NCBI GenBank assembly: GCA_951406725.2
Contig: OX597819.1
Span: 109,244,001-109,308,000 of the forward strand
Reading direction: 5' to 3'
Length of the DNA: 64,000 bases
From: Octopus vulgaris
Lineage: Eukaryota
Of the stretch, positions 1 through 64,000 are shown one piece after another. The position numbers and the translations under genes are program-made. Position 1 is the stretch's first letter. Each line of letters opens with the position of its first letter. The notes beneath the pieces were generated by a model, which was not told the DNA's origin, did not search any database, and worked only from the letters and a program-made list of their open reading frames with translations.

Positions 1-621
1 CTGGACACGAAGCGCGCCATGCCTCGCGATGGATCTGAGGAGACTCAGGCGTCGGTAAAGAAAATGTTCGTCGGCGGCCTGGAAGAGACCACAAGCGAAG
101 AAGAAATCCGTGAACTATTCTGCCCGTACGGCAGGATTGAAAAAGTGGAAATGATTAAAGACAAGGCAACTGGTAAGCAGAAGCGTTTCTGCTTTGTCAC
201 CTTTGATGATTTCGACTCTGTAGACAAGTGTGTAATTAGAAAAAGATTTCCTTTAGGGGACAAAAGCATCGAAGTTAAGAAAGCTGTATCGAAGACTGAA
301 ATGGGCGGTCGTGGAGGAGCCGGAGGTCGTTCAGGCGGCCGCGGCGGTGGTGGAGGCGGCTACGGTGGAAACTGGGGATCGAACCAGGGTAACTACAACA
401 ACGGCGGCGGTTATTACCAAGGCAGTGACGGGCGCTACGGAGGCCATGGTTACAATAATGGCTATGGTAGTAATTTCGGATCCAATTACGGCAGCGGATC
501 TTTCGGTGGGGCCCAAAGACAAGGTAATTTCTCACATCGTAATACTAGTGGACCTTACGGTAGGGGTTACGGTAGAGGTGGTGGTGGTGGTAGTAGTAGT
601 ATGGGCGGATATAGACGTTAA
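1..621 (+). CDS. hnRNP A/B-family (A1/A2B1-like) RNA-binding protein, 5'-truncated by the window edge: end of RRM1, RRM2 and Gly/RGG-rich tail
   Basis: Frame is open from base 1 (LDTKRAMPR). RNP2 MFVGGL, RNP1-like KRFCFVTF, EVKKAVSK, a G/Y/N-rich tail and an M9/PY-NLS-like FGGAQRQGNFSHRNTSGPY. No intron in the visible CDS. Confidence 0.95.
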   Translation: MDTKRAMPRDGSEETQASVKKMFVGGLEETTSEEEIRELFCPYGRIEKVEMIKDKATGKQKRFCFVTFDDFDSVDKCVIRKRFPLGDKSIEVKKAVSKTEMGGRGGAGGRSGGRGGGGGGYGGNWGSNQGNYNNGGGYYQGSDGRYGGHGYNNGYGSNFGSNYGSGSFGGAQRQGNFSHRNTSGPYGRGYGRGGGGGSSSMGGYRR

Positions 622-3401
622 ACAACTCTTCTCATTTTTTTTCTTAGATTGGCAATAAGTGTGCGTATTCTGAAATGTAATGCTATATATATATTTATAT
701 ATATATATATATATAACATTACACTTAAGAATATCAACATTTCTATATTACATATATTTTAATGCAGACCCTACTTCCATCTAAACTCGTTTTGACCTAG
801 CTTAAAGAAATACACATCATAAATGTTCAGTTCCTGTTATGTGCAAATGTCATTTACCATATGAGAAAGATGAACAAAACAGATTCTGCGGTGCCATGGC
901 AGACATTTCCTGCTGTTGGGAACCTCTCACATAGTTTCTATGTTCTTTTTTATTTAAGGTAATCTTCAAGTTTTTGACACAAAACCTAAACGACTGCGAG
1001 AATGATAAAGTATGATTTTCGTTATGGCGTTTAGGTTTGTTGTTTTAAATGAAGGACTACCCATTTAAAATTTATTTCCTTGTGTTGGTTAGTTCTCGAC
1101 CCAGATTCAATTTTCTCGGAGCTTTATATTCCTTTTGGTGTCGACGTTAAGTAAACACCTATGGGGAAAAGGCATGAATCACAAAAATTATTCATATCGC
1201 TTCACTCTTATCTATGAAAAAGCATTTGTTTCAATGTCTCTTGCCGAATGCCGCGTGTTCTCCCTTTCATACCTCCACCTGGGATAACATGAAATATACA
1301 TTTATTAGCTTTTTTTTCTTTTCTTTTTTTTTTTTTTTACACAAGTAGTCTTGATAGGGAAAAGGGAGGGACAAATGGCACCCCCCCTATCTCTCGATTG
1401 TATTTTTTCTTCCTAATTTATAACGTACTTCTAAAATGATTCAGACCTTAAGTTTTTGACATCAAATTTGAAACGCAATGAGCTCAATTAATGCTTCTTT
1501 AACTAAGGACAGTTATGGCTAAATGATATACAAATCTTTTTCTTGAAATTTTAAAACAAATTTCTCTAATTACATCTTGAAGAAAATTTGTAACTCTAGT
1601 GTATAACTCTTAGCTCCATGTGCTTGTTTCAGGTTTACCTTCAAAAACTAAAGGACTAATTATAAAAAAAAATAACCCATTGTCAACGAGGGGAAAATAT
1701 TTGAAAAGAAATATAGTTTATAAAGAAATCTCCATCTGAAGATCCTAAATAGTAATGTGAATATTATGATTTAGGTATTTCATTTTACATATTGCCTAAG
1801 GAAAAAAAGCTACAAACTCTGGAATTTTATCAAACTCTTGATGTTTATCAAAACAACAAAAAGAAAAAAAAAAGAATACTAAAACGTGGGAAAAATGTAA
1901 CTCCACCTGCCAAAATGTTCATCCAAAACAAGATTCATTTTTGAACAGTTCTTTAAATATACTCAACATTATTTATTTACAAACTAATCTTTTACTATTT
2001 CATTAGAAATGGCATAAAACGTCACAACATCTCCCTTTAAATAACTCTGAGGGTTTCATGCACATTTGTGAGAAGCTTATTTAAGTGTTTGTAGAGTATA
2101 AAGGGAAGACGCTCTCGGGCGACATGAGTCGAATCCGCGGCCCGGGTTCGATTTCCGCTCTTAGCGATATTCACTTCACTTTACATCACTTAGGTCGCTA
2201 TTGCCCTCCAGAAAGTCATGAACGTCACAGTTACCTACATTTATTTCCATTCTCCAATCCTTCAAGTACCTGTATGAAGCAATTACTATTTGTGTATGTT
2301 TGTATGTATGTATGTTTCCTTGCCAACCCACCCATGCCATTTCCGTTACATTGGTAAAAACCTGTCATAAAGGCCAATTTAGAGCCGTTTGTTTTTTTTA
2401 ATATTATGTAAGGGACAACAAACTATATTAGTATATTAAAATGAAATTTGGATTACTACATTTATATGCTTTTTGTTACTTTATTACTTACGATTTAAAA
2501 AAATACTGTCTTATGTATATATATCATGCTGCCTTAGTAGCTCGCATGGTCTTTAGCAGCATGAGTTACCATTCTTTTAATTCCACTTACTCATTTTATG
2601 ATGTGTGTCGAATGAAGCAAGTTTCCATTTCTTGATATCGCATACATTATCGTGTAAAGAAAATGGTAGAGGAAAAATGTTAACTCCATGCTAAGCAAGA
2701 GAGTTGGCGAAGTATCTCAGGAGTTATAAAAGGTAAATTATATTTTGATTTTGCTGTGTCTATATCAATTGTCTCTGGAGCTAGTTTTAATTATTATTTA
2801 TTCACTTCGGAGAGCAGTGAAAAGAAGACCAAAGAGGTAAGCTCCCCTCCAGCCAGCCGAATATGTGGATCTAGTTTTGATTCCCGATTCCGTTTGCTTC
2901 ACATACGCTGCAGTAGTCGTTGACAAAAGCATGAGCGTCATATTTTATTTTCTCACTAAATTCCTTCATGGCCTAACAGATTACTCGTTATTCCATGGTG
3001 GGGTTAGGGAGTGTCAGAATCAGTGTTGGACTAAATGCTTTGTGATATTTTGTTTCGTCTTTCTTCGATTTCAGTTTAAATTTCAAAGGGATTAATTTTG
3101 GGTCTTTCATTTTTTATGGAGTTGAATATGTGATGTTATGGAAGAAGTACCCTTTCACGGCGTTTTCTGAAGATTCTTCGGATATGTTTTAAAACATCGG
3201 GGATATTGATTTTTTTTTATATCAAAATTTCATTCTCAATCTTGTTTCGTGTGTACGCGATTGGGATGGCTTTTAATTTTTTTTTTTGTCAAAACATTTC
3301 TAAATTGATTATTTATTTAGTAAATTAAATTTTTTTTCTCATTTTCAATTTACACAAGACAATTAAATTCGATGGGACAGTCCAATTCTTTCTAAGCTTT
3401 C

Positions 3402-3432
3402 TGCGCATGCGCAAATTTCGTTTGGCGCCATT
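3402..3432. promoter_or_regulatory. Cluster of NRF1-like (TGCGCATGCGCA), E2F-like (TTTGGCGC) and YY1-like (CGCCAT) motifs
   Basis: Motifs read directly in otherwise CpG-poor DNA. They could instead be RNA-structure elements. Confidence 0.3.
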
Positions 3433-5114
3433 GGATTTCGATTAATTCGATTTGAATGAAGCAATATCTTGCACGCCAAAAGAGTTTTATTTTAATTATT
3501 CTCAAAATGACTACACCACTAGTAAATTATACTGTTCTTTCGATTCTGATGTTCTGGAGTTTTAAAAAAAATTCCTGATTGCTAGTCAGAACACGTGTGA
3601 CTGTCGGTGTAGCATCATTTGGAGCTGAACGGGCTCTTGATGGTGTTATTTAGATATCATCCTCATTTTGCAAAAATATACATTTCTGTACGAAAGGAAA
3701 CGTTTAATGGAACGTTGAGTTACCATTGAACGTGATGTTCATTCTCGTTTATGACTTCGCAAGTGGGGTACCAGTTGATGTCCGTTGCACAAGTTCATGT
3801 TGAAAAGGGAACTGGTTCAGTGTAACGAGCATTGCTGGGAAATTTGTTCCCTAAAAAAGTAAAATTGGCATCCTTTCCTTAAAGGAGTGCCGTTAAAATC
3901 GGTACTCCCTGTCCATGAAATACAGATTGTTGAAAAATTAATTTTAAAAATCAAGTTAGAATCGTTTTTTGAGAAAACTACTAAAAGAGAGATTTCCTTA
4001 TGCATGCACCAGAGTAAACTGCTGATATCTTGGAAGATATTGTAATCTCTCGCCAGGTTCAATTATGATCGCCTGGCTAACCTTGGCTACATTAGGGGCG
4101 GTATACAGCTTAATTATTTAGAACAATATTGGGCACGAATGAGAGGACACCAAACGTAGATGTGCATCAGTTTCCCAGATAAAATAGTACTACCTGGATG
4201 AAGCAATGTACAGATAATTTCTACACATTTTAAAAACCCGCCGATATTTATTCCCAGTGATTTTTAAATGCTATGCTGAAATATTAGTTTCGTATGACCG
4301 CCATTTGTATTGTAATATCATGTTTATCTCCGATGTTTTAAAATATAAAACTCCGAAAAAGTCTTCAATGGAAAAGATAACTTTTTCCAACTCGCCAAAT
4401 AAGTTCCAGGTAATGCTGGGCTTTATTAATATTCCCTTTATGTAAAATATTGTCATTCCTTTTGGGACTGTTTTAACTATCAAATTGAGTGGCTGGAAGA
4501 ATGCATTGATTTACCAAATATCCTATCATTTAACATTTGCTGTGATGCTCTACTAATTATTTATCTTTTACCGACAACTATGTGTTTACAGTAATTATAT
4601 ATGTTTGAAAAATAATGGTATATTTGTATTTTAATTCTGAAAATTCGAATCCTCTCGGCAATATAGGACAGGCAATTTGTTTAATCAAGTTTTAGTGTTA
4701 GCTCATTCATTCAAAAATTTTCATATTTTTTTCATTTTTAACAAATCAACCAACCACCTCCATCTCCTATATAAGAAAGTTAAGACATTTACCAACTATT
4801 TTTCATTTAGCTATTCCCATTTGGAACTTATTTTCACCTCGGTTTCTATTTCACCTTTTATTTCTGACATTGTGAAAAGTTTTTAAGAAACGTCCCTAAT
4901 CGGCGTTTGGGCCTTTTTTTTAAGTCAAAAATTCCTTTCAGTTTAATAAGAATAATTCACCTAAGTCCCCCTTTTCTCCTGTTACTTAAAATACAAAAAT
5001 ATACCAATATATTTCTTAGATCACCCAACAATTTTGTGTAAGTATAATTGTTTTGGTGACTTACATTCCCGAAGATTAGGTTTTTGAATTCACGAGTCAT
5101 CTGTGGCATCGTGG

Positions 5115-5183
5115 TAACTAACATTTAAATTCCTTTTATTGCAGGTCGATGTAGAGAATTTACTTTATCAGAGAAGCCCCATG
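5115..5183 (+). other. Candidate 3' splice site and small non-coding exon downstream of paralog 1
   Basis: Branch point TAACTAAC (5115-5122), pyrimidine tract, TGCAG| at 5144 and a weak donor ATG|GTGGTT at 5184. Confidence 0.4.
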
Positions 5184-6024
5184 GTGGTTCTTTTAGATTT
5201 TTCACTTGAATTATTTTCTAATTGGCATTCAAGAGTGACGTATTGTGTTTTAGTTATTAATTAAAAAAAAAAACTATATAATGGTATTTCCATAATTTGA
5301 CTGGGATGGATATATATGTGTGTGTGTGTGTCTGTCTGTCTGTCTAAGAATCCATAAATCAGAAAAAAATATGTACTTGCATATTTGTTAGAGTGGGTAT
5401 ATTAATCGAAGTGTACAATATCCATTGCAGACGATTAGTTTCGTCGGGTATTATTAAATAAGTCCTATTATGAAACCCTCTCAAGACTGACTCTACTAAA
5501 ATAATAATTGAAAACCCAAAATCGCCAAAGCGATTTGAGAGCCCCGGTATCCTGAGTTCAGTTCATACATCTGCTTTCTCTGGATTGGGTAAATTCTGAG
5601 GCAAGTGTTCTATGGTCAGATGCTGTTCCTATCACCAACCCTCACCTGCTTTTCAAATTACAAATTTTAATTGCAGTTTCACTCGTGATTCTGGGCATGC
5701 CGAGGCTATGGAAAACATTTCCAAGATACCATAATGGGATGGTAGCCGAGAGACCATGTAGTTGGAAAACAAACTGCTCAAGCTACCAGGACTTAAGTAA
5801 ACCAATACCGGTTGTCAAGCGGTGCCGGTGGAACTTCTTTCAGGTTCCGTCTACCAAATTCCCTGAAGATTTAATCCGAGGCTATTATTAGGAAATGCTT
5901 ACTCAAATCGAGAATTTTTAATTGTTTTGGGTTTATATATTCGAAGATTCAATAATCCTGTGTAATCTAGATTGTCGAAAACGTATGTCTGCAAAATATC
6001 ATTTAAAAATATGCATTTTGAAGA

Positions 6025-6330
6025 GGAGCGTAAGAAGTTTTGCTTCCTGACCACATGGTGATGGATCCATTTCCACAGCGTGGCACTTATAGCGTTGTTC
6101 CATAGCCCTTGGCTGACCAATGTCTTTTGGATGGATTTGGTAGAAGAAAACTGAAAGAAGTCCGTCCTGTATATACACACAGCAGTTTAGCATAATAGAT
6201 CGAACCGACAAAATTACCAGGCTTAAATTAAAAAAAAAAATTCAAATTAAAAGGGCTGTCTTGTTCGAAATCCCTTCTAAGCAGCATCCAATATGGCTGC
6301 AGCCTAATGACTGAAACAAGTAAAAAGGTA
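6025..6330 (+). mobile_element. Degenerate tRNA-derived SINE (family S1)
   Basis: Similar to 26700-26858 and 54370-54685 (gtaagaag..cttcc..ccacatgg ... ggatttggtaga..aaactgaaagaag). Confidence 0.65.
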
Positions 6331-6747
6331 ATCAGTCTACATTCTCGAAAGCTTATTTCTGCGAAAGTTCATTTAGAATTATGCTTTTTTTTCTTATAAG
6401 TTATGCAGAAACTTAGCTGTCTGTAATTATAACCCTAACCACACAATCATGCATGCACAATAATTGGTATTGCAGAATATAAATAAATATATATATAGTC
6501 CATTTAATGATGTATAGTTTTTTTTTGTAAGTTCTCGCAATTAAATGCAATTATTCCTAGGGAGCGAACTTTTAGATAACATTAGGATATCAAAGGTTTT
6601 ATAAAATTGCTAATTGTTATAATTTTGGCATCTATTTTACTAAACCATGCTTGTCATGCATATATTCATCTATGCATATAAACTCTCTATTGAATGTTTA
6701 CAATCTGAATTTTTGCAACTTTGACGTTATGTATATACACATGCAAG

Positions 6748-7120
6748 CATGGCTGTGTGGTTGAGAAGTTTGTTTCCATGTGGTCTCGGGGGGTTCAGTC
6801 TCATGGCATAAAATAAGTCTTTTTATAACCCCAGGCTAACCAAAGTATTGTGAGTGGATTTGATCTGCTAAACCTTCGGTCATTCATCAGAGCAGTAAGG
6901 GAGCCCAGTTGTGTGTATGCCTTTGCCCTTGTCTTGATGGTTGTAAATGAGTCACCGTCATACAAGCGGTTTGTTCCCAGTTTTCTGTGAAACATATCTG
7001 GCTATGGGGAAATGATACTTTGCTTCGAAACAAATGAAGGTTGGTGACAAGAAGGGAATCTGGTCATAGAGAAGCTGCCTCGACAAATTCTAACCCATGA
7101 GCATGATGGTGCAAAGATGA
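6748..7120 (+). mobile_element. tRNA-derived SINE (family S1) with RTE-like 3' tail
   Basis: Head ggctgtgtggttgagaag...gggttcagtc. Tail gaagggaatc...acccatgagcatg resembles the RTE 3' end. Confidence 0.6.
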
Positions 7121-8289
7121 ATGTGTTTGTGTGAATTTCGTCTGGTAATTGGAAAGTAAATTTGCCTGTGTTGGGTGAATTTACTTTTTCTTTCCTTTCT
7201 CTTTCTCTAAAATAGCAGCAACTTTAAACTTCTTATCTAACCATGATGATCCTTTTTATTCTTCCTGTTTCAACAGTCATCATTCAGTAACTGAAAGACG
7301 TCTTCGCCAGTTTTGCAGATAAAGGTGGCCTCCATTTTAATTTACTTGTATTATCTAATTTAATTCTTTTAATTAGAAGATAACTTTATCAACTTAAATG
7401 CTTTATCTTTTGCCACTCTGTTGTATCAAAAGGGACCCTTCAATACCCAGGAATGGTCCCTCATGTTGCTTTCTTCTGAATTCACTGAGAGTTAACCAGA
7501 ATCTCAGTAAAATATATACTACCTGGTAATGAGCTGATGGTAGGCTAGCATAGACAAATTTATGGTAAAACATTGAGCATTGATTCAATTAACTCTTCAC
7601 TCTTGCAGAGCTTACTTTGTACCAATTATATAGAACTTCACTTCTTAGTGATGACCTGTTTAAGCTAGGTTGGCTAAGGTCAGAAAACTTCTATTTTTCT
7701 GACTATTTTTTTAATGAGTAGAGCCTGTGTTTTATCTACTTTTCAATCAAAATTTTGGAACAGTTTCATAAGATATCTTTATATATGTTGGTGTTGATAC
7801 CTCAAAATGCTGTTCCAGTTGTGAGAGTTTTTATTTTTAGAGCTTTTGTGTGTAAGCATGTTTACCATCCCCTTCAGTTGGGTGGACAGTAGTAGAAAAG
7901 GAATTTAACTGTAAAAGACAAAATACACTTCTCAAAGTATAATGAATGTAAAAGAATTCTAGTATCAATACAAATTTTTAGATAGATTTTTTTGATGAAT
8001 TATTTTAAGATAAATGTATAATTTAAGTTTTTTTTTTTCTTTATTTCTTTCAGACTTAATCCACAGTTGTATTCTTTTGGTGGCAACTTCTCACTGCTTG
8101 ATCGAAGGGATGCTTTTCAAGTGCCTATTACCAGGTTGAGTCAAGTTTGTTTATTTTTCCATTGTGTTTTTAGTAACTTATGTCATTGATTCAATACTTG
8201 TTCAATTTCAATTGCTCAATTATTTATTCTTCGTTTTTTATGTATAATATATAACCATTGTTTATTCTTTATTTTGCAGCTTTGATAAT

Positions 8290-8560
8290 CAATGGTGAAA
8301 AAATTGCAATTAGAGCCAGTTTATACTACCTGTGGAAAAAGACTGCAAGGGTAGTAACAAAAGAAATGAATGAGGGCCCAAGAATTGTCAACAAATGTTT
8401 GATGCTACCCTCAACGACAGGCCAAGGTTAAGACCTTCTGTTGTGGAAGATGAGGCCTTGCTTGAAATGGTTGAACAAATCAAGAACCAACACTTCCATA
8501 AACTTGGTCTTATAAGTGGATGTTGTCAAGATGTTCCCCATGAACAGACCGATGACTTGT
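8290..8560 (+). mobile_element. Degenerate mariner transposase 5' fragment
   Basis: Frame-hopping translation EKIAIRASLYYLWKK...RPSVVEDEALLEMVEQ...DVPHEQ (HTH region and WVPHEL-like motif). Confidence 0.5.
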
Positions 8561-9270
8561 GAATATTTGCAAAACATTTTTTTGACTTGACCTGGACGTT
8601 TTGTCTCAAAACCAGTTTGTTGCTAAGCAAAGACTGGCAAATGATGCTAAATCCTGGACGCTTCTCTCTGTCCTCTGTACAATTCTTCATCACTTCCACA
8701 AACATTTTTAGTGACTCATTGTATCTTGTAACATTTTCTAACTAAATTGGTCATTGTTTCTCATTGACTCACATATCTGTTACTTCACCTAGAGATTTTC
8801 AGGTACTCTGCTGATACACTATAGCATTTTCTGAAAGAAAAAAAATCACAAGAGTGTATCGTGGTTGTAACATAGTACAGCATATTGAAACCAATTGTGT
8901 TTTTAATTCTAGATCCTTCTACTTTCATTCCAGCAGCACCTACCTTCACTGAGTTACTAAGTATGCCCTTTGTACAGGATTCATTTTCAACTCCTTGTAG
9001 AAACTGGTGTTTGTGAGTAGAAGGCACCATCACCTTCTGATCAGGTTCCTTTCAACACAGAAAAGTTCAATGCAACCTGTTTTCTTGCAGTGCTTCTACC
9101 AACAATTACTAATTTCCTTTTGTGGAAAGTAGCTTACTGAAGCCTCCTTGGTTTTTAACTTTTTCCTTTCGTTACTCATGGTTTAAGTTTCAATATGTTG
9201 CTATGGGCAATGGCACTTCAGACTTACAGCTTATTAAGCTTCGCTAAAGCTAAAATTTCAAGCTTTAAAA

Positions 9271-11435
9271 CTTCTCACTTTGACCGGCAGATTTAAAAAA
9301 TAATTCTTTGCTGCTAAACACTTTTAAACTTTGTATAGTGGTAGAATGTCACATAAAACATCTTTTTCTGTTGGCGTTCTTGAGAAAATTATGTAGTTTC
9401 TAAGCTATTTGTTAAACTTCTCGTATTTTGGCAATTTCAACCTATCAATGACATTGAGGTGAATACAATTACTGCTGTTTGTCACAGTTATTTATGACAT
9501 TTTGTTTGAGATATGCATGTGTATAAAATTATTTTCGTTTGATTTTAGCCTTTCAGTTTATTTTGTTTATTAATTGTTAAACTATTTTCGTTTGCTTTTA
9601 GGTTTACTTTGTTTCTTTTTTGTGTGTGTGTGTGTGTGTGTACATATTGTTTGAATTGTAAATTACTTTGTTTTTTGAAAATAAGTAGTCTAGGCGAGTT
9701 GCTTGTAATAAAAACAGAGGAGGATATGGAGGGGTATTATACCCAGTACTAATAAATTTTAGAAAAGGGCACTTAATGCAAAAGAAATTGGTAGGGAAGA
9801 ATGTTTGCTGGTGGTATAGTCGCAAAGGTTGCTGTGAGAGAGTGTCTGTCTGAAAGGGGACATGGCTAGAAGTTACCACACTTCCTCTGCAGACTGTAGT
9901 CATTTTTTTGTACTCTTGGGTCAAGGAACTGACTGCAGTGTGTTATTGTGTAGAAGAGCTGGATGTGAGCCACAGTGCAGCTGTGGATTACAACAATTAT
10001 GTGAGAGAAGTATGCGCACATGACTTGCTCATGAACCCAGTTGTAAAAGATTGGACATAGACAAGACAGTCTTCTCTAGGAGAAAGTATAATCGAGGGAA
10101 GTTGCTACCTCAGCAATGGGTATTCGGAGTAGTGTGTTGTGAGACCAGGGAAGTTTTTCTTTATGCGGTACCTTGATGGAATCACGACACACTTGAATAA
10201 TGCATCCGCCACTCGATCCTCCCAGGTACCGCAATATTTACTAACCTGTTGAAGGCTTATTCACATATTCCAGAGATAGAGGATACAATTTTTGACATGG
10301 AACAGTGTACCACAGCGTCCAATTTGTTAACTCTTGATAACACACTTACCCAACAAATAGAGAGTACTTGGGCGTGTTTAAAACGGGGTAACAAGCGAAT
10401 TTTAGTAATTTTCCGGAATCTCTGTATCCGAAAAGCTGGGTTTTTGGACCCCCCCCCCCCATAATTCAGTTATATATATACGTTTGCATACGTGGTGATA
10501 CACTTGTATAGCTGTGGCTACACACATACATACACACATTGTATGTATCTGTGCAACAAAGAGGGAAATTAAAACTGTATATGTTGTGAACTTAGAATAT
10601 GTGTTTATTAATAAAAAATTTTCTCTATGCGGTAAATTGACGGAATCACGATACACTCGATTAATGCATCCGCCACTTGATCCTCCTGGGTACCACAATA
10701 TTTAATGACCTGTTGAGGGCTTATTCACATATTCCAGAGATAAGAGGGATACAATTTTCGACATAGAACGGTGTACCACAGCGTTGTTTGTTAACTCCGT
10801 TGATAACACACATAGAGTACTTGGGCGTGTTTAAAACGGAGTAACAAAAGATTTTTGGTAATTTTCCGGAATCTCTGTATCCGAAAAGCTGGGTTTTGGG
10901 CAAAAAAACGATAATTCAGTTATATATATATATACGTCTGCATACGTGGAGATACACTTGTATAGCTGTGGCTACACACACACACATATATATATATTGG
11001 CATACATACACATAGCTGTGCAACAAAGAAGGAAATTAAAACTGTATATGTTGTGAACTTAGAATATGTGTTTATTAATAAAAGTTTAATAACGATAATC
11101 ATTTATTCATACGAACGTAACTGATATGAAATATGTCATAAATAACAGCTGACAATCGAAATATACACTGCCAGAACTTCTTGTTGACAAACAGTAGTAA
11201 TTGTATTCCCCTCAATAGATGTCATTGATTGGTTGAAATTGCCAAGATAAGAGAAATTTAACAAATAGCTTAAAAGCTATAACAATTATGTGAGAGAAGT
11301 ATGCGCACATGACTTGCTCATGAACCCAGTTGTAATAGTTGGTCCTGGGAAGATTGTTGACAGTATACGAAGTTTAAAAGTGTTTAGTTACAAAAAATTA
11401 TTTTAAAAATCTGCTGGTCAAAGTGAAAAGATCTC
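9271..11435 (+). mobile_element. Merlin (IS1016/ISXO2-like DDE) DNA transposon, degenerate, with long TIRs and an internal duplication
   Basis: ~210-bp inverted repeats at 9271-9485 and 11185-11430. Peptide remnants FSRRKYNRGKLLPQQWVFG, ILPGTAIFT..KAY and TQQIESTWACLK. About 10190-10615 is duplicated at 10645-11080. Confidence 0.85.
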
Positions 11436-11981
11436 TTGTCCCCAACAACCTCACCCCCCAAAAAACAGTTGAATTTTTCATCATTAGCTTGAAACTACAT
11501 CTATAAAAAATTTGATAAAACAATCAGGTGTGTCAAACCAAAAAGATCCCATGCATTACTTAGTAATATTTGTAATGCACATTAATGTCTTCTAAGTTAA
11601 ATAAACTAATTTTATTAAAACCTGGTATTTTTCTTGGTGTTTTCTTTATTTTAGTACAATTTCTCATGTGGTTGCCATTCATCATTAATTTGGTGATATT
11701 TATAAAGTTTATTTTCACACTTAAAATAATTTTCTGTTTATTTTAATATTAGAAAATTTTTATGGTTACCTGTTCAAGGTGATGCAACTTCAATTTAAAC
11801 CATAAAATTTCCAGTTATTTTAATATAAATTCATTCTGTTCAATATTTAGACAAAGGCTTAGATTTCAACAGAAATATAACAAAAGACGAATAGCATAAC
11901 TGAAGGGGCAGTCCTTTGGACACAATTTCTTGTTCCTAAAGCTTCTAAACTTAGTTAATACATAAAATATCTTTTCTTTCA

Positions 11982-12857
11982 ATGACGCATGTATACGAAC
12001 AGCTATGCCACATGGGGCGTGACTGCTGAGGATATGTGTAATGTCAGTGTTCATACCTGACATAGTGTAAGTGTCTTGAGAGAAAAGCTGGACCTAAGAA
12101 GCATCATATGTGGTGTGCAAGAGAGACGTCTACGCTGGTATGGACATGTGGTAAGAATGGATGGAGATAGTTGTGTGAAAAAGTGCCACACCCTAGCAGT
12201 TGAGGAAACCTGTGGAAGAAGTAGACCCAGGAAAACCTGGGACGAGGTGGTGAGGCACGACCTTCGCTGTCTAGGTCTCACCGAGGAAATGACCAGAGAC
12301 CGAGACCTTTGGAAGTATGCTGTGCATGAGAAGACCCGGCAGGACAAGTGAGGCCTTAACTTGTGGCCTCTACCTGGGACGTAGTCAGTCCACCTATGCA
12401 TACCTTCCTTCTTGGGACACATAACTCTACTTGTGAAGACCTGTTGAGGCAAGTGAAAATCGAAATCGATCAACATCAATGGAATTTGTAGTTGTGATAC
12501 CAGTGCCGGTGGCACGTAAGAGAACTATCTGAATGTGGCCGATGGCACGTAAGAGAACTATCTGAATGTGGCCGATGGCACATAAGAGAACTTTCTGAAC
12601 GTGGCCGCATCGACTGGCCTCCGTGCTGTAGGCACGTAAACAGCACCATCCGAGCGTGGCCGTTCGCCAGCCTCGTCTAGCACCTGTGTCAGTGGCACGT
12701 AAAAATCACCCACTACACTCACAGAGTGGTTGGTGTTAGGAAGGGCATCCAGCTGTAGCAACACTGCCAGATCTGACTGGCCTGGTGCAGCCTTCAGGCT
12801 TCCCACACCCCAGTTGAACCATGCTAGCATGGAAAGCGGACGTTAAACGATGATGAT
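11982..12857 (+). mobile_element. 5'-truncated RTE-clade LINE (ORF end, 3'UTR, (GAT)n tail)
   Basis: ORF 12076-12351 RRLRWYGHV...RPRKTW...EKTRQDK* is nearly identical to 44941-45214. The 3'UTR and tail are shared. Confidence 0.9.
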
Positions 12858-13127
12858 CAGATTGGCCAAAATTTTTTTCGTTTTTTAATTGAAATTCGAA
12901 ATTTTTATTTAGCTAGAAAGATGTGTTCAGTTTTTCCTCTACTTTACTGAAAGGAGGGTTAGTGAATGAAGAATTGATGATGTTATAATATTCCATATAG
13001 CTGTCTTTTTGAACTTTTTGATCATTGAAATTAGTCATACCATCTTCAGAAGATTTTCAGCAGCATTACATGTTTTATTTTTGGGTGTTTTTCTCACCAT
13101 GATTGCACATAGGGTGCAGACAGTTCT

Positions 13128-13480
13128 TTGTGGTTAGATTTGCTTCCTAAATTCCATTGTTAAGAAATTATGGCGTTTTCTATAGCCCAGGGCCAACCAA
13201 AGCCTTGTGAATACATTTGGTAAGTGGAAACTGAAAAGATGGTTTTTTTTTTGTATGTATACATGTATTGCATTGGTGTACCCATTTCTTAACATGTAAC
13301 TAAGTGAGCATCATCACGTGATGTTAGTTATCTTTAGTGAAACATGTCAGGTTTTGGAGAAAATGTTACCTTGGAAATAGATGCTGGTTGATGATAATAG
13401 GAAGGACATCTGACCATGGAAAAATCTTCCTTGACAAATGCCATTTGAGTGGTGCTAGCATAGAAAAGTGGATGTTAAAG
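13128..13480 (+). mobile_element. Degenerate S1 SINE with RTE-like tail
   Basis: gccaaccaaagccttgtg...aaactgaaaag and gctagcatagaaaagtggatgttaaa. Confidence 0.55.
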
Positions 13481-13742
13481 TGACTTGTACATTCTGCTTG
13501 TTTTCTTTAATTGAGCCATAATATATCTAGGACTTTATTCGATGTGTCCTTCCTTTTTGATAGAGATTTTGCTGCTATTTCTAGCAGGTGGAATCTCCTT
13601 TGTTAAAATTAATATTGAAAATACAAGATGTGGCTGGATGTTGGCAGTTAGGGCAGGACTGTTGCACTGCCAGGATGTCCTGTTGAATTAGCTTTTTCTT
13701 TCTTCTTACAAGTGAGAGTATGCAGAATTATCCTGAATGAGG

Positions 13743-15097
13743 CTACCGACCGGTTTCCCTTACATCAATTATCAGCAAGATGTTCGAAACCATCCTTAAG
13801 AAAAGTATGATGCTCCACCTCCTAAACACAGCCCTCTATCTCTGATTCCCAACACGGCTTCGTGCCGAAGAGATCATGCTTGACCAACTTACTAGTAATG
13901 GAAGAATTGGTGACGTGCATCCTCGATGATAGTGATGCTGTTGACATCGTTTTACTGGACTTTGCCAAAGCTTTTGACTCGGTAAACCACCGCCTATTAC
14001 TTGTCAAGTTTCAAGCATATAGTTTCCATCCGGATATTGTACGATGGGTTGGTGCCTTCCTCTCAGATCGCTCCTTCCAAGTCCAAGTTAATGGTTCGCG
14101 GTCCAACGTCTCCAGTGTGAGCAGTGGCGTGCCTCAAGGTTCAGTGCTTGGGCCCTTGTTGTTCTTAGTCTTCATAAATGACTTGCCCGACGACCTCACG
14201 CAACACACCCTTCTATTTGCCGACGATATCAAACTGGTCGCTCCTCGCGGCAATATAGAGGATCTTCGTCGATGCTTCCACCAAATTTGGAAGTGGTCTA
14301 ACGATTGGGACCTGTGTCTGAACGTGTCAAAGTGCTGTCATCTGCCTGTCGGCTCTACTCCTGCAACTCAACTTGATTTCGAGCCGGGTCGTCTGCTGCT
14401 GGAGAGGACCGATCAGGTAAAGGACCTAGGTATCTTGGTGGATGCCTCCTTTTCGCCTTCGGCCCAGTGCGTCCATGCTGCCAACAAAGCACGCGGAATT
14501 CTGTTCTTGATTCGACGGTCATTCGGAATGCTCACAGCAGCCATATTCCTACCACTCTATGTCACGCTGGTGAGACCCATATTGGAGTATGGGATTCAAG
14601 CCTCTTCTCCTTATCTCCTCAAAGACATACAGCATCTCGAAAGAGTCCAGAAGCTGGGTACCCGCATGGTTCATGGTCTCAAAAATTTGTCCTACGAAGA
14701 AAGGCTGAGGACGCTCGACCTTTATTCTCTTGAAAAACGCCGCCGCCGTGGTGATCTCATTCTCGCCCACAACATCATAAGCGGAAAGTGTAACCTCTCG
14801 AAAGAGCTGTTCTTCACTCCTGCTCCAGAGCGTCGGCTGCGGGGTCATTCCGAAAAGCTCTACCTGCGATGATTTCATCTTAATCGAAGGAGAGGAGCTT
14901 TCTCCGTCCGGGTTGCGGATCCGTGGAACAAGCTGCCAGACGAGATGGTGAAGATGCCGACGACCGCTTTGTTCAAAGCCTCCCTTGACCTCAAGTGGCC
15001 TGAACTCTTTACATGAACACCACCCTGTACTTAACTCCATGTCCCCCTACATGGCCTTGCTATTTGCTTTTGAGCCAAATTAACTAACTAACTAACT
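13743..15097 (+). mobile_element. 5'-truncated CR1/L2-group LINE, RT domain to 3' end
   Basis: YRPVSLTS, QHGF..RSCLTNL, DFAKAFD, GVPQGSVLGPLLF, LFADD, KDLGI, LVRPILEY, RRRRGDL, WNKLP. One frameshift near 13830, premature TGA at 14870 and a (TAAC)n tail. Confidence 0.93.
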
Positions 15098-16228
15098 ACC
15101 TGAACAATGCTATGTAGAGAAGAATATTCAGCTACCATTGTCATGTACCCAGGTGTGAAAATCAATTGTGTTGACATCGGGTTATTTTAGACTGCTGGAG
15201 GAAGAAGACTAAGTTATCAAATGGAATGGAGGGTTCTGACAATTTTTTTTTTTAAGAACTCCTTTACAGACACTGACCTAATATAAATATTCCTAACACC
15301 ATGGCAAGCTGCAAGGTGTCAAGACTAAAATCTAGGTTGTCTAAACAAACCTGTTTGAAATTGCACAAAGCTGCAGTGAAACTAAAAGAGTGCAAAGCTA
15401 TGGAAAATAAAGTTGGTGCTGATATATCTACCCTTTTTAATCTCTAGCATTTTAAACCAGCCATATCTGGCCCCGATATTCTATTTTATGTTTAAACTTG
15501 CCAGAGCTGGCCTATCACACTGACCTGCAATGTCATTCTAAAAATAGTCATATTGAAATCAAAGCAACAAGATGATGCATGATTAATTCAGAACAACATG
15601 AATAAATCAATATTTCGTTGCCAGAATAATCTGAATGCTAAATGGTTAACTGGAATTTGTTCCAACAGCACCATTTAAGTAGGCCTTCATACATGTGTGT
15701 ATTTGCACAAACATAAATTTAGGTGACCATCCCAACTTAGGGATTTCTACTATACTAAATACATTCTTTAGATCAAGTAAATTTAGTAAAGGGGGAGTCT
15801 CTGCACTTGCACTTCCACCAGATCTAAATTTATATTGAGACTCTGTGACAACAATAGAGCAACTGTATGTATTTTGACAATTTGATAGAATCTGATGAAA
15901 ATCTTACAAACTTTTACTACAGTTTCCTTTGTACAGTGAAATCATAACAACTTTCAAAACCTGTGGACCTGGAGAACCATTCCAGTAACAATTAGTGTGA
16001 CCACAAGATAGGCCAAACGTCCGCCACTGTGCTTAATAACCTCATCTGATATATCACTAGCTCCTGGATTTTTCCTAAGTTAATCTGTTTTTTGACAATT
16101 TTGGTTTTCTCCACACTAGGATTATCTTTCTATTTTAGAACAAGGTTGTAGGAAGTCTTCTGTACTGTATTCATCTTCAGTGGATTGATTTATATACCTA
16201 CACTCTCTCTCTCACACATGCACATATA

Positions 16229-16612
16229 CTTTTCTACTCAAGGCACAAGGTTCGAAATTTTGGGGGAAGGGGCCAGTGGATTAGATCAATCCCAGTATGC
16301 AGCTGGTACTTGATTTATTGCCCCCCCCCCATCCCTAAGGATGAAAGGCAAAGTCGACTTTGGCAGCATTTGAACTCAGAACATAAAGACAGGTGAAATA
16401 CCTATTTCTTTACTACCCACAAGGAGGCAAACAAAGAAAGACAAACGGATTAAGTCGATTATATCGACCCCAGTGTGTAACTGGTGCTTATTTAATCGAC
16501 CCCGAAAGGATGAAAGGCAAAGTCGACCTTGGTGGAATTTGAACTCAGAATGTAACGGCAGACGAAATACCGCTAAGCATTTTGCCCGGCGTGCTAATGT
16601 TTCTGCCAGCTC
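16229..16612 (-). mobile_element. tRNA-derived SINE (family S2), tandem partial plus full copy
   Basis: Minus-strand head gagctggcagaaacattagc...ctgagttcaaattcc (B box) and body gcctttcatcctttcggggtcgat. Repeated at 20453-20965. Confidence 0.8.
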
Positions 16613-16852
16613 ACTTCATGCATGCACATATACATCCATATTTTAACCAAGGACAACGGAGTAACCAACTTTTATTTCATTGATTTACAATCATCTCATG
16701 ATCATTGCTATGTTATGCAATAATATATGCAACCATTGATACATGCAGTGTCATAGACTCGAAATCAAAGATTGATTCTTCAACACCCAAATAAAATTTA
16801 TGCATATGTATGTATTTATAGATTTGAATATGTCTGTGTGTGTGTGTATGTA

Positions 16853-17160
16853 TATAGTAATAACTATAATCCTTGGATGGAATTTATAAACATTCAATGT
16901 CTCGCTACGTGCATTTCCACAAATTACATGTCTCTTTAGATCACAATCCGCATCTTCGAGGATTCATTTCTTCAGGCAATATCGCCTGAAGAATTGAATC
17001 CATGAAGATGATCTACTTGATGCCTACAGATGCTACAGACTACACTGTAATCATCCCAGGAGTATGGACTGTGATCTTAAGAGACATGAATTGTGGAAAA
17101 GCACGTAGCAATGTATTAAATGTTTATATATTTCATTCAAGGATTATTGTTATTACTATA
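16853..17160. repeat. Diverged ~300-bp fold-back (inverted repeat)
   Basis: ataatccttggatgg...gctacgtgcatttccac...catgtctctttagatcaca pairs with tgtgatcttaagagacatg...gtggaaaagcacgtagc...caaggattat. Inner hairpin tcttcaggc/gcctgaaga. Confidence 0.75.
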
Positions 17161-17171
17161 TTTATCGTAAA

Positions 17172-17522
17172 CTAGCACTATGACCTGGCGTTGCCGGGTC
17201 ATACTGCTAGTGCATGCATATACAGCTGTGTGTGTGTGCACATACACGTGAGTACTGTCCAAATCTCCGACCAATCACATACAGCTACCTGGCATTCAAT
17301 TGGCATATCAAGTTTTGGGTTTTGGATAGAAAATTCACAAAAAAGTCACTTGTATTGATTTTTTAATGGCTTTGCGGGGTGACTGGGGAAATGTAAAGAT
17401 GTGCACAACCACCCTTCGCCGGTTTTGAATGACCATAGAAAGTGCGAGCCCTCTAACTGAAAAATTGTGGATTTGTATAAAGGACACACACACAGACATT
17501 TTGCCGTTTATATATATAGAGA
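17172..17522 (-). mobile_element. Non-autonomous Helitron
   Basis: Minus strand starts A|TCTCTATATA and ends with a hairpin (tatgacccggc/gccaggtcata) plus CTAG|T. Second copy at 26316-26680. Confidence 0.85.
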
Positions 17523-17700
17523 TTATTATATCAGAACAGCATCATTAGACTGATGCCGGCATAATGGAATAGGAGCTTTACTTGCGTATTCAAAATGTTT
17601 CCCATGAACAAATTAAAAAAATATATATATACATCATCATCATTTAACGCCTGTTGTCCATGCTGGCATGGGTTAGATGGTTTGATCATGCTGGGAGGCT

Positions 17701-18012
17701 CCACTACACTCTATGCCCACAGGCAAATAGCATAGTGGATAAGAGCACGGGCTACTAACCCTCAGTTTCTAAGTTCAATCCCAAGCAGGGACTTTAAAAA
17801 TAATGTCAACAGAAAAATACCATCAGCAACATACCTTAGGAATAAGAACTGTTTATCCTATTAGTCAAATAAAGGGTTGGGTTCGAAATTCCACCAAAAC
17901 ACCTGATGAAGGCTAGAGAGTACATCAGCTGAAATGTGATAACAACAAAGAAGATGAGGACATTTGTCCATTGTAAATAATGTACATAATTCCTCATCCC
18001 CAAAATATAGTA
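17701..18012 (+). mobile_element. tRNA-headed SINE with hammerhead-ribozyme motif (copy 1, degenerate)
   Basis: A box tagcatagtgg, B box aagttcaatcc, CTGATGA-A-GGCT..AGCT-GAAA at 17903-17934. Homologous to 40488-41008. Confidence 0.75.
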
Positions 18013-18019
18013 TCTAATT

Positions 18020-19335
18020 GGTACAGAGCCGGTATTAGACTTAATGGAGACATGCAGAGAAACTCCATCAGAAATTCAAACCATCTAACGTTCCTGTGGA
18101 GATGTAGAGACTCAAAGCTAATATCACCTGGCTTGACTATAACGGCATCTGTGGATTCAAATAAAGCTTGAAGAGTAGCGGAAAGAGCAGGGCATGCCCT
18201 TGTCTGTGAGAGGATCCATTATAACCATTGGAAAAAACATCAACTAAATAACAAAATCGGAGACAGGTTATCTTCATTACTTGGTAGAATAACCTGAGAT
18301 GACAGAGAAAAAATCCAACAAGATCTAGAAAAGTTGTACAAGAAAGAGTTTGAGAAGGTGAAGACATGCCAGATTAAGAAGCTTAGGAAGCTCAAGGGTC
18401 AGAGAATAAAGACCAAAGTTTGTCACCTGCCAGTGAAAGCAGTAATTAACATAAGTAGCTGACATCTGGACAACTCTGAAGAAGCAGTAAGTTCTAAACG
18501 AAGGTCTCAACTTTGTGACAATCATCAAGCACATTCCATACTTGGACATAATAGCTCCTATTGAAGAGATAGCCTAAAGATACTAAAAGTTCAGCGAGAT
18601 GAACTAAGGTGGAAAGTGGGACAGGTACTAGAGAAAGCGAAACTTCCCAAACCAAATATCACTAAGGAAGAAATGTTAAAACATTAGCGACAGTTCCGTC
18701 ATAATACTTCCAGTAAACAAGGGCAATGCTATGGTGGTGATGAACAAGTCTGAATACTCTGAAAAATTCGCAAGTCTCGTAAGTGATGGCAGCCACAGCA
18801 AAATAAAGACCCAACTCTGAAAACAAAGAACATACTATCCACTCCAACTAGGAAGAGGAGAGGGGATGAAACCCATAAACTGAGCACAGTTTGTCTACCC
18901 TATGTTAAAGGCCTCTCAGAAAAGATACAAAAGATATGCGGTCCATATATCAGGACAGTATTCAGAAGTAATACAACACTTCACAAATATCTTCTCCGAG
19001 TAAAACCACTCATTGAAGAGAATATGAGTAAAAACTACATGTACTCTATCCCATGCAGTGGTGGTAGGCTATACAAATGTGAAACATGCTGCCCCCTTAA
19101 AGTAGGGGTAGAGGAACATCGTAAAGCTGGGGGATATTGAAAAATCGGATATAGCCGATCGTGTAAGGGAAAAAAGGGACCACCTCCCACTGTGGAATGA
19201 AGTTAAAATAGTTGACAGAGAACACCACAGGAAAATATGAAATTTAATAGAGGCTGCACATATGCTAGAACACAATAACCTCCTAAGCAGACCTAGTGCA
19301 GATATGAATGTAATATGGGAACCAGTGTTAAGATA
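18020..19335 (+). mobile_element. Penelope-like element remnant (pre-RT region and GIY-YIG endonuclease, RT core deleted)
   Basis: Remnants EGLNFV, KPNITKEE, KGNAMVV, CLPYVKGLSEKIQKI, MYSIPCSGGRLY..ET, EEHRKA, LIEAAH. Confidence 0.8.
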
Positions 19336-19789
19336 AAATACTAGGTTTGGCAGACTCTCCTATATATATATATATATATGTATACCATCATATATATATA
19401 TGTATGCATGGTATATGTGTGTGTGTAAACGTTAAAGACTTTTCAATTCCTGAGCGTTATACTAATACATCTGTTTTCTACTCCACCTGTCTCCGTCTTT
19501 TGTCTTTTTTGTGAATTCTCCCTATACACACACACACACACACATGTGGTAGGTGAGTTTTATAAAGACATATACATATTTAAAATTTGTATAGAGGTCC
19601 TCAACACTGGGGAGCAGATTAATATTCCTGTATTCTTGTTCAAAAGAACTAGGTTCACAGCAACAACAAAAAAAAAAAATGGCCATAATACTACAGAAAG
19701 TAGTGTGTGTTGTATATTTTCTGACCCAAATTAATTAGCTCCCCCATGTTGCACACTTTATGCCCCCAGAAAATTCATATGCTCTTCAT

Positions 19790-20165
19790 TATAGATACAT
19801 ATATATATGTATACACACACACACACACATATATTTATAATGTATATCTATATAAATATATGTGTGTATATATATATTATATAAATATATGTGTGTGTAT
19901 ATGTATATATATATATATGTATATATATATGTATATATATTATATATATGTATATTATATATATATATGTATGTATATATATATATATAAATATATGTGT
20001 GTGTGTGTCTGTCTAAAACCCACCTAATTAGAAATATATATATAGCACACTCTACTTGCTGAAGTATCAAGTACTTTATATATGAGCACTCTCTTCTTAT
20101 AAACATATCAGGAAGAAATGTGTGTGTGTGCGTGTGTGTGTTTATACATATATATGTATGCCTAT
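19790..20165. repeat. (TA)n/(TG)n compound microsatellite
   Basis: Direct reading. Confidence 0.9.
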
Positions 20166-20452
20166 ATATATAACATCATCATCATCATTATTGCTTTAAC
20201 ATCCACTTTTCTATGCTTGCATGATGTGTCATTGAAGCAAATTTTCTATGGTTATGTGCCTTTCATGTCGTGACTCTTATGTATTTCCAAGCAAGCTAAT
20301 ATTTCCCTGTTGATGAACGTGTTTTCATGCAAGACTAGAAACAAAGACGCCACTTGTATGACAGAGACACTTGTAGACTAGTCATATGATATCAAGACAA
20401 GGTGACATAAACATACACAGACACGAATATGAAATGGACTTTGTTCACTTTC

Positions 20453-20965
20453 TTATTTCTTTACTGCCCACAGGGAGCTAAACATATAGGGGACAAACAA
20501 GGAAAGAAAAACGGATTAAGTCAATTATATTGACCCCAGTACCTAACTGGTACTTATTTAATCGACCCCGAAAGGATGAAAGGCAAAGTCAACCTCGGCG
20601 GAATTTGAACTCAGAATGTAGCAGCAGACGAAATACCACTAAGCATTTCGCCCGGCGTGCTAATGTTTCTGCCAGCTCGCTGCCTTAAAAAGACGAAATA
20701 CTGCTAAGCATTTCACCCGACATACTAATGTTTCTTCTTTCTTTATTGCCCACAAGGGGCTAAACATAGAGGAGACAAACAAGGACAGACAAAGGGATTA
20801 AGTCGATTAGATTGACCCCAGTATGTAACTGGTACTTTATTTATCAACCCTGAAAGGATGAAAGTCATAGTCGACCTTGGTGGAATTTGAACTCAGAACA
20901 TAACATCAGACGAAATATCGCTAAGCATTTCACCCGGCATGCTAACGTTCTGCCAGCTTGTCGCC
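20453..20965 (-). mobile_element. Two tandem S2 SINE copies
   Basis: Same sequence as 16229-16612. Confidence 0.8.
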
Positions 20966-21167
20966 TTTCTGTCTACTAAATTTACTCAAAGTTTTGGTTG
21001 CCCCAAGATTATGGTAGAAGCTAGTTGCCCAAGGCACCTTACAGTGGAAGTGGACTTCAAACTATGTGGTTGGAAAGCAAACTTCTCAACCACACGGCCA
21101 TGTCTGAGTGAAACAAATGAAAGAATATTGCATCCAACACATTTGATTAAGAGTTATTTTCAATAGT

Positions 21168-21400
21168 GGAGAAGCATGGCTTAATGGTTAGGGTATTGGA
21201 CTCATGATTATAAGATTGTGGTTTTGATCTCTGGACTGGGTGACACATTGTATTCTTGAGCAAAACACTTCATTTCACATTGCTCTAGTCCACTGAGCTG
21301 GCAGAAATAAGTAATCCTGCATCCCATTCTGGTGGAGAATATATACACCACGGTAATTGGGAAACTGGCGCTATGAGTCTATATGCCTCAGAAAGGATCT
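21168..21400 (+). mobile_element. Old tRNA-derived SINE (third family)
   Basis: tggcttaatggttaggg (A box), ggttttgatct (decayed B box), tgtattcttgagcaaaacacttcattt (also at ~60205). Confidence 0.55.
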
Positions 21401-21409
21401 TTATCCATT

Positions 21410-21730
21410 CATCATCATCGTTTAACGTCCGCTTTCCATGCTAGCATGGGTTGGACGATTGGACTGAGGACTGGCGAACCAGATGGCTGCACCAGACTCC
21501 AATCTTGATTTGGCAGAGTTTTTACAGCTGGATACACTTCCTAAAGCCAACCACTCTCAGAGTGTAGTGGGTGCTTCTATGTGCCACCGGCACGAGGGCC
21601 AGTCAGGCGGTACTGGCAACGGTCATGGAAAAATTGCGGTTTTTTTTTATGTGTCACTTGCAGACCGGCTCAAGTGCCAGTAAGGCGACGCTGGTAACGA
21701 TCATGCTCGAATGGTGCTTTTTACGTGCCA
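21410..21730 (-). mobile_element. RTE LINE 3'UTR fragment
   Basis: catcatcatcgtttaacgtccgctttccatgctagcatggg is the reverse complement of the RTE tail. Confidence 0.85.
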
Positions 21731-22817
21731 ATAACAGTTTCATGACTCAGGCCCATGTTGCTTAAAGTTTCATAGGCATAGAACATATCCACATCATCAG
21801 ATATTTAGATATTCTGTCTCTGAATATGATGTGAACATGTTCTACATCCATGAAATTGTAAGTAATGTGGAAGGGAGTCAAACAATTATTAAATATATGG
21901 ATAGAAAAACTACTTCAAAAGTACATTTTTGGAAAATATTCAGGTAAAAGTTTTAGAAAATATGAGTGGTTGGAAGAAAGTTTACATTAATTAAAAATAT
22001 TAATTGAAAGTATTACTTCAACATATTATTTTGGAATATTGCTTAAACAGTAATAGAGTTTCATGACTTTGATTATATAGAATTTATGACATTTAAAATA
22101 ATATCACCATGAGAACCAGAAATGAAATCAAAAGCTTCAGCTTCAAGCAGTCATTTCTGTATGCTGTTCACAAAGGATTTTAAATGAAAGAACATAAGGA
22201 TAAGTGTGTCCTTCAAATGGGTCCTTCAAACTTGCATTTCATATTTCAAAAGAAAACCAGGCTTGGTTTACCAGCTGGTAATTGGAAATCATAATTCTTC
22301 GGTTATAATTTTTAAAGAATACTCTACATTTGTTTGAGTTCTGTAATTTATCAATTTTGATGAATCATCAATGATTTCTCTGTGTGTGTTGTGTGTGTGT
22401 GTGTGTGTGTATTTTATGAATGGATGAAAGTACTAATAAAGAATTAACCAAAATTCTGACTGCCTCTTTTTTCTTAATATACAATATCTCTACATCATTT
22501 CAAACACTTAATACACATGTGTATGTGTGTGTGTGTGTGCATATATATGTTTTATGTATGCATGTGTATATATGTATATATTTATATCCTAAAACCAAGG
22601 TGCCACATAAAAAAGCATTGGTGTTGGTGCTATGTAAAAAGTACCCAGTACACTCTAGAGTGGTTGGCATTAGGAAGGGCATCCAACCATGGAAACCAAG
22701 CTAAAACAGACTATAGAACCTGGTGTAGCCCTTGGTCTTGCCAGTTCCTGTCGAGCTGTTCAACCCATGCCAGCATGGAAAACAGTCATTAAATTTTGAT
22801 GATGATGGGGATATGTA

Positions 22818-22856
<39 letters not shown>

Positions 22857-22863
<7 letters not shown>

Positions 22864-23120
22864 TTTTTTTGTAATGAGATAAAAAAGCCAAGGCTGTGTA
22901 GATATTAGAGCACTTATATATATAAATGCTCTAATAGCTACACAGCCTTGGATTTTTTATCTCATTATGAAAAAAATTCATATATACACTCGCTGACATA
23001 GAACCAACGTTGAACCCCTTATTCGCAATATTACTGAATCTGGAACTTAACTATGGTCTGTCTATAGCACTTATTCAGCATTACCTGACACCTTTGGGTC
23101 TCAATGACACCATTATCTCT
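22857..23120 (+). mobile_element. Penelope-like 3' terminal fragment with inverted 5' duplication
   Basis: Palindrome at 22857-22985. 22943-23117 is homologous to 27675-27852, which lies downstream of an HHR-like motif. Confidence 0.6.
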
Positions 23121-23466
23121 TATATATATATACATGATTATTATTTAACATTTACTTCTCTGTGCTTGCATGGGTCATATGGACGTTTCTGAGGCAGATA
23201 CCCTTAATATCGCCAACCTTCACCTGTTTCCAAGTGTGGTAGGAAACAAAGGATACTGCCAGCATGTTGATCTTCATTCGGCTGCTCCATTATAATAACT
23301 TAGTCCACTTCAGCAGACAAATGAATATTAATAGAAAGCTGCAATTTACAATGTGACACGAAGAGACATGTATGATTATACCTGTACAAGTTCCATTTCT
23401 TGCAATAACCACAAGTGAGTCAGGGGAAATCTTTAATGAACAGCCCTTGTATGTGTATGTATATAT

Positions 23467-23765
23467 ATCATCATCATCATCATCATTTAACGTCCGTTTT
23501 CCGTGCTAGCACGGGTTGGATGGTTCGACCGGAGTCTGGGAAGCTAGGAAGCTGCACCAGGCTCCAGTCACATCTGGCAGTGTTTCTACAGCTGGATGCC
23601 CTTCCTAACGCCAACCACTCTGTGAGTATAGTGGGTGCTTTTTACATGCCGCCGGCACAGGGGCCAGAGCAGGCTGTTGGTGCTTTTACATGTCACCGAC
23701 ACGGATGCCAGCCAAGACGGTGCTGGCATCGGCCACGTTCGGATGGTGCTTTTTACATCCCACCA
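23467..23765 (-). mobile_element. RTE 3'UTR fragment within a (TA)n tract
   Basis: Reverse complement of the RTE tail, flanked by TA repeats. Confidence 0.85.
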
Positions 23766-24532
23766 TATATATATATATATATATATATATGTATTTATAT
23801 ATATATGTATATGTATATGTATGAATGTATACATATATATATGGCATTAGGAAGGGTAGAGAAACCATGCCAAAGCAGACAAATGGAGCTGAGGCAGCTT
23901 TGCAAGAAATTTTTCCTCAACTTTGACTGAATTATAATTAAGGTCGCTAATAAAACATCTGAAAAATTGTCAGTGTTTAACAATCAATATTCTTTTCTCT
24001 GTTGGATTTCAAGTCAATTTTCTCCCACACTAATGTCTAATTTTACAATTTTCAGTTTAAAATGAGATAAAATGAGTCATAACTAATTTCAATAATTTCT
24101 TCTCTTTCACTGCATGGTGTATAAACATATCCGGAAGGCAGGCATTCCAGCAGATTTTGAAGAAGCTATAAAGAATATTTTATGCTGAGTTTTTTTGGTT
24201 TACTCAAGTTTCGTTAATTTCCTTTCGCGTGCCCTTTTTCCATGAGCTTCTTTCATTTGACCTATATATTTTAAGGTTTTGTTGCATTGCTGATGTTTCT
24301 GATGTCTAAGGACATATATTGATGTGTATGGATCTGTTTTCAAATGTGATTCTCAAAAATTATATATATATCCACCATCATTTCCACTGCATCAAGACAT
24401 CACATAGCCAATATCTGTGGCTGAGCTTTGCAGAGTATTCTATAAGGTTTTTACCTGAACTTTACTTACCTATATATATATGTATATTTTGATTTTTCCA
24501 GTTTCAGCTAATGAGCTGTGGCCATGCTGGGG

Positions 24533-24564
<32 letters not shown>

Positions 24565-24639
24565 GCAAAATCAAGGAACGGCCATAATAGGCCATTCACC
24601 CACTAGAAATAACAGCCAAAGCTTCAACCTATATTGATT

Positions 24640-24642
24640 AAT

Positions 24643-24692
<50 letters not shown>

Positions 24693-24829
24693 TGTATGTA
24701 TACATATACACACGTACACACGCACACGTACACACACACACACATATATACATACATGCAGACATATCTATACATCATCATCATCATCATCGTTTAGCGT
24801 CCGTTTTCCATGCTAGCATGGGTTGGACG

Positions 24830-24893
<64 letters not shown>

Positions 24894-24909
24894 CATATAT
24901 ATCTATATC

Positions 24910-25002
<93 letters not shown>

Positions 25003-25324
25003 ATATATATATATATATCATCATCATCATCGTTTAACGTCCGTTTTCCGCGCTAGCACGGGTTGGACGTTTTCGACCGGGGTCTGGGGAGCCAGGGGCT
25101 GCCCCAGGCTCCAGTCTGGTCTGGCAGTGTTTCTACAGCTGGATGCCCTTCCTAACGCCAACCACTCCGTGAGTGTAGTGGGTGCTTTTTACGTGCCACC
25201 TGCACAGGTGCCAGAGGGGTCTGGCATCGGCCCACGGTCAGTTGGTGCTTTTTATGTGCCACCTGCACAGAAGCCAGTCGGGGCGGTGCTGGCATCGGCC
25301 ACGTTCGGATGGTGCTTTTTATGT
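24640..25324 (-). mobile_element. Microsatellite block with two RTE 3' fragments (24774-24829, 25018-25324)
   Basis: (TA)n and (TATG)n plus (CAT)n-cgtttaacgtccgttttcc tails. Confidence 0.8.
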
Positions 25325-25576
25325 GGGGGGAGGGTGCAGAAATATAGGGGAGCACCAGTGGGGAGGGGTGTTCGGAGAAACGATGACAGGTTCTAGACAA
25401 GTAGAACGTAGGATATCACGAGAGGGGTAATGCATGGTGAAATAGCGTATTGAAGAGGGGGTTCGAAGAGTAGACACCTATAATGGTGGTGGGAGAAGCG
25501 ACATCCGGTATAGATGGAGCAAAATATAGAGATATCCGGTATTGGTGGTGGGGGTGGGCAAGGGAGGGTGCACCGG

Positions 25577-25849
25577 GAATATGCGAAGGTTGAACTTGAC
25601 GGGTTGGCTTAAAAATGCTCTTAGCAATGGAAGTGGGGAAAGGAAGAGGGGGGAGGGCAGACAACGTAAAGAGGGAGAGAGACAGAGAAGGGAATAGTGG
25701 AACCCCGCGAAAATCGGCCGCCATTGAAAAACCCCTGTATGGAGAAACTTAAATATCTATTCTGTATTTAGCGAGACACGAGGCTGGAAACCGATGGTCA
25801 ACAATAACTAATAAATTATACAGAAAATGCAATATGAGGTGAAGCTGAA

Positions 25850-25909
<60 letters not shown>

Positions 25910-25942
25910 CAAATTGTCGACTGGGGATCAAAGGGATAATAC

Positions 25943-25973
<31 letters not shown>

Positions 25974-26303
25974 CAGCTTAACCACTAGAGATCAGACAAA
26001 TTTGCATGAGAATATTACTGGTACAGATTACGGGGTGAATTAGATTAGAAAGATTTTCTTATCTTGGGAACATTTTGTTTCGGCCTGACACGGCGAATAT
26101 GCAAAGGTTGAACTTGACGGGCTGGCTTAAAAATGCTCTTAGCAATGGAAGGGGGGAGGGCAGACAATGTAAAGAGGGAGAGAGACAGAGAAGGGAATAG
26201 TGGAACCCCGCGAAAATCGGCCGCCATTGAAAAACCCCTGTATGGAGAAACTTAAATATCTATTCTGTATTTAGCGAGACACGAGGCCGGAAACCGATGG
26301 TCA
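25577..26303. repeat. ~210-225-bp direct repeat pair (25577-25800, 26095-26303) around an (AAT)n spacer; unclassified element
   Basis: Near-identical copies; the ORF track gives the same MAADFRGVPLFPS peptide twice. Confidence 0.8.
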
Positions 26304-26315
26304 TATATATATACA

Positions 26316-26680
26316 TCTCTATATATGTGAATGGCAAAATGTTTGTCTGTGTGTCCTTTATACAAATCCACAATTTTTCAGTTAGAGGGCTTGCACTTTC
26401 TATGGTCATTCAAAACCATCCAAGAGTGGTCATGCACATCCTTTACATTTCCCCAGTCACCCTGCAAAGCCATTAAAAAATCAATAGAAGTGACTTTTTT
26501 GTGAATTTTCTATCCAAAACCCAATCAAAATGCCCGAAACTTGATACGCCAATTGAATGTCAGCTAACTGTATGTGATTGGTCGGAGATTTGGACAGTAC
26601 TTGCGTGTATGTGTGCATGCACACAGCTGCATATGCATGCACTAGCACTACGACCCAGCGTTGCTGGGTCATAGTGCTTG
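26316..26680 (+). mobile_element. Non-autonomous Helitron (same family as 17172-17522)
   Basis: A|TCTCTATATA start, hairpin tacgacccagc/gctgggtcata, CTTG|T end (mutated CTAG). Confidence 0.8.
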
Positions 26681-26699
26681 TATATATATATATATATAG

Positions 26700-26955
26700 G
26701 CATAGGCATAGCTGCATGGTAAGAAGCCTGCATCCCAATCACATGGTTCAGAGTTCAGTCCCACTGTGTGACACTTTGGGCAAGTGTCTTCTATAGACTC
26801 GGGCTGACCAAAGCCTTGTGAGTGGATTTGGTAAACAGAAACTGAAAGAAGCCCGTTGTATATATATATATAAAAGATAAAAAATACATACACATATAGG
26901 CACAGGAGTGGCTGTTTGGTAAGTAGCTTGCTTACCAACCACATGGCTCCGGGTT
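26700..26955 (+). mobile_element. S1 SINE head/body plus a second truncated head
   Basis: tagctgcatggtaag, gagttcagtcc, and a CORE-like gtgacactttgggcaagtg. Confidence 0.75.
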
Positions 26956-27299
26956 ATATAATTAAGATTCAGTTGAATTAGGTGCTTGAGTTGAAGCACC
27001 AAGTCAGTCCAGTATCCACACACACACACACACACAGAGGAGGAATTACAACTGTGTTTCGTGGTCTGCTACCACAACAGCTCCTTTATAGGATCCAGTT
27101 AGCTCAAGACATCATCAGGAGGAACCATGTCTGGTTTTGGCCCCTACTCCTCTACCGGTTTGACGTGGCGGGGGCCCCCCCTTTCGGAGGTGTTTTCAGC
27201 TCTGGTGTTGGGTGCATGTCTTCTTTCTTCTTCTTTCTTCTGTTCCCTGGCCTCTTTGATGTATCATCAGCGAGTGTCAGCCGGTGACTGACTGTCTTG

Positions 27300-27855
27300 T
27301 CAAATTTTTCCCTTTAAATACCTGCTGTATAGGCTCCAGCAGTAGAAATTTTGTGTACAAATAGATGTACAACTGCTGCTGTTATACTTACATGTTAGAG
27401 CTCCAAGTAGATTTTCATGAACAGTCTGCTTTCTGTACACCTAGTTGTTAATTAACTACTGTACTGATTAGGCATTATTTACCATTCTGCCTAAATAATG
27501 GATCTACAATTGCAATATCCCTGCATATCTCACATTTATTTTCATTCCTCCACTTCATTCTCTATTTCGTATCTTATCTAAATTAACTATCTTCTCACAC
27601 TGTCTCCGATGAAGGGATATAAAAAAAATATCCCAGAAACAGCTTTCTATTTATAAATGTTCTAAAATCTTCCCAGCCTTGCTTTTTTATCTCATTCTGA
27701 AAAAAGGAATTTTTTATATATACACATGCTGATATATGACCTACGTTGGAGTTCTCATTCGCATAATCACCAAACTTGGAGCTTATCTAGGGTCTGTCCA
27801 TAGCACTTACTCAGCATTACCTGACACCTTTGGGTCTTATTGACACCATTACCCC
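27300..27855 (+). mobile_element. Penelope-like 3' region with degenerate minimal hammerhead
   Basis: CCGATGA-A-GGGATAT..ATATCCC-A-GAAAC at 27606-27640. Confidence 0.55.
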
Positions 27856-27879
27856 TCATAACCTATATATATATATAAA

Positions 27880-28068
27880 GGGAATGTTTACGAAAATAGA
27901 CAGAAGACAAAGGCAGGTGGAGTACAAACAAACAAATGTATTAGTATAGCGCTCAGGAATAGAAAAAATCTTTTATGTTTTGAGCCTATGCTCTTCGACA
28001 GAAAGATACACAGAAAAAAACAAGGAGAGAAAAAAATGCGTGTAGGAGCTAACGATCTATCATGGCGT

Positions 28069-28070
<2 letters not shown>
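27880..28070 (-). mobile_element. Short Penelope-like terminal repeat with degenerate hammerhead
   Basis: Minus strand CTGTCGA-A-GAGC-ATAG-GCTC-AAAAC. The downstream part is homologous to 19428-19522. Confidence 0.5.
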
Positions 28071-28150
<80 letters not shown>

Positions 28151-28469
28151 CAACCCATACCAACATTGAAAGCGAATGTTAAATGGTCATAAGAATGATG
28201 ATGATGGTGATACACACACATACACACACATTTATATATATAAAATGTGTGTGCATGTACATGTTACTCTCTCTTTGGCTTGACATTATGGGATAGTTGT
28301 GAACAAATGTTACTGTCATATAAGTAGTGTCCTTTATTCATCAGGTGATGAGGAAATGTTACCTTATTTGAAAAGAGGTGAGGGTTGGTGACAGGAAGGG
28401 CATCTGGCTGCAGAATACTTGCCTCAGCAAAACTCCTTCATATCTATAAAAGCATGGAAATGACTACAA

Positions 28470-28496
28470 TGACTACGACGACGACGATGATGGTGG

Positions 28497-28527
<31 letters not shown>

Positions 28528-28810
28528 GGTGGTGGTGGTGGTGGTGGTGGTGGTGGTGGTGGTGGTGATGACGATGGTGGTGGTGGTGGTAGTGATGATG
28601 GTGGGGTGGTGGGTGTGGTGACGATGATGATGATGATGATGATGGTGGGGGTGGTGGTGGGGTGGTGACGATGATGATGATGATGATGATGGTGATGATG
28701 GTGGTGGTGGTGGTGGTGGTGGTGGTGACGCTGATGATGATGATGAAGAAGATGATGATGATGGTGATGATGATGATGGTGGTGGTGGTAGTGATGATGA
28801 TGATGATGTT
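28470..28810. repeat. (GGT)n/(GAT)n compound trinucleotide repeat
   Basis: Direct reading. It follows an RTE-type SINE tail, so it is probably an expanded (GAT)n tail. Confidence 0.9.
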
Positions 28811-30147
28811 GGAAGTTATTATAGACAGATACATGGATGGATTGATAGGCAGAGAGATTGACAAAACAAAAACCATGCAATTTGGATTTTTAAAACAAAC
28901 CAGACGTCTCTAGTTAAAACAAAGAAAAGAAAGAAGAAACAAAAGACCAAGAGCTTTGTTTTACGTCTGCACCTGCCTGCTAATCTGCTCACACTGTATG
29001 TATGCGTGCGTGTGTGTTTGCATGTGCGGTGCTCCAGCATGGCCACAGCCGCAGGGCTGAAGCATATAAAAAGAATAAAAGAATATACATGTATGCATAT
29101 GTGTGTGTGTGTGTGTGTGTGTGTGAATACAAACACGCACATACACACATACACACACACACACACACACATAGAGAAAGAGAGAGTGGGGGGGAGAGAG
29201 ACAACATGTCAAGCTTTATCAGCTTAAAATACTGCAACAAACATGAAGTGTATAAAGATGTGCATATGCATATAGACACATACACACATGCATGCATGTA
29301 AACACATACACATATGCACACATACACACATTATTGTTTCATGAATTTTCATTTTCTTTCAAGCTCTCTTTGTATGTGTTATTGTAATTATGGCAGTTGT
29401 GGTTGCAGCAGTGGTGGTGATGATTGTCGTTGTGGTTGTGGTTGTGGTTGTGGCTGTACTTGCGGCAGTAATTAATTCATATATAATAGGAGACACAAGG
29501 GATTATTTAGCATCACTTATAATCCATCCTGTCTGTTTCCCGCCTACCCTGCTTACCACTCAGTCTCTCTGCAACACAGCAAGTCTCTCCCACTCCACCA
29601 CCACCACCACCACCACCATACTGCAACAGCCACCAACTGTCCATCAGTCGGAAACAAACCAGCACAAAACGAAACAGAACAAGAAGCAACCAATGACAAA
29701 CCACAAGTAAGACCTCTGCACTGTGAATCCTGTATTTAATCCCGCCTCACTTAAGAAAGTAAAAGCAGATGTCACAAACACACACTCTCTCTCACTTTCT
29801 CCTCTAGCTTTCACTTTCATCCCTCGCTCTCCCCCTCTCTATTACTCTCCTCCTCTCTCTTTCATTCTCCCCCTCTCTGTCATACTCTCTTTCCACCATG
29901 TTTTGGTGAGTTCCTTGTGTTTAACTTCAGCTTATTCTTAATGGATTCAGCTGACATATGATCCAAGGTAGTCCAGTCTTGACCATCCTATCTATTTATG
30001 CAACAGGGATTACACAGTTCAGTGAATCTTTCTATATTTAACAAGCAAGGAGTGATGTTGAGGGAGTTTTGTCTGTTATTTCTTGCAAACCACCTCTTAT
30101 CTTACTTTTTTCTACCTGAATGTTGTTTCAAAAACAGTATTACAAAA

Positions 30148-30173
30148 TAGTAGTAGTGGTAGTGGTGGTAGTA

Positions 30174-30256
<83 letters not shown>
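30148..30256. repeat. (AGT)n microsatellite
   Basis: Direct reading. Confidence 0.95.
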
Positions 30257-30257
<1 letters not shown>

Positions 30258-31042
30258 ATAATGGTGGTGATAATCAAGCACTAATTTTAAGAATTACTTT
30301 TCTTGTATTTGTTATTGGATTGGCAGAATCACTAAAAGAGTGACAGAGAAAATGCCTTGCAATATTTACAATGTAGTCCAAAGGTAAAAATAAATGTGAT
30401 AGAATTTCACAAATGTAGTATAGTGAGTTGAAAAATTTTGATCAACCGAGATTCCCATCACCACCACCACCACCATTACAACATCATCATTATCCAAATT
30501 CCAGGCCGGCATAGGTTTGATTGTTTGTGACAGTATTTAATGGGTCTGCGAAGTGCTCCGTCTGCCTGGTTTCTATGATTGGATGTCCTTCCTAATGTCA
30601 ACCATTGAAAAACAAAAAAATACTGTATTGACTCGCAACAAATGGAGGCTATCTTGCTGTAAAGCTAATAAGAACTGTGATTTGGGGCCATTTGGGTCAT
30701 CTTAAAAAACTGAGAACAAAGAAAAAGTCTTGAACTAATATATCAGCCTCTTTGTACAAAAATTCTTTTTTTATGTCCAGTCTGTGGACTTGTTGGTAAA
30801 TTGTTAGCTGGATTAAAATGTTATAAGAGACATTGACATCAGAGCTTAGACAAAAGTGAAACCAAACAAAGAAATGCTGTTAGGCCTTCATACATCAAAA
30901 TCAATAGAAGAATCCATTATCATTATGTATACATATATGCAATGTATACATGCTCATATTCATACATACATGCATACATACATACATACATACATACATA
31001 CATACATACATACATACATACATACATACATACATACATACA

Positions 31043-31076
<34 letters not shown>

Positions 31077-31077
<1 letters not shown>

Positions 31078-31642
31078 TGGGTTGTCTGGAAAGTCTGTGC
31101 CGATTTTTAAATGAAAGAAAAAGGTAAATAAATACTTGCCATTACATTTCTAATCAACCAAATATGAACCATTCAGTTACACAATGTGTTTCCATCTTTC
31201 TTTTAACTTGAAAATATCCTCTTCCCAGAATTGGGGTGGTTTCATGGAAAAGAATTCGTCAAGGTATCTTTTTACATCATCCAAGGAATTGAAATTTTTA
31301 CCATTAAGACTATTCTGCAGTGACCTGAATAAGTGGAAATCTGAAGGAGCAATATCTGGTGAATATGGAGGGTGGGGGCACACATCCCAGCCGACCTGCA
31401 GCAATTTTTGTCTGGTTCCCAAAGCATCAAGTGCCCAAAATAAATTTTCTTATCTTCTATTTTAAAGGGTTACAGAATTGACACAGGTTATAGGAACATA
31501 AACCTTCTTACACAAAAAGATAGCTTAAACTGTGTTCTAAATTGAGATGTAGTGAAATCCTATTTTATGGACTCAACCATGTTCTAAAATAAGTCGAAAG
31601 GTAAGCTACTATAAATCAGCACGAACTTTCCAGACAACCCAA
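31077..31642 (-). mobile_element. Internally deleted mariner element
   Basis: TIRs ttgggttgtctggaaagt / actttccagacaacccaa flanked by TA. Peptide HPPYSPDIAPSDFHLF. Confidence 0.92.
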
Positions 31643-31728
31643 TATATATATGTTTAACAACACATGCCTATACACACATCTGGTGTATATATATGCATGT
31701 AAGCATACATACACACCACATGTAAGTA

Positions 31729-31759
<31 letters not shown>

Positions 31760-33999
31760 GTGTGTGTGTTCTTGTCATGACATTGCATGTAATTGTAAAT
31801 CATTGTCACTATCACACAAGCAGTTTCATCTATTTCCAACATACTATGGAAACATGTCTGGTCATGGGTAAATATTACTTTGTTTGGACAAGGGTTTGAT
31901 AACAGGAAGGGAATCTGGCTGATGAAAATCTGTAGAAAATCTATCCCAATGAACTTCATCTGACCCATGCAAGATTTTAAAAGTGGACATTAAAATGAAA
32001 TGATGAATTTTATATATATATATATAGTTTACTGTTCTGTTATGAGTAAGGTAAACAAAAAATGAGTTCATCTAGCGAGTACTTCTTTCAAAAACAACTG
32101 AGTTTCATCAAACATGCTTGATAAACTTAGTCATTTATGAAGCTGAAGTCACAGCAGTACTTCGAAAGAATGAAATACAAAAGAAAAATTACATTGGTTT
32201 ATATAAAGGCAATTTTAAAAGAAGATGCACATAAGTCTTCTCTCCAACTCAAAGACAAGAACAAACCTCCAAAGTTGGGTAGACATATATAGAATATGAA
32301 GGCCAATTGCATATCACATATAGTCGAGTGAAGCATTGTGGAAAAATCCATGCTCTCTGTAAATGAACAGAAGGGATGCAAGAGTTGCAGCACACTACTT
32401 AATTCCAGATCAGATTTTTTTAGCAAATGCAAGTACATGGACAAATTTCTTTTGTCAACTAGATGACACCACCCTCTCAAGATCTAGCATGTTGTCTCAC
32501 AGACGTTGGTCTCCTCCCCATTGAATTATTCTACACCTGCTATATTAATTATAATTTTGGCAGACTAAGGAGGTTGCGGGTCTTGGTTTTCTTTCCTTCC
32601 TTTCTTTTTCCGTTTTTATTCACCTTTTGCTTTCTTGTTCCACCTTTTTCTCATTGCCCCTTTTGCAATCACCTTCCTCTCATTTTTTTCTCATGTCTTC
32701 TCACAAACCAGTATCGTTCTCTGGTTTTTCAAATAAGACCAGCCATGTTGTATATTTGAGCCCAAATGATTGCCTGGAGGCACATATAAATCTGCTTAAT
32801 TATTGTGTTTCCACAGCATGAAACTTTGAAACTTTTATTAGTTGGTAATGATATACTGAAAGCATAATGTAGCTTCTGATGACAACAAGGAAATTCTCTC
32901 TCCCGATGGATTGTAGATTATTCATTTGTATGAACTGTGATGCTATACAGTAGAGAGATGTGGATGCTAACTGTAGATTATATGAAGGTTTGGAAAGAAA
33001 CGAGGCAAGCATGATCTGCAGAATGTACAATGATGCTAAGCTTAAGCAATGAACGTAGATGATCTGAGAGGAAAACTGAGTATAAGGGGAATCATTTTTA
33101 ATGTGCCAGAGTGACAGCCTGAGTGACATTTATGTGGGCATGAAATTTGCATGAATGGTAACAGGTAGGGAAGAAGTGCTACAGAATTCATGTGCAAAGA
33201 TCCAGTGTAAAAGAAACACAGCAGAAGACACGGGCAAGAATTGTAAAGGATGATCTTAAGGAACTGAAGTTTATAAAACAGACGACAACAAGTGTTGTGT
33301 TGGATGTATTGTGTTAAAAAATATCATAATATACTTCAGAGCTAGGTAAAACAAAATTGGCTCAGAAGTGACTGCAAGAACAACAGATACACTTTTCACC
33401 ATTGTCATGGCTTCTGAATTTCTTGTTCTCATGGCACTTTTGAAATAGCTATTTTTTAGGTGATTTTATTTCACCAGACTCTAAAGTATACTGTGGTGTT
33501 TTTAAGACAATACATCTACAAAGGGATTTTTCCCAAACAAAAAACTGCAGCTTCTGGCTTTACAACTGCATGTGTACATTATTCATGTTATATTTGTTAT
33601 ATTAATAAAGTTTTTACTATAGAGCTTCTAGTAATGCATGATACACATTTTATTCTGCTTATTTGGTGCCTTTGCAAACTGGTATCTGGTTTATACACTA
33701 TCTGTGTATCATTCACTCTAGCTGGTTCAATTTCATTTTGGAAGTGACATGAATATGTGATATTGAGAACAGTAAAATATGTATCTGATACTCTCATAGC
33801 CACTTCTGGGTGATTTTGTTTTGCCTTGCTCTGAAGTATGTTGTGAAGTATCATCATCACCACTCCCACCACCACCACCACCACCACCACCACTGAAGCA
33901 TATTGTGTTTATTTTTTACCCAATATGTCTATAAAAGAATTTTTCCCAGACGAAAACTGCAGCATTTGAGTTTTCAACAACATACATATGTTAAGCATG

Positions 34000-34037
<38 letters not shown>

Positions 34038-34329
34038 ATGTACACACACACACACACACATACATATATACATACATACATACATCATCATCGTTTAATG
34101 TCCGCTTATACATACATATATACATATACATATGGTTCGTATTTGTATTGGGTTTGCAAACTTCTTGATGTGAATTTGTATGTTGAAAGAAATACTATTG
34201 AACCTTGGGAGAGGCATTATGTTAGTAATAATAAACACACGCACTGGTTCAGTCCTTTATTGTTATTGTTAGTTAATGGCTTAGTTACTCTGTAAACCAA
34301 TTTATTGATCAGCCGTTTTTATACTAGTT

Positions 34330-35420
34330 TTTCAAAATCATATGTTAAACACTTTGTCAAACAGTTAATCGTTCAAATGATACCACATCCATACTATCTA
34401 CCATACAATTTGACAGGTCGTGAGAGCGGTTACATTCATTAACCCTTCTGAGAGGGTCCTCTGTGCTATCACAAATACCAGGAGACATCTCAATGAGTGG
34501 TCTTAACACTTGTGAGAAGAAATATGATAGCCTATAATTGCTGGCAATATTGGCACCACAAACTGGTTGGTTTGTTGGGGGCCAATAATAGGGTCTGCGA
34601 TGGGCTTATAGTCTTTTCTTAATCCATAGAATGTAGGGATGTCATTATTTGATGTTATGAAGTTCTGCACTGCGTGCTTCTTAGGTTGGAGTCTGTTACA
34701 CCACATTCCCATGTGCGTGTTGAGAATTTTCTCTATTCTTTCATATTCCTGTGGTGTAACTTCTCTCATGTTTTTGATGTAATTATGCAGGCTGTCTACC
34801 AACATCCTGTTGGATTTGTTTGTGGAGAGGCATACTAATTTGTTGTTCCTAACTCTATGTTTTAGTTTTTGCATGCCCATCGCAGCCGCTGTACCAAATT
34901 GACGGGTCTGTAATGGTTCATTCAAGCATGGCATGGATTCGATCTTCAATTGCCAAATTTCACTTAACAGTTCAACAGCACTTTTCTCACAGCAAAACAA
35001 TAGTTTTTCTGTGAACATTTGCCAGATGCCATTGCTAAGCAGAATAATGGCTTTGCCATTTGACCCTTCTAACCTCTTCTTGGCCACCAAAAGCTAAAAG
35101 CGAGATAACAGACCACCAACGAAATCTATTGCTCTCAACAATATGTCTATCCTTCTGGCTGATTTTGGACAGTTATAAAAACAAGAACTCTGTAAGTCAA
35201 AGTCAGTTTGTTGCAAATCTGGCTGACTGGTTGAACAAAATGCCATCTGTAGGAGAAAAAGCACAAAGGGACAACTATGGTAACCCACCAACAAAGCAGT
35301 TGTTTGGTCCCATCATTCTTACTTTCACTAACTCAATTTCTTTTCTCTGTAACATTACCATATTTCTCTCTATATACTATTATGAGATTGTGTACACACA
35401 TACTGGCTGAAATTAACTCA
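34330..35420 (-). mobile_element. Penelope-like RT remnant
   Basis: ORF 34503-35090: STNKSNR.LVDS and PTFYGLRKDYKP..GP, then frameshifted PVCGAN, ICDSTED and MDVV remnants. Confidence 0.65.
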
Positions 35421-36879
35421 TTTTACCTTGCATGTTTTTCCATTTACTAGTTATACATACCAACCCATCATGGTTTTGGATATATACAAAGTAATGGTAA
35501 ATAAATATCTCTTTACAACTCCAACCACTGTTCTTCTTCCATCTTGCACACTGGCAACCAACACTTTAACAACAACTGTTATAGGTCTCCACTTCGTACT
35601 GTTTTTGGGTAGTCCTTTTATACTGTGTTATTATTTCATGAGTCTGCTTCTAGCCAAAGTGGTCTTGGCTTCTGTCTTATCCTCTGTGTAAGGTGAAAGA
35701 ACATGGTGGTATGTTGAACCAGATTAACATAGAAATCCTGTCTAGACACTTGGATGACACATCGCTATGACAGATACGAGAGTTAGTCTTGATAAATGAA
35801 ACATGACAGGTTTCAAATAGTAAATACTCTCATTAGGCAGAGGCCTTACAAAGACCTATGGACACACACACACGAATGGACACACACGTACACACACACA
35901 CATGCAAAGACAAACAAGGACAGAGACATGCCCACACGGACACACACATATACACATACACACATGGAAACATGCATACAGAAGTCCACATGTTGGCACA
36001 AACACACAGGAACTCACACAAAGACATACTGAGCACAGACTCACACTCACACACACACATGTGCACACAAACACAGACACCCATGTTTCTGCACACATGC
36101 CCTCCCATACATGCACGGACATGTGTATGGATATGCATGCTCATGCTCATGCACAGATAGATATCAATTTATTCAACATTTATCAAACAAAGAAGACGGT
36201 TTAACTGTCTTTGAGAGAAACATTATATAGATGAACATGTGCATTTGCAAAGAAAACAAAGAGAAAACCAAAACTGCTATCTTATGTATATGAAAAATGA
36301 CATATTCTGTATTTAAAACACACCCACACACTGAGGAGTATAGAGGAATGCTTGTCTCTGCCTTTTTTCACATTCACACTATTTTAGTGATGAGAGAACG
36401 AGGTGTTTGTCTCCCCAAAACTATAGTATCCAAAGTTCAATGGCGTAATGAGTTTCCTATGAAAACCCTATTGGAGTAGAAATACCTAAAAATTGGCAAC
36501 AAGAATGGTATCTACTGTAGAGTATTGCCTCAATATACCTCATCCAAGCCATGCCAGCATGGAAAAAGTGGATATAAAGATGTTGTTGTTGTTGTTGATG
36601 ATGATGATGATGATGCTGATGATGATGATGATGATATATATATATATATATACACACATATTCTTTTATTCGTTTCAGTCATTTGACTGCAGCCATACTG
36701 GAGCACCACCTTTAGTCGAGTAAATCACCCCAGGAGTTATTCTTTGTAAGCCTAGTACATATTCTATCAGTCTCTTTTACCAAATCGCTAAATTATGGGG
36801 ACGTAAATACACCAGCATCAGTTGTCAAGTGATGCTGGAGGGACAAACACAGACACATAAACATATACATATATACATA

Positions 36880-37275
36880 CATCATCATTTAATGTCCGCT
36901 TTCCATGCTAGCATGGGTTGGATGATTTTGACTGAGGGCTGGCGAACCAGATGGCTGCACCAGGCTCCAATCTTGATCTGGCAGAGTTTCTGCAGCTTGA
37001 TGCCCTTCCTAACGCCAACCACTCTGAGAGTGTAGTGGGTGCTCTTTACGTGCCACCAGCACCTGGCACCTGTGCCAGTGGCACCGTAAAGCCAGTGGCG
37101 AAAAGCACCCACTACACTCACGGAGTGATTGGTGTTAGGAAGGGCATCAAGCTTTAGAAACACTGCCAGATCAGACTGGAGCCTGGTGCAGCCTCCTGGC
37201 TTCCCAGTCCCCGGTCGAACCATCCAATCTGTGCTAGCACAGAAAACGGACGTTACACAATGATGATGGTGATGA
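36880..37275. mobile_element. Head-to-head pair of RTE 3'UTR fragments
   Basis: Minus copy 36880-37075 and plus copy ~37095-37275, with tails pointing outward. Confidence 0.8.
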
Positions 37276-37279
37276 TACC

Positions 37280-37314
<35 letters not shown>

Positions 37315-37350
37315 CATGGCTACCGAATAATTGTCACATATTACATTTAC

Positions 37351-37403
<53 letters not shown>

Positions 37404-37404
37404 T

Positions 37405-38675
37405 CAAACCTGGGCACCAAATCATTGATCTCTTAATCATTAATTAATGAAGTTAACATTTTTGTTAATGATTTAACTTTTATGTTAACTTTGGAAATCG
37501 TTATCAGACTAATTAACATCCCTTACATTTAACTTTTGTGGACTTGAGTTAACTTTCAAGTTGTTGCAACGATCTTTAGTCTGAAGGACTTGAAGTCTTA
37601 GGGCCTCATCTATTGCAGCCCCTTGGTCAATGTACTTTTGGCAGGCATCAACAAAGGGTTTAGGACCCTCCTGGGGGATGAGGAATGCCAGCTGGCTGTT
37701 GACTTGCACCCCAGATTTTGACTAATCTGGTTGGATAAGTATAACAACACCAAGATCGCTAAGGTGAGGAAAAGCATGAAGAGTAATGATGGAGGCCATG
37801 AGGCAGCAGTCTGATGAAGTGAGCAGCAACAACAAAGAAGAGGAGAATGACTTCTTCAGTGGTGTCACCCAACCAAAAGAGAGCAGCGGGAGCCAAAGAG
37901 AAGGCCCACAATTTGGTCAACACTTGTTTGGAGACCAACTCCAAGGACTTGCTGACAGATGCTGCCTTCTTGGGTGAGCAAGTGTTAGTGGATTTGTTCA
38001 TCAAGTTAAACACAGCCTTCCCCTCCAGTGTTGTAGTGGAGCATTTGTTCTCTATGGGCAAAGACATATTGAAGGCCAAGAGATCATCCTTGCCTGATGA
38101 GAACTTTGACATGCTCATTTTCATGAAGGGCAACAGGCATCTCCTGAATAAAATGGAGGAGAAAGGAAAAATTAAATTATGTATATATCCTGTTATTTAT
38201 TTATTTATTTATTTATTTATTAAAAAAAAATTTGCAGCTACTTAATCAACAAACTTTTTTAGTTTAATACAAATATTGTGTTTCATTTAAGTTTTTTTTT
38301 AACCCTTTTCTGGGTCTAAAAGTCTTTAAAAACCAAAAACAAGGCCAAAACTCTGAAATCAGCCTTTTTTAGGTCTTTTAAAAGTTAAAACTATAAAATC
38401 AGCATTTTAAAACTTTTTTGATTCTAAAGCCCTTAAATGGACCAAAAAAGGCTGATTTTATAGTTTTGACACTTTTTAAAGGTGTTTTTAGTTAGTTTTA
38501 GAAGAAAAGCTCATTTTTTGTTTTTTCTATATTGGAAATTAACATTAATGGTTTATTGATAACTTCTGTTACATTTTTAAAGAATTAACTGATTAATGGT
38601 TATTGAAGTTAACTTTTTGGTTAATGGATTAATGGTTAACGAAGTTAACTTTTCAATTAGTGGTGCCTACCTTTG
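37405..38675 (+). mobile_element. hAT DNA transposon deletion derivative
   Basis: Imperfect TIRs caaacctgggcacc / ggtgcctacctttg and subterminal GTTAAC repeats. ORF 37847-38245 LNTAFPSSVVVEHLFS..KRSSL is a hAT C-terminal dimerisation motif. No TSD seen. Confidence 0.8.
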
Positions 38676-38899
38676 GTATGTTTATATATATATATACAAT
38701 ATATATATATATACACACACATATATATATTTAGGTATATATGCACACATACACACACATATATATATATATATATGAGTGTGTGTATACATATACATAC
38801 GTATATACACATACACACAAATATATATGCAAACACACACATATTTATATGTACCCCTCCCCCAGTCTTATGCATATATATGTAAATTCCATATAGTCT

Positions 38900-39640
38900 A
38901 CCCATTAATAACTATGTGTGTATATAAGTGGTGTAGTGAGACTGTAGGCAGGCTGATAGAGAAGGTAGACTTTGTATGGGGTAGATGCACACGAATAGTT
39001 AGCTGTAAGAGTACACATGATATACATTCCTTCCAATGTTCAGAAGATCCATTTGAAGTAATTGATGGCTTTTGTTACTGAGGTGTGACCTAATTAGCAG
39101 TGGAGGTGGGTGATTTAAAACCATAGCAGCATAAGAGAAAATACTGAGAGTTGTCTTTGTTTGTAATGAAGTTTTTTTTTCTTTTTTTCTTAGAGAGGAA
39201 AAGGTAGATTGTATGATACTTGTGTACAAAATGCAATGCTGCTTAATAGCAAGATGTGGGCCTTGAATGTGGAAGATTTGCAATGGTTAAAAAAGATACA
39301 AAGCAAGTATGCTAGATGTGTCATGTTTGTGTGCATGTATGATGGCGCATAGATGAACTGGGATGAAAGCTGGATATAACAAACATCAGGCATAGTGTGC
39401 AAGAGATAGTCTTCTATTGTATGGACATCTGATGCATATGGAAGATGCTGGTCATATAAAGAAGTGCTTGAAATGCCAAATGCTTGTAGTTGATGGAAGC
39501 TGTAGAAGACAAAGGCTAAGGAAAATATGAAAAATATGGAATGAAGTGGTGAAGACTGAACTCAAGATGTTGAACCTCACAAAAGAGATGATAAAGAACA
39601 ATAATAAGTGATGATATGCAGTGCTGGAAGAGTCCTTCTT
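38900..39640 (+). mobile_element. Old RTE LINE remnant
   Basis: Decayed similarity to 44540-45200 (tttgtatggggtagatgc, gtatgatacttgtgtacaaa, ggaatgaagtggtgaag). A similar remnant lies at ~32900-33310. Confidence 0.55.
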
Positions 39641-40018
39641 ACCATAGAAACCATGGTAAAATATTAACTATATCAGTGGTACTAATATAGGTTGGAATGT
39701 ATATTATATCTATATTAAGCATCTCACTCATTATATTCCTTATTAAATCTCTCACTCATTATATTCCTTATTAAGTCTCTACTATCCTCCTCATTACCCT
39801 GTTGTCTATCTTCATTGTGGTTTTGTAAGAGGAATGGCATTTGATCTATTTGTATTAAATTACCTCCATTATTACTTTTATTACCCTTCTTCCCTTTCAC
39901 TATTACCCTTTATCACTCTAACTCTCTCTCCTTACAGGGCCAGTGTAACCCAGAAAAGTACCATGCATGCACACACACACAGACACAGAAACACACACAC
40001 ACACACATGCGCACGCAT

Positions 40019-40059
<41 letters not shown>

Positions 40060-40487
40060 CGCACGCACACACACACACTCACACACGATATATATCTAAT
40101 ATAGAAGAAAACATTCTGGGCATGACTTTACACTGTATCTGGTACTGGGGCCCTTGTTTGGGAGTTTCAGGATTTTGAGTAGTGTGGAAACAACTCTTAG
40201 TCACTATTGTTCCCAGGTTTACTCTGACCTGGAGTAGTAGCACTTGACAAGGTCCCAGCTGTAGGTTAATTAGCATGTTATGGTAGAAATTCCCAGCACA
40301 AAGCCTCACTGCTTTGTAAGTGCCTTTGAAAAAGAAAAGGCTAGGGGAGTCAACCTTGACAGCAAATCAAGAAGAGGAATCCTTAGGCCATCTGGCACTC
40401 TCTTTGACAACCCATTAGAAACTCTTAGGGTAGGTGGAGCTCGCCAGCTCTGTAAGGCCACACCAATCTAAAAACTACAGCTTGTTG

Positions 40488-41037
40488 CAGTTCTATATTT
40501 AAGAGATGAGGAATTATGTACATTATTATCTGGCACCTGTGTCGGTGGCACATAAAAAACACCATCCGAGCATGGCCGTTCACCAGTCACATCTGGCATC
40601 TGTGTCAGTGGCACATAAAAAGCACCCACTACACTCACGGAGTGGTTGGTGTTAGGAAGGGCATCCAGCTGTAGAAACACTGCCAGATCTGACTGGCCTG
40701 GTGCAGCCTTCGGGCTTCCCAGACCCCAGTTGAACCATCCAACCCAGATGATGATGATGATTTACTTTATTTACATTCGATGGATATTTGTCCTCATTTT
40801 GTTTGTTGTTAACACAACGTTTCAGCTGATATACCCTCCAGCCTTCTTCAGGTGTCTTGGGGAAATTTTGAACCTGGGTTCTCATTCCTAAGGTATTTTT
40901 CGATGTTATTATTATTATTATAATTATTATTGTTCAGGTCACTGCTTGGAATCGAACTCGGAATCTTGGGGTTAGTAGCCCATGCTCTTAACCACTATGC
41001 CATATGCCTGTGCCCTCAGGCATATGGCGTAGTGATT
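40488..41037 (-). mobile_element. tRNA(Arg-like)-headed SINE with intact minimal type I hammerhead (copy 2), interrupted by an RTE tail at ~40527-40761
   Basis: Minus-strand head ggcatatggcatagtggttaag...aagattccgagttcgattcc. Hammerhead at 40856-40811. Inverted head copy at 41019-41037. Confidence 0.8.
40811..40856 (-). ncRNA. Minimal type I hammerhead ribozyme motif
   Basis: GACAC-CUGAAGA-A-GGCUG-(10 nt)-CAGCU-GAAA-CG-UU-GUGUU: stem I GACAC/GUGUU, stem II, and palindromic AACGUU in place of stem III. Confidence 0.75.
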
Positions 41038-41891
41038 CAGTTTTCTGATTTGTATTTTTGAAACTATTTCTCTTCCACTACTCCTTTGCTTATCAGCCTC
41101 TTGCTCCTATCACACATCCCCTCTCTCTTACCACTCTCATAGTCATATCTCTATTCTTTCACTCTTGATTCTTACTGTCTCTTTTAGTCACCACTTCATA
41201 TTTGTCTTGAACCAATAGAGACAATCAATAGAGAAGACTCTTTAGTTTTAGTTGGCACAAGGGAAACCCTCAAATGCTGGTACTGTGATAAAAGCAACAT
41301 AGGGTGGAGAAGTTTTTTGGTCTTATCAAAGATATGACAACTACTTCCACTGGTGTCACAATAAAATGCACTCATTACACTTTATGAAGTGATTGGTGTT
41401 AAGGGGGGCATCCAGTTATGGAAACTTTGCTAAAACATGAATGTGCAAGTGAGACTTGCTCCTCTGACTTGTTTTGGAAAGCAGTTACTAGGAATAAGAT
41501 ATGACAGGGCAGTTATAAGTTTTCATTGTGAACTATGCAATCTATGATGAAATATGTGAAACAATCAAAAACAACTAACATTACCTAAGTGTTATGTCAA
41601 CATTTACAGATGACTAAAGCAACAGTGTTTAGGACCAACAGTTGCTGTTGTATGAAAATCTTTTTTGTTATTGTAATATGTTAATCTGTTTACCTATTTC
41701 ATAAGCTCAGTTTTGTTTAAACATAACAACGAAATAATGAAATAAAAATAATATATGTATGCGTGTGTGTGTGTGTGTGTGTGTATTATTAAAAACAATT
41801 TGATTCAGATTGCCTGCTACTTAAAGTTTCTAAGCCCCTAACAGGGTCCCAGTAAGTGCTGAGTACCCTTCCTTTTGTTTGTCTACTCACT

Positions 41892-41933
<42 letters not shown>

Positions 41934-42131
41934 AAAGTCTTTGTGAAAATTATTTAATGCAGTTTTTTAAGTGTAAATGGGATTCTTTTAAAAAAATTAT
42001 AAATCTTTTATCAGGCTGTTGTTAACCTTTTTGGAACAAGTATTTTCGTAGTGTGTATTAGTGCTTTCAATTAACCTTTTCAAACACACGTATTCTTGGT
42101 TAATGTATGTATGTATATTTATTTCTATATA

Positions 42132-43385
42132 TTAGGTCAGCCCATAAGTAATGCAGTTTTGTATACTTCTTTAATTTTTAAAAATCAAGATAAAGAAAGT
42201 TCTTTTTTAATCTAAAATATACTCGCGTTCATTTTCTACAATACTCTTCCATCTTTCTGGTACACTTGCAAGGCTCCTCTTCCAAAATTCACTTGTCCAT
42301 GATGAAAAATACTCCTCCAGTACTGTTCTGACCTCATCCACAGAATTCATATTTTTCCATCCAAATGATTTTGAAGACTGTGGAATAAATGATAATCAGA
42401 TGGGGCAATGTTCAGCGAATATGGTGGGTGGCATATCGTTTCCCATTCAAACTGCACCAGCCTTTTGAATGTCATCCTCACTGTATGTGTCTGAGCATTA
42501 TCCTGATGGAAGAACACCTTTCATCTTGAAACCAAAGATGGTGGTTTTTCTTCTAGTGCTGACCTAAGCTGCTCACAGTAGATTTCCTTTGTTATCATTT
42601 GGTTTGGGTTTAAAGTGGACTAAACCTTTCATATTCCACCAAACAGATAACAACACCTTAGGTGGGTGAAGACCTTCTTTAGCCTGGGGTGCTTGTATTT
42701 CTTCTTTCCCTACCAGGTGCCTTTGGTGCTTGACATTTTTATAGAGAACCCATTTCTTATCACCAGTCACTATTCAGTCTCAAAAAGGTTCATTCATGAG
42801 ATGTGACAGCAAAGAAGAGTACACATTCACTCTGCCTGTGATTAAACTCAGAAAGTTTGTGAGGAACCCATTGATCCAATTTTCTGACTTTTCTGATGGC
42901 ACATAAGTGTTGATGAATGGTTGAATGACCAAATTCAAGCTTCTTTGCTAGTTCCTCAACAGTTATGATGGGATTTTGTTCCACCAGGGTTCGCAGGATG
43001 TCCTTGTCGAGCTCTGCAGATCTTCCAGGATTAGGCTTGTCTTCTAGGCTATAGTTTCCAGCTTGGAATTTCTAGAACCAACATTGACACTGGCTTATGC
43101 TTATTGTCTGATCCCCATATACTGCATTAATATTCCTTACACTCTCCATTGCATTGTTGCCTCTATTGGACTCATAAAGCAAAATATGCCGAATGTGCTC
43201 TTTTGTCATTTCCATTATAGCTTTGAAAAAATAACTGTTAAAATCAAACTGCACTCTTTAAAACTTGCATTAAGAATAAGATAAAATTACTACCTGCTTT
43301 TATAGCACGTTGATACAAGTTTATCCTGTCCCCCCCCAACTTTTCATGCAATTGAAAAAACTGCATTATTTATGGGATGACCCAA
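42132..43385 (-). mobile_element. Full-length (~1.25 kb) degenerate mariner
   Basis: TIRs ttaggtcagcccataagtaatgcagtttt / aaaactgcattatttatgggatgacccaa with TA flanks. Motifs WVPHKL, TGDKKW, HQDNA, APSDY. Confidence 0.92.
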
Positions 43386-43435
43386 TATGCATATGTGTAT
43401 ATATATATATATTCTCTTATATGTAAGTAGACATT

Positions 43436-43467
<32 letters not shown>

Positions 43468-45853
43468 GGTAACATACAGTAGGTTGCTGAATAAAGAAAA
43501 TGAATGGGATAAAGAGAGTCTGCCGAATGTTGACCCAACAGAGGGACCAGCTATCAGAGTTGATAGTTCCTTGGTAGTTAAGGCAATTAGAAGCATGAAG
43601 ACAGGGAAAGCCCCAGGCCCATCAGGTATCACTGCAGAGATGCTCAAAATATCTGGTAGTGTCGGCTATAGCCTAGTCACCCGTATAGTTAATCAGGTGA
43701 TACATGAAGGAGTCATAGCCAATGACTGGTGTAGCAGTATAATAGTCAACTGCTACAAAGGTAAAGGTGACGCCCTAGATACAAATAATTACAGAGGTAT
43801 CAAGCTGTTGGATCAGGTGATGAAGGTTACGGAGAGGGTCATAGCCCAACTAATCAGAGAGAGAGTTAGTTTAGATGAGATGCAGTTTGGGTTCGTGCCA
43901 GGGAAAAGTACCACTGATGCTATATTCCTGGTAAGGCAGCTGCAGGAGAAATAACTAGCCAAAGATAAGCCCCTGTACCTGGCTTTTGTTGACATGGAGA
44001 AAGCCTTCGACAGGATCCCCCGATCCCTCATCTGGTGGTCAATGAGGAAACTAGAGATAGATGAATGGTTAGTGAGAGCTGTGCGAGCCATGTACAGGGA
44101 TGCTGCTAGTAAGGTGAGGGTTGGCAACGAGTACAGTGAAGGATTCCGGGTAGAGGTAGGGGTCCACCAAGGCTCAGTCCTCAGCCCCCTCCTATTTATC
44201 ATAGTCCTCCAGGCAATAACGGAGGAATTCAAGACAGGATGCCCTTGGGAGCTCCTCTATGCTGATGACCTTGCTCTAATTGATGAGTCACTATCAGAAC
44301 TGGAGGAGAAGTTTCAGGTGTGGAAGCAAGGTTTAGAATCGAAGGGCCTTAGAGTCAATCTAGCTAAAACCAAAGTCCTAATAAGTAGGAAGGTAGACAA
44401 ATCACAAACGCCTTCAGGTAGATGGCCCTGCTCGATCTGTAGAAAAGGTGTAGGTAGAAACTCTATAAGATTCACCAAGTGTAAGCTATAGACACATAAG
44501 AGGTGCAGCAATATCAAAGGAAGGCTAACTAGGAAGATGGTTTTTGTATGTGGCAGATGCTCAGGAACAATAAACACTGAAAATGCTCTGAGACCAACTT
44601 CTGTCACTTTCCAGGGAGAAAAACTAGAAATAGTTGATAGCTTCCGTTACCTAGGTGATCAAGTCAGCAGCGGGGGCGGGTGTGCTGAAAGTGTAACTGC
44701 TAGAGTAAGAATAGCTAGGGCAAAGTTCAGAGAGCTCTTACCTCTGCTGGTGACAAAAGGCCTCTCGCTCAGAGTAAAAGGCAGACTGTATGACGCGTGT
44801 GTACAAACAGCCATGCTACATGGCAGTGAAACATGGGCCGTGACTGCTGAGGATATGCGTAAGCTCGCAAGAAATGAAGCCAGTATGCTCCGATGGATGT
44901 GTAATGTCAGTACTCATACTCGACAGAGTGTAAGTACCTTGAGAGAAAAGCTGGACCTGAGAAGCATCAGATGTGGTGTGCAAGAGAGACGTTTGTGCTG
45001 GTATGGGCATGTGGCAAGAATGGATGAAGATAGTTGTGTGAAAAAGTGCCACACCCTAGCGGTTGAGGGAACCTGTGGAAGAGGCAGACCCAGGAAAACC
45101 TGGGACGAGGTGGTGAAGCACGACCTTCGAACTTTAGGTCTCACTGAGGAAATGGCTAGAGACCGAGACCTCTGGAAGTATGCTGTGCGCGAGAAGACCC
45201 GGCAGGACAAGTGAGACCATAACCCGTGGCCTTCTATATGGGATGTAGCCAGCCCACTTATGCATACCTTCCCTTCTTGGGACATAAAACTCTACTTGTG
45301 AAGACCTGTTGAGGCAAGTTAGAATCAGAATCGAAATTGATCAATGGAAATTGCAGCTGAGCTACCAGTGCCGGTGGCACGTAAGAGAACCATCCGAATG
45401 TGGCCGTTGCCAGCGCCGCCCTGACTGGCCTCAGGCCGGTGGCACATAAAAAGCACCATCCGTTCGTGGCTGTTGCCAGCGCCGCCCAGACTGGCCTCAT
45501 GCCAGTGGCACGTAAAAAGCACCATCCGTTCGTGGCCGTCTGCCAGACTCGTCTGCACCACCATCCGTTCGTGGCCGTTGCCAGCGCCACCCCGACTGGC
45601 CTCGTGTCGGTGGCACGTAAAAAGCACCATCCGTCCGTGGCCGTTTGCCAGCTCTGTCTGGCACCTGTGCGGGTGGCACGTAAAAAGCACCCACTACACT
45701 CACGGAGTGGTTGACGTTAGGAAGGGCATCCAGCCGTAGAAACACTGCCAGATCAGACTGGGCCTGATGCAGCCTTCTGGCTTCACAGACCCCAGTTGAA
45801 CCATCCAACCCATGCTAGCATGGAAAGCGGACGCTAAATGATGATGATGATGA
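43468..45853 (+). mobile_element. RTE-clade LINE, 5'-truncated, near-intact RT
   Basis: ORFs 43484, 43994 and 44537 are in one frame broken by two stops. KAPGP, NYRGI, QFGF, DMEKAFD, GVHQGSVLSP, LYADD, FRYLG. Repeat-containing 3'UTR and (GAT)n tail. Confidence 0.95.
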
Positions 45854-46239
45854 TACAGTATAATAAAAAAAGGAAAAATTTTAGCCATTTCTCCAGAGAC
45901 TGGAAAAACCATGAACAACCTTAATCAATTTTCAAACCTTATTGGATTCTCATCAGAGGCATCCTCATCATTCTGACAAAACTTCAAACTAATAATAATG
46001 ATTGTACTTTGTCTTATGTCTTGCTATTTTTAGCAAGTACACATTTACACATACACACACATCTATATACATATGTATGTATCCATGTGTGTAGACATGT
46101 ATGTGCATCTGTCTGTCTATCTATCTATCTATCTATCTGTCTGTCTATCTATTTATCTATCTACCTATCTGTCTGTCAATCTAATCTATCTATCTATTTG
46201 GCTGTCAATCTATCTATCTATCTATATACACATAATTGA

Positions 46240-46700
46240 TCCTTCACTTCAAGGCCAGACGATATTTCTATACACAATACTCTATACTGAGAGACCCACA
46301 ATAGAATATTGGATTCACATTTGGAATGCTGCTGTTACTGCACATGCAGACATTCTAGATTGTATCTAGTAAGGAGCCCATGACTGATTTGAATTTAGTC
46401 ACTCACAGATCTACTCCAGCTTCTGAGCCACAGGCATGCTCTCTGCTATTTCATCTTGCTAGTATGAAGGCCTCTGCTTGCAGGAGTTGGCTAGGTTCAT
46501 GCCATCTCCACTTAGGTACACGAGTTCCACTTATCTCTCTTACTTCAATTATTCTTGTTTTATTTTTAATTCTCTGGGTCAAGCCTTCCTTCTTAGAACA
46601 TCTGCCTTGTGGAATTTTCCTTGCTTCTTGTGCCATTTTCACAAATCTTACACTGCCCCTTCCTCTAGACCTTGTTAGTAAATATACGTGGTGGAGTCTT
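46240..46700 (+). mobile_element. Old CR1/L2/Jockey-group LINE 3' remnant
   Basis: RPTIEYWIHIW and AFLLRTSALWN remnants. Confidence 0.55.
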
Positions 46701-46837
46701 CACTCCAGTTTTCACTTCCTCGTCACTGGAATAATGTTTACCTCTCAAACCCTCTTTCGTGGCACTGAAGATATGATAGTCTGAAGGTACTAAATCTGGT
46801 GAGTGTGGAGGTAGTGAAGAAGTGTCTCAAAGAGTAG

Positions 46838-47002
46838 TCAACAGAATTTTACGGGGCAGGGATATATGCTTTCATTCGAAGGTGGAACATTGGTATTGAG
46901 TGAAAGGGAGAGAGGACCAGCTTCATTTTGATGTATGATACATGTTCCTGTTTTCGTATTTATACCTGTCCTAAACAAAATGGTATTACTTTTTGACTCA
47001 CC

Positions 47003-47006
<4 letters not shown>
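46838..47006 (-). mobile_element. Mariner-like terminal fragment
   Basis: Minus-strand TA|TGAGGGTGAGTCAAAAAGTAAT TIR-like end next to (TA)n. Confidence 0.45.
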
Positions 47007-47052
<46 letters not shown>

Positions 47053-47425
47053 CCAAACAATCGGTAGACTGCAAGCTACTCTGCGGGCTAAGGATACCTT
47101 GTTGTTAGAGGATCCCGTGTCAACTTGCTAGGGATTTGATCGAATTACATATACTATGCTGTTGAAAAATATCTAGATATATAAAGGTAAGATCCAAGGA
47201 TCAAGGTGCAGGTAGTTAGTGAGCTTCAAGCAATCTGCCGGAGATATAAAAAACAACTTCCAGGAACAATAGTGGTTTATTGTCACAGAAAGTTGTGAAT
47301 TTTTCCCATATTGAAGTACGATAAGCTGAAAAAAGCTAATTTTATAGTTCGCGGTTAGCAACTGGGGTTGTTGTATATGCAAATAAACATTCAAAAATTA
47401 GGGAATGGAGTTGATAAAATCTAGG

Positions 47426-47507
47426 CTAGCGGAACCTCAGAAGTAGTAAATTATCCAAGTGGTCTACCACTCGTTTAGATAATTTACTATTTCTGAGGTT
47501 CTGCTAG
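47426..47507. repeat. ~80-bp palindrome
   Basis: ctagcggaacctcagaagtagtaaattatc / gataatttactatttctgaggttctgctag. Confidence 0.85.
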
Positions 47508-47946
47508 GTATGAAACATATATTTTTATATCTTTTATCTGCTACTTGTTTCAGTCATTAGACTATAGCCACGCTGGAGCACTGCCTTGAATGAATTGACC
47601 CCATTATTTATTATTTTTGAAAACCTGGTACTTATTCTGTCGATCTCTTTCGTTGAGCTGTCAAGTATATATATATATATATATACACACAATTAAAAGA
47701 CAGGATAAAATCTTTATAAGAAATTATCAAGTAGTTAGCGTGAAAAATCTCATAAGGGAAACGTTTATTAATTATTCCCTTGAAATATATTTATTTATAT
47801 TAAGGTCATTACTATACGTAAATGCCTCACGCAAGGTGGGACTCATAAAGTTAAGACTACCACAATAAAACAAAAAAGTATATATATGTATACACACACA
47901 CACATGTATATATATATATATATATACACACACACATATATGTATG

Positions 47947-47978
<32 letters not shown>

Positions 47979-48139
47979 TATATATGTATGTATATAACAC
48001 CATCGTCGTTTAATGGAGAGCGGACGTTAAACGATGATGATAATATATACATTTACATACATATATATACATGCATACATATATATACATACATATACAT
48101 ATATATACATATATATTTATATACATATACATATATATT

Positions 48140-48172
<33 letters not shown>

Positions 48173-48619
48173 ATATATGTCGGAGGAGTCGAAACACCTG
48201 ATGACCCCTTGTTACTTCACTGTTCATCCAGATATATATTACAGAAATATATTGATTATATATATATATATATAATCAATATCTTTCTGTAATATGTATC
48301 TGAATGAAAAGGGACGCCGTTCACACACACACACACAGATATTTAAAGACACAGTAGCCTTGGGTAGATTTTCTACCTGGCCGTCTCCTGTCAACCGTCC
48401 TACCCATGCATGCATGGAAGACGGACGTTAAAACGAAGATGATATAAATATAATATACCATATATATACATACTCATACACACACAAATATATTTATATA
48501 CACATAAATATATGCAGTTCATGCTTATAATTACTCACACAACAATGAACAATCATTCAAACTAATATTTATTGGATTTTATTATTTTCCAGCTCTAATT
48601 CCAGTACCGGAAGTTGTCA

Positions 48620-49253
48620 TGCTTTGCTCCTATCCCCCCTCTCTCCACCTCGTTTCACCAATTATTTTTGCACTCCTCCTCCTCTTTCTACATCTACTCC
48701 CCTTAGACCGCCACCTTCCTATATCTACCCTATTCAGCTTAGTCCTCCTTCTCTCACTCTTACCATCCCTCTCTTGCACTTTTACATTTCTTTCTTCCAC
48801 ACTCTAACACTCAACGCGTTTCCTCTCCTCCCACTCTAGTTAGTTTTGTCTTTTCATCCTCATACCCCTTTCCTCCCTCTCTACCTCTACTCTTCATCGA
48901 CTTCTCCCTCTGTACCTCTACTCTTCATCGACTTCTCCCTCTTTTCTTGCTTTGTTTGCCCTTTCCCCCCCTCTCCTATCTATTTGTGTTCTACCTCCTT
49001 CTGCCACTCTTTCAAGTCTCTTTGAGCAGCGGCCTTTTGAACGAGAGTGGTCGCGCTACTTGCTGGTCTTTATCCGTTAGTGATTAGATGGTAATCCACG
49101 TGGTTTGTCATTTTCATCGCTAGACTCGCCTCTTTGTTAAGTCACGCTCATTACCTTCAGTGCAGCCTGTTGAGGTACTTCTGTTTCACCTCGCTCAATT
49201 TATAATCTAAGGTTTTTTAATAAGTTTGTTCTCATTTCACACCATAAAGGAAA
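48620..49253 (+). promoter_or_regulatory. Putative promoter and spliced 5' leader of hnRNP paralog 2
   Basis: Long CT-rich tract and TCT-like ctcttt motifs at ~49007-49023. Candidate introns 49091-49160 (GTAATC..TTCAG) and 49175-49249 (GTACTT..AAG), then GAAAATG. Confidence 0.5.
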
Positions 49254-50111
49254 ATGCCAGAAAAATTCGGAGAAAACGAGAAGAACTGTAAGTTATTCAT
49301 CGGTGGTTTAAATTTTGAAACCACAGAGGATAATTTAAGGAATCATTTCGGAAAATGGGGTGATGTTGTCGACTGTGTTATAATGAAGGACAGCACTACG
49401 CACAAATCTAAAGGATTTGGATTCGTAACGTTCAAAGACCCAGTCAGTTTAGATATGACCCAAAAAGAGCGTCCACATACGATAGACGGCAAAGTAGTCG
49501 ATACCAAAAGAGCAATGCCCCGCGATGAGGCTCAAGAAAACAAAGTTACCGTGAACAAGATGTTTGTTGGTGGCTTGGACGAAAGTACGTCGGAGGAGCA
49601 AGTTCGTGAGGTGTTTTGCGCCTATGGAGAGGTGGAAAAAATTGAAATGATCAAAGACAGAACAACTGGCAAACCAAAGCGCTTCTGTTTCGTTACCTTC
49701 GACGACCATGATTGTGTAGACAAATGTGTAATACAGAAACACTTCATGCTTAACGGTAAAAATGTCGAAGTGAAGAAAGCTGTATCGAAGAACGAACTTA
49801 ACCAGAACATGCGTGGCGGTCGTGGTGGTATGATGGGTGCTCGCGGTGGTGGCATGAGGGGTGCTTATTCTGGCGGACCCTATGGAGGAGGCCAGGCATG
49901 GAATTACGGCGGACATCAAGGCTATGGAGATAGTTACGGAGCAAGTGGTTACCAAGGTTACGGAGACAGCTATGATGGATATGGACATTTTGGTACCGCT
50001 TATGGAAATGGCTCGGGTGGCGGCCCTACCCGAGGACGTGGTGGCGGTATGTACACACAGCGTGGTATGGGACCTTACGGCGGAGGATATGGCGGCGGCG
50101 CTAATTGGTGA
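49254..50111 (+). CDS. hnRNP A/B-family (A1/A2B1-like) protein, 285 aa: two RRMs plus RGG/Gly-rich tail
   Basis: KLFIGGL, KGFGFVTF, RPHTIDGKVVDTKRAMPR, KMFVGGL, EVKKAVSK, RGG boxes, and PY-NLS-like RGMGPY. Uninterrupted ORF. Confidence 0.97.
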   Translation: MPEKFGENEKNCKLFIGGLNFETTEDNLRNHFGKWGDVVDCVIMKDSTTHKSKGFGFVTFKDPVSLDMTQKERPHTIDGKVVDTKRAMPRDEAQENKVTVNKMFVGGLDESTSEEQVREVFCAYGEVEKIEMIKDRTTGKPKRFCFVTFDDHDCVDKCVIQKHFMLNGKNVEVKKAVSKNELNQNMRGGRGGMMGARGGGMRGAYSGGPYGGGQAWNYGGHQGYGDSYGASGYQGYGDSYDGYGHFGTAYGNGSGGGPTRGRGGGMYTQRGMGPYGGGYGGGANW

Positions 50112-53100
50112 TATTTCTTTCCATAATTAGGATAAAATGTTTATATGCTACTGTAATATTTTTTTTTTTTAAATATTTATTTTTGTAAAAATTTAAAACA
50201 TGAGCATGGCTTCCCTCCACTCCGTTAAAACTCTTTACATAGCTACGACATATTAATCTTCAGAACATTTGTATCTATCTTAACTCCTTAGAAAATGTAG
50301 GTTAGATTGCATTTCCATCGCTTGATAAGTTATTAAAATTTGTTTAGACTAATTAGTTATAAATCTAAAAAAAAAAAAAAAAAATCGGGGAAAGAACTAC
50401 ACGCATGGTTAACTGTCAGGAATAAATTGAAATTTCATTTAAATACCATCCAATTGAAATGAATACATTAGTTGTACTCCATGGCAATATAAAAGCACGT
50501 GAAACAAATGGATAAAAATGAAGAAACGCATTACTGATTTTCTTCCCTGCATTAAAAAAAAAATTCTCATGAAGTCGGTGGGAGTCATTTTAATTGTAAT
50601 TTATTCTAGATGTATTTAGGAAAAATGAAGAAGCTGTTTTGTTTGCGTGCACATCCACACACGTGTGTGTACATACACATAGCAAACAAACAATTGTTAG
50701 AATTTGTAAAAATACGTGGTTTGTTGCTTACGTAATTTTTTTTTCTTTTTTTTCTGATTAAATGAAAGTTTTAGTTTTTATGTAGTTTTTGCAAGCATTC
50801 TATTTATACATTTAGCAAATATGTATTTCTAGTAGTTGTATGGTGTGAACAAGCTTTTTTTTGAGGAGAAAGTTTTGTTGCAGGTGCCCGCCAACTATTT
50901 GGCGCGCCTTTAAAAACATGGCCGCCGACCTGAACTTTTCGCTTGTCTTCTCACATCTAACATTAACATTTATTTGTATGGAGATGAATTGGTTACTTTG
51001 TAAAGAGTTTTGTTTTTTACCTATTTGAAAGTCATTTGAAAATTTTTGTCTGCCTTTTTGTGACTGTTGGCATTTTTTTTTTTCCATTCAATTTTTTTGC
51101 CGCAGTTTATAGAGACAATGTGCATTTTTGGAGCAAAAATGCTTTTTGGCATTTTGAAATCAATTTTACAAAAATAAATCACCAAATTCCCCCCCTTCCT
51201 TCATTTTTATCAGTCATTCACTGATTGAAAAATAACTTTTTCATCGTCCTAGAAAAATATTTAATTTTTTGAGAATGAAAGGAAAAGTTGATTTTAAAAA
51301 AAATCCCTATTCTCATTTGCTCCCCCCCCTTTCCCCCCAAGTCACTCATGTACATATTTTGAAAGAAACATTTGTCTCATAAACCTACATGTCGTGAATA
51401 GTAGTTCTGTTTTCTTTAAGGTTTTTTAATTTTAAAGTTTACTATTTTTTTTCCTTTGAATCCCTTCAGGTTTCTACAAATGCTTAGAAGTTTTCTGTAA
51501 TAGGATATGGTTACGTGTGACTGCCACAATAACCCTGGAAGCAGCTTGCCTAGTTTCGTTCTAAGATAACACAGCTTTCTTATAACGATTTTCTTTGTCC
51601 ATATCCTCACATATTCCTTTTGGTATTCTGCCGGCTTTTACATCACTCACGGCAGAAATGTTAGAATATGGTAAGGGGATGGAATCATTAAGTTCATTAA
51701 CTTCATAAGAAATAGAACTTAAAAAAGCTGCCGTGGGATGAGTGATTGACACATTTTGGCATGATGTTGCTGATAGTATAATGTATGTTCCTTCAGTTAG
51801 GCCAACTATATTAGTAAAAAAGAATTACAAATGTACTAGGAAGGAGCAATTTTAAGAAACATGTAGCATTTTATATGTACTTATATATATTCTTGAATTT
51901 TTCACACTTCATTCCCATCCCTAATCCCCCTCCACCTGAACAAAACCTGTCTGTCAGCCACTCTAGATTACTAATTTCTTAGCCCACTTTCCTATGCTAG
52001 CTACATTGTTCATCGAACCCATTTTGAAAATAAAATCCCGCTCCATTCACTGCCAAAACCTTGTTAAATACCCCCATCAACCTTCAGTTACCTTGCCAAA
52101 TGACCTTAACACAAAAGCTCAAAAGGAGCATTTTGTAATGTTCATGTCCTTTTGTTTAACCAGAAAGAAAAATTTTTTAAGTCCATCCAGTTATTTTATT
52201 TCTCAGCACATACAAAGCAACATTTATGGTTTTAGAGCCGGTCTGGCTGCTTTTGTTATAGTAGTAAGTAGTTCAGTGACTTGCTGCAGCTAGCGTGTTT
52301 TTTTTTCTAATCACGCCGGATATTTTGGTTTAAATTTGTGCATGGGAGGGTCAGTGAGAGAAGTAATGACGTACTTTATCTGAATGAAAAATAGCCAAAT
52401 TTTTTACATGGCGAAGTATAAAATTGTGACCCAGTTTGAGGTTTATTACCTATTAGCAAACAAGTGCTTAAAAATTCAGTCAGTAAGTAATGACTGTTTC
52501 GGTTTGTCAATTCTTGAGTGTATATTTCGTTCACTGACAATTGACCAAATGTCCGATGTCGGCATATAAGCCTATATCGATCTATATTTTGAACATGTTA
52601 ATACAACCTGATGCAATCGCTACATTAAAAATATCACTCGTTATTATCATGTTCTGTATTGTGCCAACGTGACTTGGAAGTGACATTTGGAAACGGTCCT
52701 TCCTCAGGACTTAAAGACTTTGCAATGCCTTTCAGATTGCTGTCAAAGGAACTAATTAGGCCAATACTGCACTTGGTCACCGTGTCAGTATAGTGTGTTA
52801 CCTCGAGGCTGGATCGGCTTCACAAACACTTATCCTTAGCATACTTAGGTACTTCCCCTGTGAATCTTGCATCTTGTGCCTTTATGAATAGTATCGTTAA
52901 AATTTAAAAACTCAGTTGTACGTCATTTTCTGAGGTCAATGGTTGTTTTACACTCCTCATGGCATTAGGTCAATCGACCCACTTCGTGCAGATCACTGCT
53001 CATTTTCTTCAAACATCACTGGAATGAATTATAACTACTCACCTAACCCCCCTTTCACATAGTTTTCTTGCCCTTTTTGAGAACCCTTCTTTCACCTTCA

Positions 53101-54360
53101 CGTTAAAATTTAACTTTCTTTCAACATTCTTAATGAAATTGTTTTATTTTATGTATACATTATATATATATTTTTTAATCTTTATTTTTAAGATAACTTC
53201 AAAATTGAAAGGGAGGAAGACATAAAAAGGAGATCTTGTATATTCCCCATTTATAAACAGTTGTGAAAACAGCCAGGGGTCGCCCCTAACCCCTAAGTTT
53301 TTATATATATTTTTTTTCCAAACCAAAAATGTAAATTTAAAAAAAAAAATAAAATTAAAATCATCTTCTTGTAAATATAAGACGTATTCTTGTTAAGTTA
53401 TTTCTGTATTCGTTATTTCATATTTTTTCTTTATTATATTAGCTGGTTGACTCCTTTCTCACTGGCTTTGTCTCGAGTGGGTAGTGAAAAAATACTAAAC
53501 AAACTAATCCAAATAGTTTATTTTCTGACAACGTGACTGAGGTTACCAGTGAAATTATGAAAATCACGCCTTAATAAGTGACCAAAAGTGATTGAAATTG
53601 ATTCGTAAATTATTAAAAAAAAAATTAGAAAAGTTGTATTGACCTTCTCTAAGGACTGTTTTGAGAACTCATTGAAAGAGACTAGGTGATTAGCACCCCG
53701 CTTTCAGTTTTGTAATTGAAGCATCACTCTTTGTTATAGGACTTCTGCAATGGTCGGCTAAGTATTCTTTCATTAAGGTCGTGGGAAACTATTCTGCGCA
53801 GTTTTTTTTCCTTTTTGTTGTTCAGATATGTTGCACGTTCCAGGCATCTTGGGTAAGCAAACAATAATGGTAATTTTTAGCCGTAACAGCTTGCCACAAA
53901 TTAGTGAGCTGTTGTGATAGTGGATCGAATCTTCTCTAAAGACTGAAACTTTTCTCGTGTGAGAAATCAGAATTTGCCCATGACAGATACTTTCAGAATA
54001 TCCGGCCCAATAAAGACCTTCACCCGGGAACAAAAAAAAAAAATAATAAACCAGCCTGGTGGGTACAAACAAGTGTGGAAAACGAATATGCTATCGAGTT
54101 CATGGGATTTCAATAAAGTCGATCTCATTGCCGTGTTTTATAAGATCCACGTGGATTAGATTTTCGCTCTGCCTTGTATCACTGACCCTGACTGAAACAA
54201 TGGTGTTCATACTCGTATGTATTACTCGTCCTTTAACGGCTATGATCCCAAACTCGTGTATAGCAATTGTGGTTCCCACAGATCTTGTTACAGATTTTCT
54301 AGCAATTTCATCTGTATGTGATTTCGACTTAATTATTAAATCGCCTTTAACTTTGTACAC
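50112..54360 (+). other. Structured non-coding 3' domain of hnRNP paralog 2
   Basis: No recognisable TE until 54370. Hairpins at 50881-50932, 51598-51683, 52243-52293 and 52500-52555. Collinear matches to 622-4000. Confidence 0.6.
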
Positions 54361-54369
54361 GGCCGCCAG

Positions 54370-54685
54370 CAATGGCTGTGTGGTTAAGCAACTGGTCTTG
54401 CAGCAGTGTGGTTTCGGATTCAGTTTCGCTACACCTTGAGCAAGTGTCGACTATATCTCTGGGTCAACCAGAAGCTGATGGGATTTGGTAGACAGAAACT
54501 GAAAGAAGCCCGTTGTGGTTTCATCGCTTGATAACGGGTATTGGTTTAACATTCCCGTGATCTAGCGGTTCGAGCCTTATGGGATGCCCTGGGCATAAAA
54601 TGTGCTATGGTCGATTTGATCGACTAAAGAATTCAAGGCTGTTCCCTCCGCCAGAATGGACATAGTCTAGTGACTGAAGCAAAGC
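54370..54685 (+). mobile_element. S1 SINE
   Basis: atggctgtgtggttaag...ggattcagtt...ggatttggtagacagaaactgaaagaagcccg...tagcggttcg...tgactgaagca. Confidence 0.75.
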
Positions 54686-57600
54686 ATTTTTGGAATTGGA
54701 GCGGTATGCTTGCTGAATTGTGGTTGTTGATGTTTGTTGAAGTTACTTGAACTAGGTCAACAATATTAAAACGCAACACATGGTACCTTCAAGTTAGTTG
54801 CCATCGATCTATAACTGGTTATGTCTGAGTCATAGATTGTATTTAATCTTTATTATGGTATTTGTTAAGCGTGTGACGTTCTACAATTGGTCTCTTATTT
54901 CTGTTTCAAACACAAGCTAAAATCGTGGAACAAAAGTGAGAAAGAACATTGTTGCATTAGGTGAATTGCATCATTTAAGTTACGAAAAACTGAGCAGGTT
55001 CTGTAAATATACTCTTGGGTTGCCACGTTTCATTGAAGATGGTATGGGTTGTCAGAGTATTTTTTAATTTGCTTCACAATTCACTCAGGTAATTTAAACT
55101 TTTTGGGTAGTTATGTGATAATACAAAGGAAATGACTGCCTGTCTATGAGGAAGTGTTTAACATTTAAAATCCACGATATGAAACCGCTACTAAGCTCTT
55201 TGTCTACCTAGGCCCACTTACGACTATTCCGAGCTTCGGTGTTAATCATTTGAAAGTAATCATGATAGAAATCTTTTGAGATCGCATTTCCTACAGAATG
55301 ATCTGAACTCGAAATTGCAATTCAACAGCGCTCAACTCGTTCCAGAGCTGCCATACCACCGCGGAGTTTCTCCTGATGGTTTGTGGACACGGTTTTTGTT
55401 GTCCGCAGTGCAGCGACATGGATGCGAGTGGCTGTGGGGAATGAAAATAACTCTTGAGTCAGTTTCATCAAATTCCAGATGAAGAACGAGTGTTTTTGAG
55501 CGACTGTATATCGTTTCATTCATTGCTCTCTACGTTTCCTGATTATATTTCTACTGAAATAATTTCAATCTTTGAAAAGAATCCAGTGTTTTAGGATTCA
55601 GATTCTCGTTTGTATTGTAATTAAAAAAATTAAGGCTATTACTTTGTGTGAACAGCCTCACCCGACTAAACTTCAACGATTTTATTAAATGTAAGTTTGC
55701 AGATACATTTCCAAAAGTGTAGATTAACTGTTCTTATATATCTCTGTCAGCTATTAGTGTCTCAGGCTTCTGCTGCTAATTTACAGGAGCTAAACTTGGA
55801 CGTAGATAAAGATATCTTTGACAGACAGAAACATGTTTGGTGAGTGATACTGCTATGATAAAATGAGTCACTGCTTTGGTGGACACGATCTGCAAGTTGC
55901 TTAAATTATTGTAAAGCGAAAAACTATTTTCTCATAATCTTAGTGCGTATGTTCGAAAACATATCTGCCAAATTTCATTGAAAGAAATATGCATGAAGAA
56001 AGTTAAGAAGAAACAAAATCAGTGGTCATTAAACCTATACGAAATTCGGGTAAGAGGAAAGGAAGCAGTCTCTGTCTTTAGCTTTTTCGTGGTTTTATGG
56101 AGGCGACCTTGTATTCAACGATTAAAATAACTATTTTATAGTTTCATGTTTCCCTCTGTCCATTAACCAAGATAACTTAGCAAAATCTCAGTTATAAAAT
56201 GTTGAAGTCGAAGAATTGGAATATCGTAGTTGCAAAAGTTTGAATAGAGACGGTGTATATTAAGTAGTAGGCGAAAGGCTTTTGAGAAAAAATAATTTTG
56301 TTTAAACAATTATAGAACATAGGTTGTTTATTAATTAGCAAATGAGTTATTAAATTGGCTTTCATTGTCAGTCCTAGTTTTGTTACATTCGTATGCTTTT
56401 AAAACGGCGAAATGAAAGATCCATTTAGGACGCTAAATGTGAAGGTTGCCATTATGAATTCCAGGCTCAGTGATCTCAAATGGATGGAGTCTGTGGTACT
56501 GTTAGGTCTTATTCTTATTTTGGCTCCATTCATCCGTCTATGACGGGATAGAGATATTCCTAGCTCGCGTTAATATAACAACTTAATTCATAATCATCTG
56601 CATATCAATCTATGAAAATATATAGAAATTGTATTTTAGCCACCGCACATGCTGTTAAATAGTGTTTGCATGTGTTAAAAGTTTGTTACAAAAGCAATAT
56701 ATAATAGATATATTGTATACCGAACTACATTGTCTTTATGTATCCTTGCTCTTTCTTTTTAAAGCTTGTGCGGTGTGTGTTCAGCGAAGTTTGGCTGCTA
56801 TTTCTAACAGTCCAACCAACGCTATTTAGATCGCCCGATCTAAGAAATAAAAACCACATTATTTTCTATCGTTTTAAATGGAAAAGCATATACTAGATTA
56901 TGTCCTAGATACCAGTAAAATGACGGAATAGAGGTTAGTCACGGTTGAACTGTTTTTTTTTCCTTCGTTGTTGTTGATTCATGCATAAATAACAATGCAA
57001 CGGTTGGTGTAGCAGTAATATAACCGTTATGTGTTTTAAGTAGCTAAGACAAGCTGGAGCAGCTTCAATTAAAATAGTATCTCATCAAAATTTTCCGCCA
57101 GTAAAGGGACACACACGCATACGGCTATTAGTAATGTAGGTTATTGCGGGAATGTAAAACTAGTCGAATTTTACAATTTTCGACTCGTGTCTTGTCCTCC
57201 TTTCGAAGCGTTAAATATTTTCCCCCTCAACGCATTGACATAACTCTAATCCTCAATTTAAAAAAAACAAAACTTTTCGCCATCTTTATTCATGAAGGTA
57301 GTATTTTTGTATTTTTAATCTTTTGAAAATTCTTTGTATATTTTAAATTTCGGTTTTTAAATAAACTATATTAATGAATGGCATAATATCCATGAAGGAT
57401 ATGCGACCAGATTCAGTATGTGTTTATTGACAAAAGATCAAAAGTTGCCGCTGTCTTGTAATAGACATTAAGAAACGGAAAACGACCATCTCTCTGGTTC
57501 CTTGTCGCTTACGTCCTGGACGTGACTAATTTAGTTTGGTTAGGTTATCTAACCTGTCCATAACTTTTTTCTCAGACAGTGTTTAATCAAGGGATATTTG

Positions 57601-58488
57601 GCTGCTATTTCTAGCAGGTCGAGCTAGTGTGTGTGTGCGCACATGCCTGTTTGAAAGCAATAAAATTAATTCGTTGATGGTTATTCATTTGGTTTCAATT
57701 ATCGTAGTTAAAAAAATAATTCTGCCATATCGTAATGGTTGGCGAGGAAGATGTTCGTGTCGGGTTCATGAGGCGTTCTTCTCTCAACCAATCAGCTTGC
57801 CTGTTTAAGATTTAAATTCCGGCTCCCTAAGCTTTATTGTTAAGGGTTTTATTGTATAACTGCCATCCCGGCCCTGTTTGTAATGTGATGGCTGATGGTT
57901 TTCCTTTTGCTATCAACCTGTCAGACTACCTTTAAATTCTCGTTTCTCCCTCTCTGTTTTTTGTGTGTTTATCCTTTTTTTGTCGATCGGTTATATTTTT
58001 AACAAAGACAAATTAGTAATTAAAGAAAAATAGTTGCACACACACACACACACACACAGACGTATCTGTGTAGTCAAATTGAATCCGAAAAAAAAAAAAA
58101 GTAACGATCTGTTTTGATGATTATTCAGTTGATCCATCAACTGACCTCCCTACACCATTGTAATATATAAGATAAATGATTGAGTGTCACTCAAACACGT
58201 ATGCTCTTAATTTGATCCTCAGGAAGAAATCAGTTATCACACTCACAAAGCAGAACCTTTGATACAATTAAAGATACAATCCATCGATTGAAGGCGGTTA
58301 AAGATACAACGGGCTTCAATACAGTTCCTATCTGTAGTTTTACCTGAGATGTTGATCGATCCGAAGCTATGGTATATGACATTTGCCCGACATGCCATGC
58401 AGTGGCGTATATGTCAGACATCGTGATTGCGAATCGAACTTAACTATTTGGTCTTACTGTCATAAAAATAAATACACATGCCGTCGTA

Positions 58489-58521
<33 letters not shown>

Positions 58522-58539
58522 GCGTGTGTGTGTTTATGT

Positions 58540-58685
58540 CCCCGTTACTTAGCGGTTCGGCAAAAAGAGACCGATAGAATAAGTACTAGGCTTACAAAAG
58601 AATAAGCCCCGGGGTCGAGTTGCTCGATTAAAAGGCGGTGCTCCAGCATGGCCGCAGTCAAATGACTGAAGCAAGTAAAAGAGAG
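58540..58685 (+). mobile_element. S1 SINE 3' half
   Basis: cccgttacttagcggttcggcaaaaagagaccgatagaataag...gcagtcaaatgactgaa. Reverse-complement copies at 36665-36850 and 61295-61490. Confidence 0.75.
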
Positions 58686-59880
58686 TATGTATGTATACAA
58701 TTAAATAAATGAGTATACAATTAAATAAATGTTTACGCGCGCACACATACACGTCTGCATTTGTTAAGTTATATCTCATTTGTTTCCTTCCCCTCTACAC
58801 TACCCGATCAATTAATTGGGTGTACGTTTTTGTAAGATATTCCACACGTCTAACTCTACTTGTAAGAGCAGTTTTCTTAAACTTGCAAACGTTTTCTGGT
58901 TCTTGCTTATTCATGGACTATCGCCATCCCTATCCTTTTGCCTGTCTCTTTTACCACTCATAACCCTCCACCTTTCACCTCCCCACTAGCTGTGCTGACT
59001 GCATCATCCTCGCAGCCCTGACACAGTTGCCCTTTACTAGAGCTACATATAAAGACTGCGTCGAATTACCATCCTTCCCCTATCCAAATACACTAATTTC
59101 CTTCTGTACTGCTAGCCATCACTCACCACTTACTTTGCAATCCATCACCTTATTTTTGGATTTGTCTACTATTACTAATCACTCCATCCCAAATAACCCT
59201 ACCTTTTCCATCATATTCTTGCTATTTTACTCTCCTATTCTGTTGTCATTGTTCTCTCTCTTTCTCAGTATAACAATGCATGACAAGGCTGTGGTTTTAA
59301 AATGCTGGTGCAATCCATTTTAAAGGATTTTGTACAGTTTTTCATCATCATCATTTTAACGTCCATTTTTCCATGCTTGTATGGATTGCAAATGATTTTG
59401 AAGTGAACTTCTTGATCATATGGCCATGCTGTGTCCCTTACACGCATAACAAAAATTTGAATACACTGTAAGAATGTGCTTGATATATTATTTTTTACCT
59501 CTTTAAAATTCTTTTCCTTCCTAACTTATTTCAGTCATTGGACTGCAGTCGTGCTGGGATACCACATTAAAAACTTTAGTTGAGAAAGCAGGGGAAAGAA
59601 AAGAAAATCGACTTCAGTACTTATAATCCTGCTACTTATTCTCTCATTTTCTTTTTGCAAAACAAAACAGCACCAGTGTCAAATGGTGACAGATAAACAC
59701 TATGCATACATATACATGCTGGGTTTCTGTCTACCAAATTCAGAATTAATTCACAAGGCATTGGTCAGCTTAGGGCTATAGTAGTGCACAGTAGGATTGA
59801 ACATGAAGCCATGTGGTTGTGAAGTGAACTTAAGCACAGAACCATACTTGTGCATATATATATATATATATATGGAGTTA

Positions 59881-60146
59881 AATGCAGGTGTTATTCAAAT
59901 TCTTTTACTTCCGACACATTTCAAAGATATCACAGGTAACTATATATTTTTCCATGTTAATTGTTAACAAGGGAAAAATACACACCTATCTTTATACATA
60001 TATATATATATGTATACATATATATATGTATAAAGATAGATCTGTGTATTTTTCCCTTGTTAACAATTAACATGGAAAAATATATAGTTACCTGTGATAT
60101 CTTTGAAATGTGTCGGAAGTAAAAGAATTTGAATAACACCTGCATT
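59881..60146. repeat. Apparently perfect 104-bp inverted repeat around a TA-rich spacer, carrying a degenerate hammerhead-like motif
   Basis: Arms at 59881-59984 and 60043-60146. CCTG-TGA-tatcttt-GAAA-TGTG-TC-GG at 60091-60116. Confidence 0.9.
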
Positions 60147-60329
60147 TATATATATATATATTACACACATATTAAATTTATTTGTGTAGATGGGTGGGGG
60201 TGTTGTGTTCTTGAGCAAAACACTTCATTTTGTATTACCATTCAGCTGTAAGTGGGTAATCCATATGATGGGCTGGCATAGCATTGAGGCAGTGTTGGCT
60301 TGCCTGTCTAGCTATGGGTGATATCATTC

Positions 60330-61270
60330 AAAAGCTACATGATTTTCTTCAGAAGAGCTGAAGTGTCATGAAAAGTCAGTAATGACAGCTGAGAAACAGG
60401 AAGTACTGAGTGGTTGTGTGAAGGGCAATTTGGTGGCTTCGGCTGCTTTTACCTATAGGCCTTATGTTTGTTTGTTAGACGTATTTGCTTCTCTCTTGGC
60501 AGACATCCATCACAACTGGCAACAGGCTGGGAAAATTCTCAGTTATGTGAGCTGGGGAGAAGCACTGTTGAAAGATATGGAGAAAAAGAGGGAGAGTGCG
60601 GCTGACACTTTCAGGTCAGTAACCTCTGCTAAATGTAGAGTTATTTTGACCAAATTTTTGGAGAGGTTGGTGCTTTTCACAGGGCTGCATAGACCAGCAG
60701 TACTATCCAGGCTAGCCACTGCCCCATGTAATACATCATAGAAAGGGTTGCTAATATATCTACCTTTTATGGGGTTCTGATCAAATTTAGTCAATCTAAG
60801 GTTTTCTGGCCCTCACTATATGAAGATCATCTTAAATGCATTCAACCTTCATCCCATTTTTAAAGTTGGGTAACTTTGTACTTTGGCATTTGCTTGGCGG
60901 TTTTGGATAACCCACATTTTAGAACTGCTTCTAATTAGTTCAGTCCAAAGGTGTCCCCTCCCCTCAGTCCTGTATGTTTTGGTTCTAGATCCACTGCTTA
61001 AACTGTGTTGAAGGGCACTCTGCACAAACCAGAACATAGGATGTTATATTGGCATATGCAGGTAATCTTGCTATAATACTGTTAGATGTCTCAGAAGTCA
61101 CAATGAAAGTTTATTAGGCTTTAAATTTGATACTGAGGAGGTAGTTCCATACATGTCTCACTGGAACCAGAGTTTGGTGGATATGAAGCTGTAAGATGGG
61201 TATTCAATCTCAGAAATGGGCTGAAAGGAAACTCCTCGAAAGTTCGGGTAGAGGTGGGGAAGCTCTATAT
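60330..61270 (-). mobile_element. Old LINE (CR1/Jockey-like) remnant
   Basis: Weak C-terminal remnants (DLKV..LSLFF..FN..SPQL). Confidence 0.4.
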
Positions 61271-61294
61271 CATCTTCCTAACACACACACTCTT

Positions 61295-61522
61295 TTTACT
61301 CTTTTACTTGTTTCAGTCATTTGACTGGTCATGCTGGAGCACCACCTTTTAGAGCAAATTGACCCAAGGACTTATTCTTTGTAAGCCTAGTACTTATTCT
61401 ATCGGTCTCGTTTGCTGAACCGCTAAGTTACGGGGACGTAAACACACCAGCATTGGTTGTCAAGCAATGTTGTGGGGACAAACACAGAAACACGAACATG
61501 CACACACACACACACACACACA

Positions 61523-61555
<33 letters not shown>

Positions 61556-61878
61556 TATATATATGCGACCGGCTTTCAGTTTCTGTTTACTAAATCCACT
61601 CACAAGGCTTTGGTCAGCATGGGGCTATAGTAGAAGACACTTGGCCAATGTGCCACACAGTGGGACTGAACCTGGAACCATGTGGTTGGTAAGCAAGCTA
61701 CTTACCACACAGCCACATAATTATTATTTCCACAGGTGTGGTAAGAAAACTAGCTTCCCAATCACAGGGTTCTGGGTTCAGACCCTTTGTGTGACACTTC
61801 GGGCAAATGTCTTTTATAGCCCTGTCCCAACCAAAAATGTTAGTGGATTTGGCAGATAGAAACTGAAAGAAGCCTGTC
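61295..61878. mobile_element. Head-to-head S1 SINE pair (61295-61715 minus, 61735-61878 plus)
   Basis: cttaccacacagcca / ggtgtggtaagaa heads face outward from a ~20-bp spacer. Confidence 0.75.
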
Positions 61879-62711
61879 ATAGATTTAAGTGTTTAATTTA
61901 GAATGACTTGTAACTAAGCAATAGGTATCAGTTTATCTTTTACTTATTTCAGTCACTGGACTGCAGCCACGCTGGGACACTGACTTGAAAGGTTTAGTCA
62001 AACTGGCCCCAGTAACTGTTTTTTTAAAGCATAATCAGTCTCTTTTGCCAAACAAATCTACACTGGTTGTCAAATCGTGGTGGAAGGGGACACACACACA
62101 CATGCAAGAGTGTCAGAACAAACTGAAAGGAGATAAAAATCAGAATACTGAAAGCTTGAAAAGACTGAATACTGAATGTTTCTTGCGTGTGTGTTGCTCT
62201 GAATGTGATGGCTAGTTGTAAATTATTATTCTCAATTATTTTGGAAAACGGGAGACTTAATTTGGTGCTCTATGTCTGATTAAGGAGTTGCATTAGCCAA
62301 TAATGAGATTAGAGTTGTCCGAGTTGTGATAGAATATTTCTATAATGTCATCTGCAGATGAGTCTATGTATGTTGTGTGTGGGTCGTATAACGTTAAGTT
62401 AGTACCTATTTTGCTAATTCCTGGAAGGATGAACAGCGAAGTGTATTTGATTATCGCTCTGTCAGTTCTACAATCCTATTAGTAACGACTTTATATGGAG
62501 GCTATAGATTTTGGGGAGGATTGTAGCTGATTTAATTGATCGCCAATACATAACCATTTTAGAGACTATTCAAAGAATCAATGCCAGGCTGGCTGTATTT
62601 CAACTTATAATGTAAAGGGAGATAACTGAATGCAAGCAATGTTTTCCTCTACTCAGTCACCTCTGCCATCTACACTTTCTTTCAATTGTTTCAGTCATTA
62701 AACTGAGGCCA

Positions 62712-63478
62712 GCGAAATTTTTCCCCCCACGAGAGTTCCAGATCCCAGTACGAATCAGAACTCAACTATCAAACTAATTTATGAGCGCTTTACAAGTGAT
62801 GGGCGATAAGATAAGGTCACTTGGATTAGGACAGACCATGCTTCTTTCCTCTTTTTAATAATGCTTGTTGTTCTTGTTTCAACCATGGCTGCCTCTGCGT
62901 AAGTATTTGTGTTGCTTTTTACTTTGTAAAACTGGGGAGAGGGTTGCTAGCACATTACTCTCTACCCACATTTTCCCATCCACATCTTTACCATATGGGG
63001 CCCTAACAAAATCCGATAGGTATAGAAGCAAATCTATCTAATTACTTGTCTCCTAAAATAAGGCATAACTTGGCGATCGGTCGACTTACAACACCGAAGA
63101 ACGGTATTGTAAGTCGACCGATCGCCAAGTTATCCCTTATTTTAGGAGACAAGGAATTAGGTTTGCTGGTAAAGATGTGGATGGGAAATGAGGGTGATGT
63201 GCGAGCAACCCTCTCCCCTTACTGCTTTACAAAGTAAACAACAACACAACTACTTACCGATAGTAGATTGGTTGTTTTTAACACGTTCACGAATGTTATG
63301 TTGGGCTTTGTGTCTAGGCATAATCTGAGAGCTGAACGGATCTGATCGTTCGTTATCTGCATGGCTGTCTCTGCGTAGTTGTTTGTGTTCAACAAGGTCA
63401 AGGTGATCTCTGATAGACTGTATGCAAATGGGTTCATTACTGGGGTCTGGAACTCTTGTAAGAAAAAACAAAATTCGC
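62712..63478 (+). other. Branched ~770-nt fold-back element (candidate hairpin RNA or fold-back transposon)
   Basis: Nested inverted repeats: 62729-62749/63439-63459, 62900-62993/63167-63256 and 63046-63096/63102-63152. Confidence 0.7.
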
Positions 63479-64000
63479 GGACCGCCAAAAAGATGTTTTA
63501 AGTTATCAGTGCAAGGGAGGTAAATATAGTTTTATTATTTCCCCTTCTTCACCATTATTTAAGTTCACATAAAAAACGAAAGGAAAGATAGATGTCAAGT
63601 TCTTAAAAGGTACTCATTTTATTGACTTCAAGAAAGGATGAAAGCACCACTTGTGAAATTTGAAGTGAATGTCCTGAAATGTCAAAGGTGCTATTGTGCC
63701 TACCATTCTGTCAATTATGTTTAAGGGGTTTCATTTCCACTTGGCACAAAGATTTACATTTTCAGGTAGGAAAAATTGAAATATAACATATCTATTAACA
63801 CATACATCTGTATATATAAAGTCAAGGTAGAAAATGCTAAAATAATTTTATAAAAACATTTCAGTACCAGTTGCAGTCATTTAGACTTTTTCAACTGTAA
63901 GTATGGAAAACAATAAAATTTTGGAAAAATTCAAAAAGTTTTTAAAAGAATATTTGCATAGTGTTCAAATACAAGTGGCATTTTCCTTGTTTCTGCCTGT

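Follow-up and report, generated by a model that had tools for sequence, protein, structure and literature searches.

Introduction

Human HNRNPA1 and HNRNPA2B1 have their stop codon one exon before the last, and the splicing of intron 10 is repressed by A1, as described in PMC8068773 and PMC9634572, both of which cite Suzuki and Matsuoka 2017 for the intron-10 autoregulation of HNRNPA1. For A2B1, PMC3091714 describes autoregulation through splicing in the 3′UTR coupled to nonsense-mediated decay (NMD). Retention of hnRNP A1 intron 10, or of the terminal intron of PABPN1, is described as leading to nuclear holding or degradation of the RNA (PMC12385487 for PABPN1). A literature search, which left most subscription journals outside its scope, returned nothing published on how hnRNP A/B genes are built in cephalopods or on the gene 2 intron described below.

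Here we describe two hnRNP A/B genes in a 64,000-nt window of the Octopus vulgaris genome (contig OX597819.1, forward strand). A preliminary description had read the DNA behind them as one homologous, structured and conserved module. Kilobases of transcribed, repeat-poor non-coding sequence do trail both genes, whereas the common module is not borne out. Among the three identities proposed for it, a long 3′UTR fits gene 1 and a retained intron fits gene 2, one for each gene. The two regions probably represent distinct 3′ ends belonging to an old pair of duplicated hnRNP A/B genes, the intron of gene 2 being a likely switch through which hnRNP A/B proteins limit gene 2 output.

Family Relationships

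Both genes are of the hnRNP A/B type, as had been proposed: each encodes two RRM_1 stretches followed by a Gly-rich tail (the tails are seen in translation), and both group with their nearest named relatives, which are A/B-type. In an RRM tree of 30 rows, from which two vertebrate rows, C7a/C7b and C20b were left out, genes 1 and 2 and the paralog C1 form one clade (97/97) in which gene 2 and C1 are sisters; genes 1 and 2 alone as a pair are rejected (p-AU 0.017). A quick tree had placed genes 1 and 2 in unrelated lineages, a result overturned by the clade with C1. The genome also holds intron-rich paralogs of gene 2, whose own coding sequence is intronless, and by sequence three of these, in C6, carry a donor-like GT ~24–34 nt past the stop codon and C20b carries one at 0 nt.

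A Stop-Codon Intron in Gene 2

The features of gene 2, all on the + strand, are as follows.

49254–50111, +: intronless hnRNP A/B coding sequence (open reading frame; RNA contigs; two RRMs)
50108–53192, +: sole intron, 3,085 nt, GT-AG (joint in runs X3 and X5; retrocopy junction)
51598–51683, +: predicted hairpin around the strongest donor-like site of the intron, GT at 51671 (folding; site scores)
53193–53380, +: terminal exon, ~190 nt (processed copy on C8; RNA cover drops here)

RNA contigs of gene 2 start at 49029–49042. The donor sits within the terminal Trp codon, so splicing alters the C-terminal residue: the unspliced form encodes 285 aa ending Asn-Trp, and splicing drops the Trp and restores the stop, giving 284 aa ending Asn. 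After splicing, the first base of the terminal exon supplies the last letter of the TGA, so that the penultimate exon ends at the stop; an AATAAA lies at 53348 and the poly(A) site at ~53380. The joint 50107/53193 is present in X3 and X5, from two studies, and absent among the joints listed for the DNA run X6. A processed retrocopy on C8 joins 11/12 nt of the end of exon 1 directly to exon 2, matches 53192–53380 and continues as an A-rich tail from the position of 53380. Public annotations P0121–P0123 already imply the intron, being proteins that end in Asn from annotated O. bimaculoides, O. sinensis and one annotation of the present genome, whereas Asn-Trp is the ending of P0001 and P0124.

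The contigs include both spliced and unspliced forms, although unspliced RNA may be nascent pre-mRNA. One X3 contig (50078–53221, 3,144 nt) spans the intron, and X5 contigs cover it at a depth of 400–1540, compared with 0–10 in unique stretches further downstream; contig depth cannot quantify retention. Because the intron contains three AATAAA sites, some of its RNA may represent alternative 3′ ends. Position 52843, within the intron, is a candidate A-to-I site.

The donor scores −1.3 on a rough matrix and is outscored by each of the ten top donor-like sites listed. Such a weak donor would keep splicing of gene 2 inefficient and hence repressible. The spliced mRNA, with its short UTR, would escape NMD because its junction lies at the stop, and the unspliced RNA, with a 3.27-kb tail, would stay in the nucleus or be broken down. 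By analogy with the human genes, we infer that hnRNP A/B protein feeds back on this splice, more protein raising intron retention in a negative loop. The internal donor-like site at 51671 could add an HNRNPA2B1-like NMD route: with acceptor-like sites at 51341, 51420 and 51469 it would form a candidate NMD-triggering cassette exon. Its hairpin has a fold z of −2.9 (reached by 2/200 shuffles; selected after a scan). The contigs cross 51671 unbroken and no joint listed uses it, although decayed forms would be rare.

Another account, which we consider rather unlikely, is that the intron is part of an old long 3′UTR, recently intronised and weakly spliced, with no feedback. Both forms would then be ordinary mRNAs differing in one residue and in UTR content (localisation, microRNA and editing sites). 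The makeup of the weak donor, from Trp and stop codons, is in keeping with this account, as are the more distant gene 2 orthologs, 9/9 of which end in Asn-Trp. In C1, the sister paralog, the junction matches that of gene 2, yet Trp is the last residue of the four orthologs listed for C1, and its C4 pseudogene continues past the stop unspliced, which points the same way. UAG-type motifs, preferred by A1, are not enriched (15.6 per kb in the intron vs 14.9 in the untranscribed stretch after it). Intronisation of retrogenes is itself known (PMC3565874). However, the splice is present in the annotations of at least three Octopus genomes, the intron position copies the stop-proximal intron of the hnRNP A/B family, and more than 3 kb of intron is free of transposons.

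Relative to the close organism B, the intron carries 0.31% substitutions, significantly fewer than the 1.0% of its pooled flanks (p = 0.0004). Constraint on the intron is nevertheless unproven, since the neighbouring 54488–56809 is equally low (0.39%, p = 0.81). Scanning metagenomes for orthologs from cephalopods yielded 60 loci with a best identity of 60%, in which no distant ortholog of the intron was readable. Run X19 (organism D) was discarded as an ortholog source since its five longer pieces are 100% identical to the window and were treated as carry-over. Against the downstream DNA of seven paralogs the intron gave no alignment except repeats, a divergence that may be too old to read.

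Going further than the switch itself, one can tentatively propose that, in the octopus lineage, a retro-derived intronless hnRNP A/B gene regained the regulatory intron that its family carries near the stop, making it from its own 3-kb 3′UTR with the terminal Trp and stop codons as donor. A single splicing event would then switch three things at once, namely the last residue, the entire UTR and a poison exon masked by a hairpin, in convergence with hnRNP A1-type autoregulation. We hold this fuller scenario to be doubtful.

The 3′ Region of Gene 1

The features of gene 1 are as follows.

1–621, +: 3′ part of the hnRNP A/B coding sequence (open reading frame; two RRMs; unbroken RNA contigs)
622–2411, +: main 3′UTR, unspliced (contigs of three RNA-type runs)
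976–1043, +: predicted hairpin in the UTR with candidate A-to-I site 984 (folding; A>G)
1443–1657, +: predicted long stem in the UTR, 1443–1474 with 1626–1657 (inverted repeat I4; helices p > 0.7)
2412–5750, no strand assigned: faint repeat-poor extension past the main end (RNA contigs)
524–8053, +: intron implied by database isoform P0130, whose tail maps to 8053–8136

Gene 1 is intronless and encodes 291 aa, starting ~250 nt upstream of the window. Its 3′UTR measures ~1.75 kb, with the main end at ~2330–2460 (contigs do not give exact RNA ends) and an ATTAAA at 2435; UTR contigs of the three RNA-type runs reach 2285–2411 with no joint. Past this end the depth falls from 92 to 4–8 in X3 and from 745–2436 to 42 in X5. 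No stop-proximal intron is seen in these runs, whose contigs pass the stop unbroken (564–724 is masked as a repeat). The P0130 splice is likewise absent from all three over 1–5750, where contigs cross 523 unbroken.

The segment 960–1090 folds with a z of −4.4 (selected after a scan), and A>G at 984 appears in X3 and X24 and is absent from X5 and the DNA run X6. The long stem includes the motif at 1628 that had been proposed as shared with gene 2, together with candidate A-to-I sites 1637 and 1650; A>G is found at both in X3, and at 1637 in X24 at 91% of depth. High conservation had been suggested for this DNA. Over most of its length, however, the divergence of the gene 1 UTR from organism E is close to that at synonymous sites.

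Beyond the main end, X5 contigs cover 2630–5301 and 5352 to past 5750 at a depth of ~40, with patchy cover in X3 and X24. The 2412–5750 RNA may be read-through, a separate RNA, or part of a minor isoform, either as a long 3′ form or as an intron.

Comparison of the Two Downstream Regions

The repeat-poor state of both regions, as first described, is real: 48444–54366 and 758–6029 are the two longest runs in the window without interspersed repeats, and such runs of at least 4 kb occur in 2/40 random 10-kb loci (repeat mask built from those 40 loci alone). Repeat-like pieces appear from ~5350 onward by DNA-run depth, and an (AT)n lies at ~680–720 in the sequence. The 3′ regions of the paralogs C20a and C20b are likewise repeat-poor, and the lack of transposons, a feature of these two paralogs also, probably reflects selection against insertions in the transcribed 3′ regions of these genes.

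On the model of the preliminary description, which we now judge improbable, both domains derive from one structured RNA module that was copied together with the gene and survives as short collinear motifs. Tandem duplication including the downstream DNA would be plausible, given that the genes lie 49 kb apart on the same strand within one clade with C1, and common clade membership likewise makes shared ancestry of that DNA plausible. Each of the six motifs of 9–11 nt has exactly two occurrences in the window, both at the positions first given. Positions also held for the shorter motifs, of which GGACT occurs 32 times in the window, GTTACCA 5 times and GCTGC 41 times.

Pairwise alignment against shuffled controls did not recover the proposed homology. 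Exact matches of at least 9 nt, with low-complexity matches dropped, number 63–65 between the domains, fewer than the ~71 of shuffled sequence. Within the best diagonal band of 500 nt there are 13 matches vs 12.5 in shuffles (148/300 shuffles), a level reached by 20/60 and 24/60 controls of real unique DNA. Global alignment scores were equalled by 65, 93 and 94 of 100 local shuffles, ungapped identity flanking six of the motifs is at background (11.2/40), and blastn under four scoring schemes gave only A/T runs and repeat fragments beyond the domains. A fixed band at the offsets first proposed gave 13 9-mers vs 8.0 (11–12/200) and 24 8-mers vs 25.6; the 9-mer excess was discarded because it disappeared once the null also picked its own best band.

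Marginal signals come from the chain score of the domain pair, reached by 7/300 shuffles and by 2/60 and 3/60 real controls (3 to 58 of 200 shuffles, depending on setting), and from flank extension at the motifs (p = 0.049). Under one setting, the global score of the pair is the highest of 21 against real unique DNA. A similar chain level is seen in 3 other paralog pairs of 21, however, and no signal appears for C1 (27/60), a nearer relative of gene 2 than is gene 1. Motif spacing is inconsistent: two motifs separated by 21 nt in gene 1 are separated by 289 nt in gene 2. Taken as one unit, the motif chain crosses the main RNA end of gene 1 and places one motif beyond the gene 2 poly(A) site. 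Downstream DNA of eight paralogs shows no mutual alignment except repeats. As far as sequence can tell, homology between these two repeat-poor stretches is not supported, the similarity being at or near chance and the gene anatomies differing; nor is a large RNA module common to both paralogs.

The domains had also been called rich in hairpins, and yet their folding does not exceed that of control regions. Windows with a fold z below −2 number 2/26 in the gene 1 UTR, 8/47 beyond it and 4/50 in the gene 2 intron, vs 4/47 and 3/56 in the controls; the hairpin regions proposed as paired have z values of −1.9/−0.7 and +1.7/+1.05. Rfam gave 0 matches in the window at gathering score and 0 in 50000–54500 at E ≤ 1, and the five hits in 600–5800 are weak miRNA-model matches far under the cut-off, four of them on the AT repeat. 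No tRNA or tmRNA was found in the window, including at a B-box-like word near 2145.

A further reading, very improbable, is that each domain includes a non-coding transcript or a promoter distinct from the hnRNP mRNA, chiefly the faint RNA from ~2630 behind gene 1: X5 lacks cover at 2305–2496 and is evenly covered from 2630, and NRF1-like (3402) and E2F-like (3421 and 50898) words lie inside the domains, but coverage holes prove nothing, X3 is covered in every bin, the contigs carry no strand or start information, and the splice links the gene 2 region to its mRNA.

Comparison with Known Systems

If the putative feedback on gene 2 is real, last-intron control of hnRNP A/B genes would extend past vertebrates to molluscs. 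Since the sole intron of gene 2 would then be the regulatory one, this architecture might have been selected for regulation itself, and the gene would be a compact test case for intron origin in retrogenes. Were the doubtful convergent rebuild also correct, gene 2 would offer an unusually simple one-intron system for studying hnRNP A1-type autoregulation.

The squid hnRNPA/B-like proteins 1 and 2 (bioRxiv 10.1101/2021.07.02.450876) are cephalopod hnRNP A/B proteins of similar size, and the excerpted passages make no mention of a UTR, intron or isoform. PABPN1 resembles gene 2 as an RNA-binding-protein gene with a poorly spliced 3′-terminal intron (PMC12385487); it belongs to another protein family, and nuclear decay is reported for PABPN1 whereas it is putative for gene 2. 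Intron-gaining retrogenes (PMC3565874) share with gene 2 an intronless coding sequence, intron-rich paralogs and a single intron of possibly cryptic-site origin, but the gene 2 intron gave no alignment to a parental UTR or last intron. In HNRNPA2B1, as in gene 2, the stop-proximal junction is too near the stop for decay; a junction lying further downstream would set it off, and in gene 2 the predicted site at 51671 could supply one; high conservation is a feature of the human gene, and the gene 2 contigs are without a downstream junction. HNRNPA1, like gene 2, is an hnRNP A/B gene whose penultimate exon contains the stop and whose last intron may remain unspliced, whereas in gene 2 that intron is the sole one, its donor lies within the last codon, and feedback is putative.

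A stop-codon intron in gene 2

The feature revealed here is a stop-codon intron, seen both spliced out and retained in RNA, in an hnRNP A/B gene that has no other intron and stands beside a paralog with a long 3′UTR. The window is part of contig C6 in a 2.8-Gb genome, assigned to Octopus from its named relatives:

CDS end 621, plus strand: gene 1, two RRMs, uninterrupted CDS
49254–50111, plus strand: gene 2, two RRMs, uninterrupted CDS
50108–53192, plus strand: gene 2 intron, GT..AG, joint in runs X3 and X5
L019 ~2840–3050 (G000:C8:72705340–72705550): gene 2 retrocopy, 5′-truncated, from spliced mRNA, immediately after a repeat fragment

Of 24 sequencing runs listed, 18 contain at least half the words of 50112–54360, and four were compared along 47500–60500. 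X3 and X5, RNA-type by software prediction, carry a joint that removes 3,085 nt with GT..AG ends; no such joint is among those listed for the DNA-type run X6. The donor cuts the terminal Trp codon after its second base and exon 2 supplies, with its first base, the end of a TGA, so the unspliced protein ends in Asn-Trp and the spliced protein in Asn. Two independent lines of sequence evidence agree with this splice. In the processed copy on contig C8, the final bases of exon 1 (11 of 12 matching) are fused to exon 2, and an A-rich run stands at the position of 53380, ~27 nt past AATAAA. Public proteins ending in Asn (P0121–P0123) come from O. bimaculoides, O. sinensis, and the same genome.

The intron is itself found in RNA, as a single 3,144-nt contig at depth 24 in X3 (joint, 42; fragments farther downstream, 3–6) and as contigs at depths of 400–1540 in X5 (joint, 1424; downstream unique DNA, 0–10). 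Spliced and unspliced gene 2 RNA coexist, and with both forms present the contigs break at the donor; because contig depth is no measure of level, the claim is limited to coexistence, with no percentage. The donor is weak (−1.3 on a rough matrix). A far better donor-like site lies at 51671, within a predicted hairpin (z −2.9, selected after the scan), and has acceptor-like sites upstream, one of which is the motif at 51465 in the preliminary description. A 75%-identical copy of 545 nt of the intron interior (51792–52336) lies on contig C7 (L020 3537–4104; G000:C7:8676536–8677103) and ends near an A-rich run; it might be an old retro-fragment derived from RNA that still contained the intron.

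Paralogs and the origin of the intron

Further uninterrupted hnRNP A/B copies are C1, C20a, C7a, and C7b, together with a pseudogene on C4; intron-bearing copies are C20b and three near C6:131.9 Mb. In all, at least 10 hnRNP A/B-like loci were counted in the genome (C1, C4, C6, C7, C20): six uninterrupted CDS, a C1 pseudogene, and four intron-bearing loci, three of which cluster at C6:131.92–131.98 Mb. C7a and C7b are strongly divergent. The RRM tree places gene 1 as sister of a group formed by gene 2 and C1 (supports 97/97 and 100/99). Gene 1, gene 2, and C1 each have a separate ortholog group and a cuttlefish protein falls in the C1 cluster, which places the duplication before the octopus–cuttlefish split, ~270 Myr ago. 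Between the two genes, RT-like open frames at 13826–14872 and 43469–45214 belong to what we take to be a LINE-type family.

As the CDS is intronless, either a partly spliced parent transcript passed the intron on or it was acquired afterwards. The sister C1 has an identical junction, but its pseudogene and the listed orthologs are unspliced at that point. Asn-Trp ends occur in nine of nine distant gene 2 orthologs and in an argonaut protein; these are a hint only, since the records may derive from DNA. Gain is weakly favored over inheritance from these comparisons, and intron gain by retrogenes is known (PMC3565874).

The gene 1 domain

The gene 1 domain is an ordinary long 3′UTR. X3, X5, and X24 (an RNA-type run from organism E) cover 622 to ~2285–2411 with no joint; beyond this, cover drops 10- to 50-fold, with faint extension past 5750. 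X24 represents a more distant relative (3% CDS difference). Its UTR differs by 7.3% at 728–1449 (many gaps), 3.3% at 1737–2092, and 8% at 2212–2285; compared with synonymous sites (6.4–8.8%; 8 of 14 changes listed, 17 in all), the UTR is not ultraconserved. Against organism B, a close relative, changes number 1 in 1,517 nt of the UTR and 9 in 2,861 nt of the gene 2 intron, both below the pooled flanks (53 in 5,259); the flank adjoining gene 2 shows a divergence as low as that of the intron.

A>G differences from the reference at 984, 1637, 1650, and 52843 in X3 are candidate A-to-I editing sites, or alleles. Those at 984 and 1637 recur in X24, and none of the four appears in the reference, X5, or X6. 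The three in the gene 1 UTR lie within or immediately next to predicted helices, 1637 seemingly opposite a C; of the eight A>G places of X3 in that stretch, four are among those listed.

Several other features were observed around gene 1. A 12-bp stem at 2120–2165 in the UTR carries a word that we liken to a B-box and may be what is left of a tRNA-derived repeat; a tRNA search called none there. In the faintly transcribed 3540–3680, a pair of stable hairpins stand side by side (z −3.7; matched by 0 of 200 shuffles), and one low-depth contig from organism E skips 226 nt at 3551–3778. Over 7001–10000, CpG observed/expected falls to 0.2–0.3, versus 0.7–1.1 over the domain, and strong acceptor-like sites occur at 8053 and 8279; a transcript that is longer than the domain, or separate from it, may have its methylated body here.

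Comparison of the two domains

The preliminary description had proposed a homologous, hairpin-rich RNA module behind both genes. Its motifs are all where it placed them, and the repeat poverty is real: under a mask built from 40 random 10-kb loci, no clean runs elsewhere in the window are as long as 48444–54366 and 758–6029, and clean runs of at least 4 kb occur in 2 of those 40 loci. The 3′ regions of C20a and C20b are comparably clean; that of C1 is not. The module itself finds no support, as similarity is near chance, folding does not exceed that of neighboring controls, the supposed paired hairpins are weak folds, and Rfam has no match for either domain.

No blastn alignment joins the domains. 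With low-complexity words removed, they share 63–65 exact matches of at least 9 nt, slightly fewer than in shuffles (~71), and the best 500-nt diagonal band holds 13 versus 12.5 shuffled (148 of 300 shuffles; 20 of 60 and 24 of 60 unique-DNA controls reach 13). Local shuffles equal the global alignment 65, 93, and 94 times in 100 under three gap settings; under a different setting, the domain pair ranks highest of 21 against real DNA. Flanks of six proposed anchors are 28% identical, which is background, and their extension gives p = 0.049. The gap-penalized chain score is reached by 7 of 300 shuffles, 2–3 of 60 real controls, and three others among 21 paralog pairs; on this measure, a true 75%-identical copy scores 104 versus 25. 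The residual similarity is what searching ~64 chance matches yields, and faint ancient remnants of homology are at most conceivable from these scores. Of nine motif pairs, five fall past the main RNA end of gene 1; in gene 2, eight are intronic and one is beyond the poly(A) site. Both domains also contain words (3402–3428, 50898–50924; E2F-like 8-mer identical) that we take to resemble consensus NRF1, E2F, and YY1 sites and that could mark internal promoters.

Relation to known hnRNP systems

The structure of gene 2 is observed directly, and the odds of negative feedback through intron retention seem about even. Under such feedback, spliced mRNA would have a short tail and be immune to NMD, and unspliced RNA, with a tail of 3.27 kb, would be detained or degraded. 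Binding-motif density in the intron lends this no support. No paper on the intron was found in the literature searched, and the available part of a squid hnRNPA/B preprint mentions neither introns nor UTRs (bioRxiv 10.1101/2021.07.02.450876).

Human HNRNPA1 and HNRNPA2B1 have the stop in the penultimate exon and cross-regulate each other via their 3′UTRs, and A1 reportedly represses the splicing of intron 10 in its own transcript (PMC8068773, PMC9634572). A2B1 autoregulation combines 3′UTR splicing and NMD, the stop-proximal junction being too near for decay (PMC3091714). This class of control and the PABPN1 terminal-intron case are treated in two reviews (PMC7547044 and PMC12385487, respectively). 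Octopus intron-bearing paralogs have predicted donor-like sites 0–34 nt past the stop. Given these sites and the human layout, gene 2, with its stop-proximal last intron like that of HNRNPA1 and HNRNPA2B1, has the family layout in minimal form. Its stop-codon intron is a variant of a known regulatory layout.
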